This document shows, piece after piece, positions 1 through 64,000 of a stretch of DNA of 64,000 nt. The notes beneath the pieces were generated by a model. The model was given only the letters and a program-made list of their open reading frames with translations, had not been told where the DNA came from and searched no databases. Each line of letters begins with the position of its first letter. Position 1 is the stretch's first letter. A program made the position numbers and the translations under genes. The DNA is from Tubulanus polymorphus. Taxonomy: Eukaryota > Animalia > Nemertea. The stretch lies in the NCBI RefSeq assembly GCF_964204645.1, contig NC_134025.1:20063101-20127100 (forward strand), in the 5' to 3' direction.

Positions 1-45
1 ATAAAATTACGTCGATTTAATTACATTAACGTTTCAAAGTTCCTT

Positions 46-2387
46 TCAATAAACTTCACTGTCAGCAGAGTCAGCCTGTGTCAGCAGATCCTCCAACATC
101 TCTTTTTCATGGTGGTGCATCCTACACATAATTTTATTGGCATCGGACATCTCGGTGGTATCATAGAAATTCACTGTATATGCGTCGAATGTGCATCTGC
201 TCCTTTTCACAAATGTGTTATCTTCTGTTAATGTGGTCTGGTGTGGCTTGAAAAAATATGTGGTGTCTTTTCCTCCTCTAGTACTCTTTAGAATCTTAAC
301 AGTACCAAAGCCTTCTCGCTGTAGATCTTCGAGAGACGCTGAAAAATAGTTACAGTAACTTTCGTAAAGGACGTAAATTGACAAAGTAGAGTCTCTGTAA
401 TAACAATATTTTTTTCATAATTGCGATGATATGAAATTATGATGAATCTAAAGAGCCATACTTTCAGCTAATGTGCATGGCAGTGCAACCATGCCCGAGT
501 TTTTTCTGGAGATTCCTGATGGTTGTAGCCAGTGACGATGTTCTGAAAATCGCAGTCAGTAGTTTATCTGCGAATGACTTCGGAGCTGGTCCTTTACGCA
601 CTGGTGCGATCACTTGGTAATCCTGGGTAGCCTATGAATATAAGTTATGATCATCACTAATTATCAATACAGCGTCGATTAGCTCCGCATGCTCATTTTT
701 TGAATTGGAAGTAATTGATATAAGTTAACCATATAAGTTAACTATGACTCCAAGTCGAATAACGAGCGTTGATAAGCATTGATATTGACATCTGCGAATG
801 ACTTCGGAGCTGGTCCTTTACACACTGGTGCGATCACTTGGTAATCCTGGGTAGCCTATGAATATAAGTTATGATCATCACTAATTATCAATACAGCGTC
901 GATTAGCTCCGCTTGCTCATTTTTTGAATTGGAAGTAATTGATATAAGTTAACCATATAAGTTAACCATGACTCCAAGTCGAATAACAAGCGTTGATAAG
1001 CATTAATATTGACATCTGACAATTCTTTTGATTCAATTACTTAAACGTGGAAAGGATAATAAAAATAGGTATCAGATTTCTCAAGAAATTGAAGGATGTA
1101 TCTATATTCATGCGCTTCTTAATATTCAATGAATGTCTCTGGACCCTGGACTGTTCATTTTCATGCAATAAGTATAACTTACCTGCAGAAAAATCGGTTT
1201 TTGCACAGCCATTGTATGATATAGTTGTCTGGCTGCGTTCATACTATTTACAGCAATTACCCTCTCAAATTGGACATCATCTTGGCTCACATGAAACCGG
1301 ATAAAAAACTGCAATACATGGATGACTGCACTCAGACGTAAGATGTGAACCGTATCCTTGGATGATACCATTGGCACAACAGGCACAGTGGCCTCATCCG
1401 TTTCATCTACGAAATGTAAAACCGTGAAGTATTGCATTTGATTCTTATGACAAGGAAAAAGATTCACAAGTGTTTGAGATTATTTAAGCCTACCTTGTGA
1501 TGATCCTGATTCATAAAGGGCATTAATGTACGTCGCGAAATCATTTCTAATGCTGTCAAATTGTTTCTCAGCGATTTCATTGAGCTTCAATATTTCGCCG
1601 CCCTTGAATCTTTCGAGTTTAGATCTAGATAGTTGATCTATGTCTTTTAAATTGCTTTCCTGTAGAAATTCATAACTTACATGGCATTCGTCGACCGAGT
1701 TTATGTGAGATTTCGAGGCGACACATAAAAAGCGATCCCAAAAGCCATCGCCAGTCAAAAACACATCTTGTATTAGGCCTAATGGACCCGGTTGTATAAA
1801 TAGCGCAAAACAAAGTCCAGTTTTTGAAAAACCTCGCTCTCCAGAAGATAGACACGATGAATCTCCAGTTCCTCCCCAAACTTTATTAAGACATGATCGT
1901 TCTGCTTCACCCTTGTTCTGTTTTTGTAATTAGTAATTTTTACACCCTCGTCGGCTACTACAATTCCATAACCATTTGTTTTCTTCTGCTCGTTCTGGAT
2001 GCCTGCACTCGTATATCTCTCCAACAGAAACAGTGCATTGTCACCTCATATCTCTTTGAAGACATGACCTGCTGATCTGAAAACTTGATCATAAACTCGC
2101 AACTTCCCACCCTCACTCTCACAAACGCATAGAAGGAAGGTATTCATGGATGTCTTGATATCCCCGTCATTCGTCTCCACTACGGTATTATGTCCCATGA
2201 GACTGGCAACTGCACATGCTATCGCTCCAAATGTAATGTCAAGGGGCGAGTTTTTTGCCTTTGAGAATTCCACTATCCACGTATAAACATCTGGATCTAG
2301 GAGCTCAAAAAGATGTAACTTCTGTTTGAATGCTGCTTTGTACACCTTTCGTACAATCTGTTGCGCAAGTTTTACGCGCTCACGCAT
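46..2387 (-). pseudogene. Decayed spliced DUF3987/YfjI-like P-loop ATPase gene (exons ~2387-1494, 1406-1183, 631-~461, 338-46)
   Basis: Successive ORF pieces give a Walker A-like NTFLLCVCESEGGK, a Walker B-like IVVADEG, the DGFWDRFL motif, ILRLSAVIHVL and a C-terminal GFGTVK...TYFFKP. GT-AG junctions occur at 1493/1407, 1182/632 and ~460/339. Several frameshifts and a stop disrupt the frame. Confidence 0.6.
567..1018. repeat. Tandem duplication, 224-bp period, 2 copies
   Basis: TCTGCGAATGACTTCGGAGCTGG starts at 567 and again at 791, with only a few substitutions between copies. Confidence 0.95.
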
Positions 2388-3207
2388 TATTAATCGGTTG
2401 TTCGAGGAGCGATGTAAAAAGATGTTGATAAGAGTAGCACTTTAGGCTAGTCGGATTCAAAAGTGCCAACGCCAACACAAGAAGCACTGCGAAACAGACA
2501 TCATTGTTTCGTGATCCATAGCAACAATCTCTCCATGAACCGGGGACGAAGTCCGGTCCTACGGACTTCATATTCAAATAATTTGCGCAATGCGGAAACC
2601 TTAACGATTGCGGCAAATTGAGAATTCCACTTCTATATCGCAAGCAAGGATTCGCAGGTGTCGCTAATAGCTACTTGTTACAGAGTCTTTTTATTCAATT
2701 TCTCTCTTACATTTCAATGAATGAAATTCGTATGAACTGGATAATTTACATATCTCTGAATAAAACAAACCAAAAACTAAGCCTCATATTCTGATTTTTC
2801 AAAATTGACGGCTAATACAGTAAGTTGAATTTATTGTTACAATCCGTTACTAAGTGACAGAACATGATGTTTAATTTCTGAAAGCCAACGTATCTCTACG
2901 CAACGGTACAGAAATCGGCTCCAAGAAATCTGCCGCACAAAATGGAGGATAGTTTTGATCATCAGCCTCGCAATTCAAGCACTGATCTACAGAAGGTGGA
3001 CGACGTGACCATGATTTCTTTTGTAAAGAAAGTTGTGTCTTCCGAAAAGCAATGCATTGGACTCCTCTGAAAAAGGAAAGTGCTACGTCCCCAGGAGTTT
3101 TAATGTGAGAAAAAGCCAATAAGTTTAGTAAATAGCAAGGGAACAGACGGCGAAATTTGGAGATGCCCAGACTGCACCTCAAAGAAATCAATTAGGACTG
3201 GATCAAT

Positions 3208-3710
3208 TTTTAGGCCAGCCGTAGGCTGAGCCTATAACTATACAAATGGAGCGAATTTAAATGACATGGTTTCCAGAGCAAAGGCTCTTTTACTGTGCAA
3301 CTGAGCATATATTCATACAAATCATTCATTAAAGCATTATCCATTCTCCAAACTCTACGTAGCTGAATTTTGAAAGAGTGCCTCGTTAAAATTTATATGA
3401 GCTTTTACGCGAATATCTGATCGCAAAAATATTGGTTTTGAAAAGCCAATCGGAAAGCAAAGACTCCTCTATGATTGGCTTAGCCGCAGAAATCAGCAGG
3501 TGTTCACGTGAACCTGCGGTATGGTCTACCGTTTTACTTCTGGGTTTTATTTTAAGATCTAAAATTGTATTTCAAGATCGTTTTCTGTGAAAGCTTTAGT
3601 TGATTTGGTTTTTGGGAGGAATATTTTCATTAGCACTACGGAAAATATCATTGACCATTGTGCAAAGTCTGGGAAAATAGCTTTTTCTTAAATCGGATAG
3701 ATGACCTTGA
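3208..3710. mobile_element. Non-autonomous interspersed element (Helitron/Helentron-like), family shared with 34815-36058
   Basis: The start TAGGCCAGCCGTAGGCTGAGCCTAT...ATACAAATGGAGCGAATTTAAATGACATGG recurs at ~34817; 3487-3700 matches ~35830-36050. Confidence 0.6.
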
Positions 3711-4534
3711 TATGCTAATTAGCCATGTGCTCAAACTACAAATTCAATCAAATTGTATTCCGCAAAAAATATCAAATCCAATTCAATTTTACTTTTTTGA
3801 ACAAATAAAATCATCAAATCTAATTCAATTTTGTTTTATTGAGCAAATTTCAAAAAATTTGATTATTATTTATTTAATCTATTTTACTATTACTATTGGT
3901 AGGTCTATTGGTACTATTGGTACTGGTACTGAGTACCAATTTGTTCCGAATTACTGTACTACGGGTCGACAATGTTGTCGTTAATATTCGTTCCGCATTT
4001 CACTAGATACGAGACGATTTACACAATATAAGTGACGAGTATAGATCTGATTCCAGTTCAGACAGTGAGAGTGGCCGATATCTAATTCCTGAATGTCCTC
4101 CTTTTGTGGATAAAAAATACATCATGTCACATAAGCCTTTTTGTCCTATAGGGCCTACTGTTAACATTATTTACTGTTAACATCGACCATATGGGACCAA
4201 GATAAATTAATTCGTTAGCAATCAAGAAATTACTGGAATAATTTGTTTACGCTTGATTTATCCTCCATATCCATTAAAATTAATTCTGGTGGGACAGTTC
4301 CGGTGCACTCAATGGCCTTTTGAAAATGAGCCTAAAAGTGATTCAAAAATTACTCTTTGGTTTTATTATCATTCATCCAATCTTTAAGAATAACGGAATA
4401 GAGAACGCACTCAAACAAAAAAATGTTGAAATTTGAAACAAATCTATGTCTATTAGGCCTATAGCCTAAACTACGGCTAAATCGCGAAGTATTACTGCAA
4501 ATATGTGAGCGTTGCAGCCATTTCCAAATCTGTA

Positions 4535-5010
4535 TCAATAAGCGAACTCATCTATTATTTTGGGAATCTTTTCATGTCTCACTCCCTTCATTCTTTTGAT
4601 TCTTCCTTTTATTTGTCCCCACATTCCTTCAACTGAGTTAGTATGTGTTCCATCTGGTGCTTTGAACTCTTTTGAATGGTTTACAGTGCTATGATGGTAG
4701 CCTTCTTGCTCCAAACAGTGATAGGAACTCCACATGGGATATGCACATGGTCATGGACTACAATCCCCTATATTTCAGTTGATCCGCCTATATTTACGCC
4801 AATCGGTACAACATAAAATATCTTCCAAGTTCTATATTTACGCCAATCTATACGACGTAAAATATCATCCAGTTCTATATTTACGCCAATCTGTTCGACG
4901 TAAAATGCAATGACGTAAAATATCATCCAGTTCTATATTTACACCAATCTGTACGAAGTAAAATGCAATGACGTAAAATGTCATCCAGTTCTATATTTAC
5001 GCCAACATAC
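4535..5010 (-). mobile_element. Merlin/IS1595-family transposase fragment with adjacent tandem subterminal-type repeats
   Basis: WSSYHCL..GYHHSTVNHSKEFKAPDGTHTNSVEGMWGQIK matches the IS1595/ISXO2 DDE C-terminus; CTATATTTACGCCAATC units repeat at 4788-5005. Confidence 0.75.
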
Positions 5011-5547
5011 AATGCAAAATGCCCATGTTTTCTAACGTCAATTCTCCACAGTAAAAAGCCCTTAAATTTGTGCCACCATGATTTGGAATATAAAACAATG
5101 AAACAATCACAACTTCAAAATGAAAATGTTTTTATTAAAATATAGTAAATTCAATTATAAAAATTGTTCCTTATTACAAATGCAAAATATACTTTAAAAT
5201 ACTTAAAATAGTTATACATTTCTGCCAAAGATTTCATGCATATAATATGAGGTAAAATGTGAAAGGAATGAGGGTAACAAAATTCTTATTTACAAACATA
5301 AGTATTAAAATTTCCAATTTTAGATGCAATTATACAAGGTACAAAGTTTTTGATTGAAATAGTTTTTTGTTTCTAATAACAAATGCAAACAATATTTGAG
5401 TGGTAGAAATGAAGGTACAAAATTCAATATTTCCTAAGTGACAGCAGTGTGAGAACAGATTGAGGTATTAATCTAGCTGTTTATTCAAATTTACATGAAA
5501 AATTGAAGGTAAGCTATATAAAAAAGAAAACAAATTCAACAGCGATA

Positions 5548-5723
5548 TAGTCAACCCTCGATATACCGCCCACATCGGTGCAGAGCGATTTTGGCAGTAT
5601 AGAGAGTATGGCAGTATATTGGTGGTGTTTTACTATGTAGTTGTATAGAGATGTAAATTGAGAAAACCTGGCAGTAGGCGGGGGAGGTGGTATATGGGAG
5701 GGCGGTTTATCGGGAATTGACTG
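5548..5723. mobile_element. Tc1/mariner (pogo-like) MITE
   Basis: Imperfect TIRs AGTCAACCCTCGATATACCGCC / GGCGGTTTATCGGGAATTGACTG with TA flanks. Confidence 0.6.
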
Positions 5724-6154
5724 TATTTACAATCAAACAATTACAGCAGCGTGACACATGAAGACATTAATCCAGCAGTTTATCAATATTTACAAAATTT
5801 ATCTAGAAGTACATAAAGCAATGAAAGTACGATTGCACAGTTGCGAAGTTAAAACACATCTAATTTTTTAAATTTTTATTCAAATTTTCATGGAAAATTG
5901 AAGGTAGGTAAGCTACATAAAGAAACAAATTTCAACATCGATATCCTTACAATCAAACAATTACAGCAGTGTGACACATGAAGACATTAATCTAGCAGTT
6001 CATCAATATTTACAAAAATATCAAAAAGTCCATATAATATGAGGTACAAATAATGTAAGGAATATATATAAATACTCGCACAGTTTCCAAGATTAAAATG
6101 AAAACACAATATGTGCTTGAGAAATGTCGCTAATACAAATCTTAATCAACGCTG

Positions 6155-6660
6155 ATATAACAACTGCGACAAATTCAGACCTTCGATTTTGGCGCAGTCT
6201 TTAAACTGGCACACTTGAAATGGTACCATTCTAAACAAGAATCACATATAATGGAGGAATCATCATCAAATGGACGGTAGCAATTAGAACATGTGCACTC
6301 TCCCTTTTTCTTTACTTTTTTGGTTTACCTTTGTCAGCAGTATGAGCTTGGCATTGAGCCAATTCATGTAAAATCGCGGTACGCTTTTTTATGTGAGCAT
6401 TTTTTTCATTGGTTCTCGGGTTAAACGACGTATAATCGATGCGATTGAAGACATGACGAACCTCTGTCGATGATATGGTCAACTTTGTTAAAATTCGACG
6501 AAAAACTGTTTTTGGTGGGAAAATTCTTAGCTCTTGCGTATAAAATTGCAATGACCTCAATTGGGGGCGTCGTCTCTACGAGCGAATGTGATTGGCTGTT
6601 TTTGTGATGTATGGGGAATTCCGGCGCTACTAAAATAATTATGGGAAAGCCATTCATGGC
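6155..6660 (-). mobile_element. Degraded integrase C-terminus plus PHD finger (Ginger-like DNA transposon fragment)
   Basis: The minus strand reads CSNCYRPFDDDSSIICDSCLEWYHFKCASLKTAPKSKV*ICRSC (C4HC3 PHD with an in-frame stop), preceded by an integrase-like H.S...TP...LY.R...P segment. Confidence 0.5.
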
Positions 6661-7872
6661 GAACGTTTCATTGGACTAGGTGCCGTATATGTGTTAATCT
6701 TAAATGCTCATTGCTGGTGAGAATATAATTATTTCACATATCGCCATACGTATTGTTTCGTTTTAATCGCCGGTGATTGTGTTGATAGAGATCGAAGTGA
6801 AGCGAACGTTCACTACACAAGGCCTCCACGTGTGTGCGGGACGCTAACACTAGACTGTTGCACACACAAACACACGCTTATACACACTACTATATGGCGG
6901 TACTGTTACCCTGCTTGGTGCGTGCACGTTTGGTATGATAACAGGCTGAATAATCGTCGTAGCAGAAGATGAGCGCTTGTTTTCCGTTTGATAGAATTTG
7001 TAATAAATTTTAATTTCTTGTGACTTGAAAATACTAAGCAGCAAACTATAGGTATAGGTCGAGGTCTGAATATTGTAGTGGTAAATTCCAGGATTTAAAA
7101 CGATCTAATACTTCGTCCCGGTGTTTTAGCTTCCGCGGCCATACATTGGAAGAGGTTTCGTTTCCAAGACTCAATATTCAGCCACCTTCTGATATGTGAC
7201 ATCATATGAATTTTATTTGAACATTTTTTCATATTGTGGAAAATATTTTTTTGAAAATATAAAATAGTTTCCAATGCCACACCTACCTGTACCCTACGAA
7301 ATTTTGGGCGTAGACCATAAAGAAATGTTTATCTTTCGTCTTATTTGACTACAAAATAATTCTTTAAGAAAGATAAAACACAATATAAACTTCTAGAACT
7401 TTGAAGTCACGAATTAAAAAGATTTTTCAAGCAATGCTCTTACTCCAAACAACCTCTAGCTTTCAAGATAAACAACCCATGGGCAATTTATTTGGGATAT
7501 TTCGCTTAATTTTAGGTAGGTGGAGAGCACTGCTGACCAGCTGGACTGTGCGTACCTGCACAGCGAGCCAAGCACAAAGCAGCAGGCCTGTTTTTAGTAC
7601 AGTTATTGTCAAAACGATTAAAATTAGACTCCCAAGCCACTACTGGACATTCATCAAAGAAACTTCTGCCCTCGTTTGAATATTCTGTGGCGGTTCCTCA
7701 AATTAATTGGCCCTGATAAACACCAGCACTTCCCCTGCAATATAAATAGAAACCGAGTTGGAATAGTGTATAGGAAAAAGTTGCTTACAAAACCACCAAA
7801 TCAACAGTGAACTGAGATATAGGCCTACAGTCAACATTTGTCTATCATATTTTTATCTTCTTGTCTTGATAG

Positions 7873-8024
7873 ATGGCAGATAAGGCCAAGGTTTTTAAGA
7901 GATGTCTCCAAACGTGATATCAGTACAACAGTTCAAGGCTGTCATATCGATTTTCCAGTATGTATTTCGCCGACTGCGATGCAGAGAATGGCTCATCCCG
8001 ATGGGGAAATTGCTACTGCAAAAG
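7873..8024 (+). CDS. HAO1: HAO exon 2
   Basis: ag|ATGGCAG...AAAG|gtac; encodes [13 protein letters not shown]...[10 protein letters not shown]. Confidence 0.93.
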
Positions 8025-11000
8025 GTACTAATAAGTAGTGGTGGTACAGGCGTGTTGGAAGTTATATTGATTATCGCGGTCAATTACTTCAATTTCGTCA
8101 AAAACATGATATTCAACGGAAAAAAATTCATTCAGTAAATAATTGCCGCAGCTTTCACTGTGCTGCTGGTAGATTCATGATTAGACATTAATTACAAATG
8201 TACTTGCATAAATACTAGAATCATCGTACTAAGCATCGTATTTGATCGTACTGAATTGTTATTAAACTACGAGCCTTGGTAGACTGAATGATTGTAAGAC
8301 TTTTCTTGTGACACGGAAATTGATTACGTCCAATATACGAGAGAAATCCCAAAATAATTCAGCGAAATGTGTGAAGTTTCGGCTATAGACTATTAGCCAA
8401 CATCACGCCTGATGATGGAAATTAGTCTTTCACCAACCGTTGCTCAAAATAAAGCTCTTTCACTCAAGAACTTTAGCACATCTTTGGCTGATTAATTGTT
8501 GGATTCTTACACGAATATTGTATTGTGTATCATCTCAATTTTAAGTCCAAAATGTTAATTTCAATTTGTTTGAAAAGCTGCGTCGATAAACTACTTTTGT
8601 ACTTACTACTTTTACCATATGACTCGTACTTGACAAAGCGCTTGGAAATATAAACCTCCGTGTAGTTTTGTTCAACTGTCGATTTTCTTTATTCGTAGCT
8701 GCTGCTGGGATGAATATAGTTTTCACGCTGAGTACAATCGCTACATCGAGTATTGAGGAAGTCGCTCGAGGTCAAGGTCCGAATGGTGCGCGATGGTTTC
8801 AACTGTACATTTACAAAGACAGAGACATCACGAAGCAACTTGTGCGACGAGCGGAAAAGGCAGGATTCAAGGCTTTGGCGTTAACGATCGATACACCCAT
8901 GTTCGGCAAGAGACTCATAGATACGAGAAATCGATTCAAGTTGCCGCCGCATCTAAAGTATGTAGGCTCAAACTAGGCCTATGATACTTTTCACAAATTG
9001 TGTCCATAAGTTGTTTTTTTTTCAGAATTAAGTGAACTATTAAATATTAGGCATCTTATGGAAAATATTTGAATATTTTGGTTGATTAAGCCAGGTCCAT
9101 GTTGATAGGTAATCTTAAACACTACTGTGACTATCAATCGAAAAATGGCTGGCGGTTGAGTTGTAGTAATGTACAGTTGCCTGGTGCGCAGGTAAAGATT
9201 CTGCTCCAGGGAGAATGTTAACGAATCATAGTTTTAACGCACTTAAGTAATTCATTATTTTTACGTATTGTAGGATGGCAAACTTTGAGGCTCTTGATAG
9301 GAAAGGTTTCAGAATGAATGTCTCAAAAAAGGGCTCTGGGTTGAATGAATATGCAAATGAACTGTTTGATCCGTCATTGACTTGGGATGATGTTAAATGG
9401 TTGAAATCGTTTACACATCTGCCAGTTATTGTTAAAGGAGTATTAACAGGTAAGTTAAGTGGGCCAAGTGAGAACAAATAATTACTGGTTATCGACTTAT
9501 GTATGCAATTTAAGGTTGGCTTATGTCAACAGCAAACGCGATGCCTACCGACTCCTACCAACGCAACTGAGAGCAATCGCGATCGCGGCCCAGCTTATGT
9601 TGACTGCGCTCCGATTCGCAACAACTGAGGCTGACTAGCGGGATATGAGATCCTCCCAGTTGCTTCCCTGCTTATGTCGGTTGCGATAACTAGCAACTGC
9701 AACGGCTCAAATGGTCACGTGATAAGCACTTTGAGAATAAATTTGAATTATTAGGAAATATATTTCTATTAGAAAAGCTATTTCTTTATGACTTTGATCT
9801 TTCTGATTCTGTTTTGAATGCAACGTGCTAGCGACATCTATAAAGATGGCCGCTCACACCATAATTCTACCAATTTCGTTTCTAGATCTTCGGTCCAGTC
9901 CTCTGCCGTGCTGAAGATTTGGTTACGTTTTGAACTACTTGAATTTGAAAGTTTATGACTAATTACGAATGACACTAACTAGCGGTGATAATTTGTACTA
10001 TGCGGTCTCTCATTGCCAGCGCTCAGTTCCGTCGCGTCGCAGATGAGCTTATGTCGGCTGCGATCGAAAGCAACTGCCCGCCTACCGTAGGCCGGTGTAG
10101 AACATTGGCAACTAGCCGGATACGGCTTGCGACGAGTCGGTAGGCGTCGCGTTGCTGTCGCAAGCCGGCTTATGTCGAACCGATTGAGGGGCAACTGGCA
10201 GCCTCTCGTAGGCCGCTAGTTGTCGCTAATCGGCGATAAACCCAGTTGCGTCGGTAGGCGTCGCGTTGCTTGTCGACATAAGCCAGCCTTTAGTAGCACA
10301 GTAGCAGTTGAGGATTCTGTCTGGTTGCTAGTAGTTACTTGATTACTGCACTTTGATTTCTCTTACATTTTGATTAAGCCAACCATCTGAACCGATTGAA
10401 TCAATTATCAATGAAAGCTTCAACAAATACAGATTATACAAATACAGATTATTTTTTTCTGGTGTGGCTCCTATGATGGTATTTTGATACCAGGGGTAAA
10501 AAGTCTTGTTAGAATTTGAAGAAAACTAGTTAGACTTACATAAACCTATGTAAAACTGACAGTTTGTTGTGCCATAGAGCCTGCCAATATCATATTAAAT
10601 AGAGATGCTAGATGCACAATTGAACCTTTCAGGAAAAAGTAGCTGCTTCAAGTTCGACCAATACTCCCTTTAATATGACCATCAATTAATCTACACGAGA
10701 TTGATTATGGTTTTGGCTTCGAATCAAAGAGAGCCATCTTTTTAAATGGTTCTTACAGGGTTTTAACAAGTCTGATATAGTTTCAAAAGCGCTTACTTAT
10801 TCGAGAAATTTGTTAAGGTCCTTACAACCCTAGTATTTGCATTTCAGACAACGTTTATTTATTATTCAACTAAATGTCTTCGCTGAAAAAATCCTTCAGG
10901 ACTATCCTTAAAAGACATTCACACAAAATATGCAAAATTTTGACCCCCTCCTCCCATATCCACAGAAAGTCCACATCGGACTTCACTTTGCCCAAGCAGC

Positions 11001-13909
11001 TACATTCCCTGTATAAATTATTCAATCGTATAGTTTTGTTGATAACAAATGAAATCAGATTTGAACCTGGCACTAAATGACTTGAACTTAATAATATACT
11101 TTCAGGTGAAGATGCATTGAAGGCACTTGAGTGTAAAGTGGATGGAATTTGGGTTTCTAATCATGGTGCTAGACAACTAGATGGTGTTCCTGCCACAGTA
11201 TGTCATTATGTTACAAATAAGTACTTAGGCCCTTTTCAAATGTATTCTTCCATTAGACGGAATTATCCTCTTGGGAGAAGATATCGGCTGTCACAGAGAC
11301 TGAAGAATTGGCAGAAACGTCCAACTACAGCTATCGAAGGAGAAAATAGACAATTCCTCTTCCGGAAGAGCACAATTGAAAAGGGTGTTAGATATCAAAC
11401 ACGTAGAACATTGCAAGAAATTTGGTGGAATTTTCTTTTAACAAACTGTTCATATTCATGGTAAATGAAATACATGTAGGTCTGCTGGTACCCATTATAA
11501 GATATTAAAAAGTGATTAGATTAGTAGACATATGATTAATAAAATGATAAATAGTTAAAGTAAACAACATATATATTGCACAACAGGATTATTGATGATA
11601 TATCAATCCTACTGTCTGCATATCTAAAAGATATAGCATAACAGATATAATTTAACTACATGTACCATAATTCCACCTAATTCAGTATTTGAATAGTAAT
11701 ATGTGTGTTATATCTGCATAGATCGATGTCTTGCCAGAAGTTGCAAAAGCAGTCGATGGAAAGTGTGAAATCTATTTGGACAGTGGTATAAGAACTGGAA
11801 CAGATATTTTAAAAGCTCTAGCATTAGGAGCTACAGCTGTTTTCATTGGGCGTCCTGCTCTTTATGGATTGGCCTGTCAGGTAAGAAATTTCCATTTCAT
11901 ACTTGTCTTAACTCCCTTCGGTTTTCTATTCATATTGAATGTGGTATGGAAGGTGCTTACCATCCAGGCTACATCCACGGCGACTTATGAGACTTTCATT
12001 ATTTTAGATGCCCCTTTGAAAGTCACTTAATGTCAAGAAGAGTACAATTTTGTCGTTAAAAAAATCTAAACAAAAGGCACTTTCTGTGTAAAAAAACCAA
12101 GGCATGATTTTCTCAAAAAATCCTGAAAAATTGCATTTGTCCTGCGATATGAAACTGCCAAGATGCCCTCGTTTAGTAAATTGATTTGCCCAAAAATTGG
12201 TATAATTGGTTATCTGCCTGCATGCTGACACTAACACCAACTTAATCCTGATTTGTATCAAATCTGGACGTTATTTACAGTCATATAGAATTTGATATTT
12301 CGATCAGGATTTCTCGTACATAAACCAAATGAATTTCATAAGGCCTGAATGATCCGAATAAAAGTGGGGATTACTAGAAAATAAAAGGATTTTGTGCTGG
12401 ATATTTTGAAGGTTCGTCAGAGCTATGACTTAAGGACATGTTTTGATTGATTTTGTCAACTAACTACATTTAACACATAATGAAAAAAAAACATTAATTG
12501 AAATACACCATTTTTTCAGGGAGAAGAGGGAGTGCGTATGGTGCTACAGATACTGAAAGATGAATTTGATCAGGCTATGGCTCTGTCAGGTAATTAGTCC
12601 GCTGGGCTATTGGCTGCAGGCTATTGCATTCATGTTTTGCTCGTTTGTCCATGTCTTTGGGTCTGAAGATGTGTCTTGGGTAGATGGGTGTATAACCCAA
12701 ATATCAAGACAATTAATCTAAGCATCTTCAAAACTTCAAAAGATAACTGAATTCAATCTATGCATGAACGCACAGATGGAAAATGGATGAAAAGTGAACA
12801 CAATTGCGGGCTAAAAAAATTACAACTTACTGGCACTTGAATATGTGAGATTTAATGATAATAACTGTCATTTTTATAGCGCAGGTATCCAAACTAGAGT
12901 CTGTTCAAGTGCGCTCCAAACTTGGTATTATTACCCCTAGCCTATAACTCTATTCATGTATCAGTCATCTCTCCCTGGGGAGAAGTAACAACCGAGCAAC
13001 TACGAGGCACTCAGGAGTCATCTATCAGGCCAGGTACCTAACCTATCGACTCCTGGGTGGAGAGAGCCAATGAGGATAAGTGTCATGCCTGAGGACAGTA
13101 CTACGGTAAAGTACGGGCTTCGAAGCCACGACCTGGTTTCCCTCACTCGAACGCTCTAACCACACGCTTGCTCAAATACACAAATAACTTAAATCAGCGT
13201 TGCCAATCAACTTCAAGAATGTTACTAGATGCCGTCTCATGGTCTGTACCTCTCTGTAGTGAACAACACCTCTGTAGTGAACGTTTTATTCGGAAGTAAG
13301 AAAGTTCACTATTGAAGTTTCATGGTATAGAATTGAGAAAAAAATGTTGGGACTTTTATATCAAAAATTAATTATAGCCTATACGAGCCGGTTGTGTTAT
13401 CTATAGTGTATATGCTTTTTGCTGCCAGAATCTGCTACACGATAGCTATCTTTTGTTTTGAAGGCACAATGTATGGTCTTCAGCATGGATAATCTGAAAA
13501 ATTATGGCATGCGTGGAGCCAGGATTTTTTCCAGGAGGGGTTCATAAAAAATGTTTATGTTAAACTGCCGACTAAAATTTTTTATGATAGGGGGCCTTTA
13601 CGGCATATTATTTGGCCAAACATGATGATATGGTACCGATTATGTGGTACTGCCCGCATTTGTCTTGAGTACATTCCTTCAAGAAAACGATTAAGAAGTT
13701 TTTTTGGTAGCTGAGCAGGGGCGCGCCTGAATGGTTACAATACGTCACCAGACGGACATCAAATACCAAATTTGCGATGACGCTGGCACTGTTTCATTTT
13801 GATGGACGAGTATTTTTGATAATTCATTGTTTTCTTTGCAGGCTGCAGATCCATAAAAGAATTGTCTCCAGATCTATTACGTCATCAATCCACCTACTCT
13901 AAGTTGTGA
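7873..13909 (+). CDS. HAO1: Peroxisomal (S)-2-hydroxy-acid oxidase (glycolate oxidase, HAO1-like), 5'-partial, exons 2-8
   Basis: Exons 7873-8024, 8699-8957, 9274-9449, 11106-11197, 11722-11880, 12520-12589 and 13842-13909 are all GT-AG and phase-compatible. FMN-dependent alpha-hydroxy acid oxidase motifs are present ([63 protein letters not shown]), with C-terminal SKL. Confidence 0.95.
8699..8957 (+). CDS. HAO1: HAO exon 3
   Basis: ag|CTGCTG...CTAAA|gtatgt; encodes [12 protein letters not shown]...[10 protein letters not shown]...[10 protein letters not shown]. Confidence 0.93.
9274..9449 (+). CDS. HAO1: HAO exon 4
   Basis: ag|GATGGCA...ACAG|gtaagt; encodes MANFE...[27 protein letters not shown]. 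Confidence 0.93.
9513..10289. mobile_element. PIF/Harbinger-type MITE in an HAO intron
   Basis: TIRs AGGTTGGCTTATGTCAACA / TGTCGACATAAGCCAGCCT; 3-bp TTA on both flanks (9510-9512, 10290-10292); internal GCTTATGTC repeats. Confidence 0.8.
11106..11197 (+). CDS. HAO1: HAO exon 5 (catalytic His)
   Basis: cag|GTGAAGAT...GCCACA|gtatgt; encodes [20 protein letters not shown]. Confidence 0.93.
11722..11880 (+). CDS. HAO1: HAO exon 6
   Basis: ag|ATCGATGTC...TGTCAG|gtaaga; encodes [28 protein letters not shown]. Confidence 0.93.
12520..12589 (+). CDS. HAO1: HAO exon 7
   Basis: tttcag|GGAGAA...TCAG|gtaatt; encodes [23 protein letters not shown]. Confidence 0.92.
12871..13168 (-). mobile_element. tRNA-derived SINE with CORE-like central domain
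   Basis: The minus strand has an A-box-like TGGTTAGAGCG, a B-box-like GGCTTCGAAGCCC, a CORE-like GTCCTCAGGCATGACACTTATCCTC...CTCTCCACCCAGGAG and a 3' GCGCTATAAAAA tail. Confidence 0.7.
13842..13909 (+). CDS. HAO1: HAO terminal exon 8 ending in PTS1 (SKL)
   Basis: ttgcag|GC TGC AGA TCC...TAC TCT AAG TTG TGA. Confidence 0.92.
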
Positions 13910-14098
13910 ACGTATCTGGTGCATCATTTCCGATGTGAAATGAAAATGAAATTAGGATGAATTTAATTTATTTTACTTCTGAATTGTTAATCAATGATAG
14001 CATATTATATTTTATACGTATAATCATAGATTATTAAATGTTATGAAGAAAGTAATCGTATAGAATTATTTTTATTGTCAATCCGTCATTTTCCTGAA

Positions 14099-14253
14099 GG
14101 GGATCATTCATTTATTACGTACGCATGAAATTTGACTTTTTCAACCCCCCTCCCCCTGTACGCAAAATCGGCTATTTTTTCATATACATTGAGCATTACA
14201 GTACGCAATTGCACTCATCCCTTCCCTAATGCGTATGTAATAAATGAATGATT
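14099..14253. mobile_element. Small MITE
   Basis: Inverted ends ATCATTCATTTATTACGTACGCAT / ATGCGTATGTAATAAATGAATGAT. Confidence 0.6.
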
Positions 14254-15928
14254 ACGAGGCCAAACCACACATAAAGACTACTGGGTACTTTTCCATTGCC
14301 CTAAACTGGTTAGGGCAACTACGTCCCAAACTGGAATAAAAGATTGTCCTAGTATCCCTAATTGCCAATTCAAGTATTGTGTGAAGTCTGGATGATCATT
14401 TTATATGGGCGATAAAGTGCATATCTGACATTAAATTTAATTAATAATGCCAAAAACAAGATCCTGAAGTTCAAATTCAAAGAATTATTGTGATAAAGTA
14501 TTGAATGTCTTTGAAGAGGAAGACCACGCTGCAGATGGACACCTGCCAATAAATTGTCCAGTATTCGAACCTGATGGGATTGTACAAGATTGTAAACTTC
14601 CCAGTTGACTTATCTACTATAAACTGAGGATATGGTTATGATGCCAACAAAATATCGACATACAGTCAAACTGTATCTGGAAAATGTATATGTCAACATG
14701 ATGTTTGATTCAGATTTTTCATTTAATTCACGGGTCCTAATCAATATGGGATTGACTGTATGTTGATGCTGTACATCCATAGAAGAGTATTTTAACTCCC
14801 AAGTATTTGTAATTACATTATGAAAAATAAATGGTTACTGGTAGTATGGAAACATTATCCATGCGTATTACAGCAAACTGCTCGAATAAGATCCAATCAA
14901 CTAGAGGAAACCATTCAAGTCTTTAATGTGGTAAAATGTTTGAGGACAATGTACCATCCTACTCAAACATCACTTGATAGCTGCTGCTATCACACAAGCT
15001 TTTTGCCCGAGCCCGTATGACCCAACCTAAAACGTCGGACTAGGCCCGACCCAAATTTTAGCACAGGACAAATGATTGTGTTCGAATTGCACCTGGAATG
15101 ACCCACCTCACTTTGTTCGAGCATTGTTTATTTAGTATTGAGTGAGTGGTTTACATGTGAACACGCTCTAATTAGGCAGGGGCCAAAGTTGGCTCCAGCC
15201 CAATCTGTGCCAAATCGTCTCCGTGTGATCACAGCTAATAAGTCTCACAAATTTTATGACAAGGAACTTTTTTGCTCTTATTGATAAATCTGAATAACAC
15301 TAAATTCTAACAACAATAAAATAGTTTATTTTTTTCAATGTGCACAAAAATACATGTATCAGGGAAACCAATTAATTTAGATTAACACAAATATATCTTT
15401 TTTCTCAACATTTCCTAATACATTATATTGTATATATTACGTTATTCAATACCAATACGGGTATATCTGGACGGACATGACATCATTTATTTCTTTTATC
15501 AAAAACATATTCGTTATCAGCATATCACAGACAATAAAACTTAAGATCATGTAAAAATACAAATTGTCAACATCTGGTTAAGTTTTATTCACATTAAGAC
15601 AAAAGTGACATAGCTTTGTGCATATTTGCATAAGCTACGTCTTAATGGATGCGATTCAACAAAACCCACATTCAAACAGGTAGCGTCTACACTAAACTCA
15701 GAGTCTGATACGAACGCGGGTTCAATGCAGAGCGCATCTTTCTTTTTTCAAGAAGGGTTTCTACAACCCAGGTTTTGCAGAAAACTCTGCATTGAATCTG
15801 TGTTTGGAGTATAGTGTAGATGTATAAGATGCAAGTGTAGATGTAGCTATAAAGGCCACCCGGGAGGTTAAATCACATTTCATAGCAGATCTATATTCTT
15901 TCACAGGATCTAGCTAAATGTAATAATA

Positions 15929-16552
15929 CAGTCAACCCCGCTCATCAAGACAAACTGAATTTTGATATGATTAATTCAGACTTATCGTATAAGTATCTTT
16001 ATGTAAATGTATAAAAAATACTCTAAACCATTTCCGTGCATCCACACCGCAGTGCGGTGTATGAATCGGTGATGGATTTTGCTAGTACACCGCACTGCGG
16101 TGTATTGATGTAATTAGTAATTAGTTTTATCTCTATTGAAAGATGGCAGCACCTGTCAAACATAGTGAAATATTAGTAACTAAGATATACCGCAGCGCGG
16201 TGTATACGCGCTATAGTGGTATTCCCGTTATTCAACACACTAGGGTGGAATTTTTCAAAATTTTCAAATTATCTCCAGCACTATAGGGTATTGATTAGTC
16301 AGCAATGAAAGGGTTAATCTTATCACATACGATCTATTGCACTTAATACAAATCGATGATCTCCGGTACCTGATATGTGGTTCTTCAGTGTGGTTCTTCA
16401 GATTAGTTTTTAAACGGCAATGTATGGCAAGCAGGAAACTCCTGGAGTAATTACCTATGCTTATACTTAATTGGTGATATGTAATCCGGATCTCTTCTAA
16501 CCAAGATAAATTTACTCAGTCCCAGGTGCTACAAATTTCAGGGGGTTGACTG
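15929..16552. mobile_element. Tc1/mariner MITE with a possible nested piggyBac-like insert (16028-16313), 8 bp past the stop of the U-box/TPR gene
   Basis: TA|CAGTCAACCCC...GGGGTTGACTG|TA; the inner piece reads TAAA|CCATTTC...GAAAGGG|TTAA and carries repeated ACACCGCAGTGCGGTGT near-palindromes. Confidence 0.6.
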
Positions 16553-16560
16553 TAGTTCAT

Positions 16561-16700
16561 CTAAATCCAGCATTTATGCCTGAAGAAAGCTTGCATTTCT
16601 GGATCGTCAACGTCTCTTCCATTCACCCCGGCATAAACCTTCATCAGTAAATCTGATTTGAATTTATCATCCAAAATCTTCACATATTTATCTAAAACAG
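16561..16700 (-). CDS. U-box/TPR gene terminal exon 20
   Basis: VLDKYVKILDDKFKSDLLMKVYAGVNG...FFRHKCWI-TAG. Confidence 0.85.
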
Positions 16701-19700
16701 CTGAAATAACAGAATATCAAATAACGTACAGGCATATTTAATCAAATTTCACACTTACCTGGTAGATAAAAAATGTCGGGATTGTTATATCTTATAACAC
16801 GTATAATTTGATCGTAGGCTCACTTGTTATAGACTATGGATTATGAAACTACTATCACTAATATGTGACCTGTATAATTTTTAGTATGCTGTTGAATAGT
16901 GGAATCTTCTATATAGATTAACTTGACTTCCGTTGAACATGGGAGAAAATAAGTGTGAGGTAGAGTGGCCAGGTGTGAGGTAGAGTGGCCAGAAGAACTT
17001 TTGACCAAGAAACTGACACCAGCAGGTCCTGAAGTGATGAACTCCGGATTGATGAAACTAGTACTACAGTGGCACCTCGTTATAACGAACTCGGATAAAA
17101 CGATTACTCGTATATGACAAATATAGAATTGTGTCCCAAGTAAGACAATTTAATCATTTTCATACTGCATATAACAAACTATCAGTTATAACGGACAGAT
17201 TTTCTGGTCCCCTGAAATTCGTTGTATCGAGGTTCCACTGTAATAATAATTATTAAGATTAAAATTAATTTTAAAACTGAAGAAGTTTCCATTGTGTTGT
17301 CAAAAGTCTACCATATCTAGTAGATACCGGGATAAACCAGAAATCCTCTTGAACAGACAGAGCCGTCGGAAGGGATTTTTCAGTGGCGAGGCTTATTTCC
17401 GAATGGGGGTGGTGGGGGCCCTCCCCCAGAAAAATTTTGAAAATTCAATCGCCGGAGATGTGTTTTGGGGCCATTTCACGGTCTCATTGACAGAAGCATG
17501 AGAAGTCGTGAGCCAACCACCTAGTGTTCCGACGGCTCTGACAGATCAAGACAAGGAATCTTTTATATAAGTTTTGTCACCTACAAATTGTCTGCAAGCT
17601 AAATGCCCACTCTTAACTGGATAAAACAATGATTTTAACCTACCTAATCCCATAATCTTGCCCCAAGATATCATGTTTGGTCCCAAACGAGGGTCGTCAT
17701 ACTTCTCACATTTGATCAACAACCTTACGATTTCTCCATGGATATAGGCGTCATCAAATGATGCCGTATCGGAAACTGGAAATTTTGCAAAAATGTCTAC
17801 AGCCCCTAATGGATCATCTTTAATTAGCATATCAGCCAGCTCGATATATGCATCATGAATCTGAAAATAGCCACTTTTATAATGAAGTACATACCGGTAA
17901 GTTAAATCAAATTCAAACTATGGTTCTATACCTCTGGCGCCATTGACATGACTTCATTATAGTATTTTTTAGCCTCTTCAATATCTTCAGGTTTACGGGC
18001 AAGAGCTCTGGCTAGTCCTAAACGTGCATGATGTGTCTTTTTATTGATTGGAGCTGGTTTAGTTGGCTGACTGGTTGTTGTTTTCACTAAATACATAAGA
18101 AATAATAAATATTGTAGTTTTCAATTCGAATACAGAACTAGCTAGCTGCCATACACACCCCTCAACTGTCTTGAATGAGTTACATTGAAGCCAACTTTTA
18201 CCCCTTTTTCTAGGCCAAGGTAGCTCATTCATACTTCTAGACCTGCTCCACCTGTGTTATCAACAAATTCAGACTGATACTTGTAGGTAGTGATTTTAGA
18301 GGTTATTCAGCGAGCTTGGATACAGGCAACAAAAGAACATGGCTGTCCATGTAGCCTATTCAATTTTTAACACACCCCCAGATCACCAACAGCCCCCAAA
18401 ATGATCTAAAACATGTATCTTTCTGATCATTGAACTTTCATATGAAATAATTCTAAGCGCACATATTCTTGTTTTGAAACATTTCAAACAAACTTCAAAC
18501 TAATTAAACACTGAGGGGACCACAGTAATGGGATACCAGCAACACCAGATGGCGCAACAAATCACTGGGTTATTTGTAGTGAAAATCAGAAATACGATAT
18601 AGGCTATACGACGCTCAGATTCCAGCATGGTTCGTCATGTTCCCAGTCGTATCCTGAGTTGGCAGTGCAGATTCTATATCGCTGATAAATCTACCCTCAA
18701 TCTATCAATTAAAGCTGCCACTTGCACTACGTAGACAACGTAGCAAGAAAGTTACATGTATACTGTCTAAACACTTACACAGACAATACCATAGTGTATT
18801 TTTATCTGTTGCCGGCATCGGGCTACGACTTACACAAGGTATTTTGAATGGTATCAAAAGATTTGGCTTCCAAAATTGACACCACTTACGCAAAAATACG
18901 ACTTTGGAAGTACGAGTTATAAGCATAATTTGATAAGGTTTAAAGAAGGAAAAATTAGGGACCAAAATAATTATACGAGAGATGTGATGATACGACTAAT
19001 TCGATGATGACTTTTGCGGGGTTGACTGGGTTATTGATTAATAAAACATCATTTGCTGCCAATGAAATTCATCCCACTGTCCACCTTACTATAATCTGAA
19101 TTTATTTATTTCTGCAAGGGCGCACTCAATTATCAATCTAGGATATGTGATTGTGATTTATCATTGGTCACGTGATATTTAGGAGACTTTGAAATGTTCA
19201 TTCTTTCAAGGTGGTTTCATCGTGGAGATCATATGACAAGACTCGGTCCGGAGAATCTGGTTGAGGTTTTGGAGGCACTTAATAGAGTACACCCGAAATT
19301 ATGTTTGCCTTAGATCCCTCTCTACATCAAATTGATCTGGATTTAACAGAATTGACTCATCATAACCAATTACCTTCTTCTTTGGTAGACTCAGGTACTG
19401 GTACAATTGGAGTAGCAGATCCTGATTTTGCAGCAGATCCCGTCTTTGTCGCAGACGTTGCAACTTTAGTTGCCGATCCTGGTTTTGTTACGCTGCCTCT
19501 CACTCCGACTGATTTGGTTGCCCCGCGAGTTGCTGGTGTGGCTGCACCTCTTCCAGTAGCAGGCTGTAAATGATTACACTATCATTTTGTTATTTATGCA
19601 GTATGTGATTTGAATGACAAGCGCGAAAGCTTTTTCATCAACAACTGAAATATTACCTTGGCCGGCACTTTGCTAGCAGCTCGACCGGCAGTACCCCTTG

Positions 19701-22700
19701 AAGTTGTTCCTCGAGTAGCAGGAGTACCTCGCGCTGCACCTGGAAAATATATCAATGGCTGAATTGAATTCATACACCAGGATTTTATTACACTCGCTAT
19801 TGAAAATTTGGATTTCCAGGAACTATATGTTATCAACAAAAAACGTTGCATACAGTGTGTTATGTAATGACCTAGAAATAGTCTCGACATTTGTCCATAT
19901 TTTCACTGCGCAAACTCCTCAATTTTCCTACAGACTGGTGGCTAAAAAAGTTGGTTTAAGTTGACCATAAGAAATGCCATGGTCATTATGCAGCTTTTTT
20001 GTCACTGGCTCCGAATTTTAGAAAGCACTCTTTCATTTGAAGCCCATATCTTATCTCTAGTGTGGATAGAAACCTGCACCCCACTATCATTTCTTTTTAC
20101 TCATCTTGATATTTACCTCTGATTGGTGTTGTTGTGCCTCTACCCCTAACAGCAGGACCTCCACTACCAGCTGCAGCTCCTGGTTTAGCAGAGACCTTTG
20201 TGTCATTCGCTTTCTTTTTCTTTTCTTCCTCCTGCTTTTCTCTTTCTTGCCACCATAACTGGCCTACAGGACAACAGAAAATTTGAGTCATGTCAAAGCT
20301 GTTCCTCAATGGTGCCAAAATGTGTCACATATTGGTCCTACCTCCCTGTTGTCTAAGTACTAAATTACCCCATACAAAATGAATGGTGGACGCCAGTATT
20401 GATTGATCAATTTTAACTACCTTTTACATCCAAAGGTGGGACTCCGGTGGCTGGTTTTCCTTCTAAATCAATACTGGCTTTGAATGAAAGTTTGGCTTCA
20501 GTTAACAGCTTATCCGATTCGTCTCCTAAACTGTTCTCGCACTGCGAAAATTGAGCACAGCCGAGCAAGTATATACTGTGGCTATCACAGGCATTCATTA
20601 ATACTAACTTTTCACATGTCTGAAAAAGGGGTTAAATACCACATATCACAAAAGTGTTCAATAACTGTACAGAGACAACAGATACAAGTCAACTTGATTT
20701 TCTTGTCCAGTGCCTGCACAAATTTCATTGAAGGCTATCCGAGTGAGATTTTTTGTAACATGTGTACAAATAACAGTATCATACAACAAATTAGATAGTT
20801 ATTGACTATAAAATTGATCCAGGTTAATGTTAGAAAATTAGAAATAAAAACTGGCCCCTGTATTCAGGATATCAAACCAACCTCTCGTTGCAGAGATAAA
20901 AGTTGCGCATTTTGTGGAATTGTAGTTCTTTTTATAAGGGCAGAAAGACGTTGACATCTTTGAATGATTAAGTCTCGATTTCCATTTGATTTTTCCAGCA
21001 GTAGCTCGAGCAGATTAGAATGAGCTCCCAAAAGAACCCATTCTATTTGCTTGTAGGAATCACCTCGACACGTGAGAGTTAATGTCTGCGCAGCAAGTAG
21101 GGCAGCACTAGAAAATATTTACAAATCGTGACAATGGCGACAATGATGATTATTTCAACGTTAAATTTCTCAGAGCAAGTTAAGTACAGAGATGCTAGGG
21201 CCAAAGTACCAAAATTCCGGAATTTAGAACGGGGGTCTTTTTGCGTTTTTGCGTTCTAGAGCGATCTGGGTATCTGAAAATACAACGGCAGGCATTCGTT
21301 GTGCTTCACATCCCTCGCTGCCTTCTTATGCCGCGCGCTATCCGGGTGACGAAGAATATCTTTTTTCCCGCCACTACCGTATTTGACCTGGTCTTTACAA
21401 ACGACGCAGTACGCCACGCCAGCTAAGTCTAACTTACGAATGTAGTTCGATAAGTAGTCCCCATTACTGTCCTTACACTCTAGCCAGTGCCAATTAAATT
21501 TATTTTTTATACCGCTGTCAATTGCCTTTATATCGGCCGACTCCCGACTGACAATCTTTCCGTGCGTGCTCATTTTGCAGACCGTCCCGCTTGACAGCTG
21601 CAGGCAAAAAGTAAGTTACAAAGCTGCGTGCCTCAGCACATAGCACGCACGTGGTAATGATTAAGATGATATTTATAAGATATCATCTTAATCATTACCA
21701 CGTGCATCTTCACATTGTTGGCCGTCAGCGGGATGATGTACAACGGCGTGTAAAGATAATTAACTTTTAGTTGGAAATGGCGTCACAACAGTGGCGCTCC
21801 GCCTACGCACGCGCACAGATACCACAACAAGCACACATATATACATTGTATCAGAACGTCCTCGGAAACAGAGACCAAGATAAAATAACACAGAAGCGAC
21901 GATGAGTACAAGCAAACGAACGCTTTTACGGTCCGTGCCATTACTGGTCGCCGCGAGGAATTCTCACCCAATTTCCGGAATTGACATCGGCGATCCTAAA
22001 TTTCCGGAATTCCGGATATTTCCGGAAAACTAGCATCTCTGTAAGTACGACATCCTGGTATTTAGGGAATCCATCGTCATTTTTCACAAACGTTCAATTC
22101 CATGGCAAATTGTCCACTAAAGTAATTGCCAAATGCTTGTAAAAACAATTTTGCCACAGACTTTGCTCCAGTTTATTTCAAAAAAAATTTGAAAAACTGG
22201 CTCTATTGGTTTCTAGGAATCTTTTTGCTTAGTACTTACGTATGGAAGACATCTTCAGCCGTCATGACGTCTTTTACATTGGGAGAACTACGTAGCAGGA
22301 TGCCCAACTGAATGATAGACCTCAGTAAATGAATATTGTGCTGCGAAGTCAAATCATCTGCATGCAAGCAGCTTTGAACTGAACTGTAGAATAAAACCAT
22401 TTTTCCTTTACAGGTGCCTACACTTACGTACCGGTATACATATATGTATATGTATGTGTATATGTATATGTTCATGTACATATACATTAATACAAAACTA
22501 TGTACCAAAAAGGTGTCGCCGTGGAGAAGAATTGGGCCTTGAAATTTTGTGTGGTAGTCAATCATTGTATAAACTAATGCAATGAATATAAACAGGTGTG
22601 AAATTATTTATCCCAAGGTGGCATGGTGTCCCTGGACCCTTAGTTTGATTTCATAAATCTTTGATTAGCAAACGTTACCTAGAAATATCAACTTTCATTG

Positions 22701-25700
22701 CAGTCTCAGTGTTCTTTGCAAGTAATGTTTCCATAGCAGTGACCAAGTAAGCGATTGCCTCATTTTTACGCTCCCCAGGACCATTCTTCTTTAAAGCCAA
22801 TGTAAGTCCAAGATAGAATCTGCAATACACAAAAGGAAAATGAGTACAGCTCTCCAGTAACTGAGGGTTCACTTACAGCACCAATTCTATAGACCAGTTT
22901 CGACAAGCCAAATGTACACTACTGCACTATTGCCTTTGAACAATAAATCTAATTGCTGGTGATGCAGAATGTAGCAATATGAAACATTTCTAGATTGTGT
23001 TGCTATAACTATACAGGGCTGTTAACTCATGACAAAATATCAACCAATCATCGAATGACCGTACCCATTTAAAAGTTGCGAATCCACTATTGCCAGTTTA
23101 TTAAACAGTTTTAAGCTTAAAAGTTTGAATTGTCAGCTTCATTGAAAACATAAAGTAACTATTAGCAATACAAATGTACAACAAAAATTGGAGTAAAAAT
23201 TTTTTGTGAAACTGGGCCCAGTGGTTAAATTCAAAACAGTCATGGCTTATTTTTAAGATCTCTCTAAGACAATTTTTATTGTACAGCCAATCAAAAAACT
23301 TAAGACTAGTCAAAATTTAAGACTAATTGACGACTTAAGTCACGACTGTTATAGTCTAACAGTAGTCTGAAATCACAAAGACTGGTCTTTAGTTTATAAA
23401 CTGGCTAATGAATCGACATCTAAGATGTGATAATTGCAGACTGTTCTTGTACCTTGTAAAGATAAGTAATTGTAACATTTACCAACCTCGAAGATTCATG
23501 TTGTGGATTCCATGCAAGGGCCGTTTCTAATCGATTGACAGCTACATCATACTCGCCCTGTATGACTAACATACGACCAACATGAAAATTATACACTGCT
23601 TTACTGTCATCTAATACCATCGCATCCATATATTTCAGGTAAGCTTGTCCCAATGGATTCTCTTCATCTGCGGCTTTTTGGGCAGCAGCGCCTTCCTGCA
23701 ACAAATTATGACCAGTTACATATACAGTTGGTATTATAGGGAAGAGGGATTGATAAAAATGTTGTGCATGGGATGTCATCATTTGATTGTCACACCTGGT
23801 TACTTAAAAATATGAACGTAACAACAATATATGATATGGGGATTAAGAAACTATTGAACTCTGTCATGGAAATCAGTCCTGTTTGACTGCCAATATGGTG
23901 TTAAAAGCACAACAGCCATAAAAATTCAAAAGAGTTGCCATAGAGACTGTGTCAAGATCAAGGAGAGAGGGAAGGAGAGAGATTAAGGAAGATAAATCAG
24001 AATTTAAACTAGGAGAATACAGTCATGTCTCGATGTACAGCCAACATAGGAGATTCATGTTTTTGTGTTTTTGGTGGCATAGAAAATCAGATTTTCTATT
24101 CACATTCTTTTCCTTATTCTTTTAGTACAGATGTGCACGCTCCAAAGATTACTCGCGAAAGCGAGTGTGCTAGAGTATTTCAATGAATGAATGAATGAAT
24201 GAGTGAATGAATGAATGAATGATCGAGTAAGGCAGTTTATTGGGGTATTACTAAGGGGAGTTGCTGAACCATCACCATGCATATATAGATGTACACAGCA
24301 TTGTTTTATTTCATCAATGTCACAAACTTACTGCAGTGTTGTACAACAACCATGTGTATAATGTGTGTGTAACATCGTTAGAAATGCCAAAAAGACTTCA
24401 GTCCTGTTAGTTACATGATTAATTAAAGGATTTCATGTATATGTAATCTAGTTACGACCAACATTTGGATTGAGCTTGAAATTGAACAAAAGTGATGATG
24501 CAATACTAATAAATTGAACAAAAGTGATGATGCAATACTAATAAATCCGGAAATGGAGGGGCCATTGGCAGTACCCGCCAATCGCTGTAGGGTGTTCACA
24601 TTGCTTCCATACGTACTGAATTTTATTTAAAACTCATACCTTAGACGCTGAATCTTATCGCAATTTGCTGGCTGATCAACATGGTGGGGATTCCCGATGG
24701 TTTTGCTATGCAGTATATATATGCAATTATTGTAACCAGTTGTACGTAATTGGCAAATGTCCATCCACATGTTGAAAAAACAACAGCTTAACTAACTGTA
24801 TTTATATAGGATTGTACCAAGAAGATTCATGTCTTCGTTTAGGAATGTACTAAGAAATTTCATTGGAAGTGGCGGTATGTGGAGGACAGTAACTCAGGAC
24901 TTTTGCAATGCATTAGAGATACAGATAAGCAAGGCCGGCCGTGTAGCAAGACATGACTGTACCTTCTTAGAAAACAGAGAAGTTTAAATTGTACATGTAC
25001 ATGCTTATTCAAAACTACTGGCACCAATGAACACAACTACCAGTATTACCAAGAAATGGCCTCTGAAACTTCCTAGAGAGAATATCAACGCGCTCTATTG
25101 TTAAGTCGCAAAAACTTACTTGAGTAGCTTGCTTTGATTTCCAGACAAATAATGATTGTACATGGTCTGCCTTTCCACTCTGACCAGAATTGATTAAATG
25201 ATGATATTCTTCATCAACTGCTTTCAGTTGAAGAGCTAGTGGTGAATTTTCATCGACGCCCCTTAGTTTACAAATTGCGGCCACTTCCTCTTCTTTTGAA
25301 CTCTCCTTCGCTTCCATATTAAGAGAAGGCAATTCATCCATTTCCTGTGAAGAAATCATTCAAGAGACTTTTAATTTGTCAGTGTCAAATTTTGTTTCAC
25401 ATCTGTCAATGTTTTGGCATTACAAAATTGTTTAAAAAAACTGAAAAAGACACTCTAAATATTTGGATGGATATATGAAAGCTGTGGGTACTGGAGTGTG
25501 TAATGGGTAGTGTAGTGTGATCTGTGTGCATTTGTGGCGAGCACACAGATCACATTGTTCAATGGGGTTTGGTCCAGGACTCGCGAGATTTTCTGACAAC
25601 ACGGAAGTAACGTGTAATAAACGATGACTTGAATTGCATGACTACCTACCACCCCTCATTATTGTTGGAAAACTAAACGTTCGGCACTGACTAAAAATTA

Positions 25701-28700
25701 GTAATAACATTTTAGAAATGGCCAGAATTTGAACTTAGGTTCTATCTCATTTTTATTTTACAATTGCGATTGGAATAATTTTATTTCAAACGGCCGTTAA
25801 GGCTTCATGTTTCGTCTGCAATTCACTGCAAATAGTTACGCAACTACGCACATTTCAGTGTTTTTGGCAGCTGTACACTCAATCGGCACCGTTCGTGACT
25901 AGCTTCACTGCGGAATTATCATTAATTAACATCGCCATATCACATCATCAACTTATATTGTGCCTTAAAACCCTAACAGCCGAAATAATTGAAATGCACA
26001 CACGATTTCTATCATTGAAAATTGAGAGTGGCCATGTTTGTGTTTGCTGCTTCGCGTAAATCCCGCGCGGTGGCGCACCCGTGCTGAGTGCGGCCGATAC
26101 GTCCAGATATTTATTTGGAGACCGTGACTGTGAACACGCAGTACAGTCCAGTGATTCTTAGCTCACAATATACATAGAAGTTATACAGATAGTTTAACAG
26201 AAATATGAATATACAAGATAGGATATCATGGAGATCATATGCATTTTACATACATAGACATAACATTGCATCATTACAGGATGTGGCCAATGTTGGTGAG
26301 ATTTTATCCCAAACAATGAAAATAAAGATGCACGGTGAAGAGCCCTTAAAATTATGTGCTTAAATTGATATACCCAAGGCATGCGGGTCGAGTGCGTGAT
26401 GTTTAACTAAAAATCACCGAAGGGCCGAGCCAGCCTGGGTGTCGAACATGAAAATTGCCGGTCATGTGTTCCGCACCCGATTCAATTTTCATGCGAGAAG
26501 ACACATCAACGATCGTAAATCATCTCACAAACCGATCTAAAACAAATGCATCTCAGGTATCAATTGATAATTTGCTGGTTGCAAATGCTACAACTGTTAT
26601 ATCTATCTGTTGCGTATTTATTAGGAAAAATGCCCACTTTAGTTTCGAGATTTCATAGGAACTCACAAGTTAGACAAAATGGCATTGTCATTCATAGAAA
26701 TGTTACAAAATGTAAACAGTCTCCACTCGCATGAGTATCTTCATGACAATAAATGAACAAAATGTTTTCATAGCACAAGCGAATAAATTTACCTCATTTT
26801 TCAGGCCATATCTATCCTCTGCATAATATTTTTCCTCGAGCAGCATTCCTAACCGCAGGTGAAGACTAGCATCACGTGGCTTACTTTTAATGGCAGTAGC
26901 GAAACAACAACTGGCATTGTACAGATGGTCAATAGGCGATTCACCTTCAGGATATTTTTTGATCACACCTTAAAATACAATTGCCTGATCTATGGATGTG
27001 GATGTTAAGATATGACAGATTCTTATAAATAACCTCTTATAAAAAATATTCACAAATTCCAAAGCGCATTAAAAACACAATTTAATCTAAATACAGCAAT
27101 CAAAATCAAAATGACACAATGTCACAGATCTCACTATTGACACCTCTATAGTACAATATACATGTACATGTATATCATATCTTCCTCACAAGATGGTACG
27201 ATAATACAGTCAAACCCACTGAATCTGGATTGTGGTCTAATCCAGACAACATTTGCAGTCTATTTTGTTCATTAATATACAGGAAAATCACTTTTAATTT
27301 GGATTTCTCGTAAAAACCGGATGAATTTTGTTGGTCCCAAATGATCCGCCTTAAGTGGACTCTACTGTACAAATATACACGGTATCTGCTTTTTCAAAAT
27401 CAGATAAAATAAATCATATAGGCCTCATCGAAAATTATAGTACATAACAACTTACCCATGGTTGGAAGGGATTTGAAGTATTTTTCTATATGCTCCTCGC
27501 CTTGTTTGACCAGTTTATCTGCATTTGACTCATCAAATATCTGTAGCAACTGTTTTTCCCAGCTACGCACCTGAGGGTAATGGGTATGATAAAATTCAGC
27601 TTCAGTATCTTCAATAACACATAATGATTATCTCAAAATACTTGTTCCCATACCTGTACAGAGTGGCTCGGTTTGTCAGTCTGGGCTTTAAACTTACCAG
27701 TCAAATCCTGAAAGAAATTGAAATCATACATGCACAAAATAAATCAACTAGATGTACCATATCAATTAACGTACCTCAGATTTTGGTTTCAAATTACATT
27801 TCTCTATCATGCCTCCTAATTCCTGTAGTTTCACAGCATCAGTAGCTCCTGAATGACAACAATTTACAACAATTCATTAACATATAGAGATAGTCAATTA
27901 TGACAGTAGGCGGGGACGCATTAAGAAAATATCATCCTCACATGTAGGGATTCAAAACCTGAAGGCATAGTGAAACTTTGCCAGATAATGAAGCCCGTAA
28001 AAGGAGCCTGGCCAAATCATCATCGTCTACTGAACACAATAGGTACAATGGATATAGCAATTCCCTAAGGCGCACTTGTAAGGCATTGTGGTGGTTTTAT
28101 GAGATAAGATTATTCATTTTTCTCAGCATTGCTTTGTTCAAGAATATCAAACTACAAGCAAAAATCAGAAAAATCTGAACATCAGTTGTTGACGCGGCTC
28201 ATCGGCAGCTCTAGCTAACGCGGTTATTCTACTCTCATGTCCCATGGTAGTCACAAGCGTTCAAACTATTGTGCGCGTATGTGGAAAAAGACATTTATCC
28301 ATGTAGACCTATCAAAATTTGGAAACACTGATCATCTTTCAACAAAGAGTGTTTGGTATTACATTTTGGAATCTTTGCATTACTAGTGAACAGAATCCCC
28401 ACACCAGACAGACTACAGTCAGCACAGATTTAAATGCCATCACAATGACCATATAAACTTCAAAACTTCATCAATGGAAAAATACCATGCATTAAGACCT
28501 ACCTCCTCCAGTAAATGGAATTGATGCTATGATTTCATTCAATTTCAGTTCACAGTCAGCATCTTCAATTTTCCAATCTCCAATTAATGCCTCTTCGCTT
28601 AACGGATCAACCTTCGATGTTTTTGTAAATTCATCAATTATCGGTCCGCTGTAAGTACGTTTTGGGTCACTGTTCCTGATAGAAATCGGTAGATACAATG

Positions 28701-30400
28701 CCGATAATGACACAGGGCACTGATACTTCATGGCTAAAGGTGCATCATGGATCTTTACGTATCGTGGAATCTGTTTTTTCGTTACCTTTATTAGGTACTC
28801 CTATAGAAAGCAAATAACATTGAGATTACCATAAGCTCAAATAGAAACGTCAACTCAGGACCACTTGATTCTTTCAGTGCCCAGTTAATCATTCAATTAA
28901 GACCACATCCATATTTTGTGTGATGAAAGATGATTCATTTGGAAAGGGCAAGGTGAAATTGTATAATAAATTTTGCAACTCTTATGTGGTAGTTTGAGAG
29001 CTGTCATTGGCTCTATCAGTCGCAGGATCAGTACTTACCGCGGTGTTAGAACCATCAACAGAACAGACTTGAATAGCTGCATCAGTTTGTCCCGTATTCA
29101 ATTTGACAGGTTGTGATGCATCTTTTCCACAAACAGTTATGACGCATTTAACATCTGTAGCAGTGGCTGTCACAGTGAGTTCATTCACACAACACGATAG
29201 ACAACCTATAAATATCATGATTACCTCTTAAATTCGATGTATGATTTACCGGTATTGTGCGACTATTAGGCCCATCCATTTTTCAAATATACATTGTCAT
29301 TAGCAAATAATGGAAAATTTGAAGTTGTAATTCGTCTTTTGAACTAGGCCAATTTTTGAAAATGCCAATTTGCACCCTTCTTTTAGTCTAAAAAATTTTT
29401 TAGACGGTAGGACTCTGTGCCCAACGGATCCACCTAATACATACAGGTATAATTGAAGATATCGGCTGAAAATTCTGGTTGTGAATTTTCAGCACTTAAT
29501 TTTATAGCCGTCAATGAAGCATCTTTTGCTGACAGTCTTTTTACGTGGATGATATAGATTTTAGTGGTCTTTCCACCATTGTCTAAAAAATTTTTTAGAC
29601 GGAAGGACTCTGTGCCCAATGGATCCACCTAATACATACAGGTATAATTGAAGATATCGGCTGAAAATTCTGGTTGTAAATTTCCAGCACTTAATTTTAT
29701 AGCCGTCAATGAAGCATCTTTTGCTGACAGTCTTTTTACGTGGATGATATAGATTTTAGTGGTCTTTCCATCTTCGGCAGTGACTTCAATCTTGACATCG
29801 GTCACAATTCCCTCCTTCAACGCAATAGTTTTACTCCCATCACTGCCCTAGAAGAAAAAACCATGTCCAATGCTCTGCCTAAAAATCTGCCTGTTCTTTA
29901 GTTTCGAATCAGATAGTTCAGTTTTGTCTTTTTCTAGTTAAGAAAGAGGCACAAACTCTCTGTAGGCCCTATATGAAAGAAGTTTTTGGGTTGGCTAGCC
30001 AGTTAACTCCAACTGATTTGATAAGCAATTCCCCATTTCATAAAACCCATTTTTAGGCACGTTAGGCGTTGAATTTTATTATGTGGATGTGTGGCTGTGA
30101 CTTGTTTAGGCCGGCTCCCTGGGCTAAGTGTTAAAGTTAACAAAGTGGAGTGGTTCGTTAAGTTATTCAATTTTCTCCAGGGCAGAGGAGAAGGGAAAGA
30201 GTCGAGATGGCGTCCTTAGCGACCAACGAAAAACGCACCAATATTGAATAGCTAGCTCCAGTGTCACTCGTCAAACAGTCAAGAGTGATATTGGGAACAT
30301 CACTTGCGAGTGTAACGTTATATTCGAGAAGCTGTCGATTGAATTTCGGCGATAATTTGCCGGGTTTAATTGACAACTTTTCCAGATCGCAGTCGTCCAT
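16561..30400 (-). CDS. Uncharacterised ~1109-aa protein: 2x cadherin-like beta-sandwich, U-box-like domain, TPR-like repeats, RG-rich linker
   Basis: 20 GT-AG exons spliced by hand sum to 3330 nt with an open frame from ATG at 30400 (MDDCDLEKLS) to TAG at 16561 (FFRHKCWI*). Confidence 0.88.
17067..17240. mobile_element. Tc1/mariner (Tigger/pogo-like) MITE
   Basis: TA|CAGTGGCACCTCG...CGAGGTTCCACTG|TA. Confidence 0.75.
17358..17540. mobile_element. hAT-like MITE with 5-bp TSD
   Basis: Perfect 14-bp TIR CAGAGCCGTCGGAA / TTCCGACGGCTCTG flanked by ACAGA on both sides. Confidence 0.8.
17644..17860 (-). CDS. U-box/TPR gene exon 19
   Basis: IHDAYIELADMLIKDDPLGAVDIF...SFDDAYIHGEIVRLL. Confidence 0.87.
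17932..18086 (-). CDS. U-box/TPR gene exon 18 (TPR-like)
   Basis: HARLGLARALAR...EEAKKYYNEVMSMAPE. Confidence 0.85.
19374..19563 (-). CDS. U-box/TPR gene exon 17 (low complexity)
   Basis: PATGRGAATPATRGATKSVGVRG...ESTKEE. Confidence 0.8.
19657..19739 (-). CDS. U-box/TPR gene exon 16 (RG-rich)
   Basis: AARGTPATRGTTSRGTAGRAASKVPAK. Confidence 0.8.
20117..20263 (-). CDS. U-box/TPR gene exon 15
   Basis: QLWWQEREKQEEEKKK...AVRGRGTTTPIR. Confidence 0.83.
20421..20619 (-). CDS. U-box/TPR gene exon 14
   Basis: SIYLLGCAQFSQ...EAKLSFKASIDLEGKP. Confidence 0.83.
20882..21107 (-). CDS. U-box/TPR gene exon 13
   Basis: AALLAAQTL...YKQIEWVLLGAHSNLLE...IQRCQRLSALI; not in the ORF track because it has no start codon. 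Confidence 0.8.
21187..22041 (-). mobile_element. Internally deleted hAT-like transposon retaining the N-terminal BED-like zinc finger (ORF 21256-21573)
   Basis: 12-bp TIR CAGAGATGCTAG / CTAGCATCTCTG; TAAGTA on both flanks; subterminal TTCCGGAA repeats; ORF with WHWL...YCVVC...RHPDSARH. Confidence 0.8.
22240..22383 (-). CDS. U-box/TPR gene exon 12
   Basis: LHADDL...LLRSIIQLG...EDVFHT; donor AC|gtaagt. Confidence 0.8.
22679..22819 (-). CDS. U-box/TPR gene exon 11
   Basis: RFYLGLTLAL...EAIAYL; phase 2-2. Confidence 0.83.
23487..23695 (-). CDS. U-box/TPR gene exon 10 (TPR-like)
   Basis: YNFHVGRMLVIQGEYDVAVNRLETALAWNP. Confidence 0.85.
24479..24544. repeat. 32-bp tandem duplication
   Basis: AAATTGAACAAAAGTGATGATGCAATACTAAT x2. 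Confidence 0.9.
25120..25344 (-). CDS. U-box/TPR gene exon 9
   Basis: EMDELPSLNMEAKESSKEEEV...WKSKQATQ|gtaagt. Confidence 0.83.
26793..26968 (-). CDS. U-box/TPR gene exon 8 (TPR-like)
   Basis: FATAIKSKPRDASLHLRLGMLLEE. Confidence 0.85.
27207..27367. mobile_element. Degenerate Tc1/mariner MITE
   Basis: TA|CAGTCAAACCCAC...GTGGACTCTACTG|TA. Confidence 0.5.
27456..27570 (-). CDS. U-box/TPR gene exon 7
   Basis: VRSWEKQLLQIFDESNADKLV...; donor ATGG|gtaagt. Confidence 0.8.
27654..27707 (-). CDS. U-box/TPR gene exon 6
   Basis: ttcag|GATTTG...GTACAG|gtatgg, phase 0-0. Confidence 0.7.
27775..27848 (-). CDS. U-box/TPR gene exon 5
   Basis: cag|GAGCTACT...TCTGAG|gtacgt, phase 1-0. Confidence 0.78.
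28503..28800 (-). CDS. U-box/TPR gene exon 4 (U-box-like)
   Basis: YQCPVSLSALYLPI...TYSGPIIDEF...DPLSEEAL. Confidence 0.85.
29039..29205 (-). CDS. U-box/TPR gene exon 3
   Basis: VKLNTGQTDAAIQVCSVDGSNT; donor GCG|gtaagt. Confidence 0.85.
29386..29770. repeat. 195-bp tandem duplication covering the 3' part and donor of exon 2
   Basis: GTCTAAAAAATTTTTTAGACGG begins at 29386 and 29581; the ORFs 29434-29628 and 29629-29820 share a nearly identical C-terminal ~47 aa. Confidence 0.95.
29640..29847 (-). CDS. U-box/TPR gene exon 2
   Basis: IEVTAEDGKTTKIYIIHVKR (cadherin-like signature); ag|GGC and T|gtatgt junctions. Confidence 0.88.
30239..30400 (-). CDS. U-box/TPR gene exon 1 (cadherin-like domain 1)
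   Basis: MDDCDLEKLSIKPGKLSPKFN...YNVTL...; donor TTG|gtgcgt. Confidence 0.85.
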
Positions 30401-31772
30401 TTTGAAAAATGGTTGCCCGTCCGCTCCGAGCAATTCAAATTAATTTTATTTTCATATTAAATGGGAACGGGGTGCGCTAGCTGGAGTGTGGACGTGGAAG
30501 TTTACTAAAACACTAGTACGTTAACCGAGATATTATATTAATTACATCCCATGAAAAAGTGGTACCAACGAAATCAACCAAAAATGGAAACTATCATAAA
30601 CTTCACCCTTCAGAAATGGACGCCCTCATTTCGATAATTCTGGAGTCACCCCAATTTATTATCCGGGAAATCCGAATTTCATTGGAGATGGTGGTGAACG
30701 CTGAGGATTTATTCGAAGAATTTTCCCCGTTTGGAGTTAGTTGGGAAAATGAAGAAATAACCGATAAACGTAAGTATAAAGTAGATTTCACTTGTTATAA
30801 TTTGTATTGTTTTGGGAGCATTTTTTCGACGAGAAAAACGACTCATCTCTAATTCAATTCAATCACTTTATTATTTATTGCATTGAAACATTAAAATTTT
30901 GAGAGACGAAACTTACCTGTAAGTTGAAGTTTGACTAAAATCAAAAATGTGACTAGTTTCATAAACGTGATTAGCTACTACACTCTCGGGTTTGAAATTT
31001 TTTACGTCATTTTATGTTCTCTGAGGCGCTTTTTCAAATCACGCCCGGTTTCACCAATAATAATATATATTTTACAAAGTGGCTATTCGTACGGACCCGT
31101 ACGGATTAAATTACGTACTAGAATTAGGCCAACAGATCAGATCACACTAATGAACAAAAATTGGTTCCACAATGACCTATCAAGACTGATTCAGGTTAAC
31201 CGTTTGTTATGGAAATGGACCATTTTATCAAATCTAAATTTTGAAATACAAGTAGAAAAGAATTTATTACCTTTTTCTTTTTCTGAAGGGGATAATTTTA
31301 TAAATGTATCCGCCTTACATTGTTTCTTTGGCAAACCAATTACGGTTAACCCTGCACCTTTGGGCCTGCCTCTCTTGGGCATTCTTGGTGGTAATCGCAC
31401 TTCATTCAATTGCACGATTCCTGGAAAGATAAGGGCATCTTGCACATTTGTTGAAAAATTTGTTTATTATCAATTTACACAATTTCAATAAAACATAAAT
31501 AATAACTTACCAGTTGAAATATCATCCAGAACATTGGAGGTAGTTGGAGCTGGTGCAATTGATTCAGTTAAACCTGTAAAACAAACAATATGTACATGTT
31601 TATTAAATGAATTAATTGCTTAATGAACTAAATGCATTTGCACGTAATTTCAAAAATTTTAATCACCTTTGTCTGCTGAATCCTTGGAGGTAGTTGGAGC
31701 TGGTGCAATTGATTCAGTTAAACTTAAACCTGTAAAACAAACAATATGTACATATTTATTAAATGAATTAAT

Positions 31773-34745
31773 GGCTCCTACTAAAAGCCGACCAGCGCCG
31801 ACTAGCGCCGACCAGCGCCGACCAGCTATCAAAAGCGCCGACCAGATACGCTTACCAAAACGGATAACAAATTCTTAAATTGAAATAATAACTTTTATTT
31901 TTATCTTTTTACTTTTATCTATTTAACACGATTAACTCGATTGATCGTTTAAACTAGTGTGTCGGCATCAAAAGTCAAAAACAAGATACTTAGAGCTACA
32001 ATACATTTGCAAAGAAATACTTATTTAACTTTTTTCATTGAATTAAATAACAGAAATATACCAATATACAAATTTACATGTTAACAATTTACATTCAGGC
32101 TTATATTCACTATATTTCTCAGATCTGAAATTTACAACGGTTGATAGTCTGATAGTTTGAACTTTGTCATCAAAAACATGTTGAGCTACAATAGCAATAC
32201 TTTAACTTTTTCAGTGAATTATTAATTACAAAAATATATACAAATTTACAAGTTTACAATTTACATTAGGACTATTTCACTATTTCTCGGCGAAATTATA
32301 CACGTTAACACATATCACTGATATTTCTATTAACCTAACCTTAATTTTCGACTTTTTGAATTTTCCGATTCGCCGTTCTTTCACTTTTTACGCGTTTCCT
32401 CTGACCTGGTTTTTTTGCAATATTTCCGGTTTTAGGAATAGTCAGCAGACCATCTGTTGATGTCATTGTATTAATTGGTTTTGTTGGCCTTATCGTGGCT
32501 TTCATGAATTTCTCAAATAGTTTTTTTTTATCGTTTTCAGTTTTTTGAGTCCAAATGGCATGGCTGACAGTATAGCTTTTTAATTTTGATACGATTTCGA
32601 AGTTTCCTTGGTTGTGAATAGCTCTGCGAATATCGATATATTGTAGTTTCACCATTTTATGTAATTCCTCGATTAAGTCCGGAATCTTTAATATCTTCCA
32701 TTTGGTTGAAAGTTTTATGATACTGTTAATTGTCTCGCAATTGTTGTTGGTCCAACCGATTGAATGGACCTTTTTCACGACTGACGGAAAGAACACATAC
32801 TGCTTTAGTCGCGGTTCCAGTTTGTTGAAATAGGCTATAAACTCTGGTGCTGATTCCATTATGTCTGCCTTTGTTTCAATCATTTTTTGTTCGTATTTGA
32901 ATTCGTCATCCTGATGCAGCGCTCCACTTTTACCGAATATCGCATCGACTATTCTATCTTTAACTTTATCGTTGACACCAGTTTTGTGCAACAAATGTCT
33001 TTTTACATTTTCGATAAGATGCCGGTAACACAATATTTGATTAGCGGAGGGGAATGCCTCTTTTACCGCCTTAAGCAACGCTTTTTCTTCATCAGAACCG
33101 AAAGTCAGAGATTCACTGTAGGCGATTTCAGTCGTTGTGACTTCCGAGTCAAGCTTCCCTTTGATGTGTGCGAAGAAATGCTGATAGGTTTCGGTTTCCC
33201 CGTCCCAATGTAAAAACAGAGGGCCGATGAATATCGGGTGTTCCTGAGTTTCCCGGCGAAGTAAATGTGTATTCTTAAAAACGGTAATTGTCAAAAAACA
33301 CGCACCAACGTTATATGTCCTGTCAACACCAAGGATAGATCCAGACTGTACACAGAATGTACGAATGTCTTTAATTTGTTGGTCTGTATATAGAATAGCC
33401 ATTGGTGGTTTTCCTTTCAATGCGAACACTTCTCGTACAAAATCGTTTTCATGAAGCATATTAAACAGTTGTTGAATGTCATCGGCGACATTTTTCCTAA
33501 AACAAAGTCGGTTTGAGATTTCAAAGTTTATCTAAATGATCGTTATGACGCCACGTGATCTGTTATTCCAATGTGAGAATCAGTCAGCAGAAAAATAAAA
33601 TCTAATTAGTCAAATAATGATTTGATAGTACATATTTAAGTACAATAAATACATGTACCAACCTTTGCAAGGATATTGGAGAGTTGTCTTTCCTTTTCTT
33701 TTTCGTAGTGGTGCCATTGGAATAAAATTTCGTTAAACGTCCCGTGTGTGCTGTTAGCGCTCTCTTGCTCAGAGAATAGTCCGAAAAGAACTGTGACCCC
33801 TGTTATTTTCGCCCAGTTTATATACAATTCAGGGATGACTAATTAAAAACCAATGTAATTAGTCAATGGAATTGATATATTTATAAGTTTATTTTATGTC
33901 CATTGATCTTAAAGTCAATTGGTCAACGGGTCATTGTTTTAACAGATCAAAAGAATTACTAAATTGGTTTTTGATGACAAGCCCAGTAAAATTCAAACGG
34001 TTTAAGTAATTATATCTTAAAGTTGCGTGTGTCGAATGATTTCACACATCTAATTAGTGGATGATCACAGTTATTTTATTCCTTTCATCAGTAATTCCTT
34101 TCTTTTATTTAATTGAGAAGTGCGTTCTTGACTTCAGTTCACATGCTACTTCCCCTGGACCAATGATCAAAGCTGTTATGAACGTCCTTATTAATTTTAG
34201 CGCGTGTACGTGACGAGAGTAAAAATCTATTAGGCAAATATCATACGAGATGTATGATATACACATAAACATACATGAAAAAGAAAGAAAGATTTTAAGT
34301 TGTTTGCATTTTCTTTTATTTCAAATAACGATAGTATATGAAATCCCAGTCATATTTAATGCAAGCTTAACATGAAAAAATAAACCTGATCAATATACCA
34401 ATTTCAATTTAATTTTGCCATATGAAATTATAAATCTAAAAGTACATCAGACAGCAGAATACATTTTAACGAATATTGTCTTGGACATGAAAACTCAGTA
34501 AAAAATTAACACGAACACAATGCAATCCAAGTAAATATAACCATTTGAATCTAATTTTGCATGTAGTCATAGGTAAGACAGCAGCATACATTTTTAACGA
34601 ATTGTCTAGGAAATCGGGGCTTGGACGGCGCTTGGACGGCGCTGGTCGGCGCTTGGACGGCGCTGGTCGGCGCTAGTGGGCGCTGGTCGGCGCTAGTGGG
34701 CGCTGGTCGGCGCTAGTCGGCGCTGGTCGGCTTTTAGTAGGAGCG
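31773..34745 (-). mobile_element. Second MULE nested in the first
   Basis: TIRs GCTCCTACTAAAAGCCGACCAGCGCCGACTAGCGCC with 10-bp subterminal tandem units; 8-bp TSD GAATTAAT at 31765-31772 and 34746-34753. Confidence 0.88.
32341..33459 (-). CDS. MULE DDE transposase, 372-aa open C-terminal part (5' end damaged)
   Basis: GVDRTYNV (D), FGSDEEKAL (D), LCYRH (CxxH) and WTNNNCETIN (E). Confidence 0.8.
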   Translation of the reverse strand: MLHENDFVREVFALKGKPPMAILYTDQQIKDIRTFCVQSGSILGVDRTYNVGACFLTITVFKNTHLLRRETQEHPIFIGPLFLHWDGETETYQHFFAHIKGKLDSEVTTTEIAYSESLTFGSDEEKALLKAVKEAFPSANQILCYRHLIENVKRHLLHKTGVNDKVKDRIVDAIFGKSGALHQDDEFKYEQKMIETKADIMESAPEFIAYFNKLEPRLKQYVFFPSVVKKVHSIGWTNNNCETINSIIKLSTKWKILKIPDLIEELHKMVKLQYIDIRRAIHNQGNFEIVSKLKSYTVSHAIWTQKTENDKKKLFEKFMKATIRPTKPINTMTSTDGLLTIPKTGNIAKKPGQRKRVKSERTANRKIQKVEN

Positions 34746-34814
34746 GAATTAATTGCTGAATCTATAACTTACCTGTTTCCTTTGCAATTGATTTCATTAA
34801 TTTACAAACACTTA

Positions 34815-36058
34815 TTAGGCCAGCCGTAGGCTGAGCCTATTACTATACAAATGGAGCGAATTTAAATGACATGGTTTCCACACAAAAGGCTCTTTTGCTT
34901 GCCAAGTGAGGGCGTATTCGAACAAATCACGTATTTAAGCGTAATCCATTCTCGGAATCGTAGCGAGCAGAATTTTGAAATAGGGTCTCATAAAAATGTT
35001 TTCTGCATTTTTCACGAAAGTTAAATCGGGAAAATTTCAATTTTTATCAGCCAATCAGGAAGTTGTGTCTTCCCTGTGATTGGTTTATCTGAAAATATCA
35101 GCAGCTGTTCACGTGAATTATCGCGATTTCATTACTGGCGCTTTTGCGCATGACGTCATGTATCAACACGCGACAATACTTCCGCGTTCGCTGATTGGCC
35201 CATTTACTGGTAAAAATCCATAGAAGCCTAATGTGGTTTGTAACAAGCGCTGTGATTGGCCCGACCCGATTCTGGCATGGCTTTAGCTTAGTGGGTTCGA
35301 ATCCCTTGACGGGTGAAGATGATGGATCCTACCAATATCTATTGAAACAAATAAGTTTCCCGGTTGGGCAGCCGCGGATATCTACCGGAAGTGTTCCGGT
35401 TCGATATTTCGAGGTTTCTTTGAATTTTGGAGTGATATTGAAATCCGGTACATACCAGCGGTAGATTGTGAAAACCCATTGCATGATATTTGTATTATTT
35501 TTTATTAATCAACGAAAAGCGTCGGGGCCGCGCCAGGAGTTTTCGTGATTCAAGTAGCGCAATAGCCTACTTCTTCATGTTCGTCCACCTCAATTTTCAC
35601 TCCGCCGATCTCTGACACGGCTCTGTCCCCGTCGGCGCTGTGATTGCACTTTCGTACCACCAAAATTTTTTATTTCTATATCAGGGAGGTCTGGAGAATA
35701 AAAAAGTCAAAATTTGGATATCACATAGGCCTGATTTCATCGAATAAGTCGACCATGGTCGTTACGTTTCCGTACTTATTACCACCTAAAACCGTCTGAA
35801 CAATTTTGTCACAACCATCATTTCGTTTACAGAAATCAGGTGTTCACGTGAATCCGCGGTATCGTCTACTGTTTTACTTCCGGGTTTTATTTTAAGATTT
35901 AAAATTGTATTTCAAGATCGATTTCTATGAAATCTTTAGTTGATTTGGTGTTTGGGAGGAATTTTTATTTGCTCTACAGAAAATTAATCCTTGACAATTG
36001 CGCAAGGTTCGCGAAAAAAAGGTTTTACTATTGAGGTCGAGAGATAACCATCTAGATA
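34815..36058. mobile_element. Helitron/Helentron-like non-autonomous element (same family as 3208-3710, with ~700 bp extra internal sequence)
   Basis: Two blocks homologous to 3211-3510 and 3487-3700; ends near CTAG. Confidence 0.55.
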
Positions 36059-36074
36059 GTTCGTGTTAGTTCCA

Positions 36075-36740
36075 AAGTTTTGAAGACGCTTCAAGGTAAT
36101 GTCTTGATATTTGTTTTATACGTGTATCTACCCTAGACACATCTTCAGGCCAAAAACTGGCCCTGTCAGATTCAAGATGGCCGACTGGCAGCCATTGTTG
36201 TTCGCCAAAATCAGCCATTTTTACACATTTTTGAAGTTTTCGAGGGAAATTTTGAAGACACTTTTATCAATAACCTTGATCATTCGTATATATTTGTATC
36301 CCCCGAGGGCCCATCGGCATGAGAAAAATTGAGTCGATCGGACTCAAGATGGCCGTACTGTGACCTTTTTTGTTCCCAAAAATGTCAATTTTGGCCTGAA
36401 TTCTGAGTACTGTAGCTTTCTAATGGTGCGCCATGTTTCATTGCAATTTGTAATGGGTATTCTTTGGAAAGGGATCTTTTATATCCGAGAGGGTATATTT
36501 GACCAGGCAATTATGACGCACTTGGCAGCCATCTTGGGGTCATCAGTACTCATTCGTAGGTGGAAAAAAAGTTTTTCCACATCATAATTGATACTTAAGC
36601 ATATTTTGCTACTATAATCAATTGGAAAGTTGTAGCTCATGACATGTTCTATGATCGAGGTGAGTTTCAAGCTCATTGGTTTTTTTATGGCCACCTGGGG
36701 GCGTTGAACAATACAATAACTTAGTATTTCTATATTACAT
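36075..36740. mobile_element. Fragment of the HINE family seen at 47696-50933
   Basis: 36075-36545 matches 47790-48250; 36590-36735 is one ~150-bp satellite unit. Confidence 0.75.
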
Positions 36741-39299
36741 TCGTTCCTGCTGTCTGTGTTAACACACGATTTTACTATGTAAATGATATTGAGCAGGGAG
36801 TGTATATTGATAAATATAACCCACAGATTACATCATTTATAAAAAGCAAATCTGACAGGCTGGCCATTGTGCCCCTTGGGGCTCTTGTTGACTTTTCTTC
36901 TTGAGATGCACTACTGCTGGATTTTGGAACTGAAAATTTAAGTGAATCTGTACTACAAAATGTAGAAACTATTTCAGTCAACATAAAACAAATCTATAGT
37001 AACATACCTGTACTAGAACCCGCTTCAGCCAACAAGTCTGTATTTGGAGAAGGCGTTGAGTCTGAAGATGATGCTGGAAAAAAAATCAGGAACACATTTA
37101 AATCTTACAAATATACACACATATATAATACTGCTCAGAGATATAGTTAATAGATTTAACACTGATCAGAGATATAGTGATTACTTACCTAAAGGATCAA
37201 GGACTGTGAGCAGAAATCGTTTGCCATTTTCAACATTAAATTGTACTAACTTCATCAAGTCCAAGTGATAGCTGAAATCTCGCATACCCATCTCTGAAAT
37301 GGCTGAAGCAATTTTCTGAACAACTTGAAATGTCTTCCTGTATTTTTCATCACCCGACAGAACCCGAGAAGATTGTGGCTCCGTTCTGGTGACATCAATG
37401 AAGTTCTCATTCCAAGTCCTGCCAGAAAACAATAATACCACTAAATCTAGACGCAACACTTTTGATTTTCGCGTTGATCGATTCTAACCGATTATTCGTT
37501 GAATTCATCAAGTGGGCATGCTCACTTTTCAATCCTTCCACCTACTCGGTTCGAATATTGTTCCAATTTTTATCGAAGTACTGAGTGACAGTTCTCAAGC
37601 CTAACTTGTAGCACAGCATAATTTGCATTGTAGTCATCTTCCGATTTTGAATATGTCAATTTCGTTACGATTTCCAACACAGCATTTCTTTGATCTGAAC
37701 TTATTTTCATTTTTTCACAGGTAATTTCACGACGAAAAGAGCGTAGCGTGTGAAACAAACATATAAGCGCGTGTGAATTTTCAAATTCTTCTTTTAATAC
37801 TTCTCGTTCTGTCATGTCCTTATCTGTTACAACGACATTAGTCGACTTCCACTTTGGATTGTTCTTTTTGAAAAAGCGAGCCATCATCTGAATCAATTCT
37901 TTTGTCTCATCCAAAGCGATCCATAATCCAACAATTTCCGACTCTCCATTACCATCTATGGCCAGCAATACAAATAACGGCATTCGTAAATTGTTAAGTT
38001 TATGCGTTGCATCGATGAGCAAAACATCTGGGAATGCATCAAACACTTTTTGCGTTGATGGTGACTGGTAAAATATCCCGTGTAAAACATTGTCCGCATC
38101 AACCAGCACCTCAACAACTGAACCTAGAAAATGAAAAATACAAGTCCCTAAGATCATAGCCTTTAGGTAGATACACACAATTTGAATATCTAAGTAAAAA
38201 ATTTAGGTCAATGACACATACCTGGTGTTTTCTTCATTTCATTGATGAGTAACTCAAAATCATTTCCGTCGGTCATTTTACTTGAATGTGCCAAATTGTG
38301 AAGATCTTTGAGGCGCACAATTTTCCCAGTCGCGTTAATGACATGCTGTTGCAGGATTTTCTTGTTCGATCTCATTTCGAGCATCGATTTTACCATTTCT
38401 CGGTCCGAGCCATCTAGTCTCCTGACCTGCGGGAGATGATCATATGTAACCTGAAATTTAGAAAACAAAAACAGTTAAAGCGTTTTCAAAACTTCCCAAA
38501 TTAACTGTATTCTGTCTATGGACGGATGAAGTGAACGCAATAGACTAAAGTCCCAAGTGGGCTAAAAATGAACATAACATATCACATAATTCATGTACAT
38601 AATTACCTTGCTGATCTCATGGTTGTGTTCTTCTGACATAGCTGTTACCACTAAAGAATTTCCATCAGTAGATGTCCGCAACTTGACAAAAAATGTACAA
38701 TCTTGTTTGAGGGTCCTGAAAGAGGAAATAATACAACGATAACTTTTCATTCATACAGTACTGCGGCAAATCCAAAGAAACAATGTTTGTTCGTTACTGC
38801 TGCACTGTGCCATGTGACTGTGTTACTACAGATGGCGCGGAAGTCCGTCGGTTCCGTACAAATAGCCTCCGGAGTAATCCGTACGGGTCCGTACGAATAG
38901 CTTCCGGAGTAATCCGTACGGGTCCGTACGAATAGCCACTTTGTTTATTTTATTACATACTTTACAAGGTATTTTGTATACACCAATGTTCAAAGGTTCC
39001 GTTTTGCAGGAATTGTGAGTTAAGTTATGACTAAGTTTATTATTGTAAGTGAAAACGAGCTGTTTGTTAAGGAGATGAAGGGGGGTTTATGATTTCTCCA
39101 AAAAAGGAACAAAAGGTACGACGATGGGCTGTTTCTGAGGGCGTGAAACTCGAGAATTACAAAAATGGGTCCCAAGGGGTTTGAAAAAGAGCTTTATTCA
39201 AAAGGTCGTTAGGATAAGCTAACTTATTAATTATGAATGCACACATCTAAAAATGGGATTTTTCCGATCAACTTCCAATTCAAATGTGAAGTTCAACGA

Positions 39300-40720
39300 G
39301 GGGTAAAAGGAGCTACAATATCAATATCAAAGTCGCAAGGAATAAGCGTAAGAACGTCATCAACATATCGTACATGGCATACATGTGAGCATTAAAGTCA
39401 CCCGTAATTAGTACATTAAAATCATTTTCAATCTTTAATAATTCTAACTCTATTTCACTTATTGCTCAATTCGAATAATAATCTAAACAACTTATAAATG
39501 ATACTGATTCCACCTGAACTCCTTTTCGAAATTTTTTCCTGTTTTTAAAATGTGACACATACGAACCGGGTAAATCATTGGTTAGATTCCCATCAACATC
39601 GTCGAGGTGGGTTTCAGTTAAACATACAAAATCATAGCTACTAATGAAATCACTAAATTCAGGGACACCAAGTTTACTATCAATACCGCAAATATTGAGA
39701 CTTACAAATTTAATCTCTTTAATCGACTGTGATTCACCTACGCCTACTTCATTTTCTATATTAAAATTAAGGTTATCAGTATCCAAATTGGTTCTTTCAT
39801 GATTTACAACAGGGACAACATTTTCATTTACTTCATCATATACATCCAAACTGCTCCTTTCGTTATTTACATCAAACACTCTTCTTTCATTATCTACATC
39901 AAACTCTCTTTCATTATTTAGACCAAACTCTCTTCTTTCATTATTTACATCAAACTCTATTCTTTCATTATTTACAACAGATTCGCTTATTTCATTAATT
40001 AAATCAAACCTGTTATTTGTACTATTTACATCAGTATTGTTGTCAAAAAGAGTAAAACTATCCACAAAGTCTAGCGCATAGCATCGACCCTTTACAAAAA
40101 TCACCGTCCGATCGACAAACTCCACACGTATAACACCTTCCACTGCATCCTAGCTGCTGTCCATGGCAACACGTTCCCGGCGATCATGGATGACAAGTTT
40201 GTCTCTGGCGAAAAACGTGTGTTTCCCGCTGGCTTTCGCAGCCCTGAGTTCCGGTAACAGTTCGCGTCTACGTGCGGCCCACTCGTCTGGAACTTGATCG
40301 CTCAAGCCTAATGAAGTACCGGCTAGATTCCTCGCTACCGAACGCACTAACTCTCTGTCCTTAAAATATTCGAATTTCGCCACTATCGCACGCGGTTTTT
40401 TCTGGTCGCTCTTTCTTTTTACAAGACGGTGGACGCGCGCAAACTCAAAAGCCTCGACTGATTCTTTCGCTAGCTTAAGTGCAAAAATCTCGCACCATTT
40501 TTTCTGCATCTCTACCATCAGTCTCTCCAAGGCCGTAGAAGATAAGATTGTCCCGCATACTACGCCACTGTTGGTCGAGTAAGAGTTCGTGACCCGATTT
40601 GACGATGGTCTCCAGGTTCGCAACAATTTGTTCGAGTTCTTTTACTCTGTTCTTCTCTGTTCAGCACCTTATTTTCACTTTTTAATTGTAGCACGTCCTG
40701 ATGGCAGAACTCCAGAGATT
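39300..40720 (-). mobile_element. Non-LTR retrotransposon 5' part: ORF1 and ORF2 apurinic endonuclease start
   Basis: ORF1 motifs WRSMRDNLIFYGL and PRAIVAKFEYFKDRELV...LSDQVP; APE motifs FVSLNICG, DFVCLTETHL and LITGDFNA; short tandem repeats at ~39840-39980. Confidence 0.8.
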
Positions 40721-41059
40721 GTTTCACTTCACTCATGTCTTTCTGTAGATCGTCTAAATGTTCTAATTTCCTGAGTTGAGATAGAATCGCATATATATAT
40801 TCCGCTGTCCTCGCGCGATGTCGTTTTCTCTGGTATCTTCTGTTCCAAAATTTGTTGAAGCTGCTTGTCCGAGATCGGTATTAGCTGCGGCTGGCGATTA
40901 TTGTTCGTTTTGATGTTCCACTGGTCTTCAGTTGCTTCCTCGGTGGTGAAGTGCTCTGCCTGCCTGTCTTTTTCTTCAGATCTCACAGGCACAGATTTTG
41001 TAGTTAAAAGTAAAAAAGAAAGGAATAAGTGAAGTTTCAATTATTTAAAAAATTATCTG

Positions 41060-42380
41060 GCAGCAAGGGAGGGAGCAAAATCAAAAAATCGAAAGCGTCC
41101 ACTGACTTTACTGCTGGGTCTGGGCGCCAGCTCACGTAATGAGGTAACTGATGGTTCGTCCTGTCTGCGAACAGGTCCACTTACTTGGAAAGAACCCAGA
41201 ACAAGATCGATCTGCCTGAAAACACTCCATTTCAGACACCAATTGCTGTCGTCCCTCAGATTCCGGGAGAGTCAATCTGCTTCCTGGTTGTCCTTCCCTT
41301 GGAGATACTCTGCCGACAACACGATTTGTTTGTCCAAACAATAGTCCCACAGAATCTTTGTCCCTTCGATCAGAGGGACTGAACGGGGATTCCCCATTTT
41401 GTTTACCAGCGTGACAGCTGTCTGGTTGTCCAATTTTAAATGAATGTGTTTTCTGGACACATCTGCGGTAAATGCCCTCACTGCAAGCTCCACTGCCTTC
41501 AACTCAAGGACATTTATGTGTCTGGAGCTTTCCTTGAGAGTCAAAAGACCCAGTTCCGCCCCAACCGCGGTGAGAGGCATCTGTGATTATTACTAAGTCT
41601 GGACTTGGAGACAGAATTGACTTCCCGTGCCAGTCAGAGAGGCGTTCGATCCACCAACGGAGCTCTGTTAGGCATTCCGCTGTAAATGTGAGTTTGTTGT
41701 CGTAACTCCAGTTTCTCACTCCGATCCCTAACACCCTTTGAAGGTGCCGAAACTGTAACAGAGCAGGGAGAACTGCTCTCCCTGTAGCCAATTTTGAAAT
41801 GGAGGTAAGTGATGAACTTGTTTAGGGTCTTCATATTGAAAATAGGGTGGAACCCCCCGTCTTTCTTCGGTCTGACAAATAGCTGCCCCAAGAACTCTCC
41901 TTTGGTCCGGTTTGCCTCCGTTATAGCCCCTTTTTGGGCCATTTACTTGACTTCCGAATCGAGCACCACAGTCTCCCCCTGTTGGAACCGAGGGTTTGCC
42001 GGTCTGTGGAGTTGGGTCGGGGTCTCCAGAAATTCTATCAAATGTCCCGACACAGCCTGCAGTATATAATGGTCTTAGGTTATTTTTTTTCAGTTCCCAA
42101 AAAATACTGTAACCTTCCCGCTTGGGGAAGGTCCTTCCTCTCGCTCGTCTAGATTCAGAGCTTTCAATTGAGGGTAGATGAACGGTAGCAGGTCCCCCAA
42201 AGACAAACCTGAACTAAACCTCGCCCCCTGAAAGTGGGGTTGGTATAGGTGCTTCAACCTCTTGTCACTGAAAACTGGCAGCCCGTCCCCTCAAAGGCTG
42301 GTCTGGAGGAGGGCCCGGCGATATAGGGTCTTGAAACCCCGACGCGACGAGCTTTTACTCGGTTCCTTGGCATTGCCAGG
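41060..42380 (-). mobile_element. DIRS-type (tyrosine recombinase) retrotransposon RT/RNase H fragment
   Basis: LFVRPKKDGGFHPIFNMKTLN, LRWW, IITDASHRGWG, HINVLELKAV, LDNQTAV, LQGKDNQEAD and YVSWRPDP..VDAF; multiple frameshifts. Confidence 0.85.
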
Positions 42381-42382
42381 GT

Positions 42383-43413
42383 CTATTGTGGAGTGACTGG
42401 TGTTAAGATCACTCTAGGGTGTGGACACGACTTTTTAGCGTAGTCTAGGAGGGCATGCTTTTGTCCTAGCAATTCATCGCGTACAACACAAAGTTTATCA
42501 CATTCAACTCGCAGCTTGTCACAAGACCGGCACGCAGAAACCGTGGGGTTAAAGTTTGACGCCAATTCGGCCACTTTCGACAACATAGTCACGAGTTGTT
42601 TGTTCAAAGAGTTTATCTTCTCAGATTGAGTCTTGTTAGTTGAGTTCAGTTCTTTGTTCAGCATGGTAACTAGACCTCGTTCTTGCTTCATTGATTTGAG
42701 CTTCAAGGAGGTATTCTTGTCGGAAAGGCTGAGTATGTGTGAGATGTGTTTCATTTCATATCTCTCACAAGCGCAGCACAACTAGAATGAGCGGTAGTCG
42801 GAGCCGTATCAATTACCACACCGGCATCCCGTGTTCCGATTGACGGGAAGATATCAAACGAATAAGACCAGCACAATTTTCGCATTCGAATTTCCTCTTC
42901 GAGTTACGATGAACGTATAGCTGGTAGCGCGGGAGCCTAGAACACTTAAAGTGTACCCACATATTACAGTTATCGCACTATCATGTTGTCGAAGTCATCT
43001 AGCTCGCAGAATGGACAGCTAGATGTTGGGCCAGCTGTACTGGGACCACAAGGCGAAGTATTTTCTGATATGGTAGCGGCAGAGTTACATGCAGCAGGCA
43101 GGATATCAGCAGAGGTTGTAGACGTGGAACAGTATTGCAAAATGGGCACTGAACGTTCAGTCCCTAATGTGTCACGGCTGAAGACATGCGTATCGGGATC
43201 ATTTCCAATAAAGTCATAAGCAGCAGCCAAGTCGTAGAATCTCTGGTGCAGGGCCCCAGAGAAACCTTTTACAGAGGCTTGACAGATCTCCCAGTCGAGA
43301 TAAATGCCGGGCCTATGGCCTCTCGCCAACGCGTAGTATGATTGCTTCTTCTGCTTGTTGTTGTTGTTGTTGGTGGGCGCCATCTTGTTTTCGGAGTATT
43401 CCACTTTACTCAC
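42383..43413 (-). mobile_element. Probable retrotransposon ORF1 with RNase H1 N-terminal (viroplasmin) domain, PHD finger and coiled coil (frameshifted)
   Basis: YYALARGHRPGIYLDWEICQASVKGFSGALHQRF; CPFC...CDNCNMWVHFKCSRLP...KFECENC across a frameshift at ~42978; heptad-rich ORF 42383-42781. Confidence 0.7.
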
Positions 43414-43639
43414 AATGACAATGGGCGAGCGGATATAAGTTCATTTAACACGGTAACTCGCAAAACTAAGTCACTAAGACTGAAATTGAAGATACTTAGA
43501 GTAGTAAACTTACTCAAGAGAGAAGAGTTAGACAATAATTATGACTCGGTCAGCCATCTAGAAGACTATTTACGCAGAGGAGAATCGACGATATACCGCA
43601 AACATTATACCAGAAGTTCGATCAAAAGATCAAAATTGT

Positions 43640-46023
43640 CAAATCTTTAGCCTGACCACATCTGGCAATAAAATCACCACAAATGATATGATATGTCCCT
43701 TTGGTTCAAACTGTATTATATCTTGCATTATACAGTAATAAGGGTCAGCAATAGTAGGGTCTATATATACTGTAGAATTAGAGGGCGGAATATAAACACA
43801 TGCTAAAAAGACATCGTTTTTCAAACTGTGGCTTTAATCAAAGAGAGTTTTCTTAATCCTTATCCATAGAACAATGTCCCTAGATTTAACTAATTTCTAA
43901 CGGCTATGGCAATTCCTCCAGATGCACATTTCGCATTAACATTGTAAGCCCTGTCAGCTCTTATAATTGAATAACCATTCATTATTACAATCGAGATGAG
44001 TTTCTTGAAGACATATAATGTCAAAATTATTCAATATAGCCTCAGCTTATTTCAAAATATCAAAGTTTTTAGAACTTAACCCACATACATTCCAAGAGGC
44101 AATTTTTAATAATGATTGCATTTTGTGATATGAGATCTGTAATGATAGCACGTCGAGACAGAGAGTGCAAATAATACTGTCAGTGATACACTACAAAAAT
44201 GAATAGTATATCAAAGTGAGAATAGACTCTTATATTTACATACGCAACGAAAAAAAAGTAAAATGCCTAATATAAAATATGATATGTCGCTAACAGTATA
44301 CTGCATTTTGGTAACTAACTAACAAACTATAAATAGGGATATGAATGACCCCAAAAACGAGAATAAGCACCAAACTACGTAGATACAATTTTTATAACGG
44401 TACGACTATAGCGCAATGCACGAATAATATTTGAGGCTAAGATTGCAGTGCCTTCCTTCGACGGGTGAATATCATCTCTAAAAAGGTTTTTCGGAAGGCG
44501 ACAGTTACGAATGAAGTTGTCATTGTTTACATATTGTATATATGAATGGGCTTTTGAGGACGCCTTGCGCAAATAATGGTTGAAATCTTGCACCTTGTCA
44601 TTGAAATCTTTATCTCAACTTGGTATCAGTCGCGAAAGGATTACTTTAGCTCCGTAGTATCTTGATATATTTTCGGCGATTTCTGCAAGAAAGTATGCTC
44701 TGTCGGCTGTATCAATCATATAGTTACAACTACGAATATCATTGGTACCGATATGTATGATAATAATCTTATGGTTTCCACTGTAATTTCGCGACCACTC
44801 ATGGAGATCTTCTAGATAAGAGACCCTCTGATGATCGATAGAAGCATTTATATTGCGGCACAATCTTTCGGTTTCGATTCCCTTTAAGATGGAATCTGCG
44901 ATTATGAGCACTGGAACTTGTGCTGCGGATTTGGACACGCTGCCCTTAGACGGTTCGCAAAGTTCCATTTTGCGGGTTGCAACTGACCACGTATTCGGTA
45001 CTTGTCATGCTTACTACTACGAATCTGTTTAGTTTCTGACAGATCAAGTCTGAATTCCCTGAGCGATTTCTCAATGTAGTTACCCAGCTGAATGATCTCA
45101 TCTTGCCTTTTTGAGAATAAGCTCTTGCGACTCGGCCATTGAATCACGTTGTAGATCGCTTTGGGATTGGGTATCCTGGTGCAAACTTTTCACACATTGT
45201 GAAATTGAATTCGCAGTGTTGGACATACCACAGGCAGACTTCGATAAATTTTTGACTTTAGGCGTCAAATCAATTTTTGTATTCGCTTCCATGTTAGCTA
45301 AAATCAGTTGCGAGTCAGCAATAAGACCTTTTACATTAGTTTGAAGTAGCTCATGGTCAAGTATCAACTTCTCCGTGGAAATAACTAGGTGATTAAGCGA
45401 TGGCGAAAACTCGGTGACAGCTTTTTCGAGACCGGACACTGCTTCCACTAATGCGCCACACAGTGGACATTTCTCGTCCTTCCTCGCCACCTTTGCGGAG
45501 GATTTCTTGCAGGGGTTTTGGAAGTTCTTACAGGCACAATATCGGACTCAAATCCCCAGATAGACTGAGAGACGGCATACTCAGGTAATACATTTTGCTT
45601 AATACCACCATCGACCAATTGGAGTAGGGCCGGAAACTCGATCTTAGCCCAATAATCGTTATGGGCACTTTGGACGGTTATAATATGGGTTGTTAAGTAA
45701 ACGTTAACGATATAGACAGAAACTGAGTTCTCATTCAAATCATTTCTGCGGATCTGGACTGATATGCTTTCAACTTTATCACCTTCAGATTCAGTATCAA
45801 TCCAATTACAAAGAAAATCGGTCGATTCTTCAAAGCAAATGTAATATCGACTTAGAAGCGCACCAATCCAACGCAGGAGTCTATCCGCCGATGTCTTTTG
45901 AACTGATTCACGCCACGGGCTAAGGACTGATTTAAAGTTGGCTGCTATAATGGCAGCTAAGTGGCGACTGCTTTTGAAGACTTGTTGAACCCTAAACTGG
46001 GTGAATTGGCAATTTGATGCCAT
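43640..46023 (-). mobile_element. CR1/L2-group LINE 5' part: ORF1 with SGNH esterase and start of the APE endonuclease
   Basis: VLIIADSILKGI, IHIGTNDI and RDDIHPSKEG (SGNH blocks); KIASWNVCGL at ~44100; LACVYIPPSNS. Confidence 0.82.
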
Positions 46024-46363
46024 TTTTGGGGATTTTTAGTGATGTATTGTGACATCATCTTAATATACTTGCGTAAACACAACATGAGCGGATTTGTGCA
46101 ACATTTGCTGTCAAATTTACAAGTAGGCTTTTTATATTTTGATGATTAAATGTATAAAATTCAGACTAATGTCTACTTCAACCTGACTTGGGAGCTTTCC
46201 GGGTGGCCTAGCTAAGTCAGTTTTGGTTGTACATACCGGATAAAAGTCTTATTAGGGCCAGAATGCATTGGCAGCTGACCTAAAATATCGTTTTTTAATC
46301 CACTTTAGACTATTGAAGGACATCCAAAAAGTCTGCATTGAGAGGGGTTCCTGAGAGAAAAGA

Positions 46364-46496
46364 AATATTCTATTTTGATGGCATATGATTTGAAAGTTTA
46401 ACAATGTGTCTCCATGCCTACGAACTGAAGTTTGGTACGTAGGCATGGAAACATATTGTTAAACTTTCAAATCATATGCCATCAAAATAGAATATT
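46364..46496. repeat. Long inverted repeat (59-bp arms, 15-nt loop)
   Basis: 46364-46422 is the reverse complement of 46438-46496 with 2 mismatches. Confidence 0.95.
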
Positions 46497-46554
46497 ATGT
46501 TAAATTCATTTTCAAATGTGATTTATTCACAAATATCAAATATGGAACTGGTTT

Positions 46555-47094
46555 GAATTTTAGTTCAGCCATTACTGAGAAATGTGACTTTTAAATCGGC
46601 AATTTCAGCACGTGCTCACTGTTATTGTTAATCTTAGCAGGTGCGTGTTTCTGACATCATCTCTGACAAACGCTCGCGGCTTCCAGTCATTTCACTAAAC
46701 ATTTCATGCTTTGAGTGATTTGAATTAATAAACTCTTAACATTGTATAGTGTTGCTATTGTAATAATTGTAAATAAGTGAGTAGCGCTGTAGGTCAGTGA
46801 ATACGATGAACAAATGGTGTTTATTTTATCGATTATACATAAGCTACGCGTACTAGCATGCACACCTGCTTGTTGATTGTCATAGTTAACATCATTAATA
46901 GCAGCACCCGCGGTTTAAATATGAACTATACACTCGGAGTGAAGGATAAAATAGATGACTATTCCGCTAACTCTTACGGCTAATTCGTGCTCCTTTTTTC
47001 AATACGTCACATCTCGGGTCGTTATATGTATACTAAAGGTTCTTCTGGTTAAGAAATGGCGGAAAGTACAATTTTGATGGCATTTGCCCTTTAA
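46555..47094. mobile_element. Interspersed repeat shared with 59280-59820 (possibly non-autonomous Kolobok; ends GCCCT-TTAA)
   Basis: CTTTTAAATC..CAATTTCA.CACGTGCTCACTGTTAT...GCAGGTGC.TGTTT.TGACATCATCTCT occurs in both, and both end GCCCTTTAA. Confidence 0.55.
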
Positions 47095-48439
47095 GCAGTA
47101 GTGTATATCTGATGAATTGTTTCATTTTGAACATATCGTTGATGCTCCAGATCTTGTTATCTAGACTATTAGACAAACTTCATATGCACAAGGTGAAAAT
47201 TTTGTTCTATGAACTAACAGAGACAATTAGTTTGGGAAGCCTAATAGCATTAATGTGTTCTTAAGCTGGCTGCTTGACCAATCTACAGTTACTAATTGCC
47301 ATTACTGCAGTCACATACACAAGCAAATCAATTAATTTGATATTTCTACAAATGAAAATATGCAAATTCATGTTTTCCTGATTCCTGGCTTTTACCTCTA
47401 TTATTTTTTTAGATACGGAATCTGATTTAAGCATGTCCATGAAATTTTTAATGAGTAAGCTTTTGTAACCTCAAGAGCTTGTCTCCGTTAAAACAAGCAC
47501 TGTGTCAGTGGTCGGGGTGAATTTTGCAACTGCTGTTAGTTTGTCAGCAACTAGTATTTCGAATCATTTTGAAAGCCCTGGTAGATCAGGATAAACTTTG
47601 ACGTTGTTCAAGACATCCTGTTGGATACTGTTCAGACTCTGCAAAATGGTGTCAGAGTTCTCGGAAAAACTTGACGCAGCAAAACCAATGCTCCCTTTTT
47701 AGCCCACTTGGGACTTTAGTCCCAGCAGGCTATTTCGTTCACTTTTCGTCCGTCGTTCGTCCGTAGACGGAATCCAGTTATTTTGGGAAGTTTTGAAGAC
47801 ACTTCAACGTAATCTTGATATTTGGTTTATACGTGTATCTACCCTAGACACATCTTCAGCAAAAACTGCCCCTGTCAGATTCAAGATGGCCGACTGGCAG
47901 CCATTGTTGTTTGCCAAAAAAGCACTTTTTACACATTTTCGAAGTTCTCGGGGGAAATTTTGAAGACGCTTTTGTCAATTACTGTGATCGTTCGTATATA
48001 TTTGTATCCCCCAGGGCCCATCAGCATGAGAAAAATTGGGTCGATCAGACTCAAGATGGCTGTCCTGTGACCTTTTTTGTGCCCGAAAATGTCAATTTTG
48101 GTCTGAATTCTGAGTCCTGTAGCTTTCTAATAGTTTGCCAATTTTCATTGCAATTTATGATGGGTATTCTTTGCAAAGGTATCATTTAAACCCGAGAGGT
48201 ATATATGATCAGGCAATTATGACGCAATTGGCGGCCATCTTGGTGTCATTCGAACAACCTTGGTGTTTTTCGAACAACCACCGCCGGCAAACTGACGAAC
48301 GGATGGACGACCGACCTACTGCCTCCCTCCCTCCCTCACAGCACCGGGTCGTAACGCTTCAAGTTTCAAGGTCATTGGTTTTTGTATATGGCCTCTAGAA
48401 TGTGTTGAACAATACAATAACTTAGTATATCTATATTAT

Positions 48440-50304
48440 TGTTGGGAGAGTTCTCGGTCCAACACCACGGGGTTTCGGGCTCACTCCACTGACAGTCGAT
48501 GGGGAGTGAGGAAGCGAGCGAGGACTGTATATGTTCTCGGACAGAAGCAAAGCAAAGGCTGGCCTGAAGCAGAAGCCAGGCGAGTCGTCAAGGTAGAAGC
48601 AAAGCCAGGCGGGTCACCGAGCAGAGGCGAATCTTTCTTCGAGTGATCTCAAAGCTTGGTGATATAGTCGACCTTCGTACATCATACAGGCAATCGTTTG
48701 CTGTGCGACACCGGTCACGGCTGACTGCAAGTGCATGATTTTCTCTGTGTTTGTAAGATCTGGTTGGTCGTCGATCAGTGCCTTAAACAAACCATACCAT
48801 TTCGGCCAATCGCTTGGATCACTGTCAAACTTGTGCAAATGTATCTTCGGTACGGACTTTGAGAATAGATGGTTCGATCTTCTGCCTTTATTGATTTGTT
48901 GGTTGCGGTTCGGCTGATATTCGGGTTGAGACGACATGGACCAGTCAGGCGGCGGTATAACGGGCTGCATCGGTGGCAGAGTTCAATCGGGCTGTGACAT
49001 CGGCAGGATTCTATCGGGCTGCGATGTAGGCAGGATTCTATCGGGCTGCGACATAGGCAGGATTCTATTGGGCTGCGGCATAGGCAGGATTCTATCGGGC
49101 TGCGACATCAGCGCAATTCTGTCGGGCTGTGACATCAGGCTGCATTTCGTCGTCAAAGTCGTGTAGGCGATCAGCGTTTAAGACATCTGCGTCTTGGAGG
49201 CTGGCTTCTAGCGCGGCGGCGTCGGCTTCGTCTTGAGCCTGGGCTAGCTTGGCTTGACGAGTGAGTTCATCTTGTTGACGTTCTATTTCGAGGCGACGTC
49301 TCAGTTGTTTTACATCAAGGGCCTTCTTCTGAGCACGTACGGTGGTCGCTCGTGAATGCTAGCGACCATCTGTGTGTGCGTCTCTTCGATTTCGGTGACG
49401 TATTTCTCTGCGGCAGCGGTCTCAGTTTCATTGTTGAGGCTGTCGATGTACGTGTCGTTGGCTATCGCGACATTTTCTAAGGCGTCTGCTAACTTCTGGA
49501 CCAGTGACACCAACTGGGTTCGGCTGCCTCGAACTTTGATCAGTGTGGTTGCTTGGTTGCAGATCTGGGTAAGCGTTGCTTTTCTGTAGCCTCTGGTGGT
49601 CTTCAGTTTTCTGATTTCTTCGGTCATCTTCGTCGTCTTCTCGAGGGACCAGTTAATGTTGGGAGAGTTCTCGGTCCAACACCACGGGGTTTCGGGCTCA
49701 CTCCACTGACAGTGGATGGGGAGTGAGGAAGCGAGCGAGGAGGACTCTATATGTTCTCGGACAGAAGCAAAGCAACGGCCGGGCTGAAGCAGAAGCCAGG
49801 CGAGTCATCAAGGTAGAAGCAAAGCCAGGCGGGTAACCGGGCAGAGGCAAAATTAGCGAATCGGCCAGAGTCAACCGCGTTCCCTGGTTGAAACAGCAAA
49901 AGCGAGGCAGAGGCGTCATCCTGTCCCTTGAAGCAGCAAAGCGAGGCAAAGTCGTCGTCCTGTCCCTTGGTCATGAAATGACTAAAACTGCAAGACTTTC
50001 TTCAGATTATAGCGATCTATTTGGCGGAGAGACGTGCACCATCAGGCTTACAAAGATGAACTGTCTTTACAAAAATTTGCTACGGCTTTTATACAAAAAT
50101 CGGCTGGGAACTAATTATGATTACAATCTGATGGAAATGTTACAAACTTAGTAGAGAACAGACACAGTCTTACACTCGTTAAAACAAAAATTATACATGT
50201 GTTAACGATTATGATATGCGAGTTCATACGCGATCTCGGTGGCAACCAGGTCCACGCGGACTGTAGCCATCTGGCTTTGATAAACTGTTGTAACCGTTAC
50301 AACA
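48440..50304 (-). mobile_element. Internally deleted BEL/Pao LTR retrotransposon
   Basis: TG..CA termini; 5-bp TSD ATTAT (48435-48439, 50305-50309); full 5' LTR 49657-50304; PBS-like TGGTCCCTCGAG; gag with KFDSDPSDWPKW...EKIMHLQSAVTG...LEERF; only ~190 bp of the 3' LTR remain. Confidence 0.9.
48958..49142. repeat. 27-bp minisatellite inside the BEL gag (RILPMSQPD-like units)
   Basis: ATCGGGCTGCGACATAGGCAGGATTCT, about 6-7 copies. Confidence 0.9.
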
Positions 50305-50309
50305 ATTAT

Positions 50310-50850
50310 ATTCGTACCTTTGCATATTTTGCTACCACAATCAATCAGAAAGTTGTAGCTCATGACATGGTCTATAATTGTGGTGAGTTTCAAGGTCGTT
50401 TTTGCATATGGCCACCAGGGGGTGTTAAACAATACAATAATTTAGTATTTCTATATTAAATTCGCACCTATGCATATTTGTTACCACAATCAATTGAAAA
50501 GTTGTATCCCATGATATGGTCTATGATTGTGGTGAGTTTCAAGGACATCTATATGGCCACTAGGGGGCGTTGAAAAGTAGAATAACTTAGTATTTCCTTA
50601 TAATATTGGTACCTAGGCAAATTTGGTAACCATGATCAATTGCAAAGTTGTAGCTCATGACATGTGCTATGATTATGGTGGGTTTCAAGGTTGGCCTTTG
50701 CATATGGTCACCAGGGGGTATTGAATGGTAGAATAACTTAGTATTTCCATATCATAATGGTAACTAGGCATATTTTGAAACCGCAATCAATTTCAAAATT
50801 GTAGCTGCTGACCTGTTCTATGATTGTGGTGAGTTTCAAGGTCATTGGAT
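50310..50850. repeat. ~150-bp diverged tandem repeat, ~3.6 copies
   Basis: Recurring AAAGTTGTAGCTCATGACATG..CTATGATTGTGGTGAGTTTCAAGG and AATAACTTAGTATTTC. Confidence 0.9.
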
Positions 50851-51056
50851 GGGGCTTTGAAAATTGAAATTGTTAGATTGTTGAGCATTTGAAACCACTC
50901 CCCAATTGGGCATGGTGTCCCTGGACCCCTAGATTATTATCCAGATGCTAGAAATCGTTCTTATTAGATGAAAGTTCTAATGATGTGATAATCAACTGCA
51001 CATCATTTAGTAGAGATTGTACAGATTTCCTGAGCTCGGAAGATTCAGACAGAAAA

Positions 51057-51081
51057 GTTGTTGTTGTTGTTGTTGTTGTTG

Positions 51082-51152
<71 letters not shown>
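51057..51152. repeat. (GTT)n microsatellite
   Basis: About 32 GTT units with one interruption. Confidence 0.98.
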
Positions 51153-51153
<1 letters not shown>

Positions 51154-51239
51154 CCTGGACTGAAGGAACTAGATCAGTGACTGATTCTTCTAAATCTTTT
51201 TACACCTCATTTTTGTCAATTTGATCAGTAGCCGTCGCT

Positions 51240-52022
51240 TAACCACAATTCGAACACGGCTTTATTAAATGAGGGACTAACCCTTCGGTTTTGTAGCAAC
51301 TACTTAACTGGCAGAATGTTTCTTTTTAATTGCACATTTATCCGATAACGCACTGTTCAATTGTTGTACACTGTTTAATAACGCAACAAATTCATGAGCT
51401 CCACATGCACAGATAATTCCTCTGAATGGTAATAGTGGCTGTAGTCGGAAATATATGTATAGTGTAGATATGTTCAGGATTGTCATGGTTAGTGCTCGAT
51501 ATCTGCACCAAAATATCACCGGGTTTTATCTCCCGTCTTATTATCAGTCCAGTTAACAATAAATACATTCCATTTATTTCAAGGCCAGAGTAATTAATAC
51601 CTGTAAGCTATTGCTTGGATCCAATAAAGCATTCTATCGGGCGATGTCTTGAATGCTAACATCTTGGCACTAGGATCGTACAGGCCACGATTAATCGATT
51701 CAAATTCAGCATTCGCCGATTTACCCTTGGACTTCTCTGGCTTAGCTGGTATTTTGGACTCGTACAACAACTTCAAGTTGGCCATCACACTTTTCGTTTA
51801 AGGGTGTTTCATCGGATTTAGTATCGAGAAACCCAGCCAGTTGTTCTGAAATATCAGACTGATTGGAGTCCACTGGTATCGTACCTGTAAATTTAGCATT
51901 ACAAACACTATCACATTCGTAGTGCTAGCACTAAGAAAACTCGAATCACTATCGCAGTCAGAGAATGAATAGTCTGCCCATGAATCAACAACGCTGGAAG
52001 TACCATTTACTGGCGCTGCCAT
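51240..52022 (-). mobile_element. LINE ORF1 N-terminal fragment related to 45448-46023
   Basis: FKTSPDRMLYWIQAIAYRY resembles QKTSADRLLRWIGALLSRYY, and HEFVALLNSV resembles IEFPALLQLV. Confidence 0.55.
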
Positions 52023-52604
52023 CTTTGAAACACTCGAGTAGGCCGACTTGAAAATATATAGACTACGATACCGTCATGAATGTCTCTTTTTTGAGTTCAG
52101 GCACAATTCTAATATGTTTAAAAATTACAGTCTAGCGGAGACGGTAACTTCATTCATATATTCATGAAAAAAGGTAAAACAATAGACTGTAATTCAAAAA
52201 TTACCGCCTCAATGCGCCACTTATCACATGACACTTAATAAACTGAAACAAGTGAATTTTTTGACAACAGGAATTTTGTCTGGTACAACACTGTTCTGAA
52301 CATATATATACGTGTACTGTCCTGAACAACACGACTGGTATCATCATTTAATTAGTCCCTGTTTCAATTCGTATCACAGAATTTCTCTAAAACTCAGGGA
52401 TGTGATAGTTAACATCCATAGGTATCTGCACAAGCCTAATTGCCTTCATATCTATCCAAATTTAACAGAAAAATAGTTGATGTAATATCTGAATTGCTTA
52501 GAATTTCCATCAACAAAGAATCAAAGGATTATGATGTCCAACAGATAGTACAGTTTTACACAATCTACCTAACTAAAAATGAACATGATAACATATTAAG
52601 TTGT

Positions 52605-53819
52605 TACCTTGCTCTTCAGGGTTGTGTTGTTCTGACATAGCTGTTACCACTAAAGAATTTCCATCAATAGATGTCCGCAACTTTACAAAATATGAACAAT
52701 CTTGTTTGAGGGTCCTGAAAGAGAAAATAACATAACATTCATTCAGTATATATTCAGTGGCAAATCTGAAGAAATCATTTGTGTTCTTTTTTTGTTAGGA
52801 TCAACTGTGTTGATCCTTATAGAATGGTCCTGAGTAACTTTCTGTTAGCTCTTGGTGGCACAAATTGTAACCACTGGATATACGCAGCTGATTTTTTGTC
52901 ATTAGGTGGGAAATAGATGGTGGAATTGATATGGTTTCGTCCATCAGCTCTTAGCTGTTTGGAAGTACTGGGAGATAATGTGAAAAGTTTCAATACATTT
53001 TTTCCCATTCTACTAATTGATGCTTGACCTAGTTTTATGCCCTTCAGAAGGGCATCACTTGGATATACCTCTAGAAAGGCTTTCCCAGTGATATCATCAT
53101 AGAGAACTGTTCTACCATGTACTTCTGACCCATAGGGAAAACCCATTACTATGTATATCAACTAACATGAACATGCTTACTATACAGTGCACTATGATGA
53201 TATCATCTTTATCGGCTGTTCATACGTAATTGCAAATCAAAAAGAACAAATCGATTTCTGTGCTCAAAACTCAAATGGACTCAGTTGATTCTACTGGACC
53301 CATGATCCTTTATTGTAAATTTTGACTACAGTACGTGATGGCTAAAAACTGTAACGTGAAACTGTTTGTTGTGTTACTTAAGTAGTTAGGCTGATACATA
53401 TCATTATTTCACATATTGCACACTTTTACAACTAACCTCTTATTGGGACAATTGCCATGAATTAGCAAGTCGTTCAGTAAGGGATTAAAATGTCTTTTAG
53501 GAGCCCGTTTTTGAAGAGCAACTATCGACCGGGAGCTTCAAATATATATCTTTACGAAATTTGATGTTTCATAGTGCTCGATTGCTTCTTTAATGTCTTC
53601 ATTACTTGAAAAACCTGCGGTTTTTACTTACAACGTTGCCACCTCAGCCGCCATTTTCGTTCATTACTGCTGCACTGTGCCATGTGACTGTGTATCTGCA
53701 TATGGCACGGTAGTCCATACAGTTCCTAGTTTGGTATGAAAAGCCTCCAGAATAATCTCTACAGGTGTATGAATAGCCTCCAGATTTAACCGTACGGATC
53801 CGTAAGAATAGCCACTTTG
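52605..53819 (-). mobile_element. Diverged partial copy of the MULE at 31075-38943 (5' TIR and first exon)
   Basis: 52605-52725 matches 38603-38725; 53663-53819 matches 38793-38943, ending GAATAGCCACTTTG. Confidence 0.75.
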
Positions 53820-54099
53820 ATAAAAGTAATCAAAAGAACTAGATTAAAGTGGTCGACCTACCCCATATTTTAATTCACATGTCACTCGTGTCCATGTGTA
53901 ATCATGACTCAAGCGATTCACACTATAGGAAGATATTGTTTATATAAATTGTTTATAAGGGAAAATTTCTGTGTCGCCATGACTGTGTACGACAAATGCC
54001 TTACAAATTTAGATTGAGCATCTTCCTAAAGGCCAAGGTAATTCATAAATTTTGATAAGTTCGAAAACCAGTCAGTGCGTTAGTAGCGCGTGAACTGCA

Positions 54100-54945
54100 C
54101 ATTCCATGACCAATGGTATGATGCTCAAAACACATCCCTGTTTAACGCCAACAGTTGAAATTATGGGTTCCGAACAAAAAACCGTTACTTTTGAAAGAGT
54201 ACCATGCTTCAGAATACATGTCACGAAGTAAGGGTAACAGGTTTCCACCAATATTTATCAGCAGTTCATAGACAAATGCGTTACGAGGAATCGAAGCTTC
54301 TGGATATCTTTAGTCTTTAAATCGTCCATCAATGGGTTGATCTTTGCGTCGCTTTTGGCTAATGTCTCCAACTATACAGTTTCCAACTACTATGGAACAA
54401 ATCATTATTTGATTTTTCAAGCCGATCGATAAGATTGTTTTTAATATTTCGGATTCTGGAAATTGCACAGCCTTATCAGTTAATCGTTCATTTCATGTAG
54501 CACTGAAACGAGGGCATCATCAACACTGCGACTGGGTGTATCTGTACACTTACTTGCATCGGACAATTTTATCCGTGCCGAGGTGTCAAGTTTGCACATG
54601 CATGGACGGAGAGATTGATTTTGGACAGTCAACATATTTTGCGGTGTAGTATAGAAAGTCCGAATCGATGTCCGTACAATTCAGTGATACATTCGAATTT
54701 CCTACCGGTCGAGTGGAAGGCTGGTAGTTCTGAACAGTGGTAATGAATCCATTCTTGATCAAAAAATTTGCTGCATCGTTTATGTAAGCAAAGCTCTAGG
54801 GGAGATCATTTGAATAACCTTCAGTTACCTCTTTGCATCATCTTTTAAAATGTTTTATGGTAAAGTATTCTTTTCTCCCAAACTTAAGTTAATTTTAGCG
54901 CAGCGATGATGAGAACATGACGTCTATAGGCGTTGCCATCTTCAA
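54100..54945 (-). mobile_element. Highly degraded second viroplasmin-PHD ORF1
   Basis: The minus strand reads CKEVTEGYSN...SFAYINDAANFL and QEWIHYHCSELPAF..TGRKFECI. Confidence 0.5.
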
Positions 54946-57305
54946 TCTCAGAAAACTCTTCAAGTATGCCGGTCATCTAGCGCCAACAACTGACAAAGTC
55001 ATAAATAGCTCGTTCATAGCTCAAAAAGTCCTTTGGCATGGTACATTTTGTATATTTAAATATAGGGAAAGACACCATTTTCTCGTTTGTAAAAATACAA
55101 ATCTCTAACCATAATCTTGGACAGAAAGAAGCTGGTTCCGCAGTGGCGAAATATAGATGCAAGCACTGTTTTCTCACACCGGTGACGAGGTTCACTTTCA
55201 ATTCTCTTGATTGTGGTTAGATGAAATCAGAGGAAGACATCTCTTTTAACATCGTTTATTGTTAATTTTGATAATTATTATAACCCAGATATAGGTATCT
55301 TGTCGTTGACCTCGAAGGATATGGATATTCTTATCCCCAGGTTATACTAAACATCGTCAGGAAATCAGAATATAGTTTTGAGTAAATAATATAATGATTG
55401 TTAAGTTGAACTAAGAAAGTTCTGCAGAATAGCGTCTATTGAAACTTGGTAAGAGGACCCGCTAATTGAAAGATTAACTATCCTTAAAGATTAACTATTG
55501 TAGATGTCTTAGAAAATTAAAAAGATTCTCCTTGGCAAAAAAAATAACTTACAGCTCTCGGTTTTTGTGCACTATCCTCCATTTCTAATCCCACAAGTTC
55601 AAGTTTCAAGTTTGTTTATTCATTATAATCACATGACATGATCGTCAATGAACAGCGGATTAGAAGAAAACAATATAATACATATATACAATACTAGGAT
55701 TACAAAAATATTTACAGGAAAGAGTGCATAGGACATAGCGTACTGTACAATATAAGTCAAGCATAAAATTAAACATAATATTCAAATCCCGATTGGATAT
55801 ACTTTCCCAAATTTACCAATTCTGATTGACTACCTATATCATTAAAAATTCTATTTATATCATTTACATCACCAATTTCCAAATCAAATTTCGTCCTGAG
55901 ACAGTCGAATTTCCTACACGATAAGATGAAGTGCTGCTCGTCTTCCACACAGTTACATATATCACAAAGTCTGTTTTCTCTACTCAATCCCAGGTGTCTG
56001 CCTTTTTCTATCATCAGTCGATGGGATGAGGTACGTAGTTTGGCAATTGCACTCCTAATATTAAAATTCTTTACAACCAATAAGTAGTTTTCTAGTTGGT
56101 AGGACTGTTTAATCGTATTATAAAAAGATAATTTGTTATGACTATGAGAGCCGCTGCGCTGAGAAACTATTCCAGAAGTTGCTTTTAAGAATACCTGGTA
56201 ACAATTCTCAGAACAAGGACATATCAGGATCCCTGTGGTTTCTATCACTCAGCCTTACGAGTAATTGAGGTCAAGCGACTACTGCATTCAAGAGTGAATA
56301 ATATACCATCAACTGGCCATTCATTAAAGGATATAAAATTCCAATTTTTATAATTTTACAAAATCCTTTCTTGGATTTTTAGTTTCATTTTGGGAATAAT
56401 CATGTCATGTGGCAAATTCAATCTGATTGATTTTGTACATCTATTAACTCCTCAGAGTGTGAGCATATATAATCTGGAATCATCTCATGAGTCGAGTGGT
56501 GTTGTTTTGCTTGAAACACCATCTAAATATAATCTTTTAACTTGGAAATTGGTTTTGACACTTCATAATGTAAACACTGACTTCAGCATCCAGCAAAAAT
56601 ATTCACTCTTGAATGCAACAAGACTTCAAAACTGAATTTTCATTGCTTATTACTTCATTTTCTTGGATTAAGTGTGGAAAAGTTTTGCTCTTTATTCACT
56701 CTTGCCTGTAACCATAGCAACAAGCAGCTGGGGTCCAGCGAGTCAGCGATGCTCATGGTGAGTTTGACCACTTAAAGCTGTCAGTATCAATTAAATTGTT
56801 GTTGATACTGGCTCTTTGAGAGTGAAATGCCGCGGTCATAACCACTGGGATAGACTTTAGTTGGGGTGCTGGAACATGTTAATATTTGACTACAAACAAC
56901 GTGAACCATATGGGTTATTCTTAATTAGCAATTTACATGGGCCTCAATGCCTAATACAGGACCTGGTCATTCTTGATTTAGCCAAGTAAGTACGAATAGA
57001 CCAATAAAAGTTTGGGTCTATATTTGCTAACAGTGATAAGATTAATTGCGAAATTACGCTGACGTTACACTTGCTTGTCAATTGAATACAATTTGATTGT
57101 AATTAAAATTTGATTTTGAAGTATACCCTAGATCCTATTGTTGAATTGGCCATTTGATCTATTGCTGATTAACTAGCGCGTCCCTTTGAAAAAGGTATCG
57201 ACAAAAATTCTATTTTTTCATAATCGCTTGCCTAGTTTCCCGTGATAGCACTTTTTGGTCCAAAAGTTTATTTCCCTTCTTTTGTGTTTAACATTGTATG
57301 ATTAG

Positions 57306-58050
57306 TTACATGAGATTGTTTTTCTTATGGATCATTGTTTTTATTTTCTTCATGCTTTCGGCATGCTGCATGCTGGCTGGGGTTTTTGGGTTTTTCTTTC
57401 CATAAAAGCATATGAGCGGAATGGTCAAATTGTATACGATAGGTGCATGAACAACATATAGCTGCGTGAAACCAGGTGGAACCATGGCAAAGCAACCATC
57501 CATCATCCATTGTCTTGCAGCTGACAAAAAACTGACATGCTCATCAGTTCCAAAATCAGAATTCTCAAATTTGATTGAGGGCCATCATCATAAAACAGAT
57601 ATTCCTGCCAGTTGGGACCATCAGTATTTTAACCACAGGCCATCTTCAGGAATCACTAACTTTTGCAGTGTATTTGACTGAGGTGGAAATTCATGGATTC
57701 TGTTGTTTCGGATTGTCCGCTTTATAGCATTGTGCTTCTATAGTAAATGCATTTGGTTATTGAAGTGCTGTTGCAAGAATATTTTCAGGGTGGTCATTGC
57801 TATTCTGTGTATTTGTTATGATAGTGTATCTTGCTTTTGTGACAGACACTTCGATACTCGACGGGTTGTGGTTGTATTCTCTAGTTATCTCTGGTTCATT
57901 TTATTCGCATTCCACCCTTGCATACATTTGATGTCCTCTTAACGCAGCGCCAGACAATGAAATTCTGACACCCTTTTGATAGCGTACATATATCCATCAA
58001 GACAGCTTCTCTCTGCCCTTGTTGGATTGTATTATCTCCATCATGTTTCT
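57306..58050 (-). mobile_element. FLYWCH-MULE transposase fragment
   Basis: LDGYMYAIKR...IVWRCVKR (FLYWCH-like) and WMMDGCFAMVPPGFTQLYVVH (MULE first D). Confidence 0.65.
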
Positions 58051-58995
58051 GTTGTTTTGCTGTGGTATGAGTATCTTTTGTTACAATAGTGTCTTTACCA
58101 TCACTCGCTGTTTGAATAGTCGAGTAACAATATCGTCTATCCTGAGAGTAACGTAGTCAATTAAGGGCTATCATTAGTTTCATCCGAGACCAACAAAGGG
58201 GAAAGTCTCGAAAGTAGTGTCCGAAGAATTCAATGAATATGACGAGAATGCGATGATGGTGCTTTTGGTAATTATTTGGAGGATCACATCAAGCATTTCT
58301 TTATACCACCATTCTCGTTATAACGTCTAAATAAGCCAGGTCCCGATGGTGGCGTTATAACAAGGTTTGACTGTGATTCAATTATTTGATTGTTGCTGTA
58401 CCACCACACCACACAACCATATAATAAAACAGGAACAACACACATGTCAAACAACTTAAACATTATATCATTTGGCAACATAAGCACTCTTCCCTTCTGT
58501 AAGACAGCGTACATAGCTTCCATGCCTCTATCATAATTATCTTTCTTTGCAACTACTAAACTCATTCCATGACAAAGTTACCCCTAAGTATTTATTATCC
58601 TCTACAATATCTAGTTCATTTTTGGCCGTTGTAAATTGAGGTAAATTTTTCAAATTTGCTTAAGAGCGTATAAATACTAGCACTTTTGTCTTTGCACAGT
58701 TAATAGCTAGCTTATTAAGTAGACAATAGTCGTGAAGTAGATGGATATTCTTTTGCAATTCTTCCTCACTTTCCACAAAATGATGGTGTCATCAGCATAT
58801 AACAACATTAAAAGCTAGAGTAAGCTTCTATGCCCATCATTATGCGTTTTAGAGTATATCGAAGAAATAAAGCGGAGAGAGCCACCATTATTTGCTTTAA
58901 AGAATTCCTCTAAATCATTAAGGAAAAGAGCGAAAAGAATTGCAGATGGACTTTCGCCTTGTTTGACTCCACCTCCAAGTGAAAGTATGCTGTAT

Positions 58996-59139
58996 CAGGG
59001 GCTGGTTTCATAGTTGAGACTTAAGTCCAAAAGTGGTCTTAAATCTTATGACTGGTCATAAGCTGTTAGAAAAGCTATAGAACTAAGATAGTCTTAGACT
59101 GGTCCTAAGTCTAAGTCATGACTATCGAACCGGCCCCTG
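58996..59139. mobile_element. Harbinger-like MITE
   Basis: Inverted ends CAGGGGCTGGTTTCATAG / CTATCGAACCGGCCCCTG. Confidence 0.65.
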
Positions 59140-60849
59140 ATATTCTACCCTGGAATGATACACTTGATTTGGTCTGCTTATACATATCCACATTAAGCCC
59201 CTTCAATACCAACCATTGTCGAGGCATTATAACCTTATCATTTCATCCACAATCACAAACCTTAGATTGCTACTCATTTTCATTTTAGATTAGCCTTCAC
59301 TTAGAAATACAACTTTTAAATCAACAATTTCACCACGTGCTCACTGTTATCGTTCATGTGTGCAGGTGCATGTTTTTGACATCATCTCTCTTGATGCACC
59401 AGATTCCAGTCATTCACAAAACATTTCTAAAGTATTTGATCCTTTTGGCAGATTTTTTGAATTAATGAAATCTTAACTATTGTATGCTGTTGTTGCCAGC
59501 ATAAATGACATGATAAACATATATTAGTTGGTGAACTATGAAGCCATGATTCAAGTGAACAAATGATAATGATTTCATCAATTATATAAATGCCACAACG
59601 TACTGAGAGCACACACGTGCTTGTGTTTAGCACAAAGATACCGTTCAAAATGGCGCCAACTGCAAATTAAAGGTGAACTCCATAACCCCAGTGAAAACTA
59701 AAAAATGACTTATTTTGGGATAATCTGCAATCTTCCTCCATCAGTCACATCACGGGTTGATACCATGGGCATTCCATTTAGATCACAAAAAGTACAATTC
59801 AATCGGCATGTGCCCTTTAATCACAACCTAATCATAATGTAATATTCCATAAAAACTGTTTCTTGTACGCTCACCCTACACTTTACAGGGTACCGGTACC
59901 TCAATGCATCAGACACAGACACCCCTGGAGCATGCAAATACCTGCTCCTAACCCCATTGTCCACATCTAGATCCTTCGTCTAAAATATCTGCAAATACAT
60001 CAATGACATACCAGTTATCAAAACCACCGTTGCCAAACTCATTATGTTATTCACTACCACCAGAGCTATATACATCTAACAGACATGCTAGGAACATTCC
60101 TGGTCCATTGAATCTTATTGCTCGTACAGCGTTCACGGAGTGGGAAAGAAGTATGAAAAGACCTTTAGGTCACACAATCACGAGGCCGACAAAAAAGATA
60201 ACTCAGAACATCACAAAAAAACGTTAAAAATTCCGAGCCCCGGCCTTGACTAAATACTATCATCTGGCAATGATTCATTTCACGATAACGGTCAAGAGCG
60301 GTAAACCAAAAAACGGATCTCCAACAGTAAGCCCAAACAGTCACACTACAACACCTCCTGCTCCAGACCCCGTGATTGTGGGACCTATAGTTACATATCT
60401 CAAATTCATTGATGTAGGATATCAGGAGAATGAGAAGTTCATAAGTGGTCGATGGGGATTATTACACGGAGCGAGCTCCAAAAATTATTCCTTTCGGTGT
60501 CATATAATTGACATCGAAGGGTGAAATGTTGCTCACTCAACAATTTGGCCTAAAGCACATAACCTGCAAATTCTATCCTTAGCTTTTTCCATCCATCAGC
60601 CTCGATTCTTAGATGGTGAGCGCTTTTTCATAACCATGCAGAAAACTTGCCGTTTGTAAAAAAAATTATATATGAGAGATATCTTTCGGGAGAGAAATTA
60701 TACTTGAAAATTATACTTTTTAAAAGTATCTGAACATTTTATTTCAGAGCTCGCTACACGCTTTCGACCTCGCAGTGGCACGCTTCTATCGTAAATTTGC
60801 CAGTATTAAGACCAAAATCATATATATATATCTTGCTCAGCATAGACTG

Positions 60850-61560
60850 ATTTGGGACAGCGCTCCCAAACATTTCCATTGAAAAGCTCATTCGCATTTT
60901 GAGTCATTCCATGTGTATACTTTGCTAACAAATTCGAACTTGCTAAATCATTATATATAGAAGGCAATAATTCGACAATAGCATCAGAAGTCCGTTTCTG
61001 TGTTTATACCCAGTTGGATCGAGATTGTATTTGTACCAGAAATCTGACCCAACTGGGCAATACTGGGTGCTGCGGTTTTTCATCTGTCGATGCGATGTAA
61101 TACAGGCTAGCCTTCACTGCTCTGCATTTCATTTATTGAGGAATAGTTCTCTCTGAGTGCTAACTCATAACAGTTTTGCAAAAGGTCGATTTTTGCATCT
61201 GTTAATCCACCTTCCCCTGATAAGGGTTTTCCATCGCTCAGTTTTTTCCCCCGCCATGATGCTCTTATTTCCGCAACCGGGTACCGCAACATTTTTGCAC
61301 ATGACCAAAGCATTTCAAGATTTTTGATATCTAAATACCGGCCATATGGCTTTAGTTTTAATAAGTCAGAATAGGTGGAACTGTCACCATCTACCAATAT
61401 ATGTACATAAGGCAAACCATGATTAACTTCGGAATGCAAAAACATTCTGTGCATGCCTACGGACTCCATGGCACCGGCACTACCTTTGTGATTCACTTTA
61501 CATTGGTGAGTTTGTAGCCACATTCGATACCTAACACAGTTCACGACAAAAACCATAGAT
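60850..61560 (-). mobile_element. DNA transposase fragment (Kolobok-type / Mutator-like transposase domain)
   Basis: HKGSAGAMESVG, LVDGDSSTY and GKKLSDGKPLSGEGGLTDAKIDLLQNCYELALREN; frameshifted. Confidence 0.7.
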
Positions 61561-62322
61561 TTGAAGTAGAAAGTGTTATAAATCATTGGACTGATAATGT
61601 ATCTATATTCTACCTTTTTCAATGTAACAGGTGGTGTGTGTATCTCATTTTTCAAAAATTTAAGTTTTTGAACATATTTCTGGCATAGTACCGCCTTAAC
61701 ACGGGAGCAAATTCATAATAACAAACGCACCACGGGTAACATCATAGCGCACGGTTCAAATTTCGGGGAATTATGCTTGCGCGCTGATGCATTACTGAAA
61801 CATTATATCAACCTGTAGATCATTCGACCCATAAACTATGATGATTGTGGCAATTCCTCCGTAAGTTTATAATAGAAAAAAGCAACAGTTATGACAGTGA
61901 CGCAGTGATTTAAAATACTACCAAAGGCTATTTATTACATATAGATATTATAATATGACGCATCCATACGTGCCACGTAGAACGATTTGCGTAACGCACA
62001 CAGGAACCTTGCTTTATGAACTCGCGGGTGTCCTTGGAGCACTGATGCCAATGACCATGAAAACTGCCAAAAACTAAACTTCGAATCCGGACTCACACAT
62101 CTAGGTGCGGCGACGATACATTCCACTCATAATAAAATGTCGACTTCTACCAGTGACGACCTGCTACACGTTAAAAACATGGCTACTATACTAAAAACAA
62201 AAGATGGATTGCTCCAAAAAAAATCTAACTGCCATCAACAACGTAATAATGTAATAGTAAAAAATGGGGTGAATCCTAATAATGCCTATGGGTGATAAGT
62301 ATAGTACATGTGCTAGACAGGA

Positions 62323-64000
62323 CACTCCCCTCTGAAAAGGAGTTTACGAGTTTTCATCAGAAACGTACTTACAGTATGCAATGTTCAACTTCTACCAACG
62401 ATTTATTCTGGTTTTTTGTCTTCATAAGTATCGCTTTCGATCAATCGCAATTTTTGCACTGGTCGCTTTAAAACACCATTTGCTGTCTTAATTGCGACGG
62501 AACGGACCAAGTCATCACGACCTGGATAGACTTCAACTACAGGTCCCATTTTCCATTCAGTCTTTTTCACGTTATCCTCAGCGATCAATACAATATCGCC
62601 AACTTTCAAGTTCTGCTGAACTACAGTCCTCTTCTTGAATCTATTTAGTTCAGCCAAATATTCTCGATACCATCTGGTCCAAAATGACTTTTCGAGTCTT
62701 TGGCGGTACAGCCACCTTTTACCAGGATTAGTACTCTTGGACACAGCATCTACATCAGGCACAGCTTGTAGATTTCGTCCGATCAGGAAGTGAGCTGGAG
62801 TGAGTGGTAGTAGATTATTCTTTGCACTTGAAAAACTAGAAATTGGTCTGGAATTGAGTTGACATTCGATACCCGTTCGAATGACTTAAAAAACTCATCA
62901 GCCGTCATGTCCTCTAATAGTTCCAGATGGACAGCTCTGATGGTCATACAAATGAATATCAATATGTAGGATTTACTGGTTTTATTTTTACCAGTCTTGA
63001 ACTACAATGGTCCAGCGTAATCACATCCAACATGTGTGAATGGAGATGCATCAACAACTCGCTCAACCGGCAGTTGACCCATTTTTTGTCCCAGCTTTTT
63101 GGGCTCCCTACATTCACACTGGTGTATTATTTGCATGGTTTTCTTTCACACCTTTGAGTAACCATTACTTTAACCTCAGTGTTGCAAGAGTTTGTGTCGG
63201 GCCAGTATGTCCATACAGCCGATGATACCATAAAACTAAATTCTCAACCATTCTTTCACCAGACGGCAAAATAACAGGATGCTTCTGTTCATCAGGCAGT
63301 AGAGAATTATTCAAACGACCACCAACACATATGATTTCATGCTTCTCATCCCACACTGGATCAAGTGACTTTAGACGACTGAACTTGGATACAGGAAGGC
63401 CAGACGTTAAACATCTTATTTCCTCAGGAAAGTATTTTTTCTGGATATAACTAATCCACCATAATTCTTCCTTCTTACGATCAGTCAGAACCAGTGGATC
63501 TTCTTGACCATCAGTTCTTCCCCCATGGGTTTTCTGCACCTTTTTTCGCCAACGTCGAACTATACACATCCCTCGTAGAAACGTGTTGTATGACTTCAAT
63601 TTGCCAATACAACTCTCCAGGAAATCTGCATTTTTCGCAGATACTAACGATACGTTAGCTTTTACTTGTTTCGCTTTTTTCATAGCCGTCTCCTTGGCGG
63701 TCTTGCTAGGATGGTCAGGCTTTGGCCAGTGATCTTCAGACATCTACAAAAGCTCAGGACCATTCCACCAGATAGACGACTGTATCAATTCAGTTGCCGA
63801 GCAACCACGCGAACACAAATCCGCTGGATTACATTTTCCAGGGACATGACAAATGTCTTTCACCAGGCCTTTCACCAGGCCTTTTGGACACCCTGTTACT
63901 CACAAAAGTCTTCCAGGTATATGGTGGTTGACTTATCCATTCGAGAGTAACTTTCGAATCAGTCCAACTGGTCGAATCAGTCCAACGGGTCGATGATTCA
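62323..64000 (-). mobile_element. BEL/Pao LTR retrotransposon pol/integrase remnant
   Basis: NPADLCSR, GGRLNNS...KHPVILP and FWTRWYREYL...LKVGDIVLI...VYPGRDDLVRSV...RPVQKL; polypurine tract AGAGGGGAG followed by the TG start of the 3' LTR at 62323. Confidence 0.88.

Follow-up and report, generated by a model that had tools for sequence, protein, structure and literature searches.

The window analysed here, a stretch of 64,000 nucleotides of the Tubulanus polymorphus genome, contains the minus-strand gene LOC141909757 and, from the start of this gene to the right-hand end, an array of transposon relics (Table 1). The coding region of LOC141909757 was recovered as 19 tblastn pieces over ~14 kb, running from the ATG at 30400 to 16564, and its exon 1, which adjoins the array, is a 100% match. 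An earlier note had called it a U-box/TPR gene; Pfam matched TPR in its product, whereas the U-box has no Pfam match and a cadherin-like domain is found instead. We rejected an extra upstream coding exon within the array, because the tunicate, mussel and crinoid homologs share the start methionine of LOC141909757. In its coding exon 2, a 195-bp tandem duplication (97%) at 29386-29770 was observed, across which the RefSeq protein aligns with a gap. A plus-strand gene for an FMN-dependent dehydrogenase (hydroxyacid oxidase-like), with five exons that have Pfam matches, lies at 7823-12027. Rfam gave no match in the 64-kb window.

Table 1. Positions, strands and supporting evidence of the features in and beside the array (window coordinates).
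Feature	Position	Strand	Evidence and remarks
Host gene LOC141909757	16564..30400	-	Cadherin-like beta-sandwich and TPR, 1160 aa; ATG at 30400; left boundary of array
Gap between host ATG and first repeat, candidate divergent promoter	30401..30520		~100 bp; single-copy contig 29741-30522; CpG o/e
Penelope-like element, 3' part	30500..31074	-	GIY-YIG second half and ORF end; motif by eye; left end approximate
Outer MULE (ZSWIM type)	31075..38943	-	PF21056 3.4e-38, MULE 3.6e-18; TIRs; 9-bp target duplication
Nested MULE	31773..34745	-	396-aa open frame; MULE 1.1e-6; TIRs; 8-9 bp target duplication
Non-coding repeats (two) of very high copy number within outer MULE	34815..36748		Depth 1e4-1e5 vs ~35 single-copy; orientation unreadable
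Penelope-like element, RT end (YVDD) and GIY-YIG first half	38944..39370	-	Motifs by eye; no Pfam match
LINE ORF1 and endonuclease	39371..40900	-	tblastn to esterase LINE endonuclease 2.8e-4; 3' side cut off, abuts Penelope RT
DIRS-like RT/RNase H fragment	41030..42300	-	Motifs by eye
Viroplasmin (Cauli_VI)-PHD ORF1 fragment	42383..43440	-	Cauli_VI 3.1e-15, PHD 3.1e-4
LINE with esterase ORF1 and endonuclease, no RT	43480..46035	-	GDSL ~0.01; Exo_endo_phos 0.0014
BEL/Pao gag	48436..49970	-	DUF1759 4.1e-6; flanked by two LTR-like repeats, 93% identical
ORF1-like fragment, related to esterase LINE ORF1	50951..52073	-	tblastn 6.1e-5
Second copy of outer MULE's end	52604..53825	-	blastn 83% and 78%, same orientation; split by repeat 52790-53650
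LINE RT core	54075..54930	-	Motif by eye; tblastn E 1.0-1.3
One LINE ORF2, split by insertions	55596..58990	-	RT core 58287-58990, 3' end 55596-56248
FLYWCH-MULE fragment	57306..58160	-	FLYWCH 0.0015; MULE motif by eye
LINE ORF2 C-terminal zinc knuckle (LINE 3' end)	60480..60710	-	tblastn 0.02; profile 0.95; weak
Mutator-like transposase fragment ("Kolobok-like" in the earlier note)	60850..61712	-	PF20700 3.6e-14
BEL/Pao pol, 3' part	62323..64000	-	DUF5641 6.9e-28; runs beyond window end

All 16 coding transposon relics between 30.5 and 64 kb lie on the minus strand, and we confirmed that the one-strand bias of the array is real. The bias had been proposed from a list of 14 elements, all of them minus; this held, and the inventory itself changed, in that a Penelope-like element had been missed, LINE pieces were merged and a LINE 3' end was added. 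Both strands were scanned alike with Pfam, using stop-to-stop ORFs of at least 45 aa in 30450-64000 (156 plus, 142 minus). None of the 156 plus-strand ORFs matched a transposon family, the best plus-strand match of any kind being OAF_C (E = 0.001). On the minus strand, seven of the 142 ORFs, from six elements, matched transposon-type families at E<1e-3 (MULE, 1.1e-6; ZSWIM/MULE, 3.4e-38; Cauli_VI, 3.1e-15; PHD, 3.1e-4; DUF1759, 4.1e-6; Mutator PF20700, 3.6e-14; DUF5641, 6.9e-28), and two had non-transposon matches at this level (DUF5607 and a poly-N ORF). Among ORFs of at least 120 aa, 17 are minus and one is plus, the latter an antisense overlap of a MULE exon. Weak plus-strand relics had been a concern of the earlier note; when the unassigned gaps were read through with stops replaced by X, so as to catch broken plus-strand relics, no family appeared in 24 plus-strand frames. 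With a LINE RT protein and a five-relative profile as queries, the noteworthy matches in the array were all minus, and the sole plus-strand trace in the region, a tblastn match of the LINE RT at 54566-54700 (E = 0.11), had no counterpart in the profile search.

Twelve of the relics are supported by search tools: the two nested MULEs, the second copy of the outer MULE's end, the FLYWCH element, the PF20700 transposase, BEL gag, BEL pol, the viroplasmin-PHD ORF1, the esterase LINE, the related ORF1 fragment, the LINE at 39371-40900 and the LINE split between 58990 and 55596. The other four, namely the DIRS fragment, the RT core at 54075-54330, the LINE 3' end at 60480-60710 and the Penelope-like element, were recognised by motif or by a weak score. 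Six or more transposon groups are represented among the relics, and the single strand is common to DNA transposons, LINEs, Penelope, DIRS and BEL. With boundaries set by hand, 66% of the region consists of oriented relics, 19% of high-copy repeats with unreadable orientation and 15% of unassigned sequence, so that ~85% is repeat-derived. No host Pfam family was found in the ORFs of at least 45 aa in 30450-64000, a scan that shorter exons could escape, and this agrees with the earlier statement that no host gene lies upstream of the gene start.

Several minor features were observed outside the 16 relics. Nearly open minus-strand frames occur at 47000-47700, 52820-53161, 54930-55220 and 56250-56630, three of them in multi-copy repeats; they have no Pfam match where scanned, the frame at 52820-53161 has no real match in the Atlas (score 0.76), and an EnSpm-like motif is visible by eye at 54930-55220. 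The single-copy segment 59600-60480 has a strong C-over-G skew and two plus-strand ORFs (91 and 98 aa) one stop apart, with no credible homolog, and is the only spot at which a plus-strand relic might have escaped recognition. The two matches of the plus-strand ORF 60228-60521, both to tandem-repeat proteins, were treated as noise.

At the left end of the array, the order of events can be read from a nest of three elements. The outer MULE interrupts the GIY-YIG motif of an element that we take, from motifs read by eye, to be Penelope-like (30500-31074 and 38944-39370) and whose RT end lies at about 39250-39370. The 9-bp target duplication of this MULE matches at eight of nine bases and repeats codons at the break in the Penelope-like element. 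Contigs of three runs (X1, X2 and X3) join 31059 to 38946, with a depth in X1 of 243 against ~35 for single-copy sequence, and we read this joint as probably representing other genomic copies of the Penelope-like element without the MULE. From the split GIY-YIG motif, the target duplications and these contigs, we deduced that the nest was inserted in place, first the Penelope-like element, then the outer MULE and then the nested one. We also rejected the idea that the whole array is one giant retrocopy of the Penelope type, for which the Terminon is the model, as the TIRs and target duplications of the MULEs speak against it. The repeats at 34815-36748 within the outer MULE have further copies at 3204-3677, 12656-12792, 47696-48450 and 50305-50850. 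One of these high-copy non-coding repeats (36028-36748, 47696-48450 and 50305-50850) has a 150-bp tandem core and a summed depth above 1e5; its three array copies have one common orientation, and the copy at 12656-12792 is inverted.

To the right of the nest, the assignments vary in firmness. The fragment at 41030-42300 has no Pfam or PDB match, and we presume from motifs read by eye that it is DIRS-like; the viroplasmin-PHD ORF (42383-43440) is one that we take to be a LINE ORF1. PDB searches with the LINE pieces gave no match, and a homolog search with the N-terminus of the esterase-LINE ORF1 gave nothing. The fragment formerly listed as an ORF1 at 54100 reads instead, weakly (E about 1), as a LINE RT core. 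The "LINE RT" placed at 55596 is indeed LINE sequence, and is not a separate RT element: it is collinear with the RT core at 58287-58990, the two pieces of one ORF2 giving tblastn values of 1.5e-20 and 7.5e-4 (RVT_1, 2.5e-4). The repeat that splits the second MULE copy has a bin depth of 3341. Contigs of run X1, which may be the sample from which the assembly was made, cover 40714-43098, 43100-45975, 53006-55605 and the greater part of 59086-62112; their depth there is that of single-copy sequence and they show hardly any differences or none, so the junctions in those spans are present in reads. Four of the seven LINE-type pieces (39371-46035 and 50951-52073) keep the 5' part, ORF1 with or without the endonuclease, and lack the RT and the 3' end; LINEs are usually truncated the other way, at the 5' end. 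A series of nested insertions, with one large deletion afterwards, would account for this 5'-retaining chain.

How might a single strand have come to carry all of these relics? We consider it probable that the array is a uni-strand piRNA source locus, whose plus strand would give a long transcript to be processed into antisense piRNAs. Its architecture fits such a cluster with respect to strand, diversity, repeat density and the finding of no host gene. We propose that a plus-strand Pol II precursor would start at or near the LOC141909757 promoter and that new elements would insert in either orientation. Antisense copies would be retained because their piRNAs silence their own family, sense copies would be lost through termination or mis-splicing of the precursor, and deletions would later trim the relics. 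That sense copies bring termination and splice signals has been proposed for flam-like loci (PMC10643416). The strong one-sided bias points to selection, since new insertions of six fly transposons show no overall strand bias in genes (PMC10018349). The likelihood of 16 out of 16 is 2e-5 if 50% of copies are antisense, 0.0003-0.003 at 60-70% and 0.03-0.19 at 80-90% (0.028 at 80%); flamenco is 79% antisense (PMC10495008). PIWI genes have been reported in nemerteans, and piRNAs of 25-29 nt in another nemertean (PMC11114477). In flies, two of six sequence-predicted candidates had small-RNA data, and both were uni-strand (PMC10643416).

Uni-strand clusters are not new as a class, being known in slugs, planarians, flies and mosquitoes. 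The nearest cases appear to be the slug and planarian clusters rather than flamenco. In the top cluster of the slug Arion vulgaris, piRNAs come from one strand and packed transposon fragments lie on the opposite one; in planarians, the majority of clusters are uni-strand (PMC11615739). Together with Deroceras laeve (PMC12506671), these are spiralian loci in which, as would hold here, dense fragments on one strand are antisense to a transcript of the opposite strand; they are defined by mapped piRNAs, whereas the present array is known from its sequence layout. With flamenco and flam-like loci, the array shares a gene-poor series of broken transposons, most of which lie antisense to a single inferred precursor, and possibly a discrete 5' promoter (PMC10643416, PMC10495008). 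However, in flam-like loci it is Gypsy LTR elements that drive the bias, which serves follicle cells (PMC10643416), whereas the bias here is common to DNA transposons, LINEs, Penelope, DIRS and BEL. The array's Pfam matches include no Gypsy-type domain, BEL being its only LTR content, and the label "flamenco-like" given earlier is thus too narrow. Mollusc clusters of Lymnaea and Crassostrea are similarly mixed, with Kolobok, hAT and BEL among their contents, but the account of them stresses young Gypsy elements and, in the part consulted, gives no cluster orientation figures (PMC6128900).

Where would the precursor begin? In mosquito core clusters (10.1101/2022.08.22.504762) and mammalian piC-DoGs (PMC11615739), a host promoter likewise would supply the precursor, with antisense capture of mobile sequence, but these lie downstream of a same-strand gene, whereas the array lies upstream of a gene facing away. 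A read-through cluster was excluded, as the adjacent LOC141909757 is on the minus strand and no co-oriented gene lies directly upstream; the nearest plus-strand gene, FMN_dh at 7.8-12 kb, is on the far side of LOC141909757. Because there is no plus-strand gene just upstream to read through from, we infer a start at or near the host promoter, and a divergent start near 30.45 kb would be the simplest source of a plus-strand transcript. More specifically, and tentatively, the precursor may be a divergent transcript of the promoter of this conserved gene, starting within ~100 bp of the ATG, with all transposon classes antisense to it; we regard this as possible, if somewhat doubtful. The CpG o/e of 1.22 at 30050-30520, around exon 1, against 0.70 in the LOC141909757 gene body, is as expected of a promoter, with the proviso that several relics are also high; individual elements of the array differ in CpG o/e (0.52-1.36), which does not discriminate between the rival readings.

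If the divergent-precursor reading is true, transcription upstream of a promoter would have led to a piRNA locus, by a route that differs from the dedicated promoter of flamenco, from the cluster-cluster bidirectional pairs of the mouse (PMC11615739) and from read-through in mosquitoes and piC-DoGs. No cluster sharing a head-to-head promoter with a coding gene was found among titles and the beginnings of abstracts; one may still be reported, and the cluster tables of PMC11615739 and PMC12506671 may hold divergent-promoter cases. If confirmed, the array would be a piRNA source locus in Nemertea, for which no describing paper was found among titles and abstracts or in passages of PMC11114477, and it would show that strand bias alone can locate piRNA loci in a phylum for which small-RNA data hardly exist. 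Whether a cluster can arise through divergent transcription at a host promoter could then be tested directly at this locus.

Independent signals of plus-strand transcription are weak. The earlier note had suggested that a plus-strand GTAAGT donor at 30770 could mark a first intron. This hexamer, at 30771, is the reverse of codons at the apparent end of the Penelope-like ORF, and its bin has a depth of 153 against ~40, about four times single-copy; GTAAGT occurs six times on the plus and 11 times on the minus strand of the region. Because it sits within the Penelope-like element, the first-intron reading is without support. AATAAA occurs 16 times on the plus and 39 times on the minus strand of the array, the most lopsided count among 22 A-rich A/T hexamers, but after composition control the plus-strand deficit is not significant (P 0.11-0.15 by simulation; Fisher 0.055), and as composition explains much of it, we treat it as a hint only. 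Contigs of X5, presumably an RNA run, cover next to none of the stretch, matching only short pieces of it at 85-95% identity, one host exon among them, and are uninformative on expression either way.

An alternative that needs no piRNA function is that the array is a very long plus-strand first intron or lncRNA, from which sense insertions were removed because they disturbed splicing or termination. The head-to-head geometry with the host gene would suit it, as would the antisense bias of mammalian intronic LINE and LTR elements (PMC3088655); moreover, short exons would escape the 45-aa ORF scan, and the window ends inside the array. However, no plus-strand exon was found in ORFs of at least 45 aa, and the candidate first-exon peptide at 30616-30768 has no Atlas match, which is a weak test, and overlaps a repeat. 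The neighbouring gene is compact for its 19 coding pieces, and fly intronic bias is not significant (PMC10018349). If introns are assumed to be 60-70% antisense, 16 out of 16 has a likelihood of 0.003 or less even at 70%. We consider this explanation unlikely.

The piRNA-source reading must also be weighed against chance: in an ordinary graveyard of transposons, a run on one strand could arise at random and be picked out by scanning many windows. For this locus, the two-sided probability is 2x0.5^16 = 3e-5 for 16 elements, or 5e-4 with the 12 tool-supported ones only. The ~1e-4 given in the earlier note for 14 elements overstates the surprise at the level of a scan, because 20,000 readable relics (an assumed number) would by chance give 4.9 runs of at least 12, 1.2 of at least 14 and 0.3 of at least 16; for runs of 16, 0.08-0.8 are expected among an assumed 5,000-50,000 relics. 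Very many windows were indeed scanned. As an upstream control, positions 1-7000 hold three relics only, two minus and one plus (the plus by eye), in a scan of 150 of 152 ORFs of at least 56 aa, a length cut higher than the 45 aa used for the array; thus two of three upstream relics are also minus, and this sequence outside the array seems to carry both orientations. Chance is nevertheless disfavoured, since the run occupies a single block without genes, beginning at a promoter, and the two elements added to the earlier list are likewise minus, and we judge it quite improbable.

Most improbable is that co-orientation dates from arrival, through an insertion preference set by replication or transcription direction, such as the preference of human L1 for one replication strand (cited in PMC10018349), or through template switching that fused retroelement RNAs, as the five co-oriented retroelement pieces abutting at 38944-46035, where a LINE endonuclease passes directly into the Penelope RT, might suggest: DNA transposons with TIRs and target duplications were inserted in place with the same bias, the six fly transposons mentioned above lack an overall insertion strand bias (PMC10018349), and nested insertion plus one deletion accounts for the retroelement chain.

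Two further observations concern the window at large. The upstream relics at 49-2441 and 2880-4750 comprise a minus-strand element of the DUF3987 type and pieces of Merlin/IS1595 that are oppositely oriented, the N-terminus being plus (by eye) and the DDE end minus (1.6e-8). In comparisons of the plus strand with contigs, which are post hoc and unpolarised and in which a few repeats predominate, T-for-G differences number 37 against 14 A-for-C in 44100-64000 (X1) and 35 against 27 in 28400-48300, and T-for-C differences 101 against 73 and 78 against 76 in the same two intervals, an asymmetry that could reflect transcription-linked mutation.
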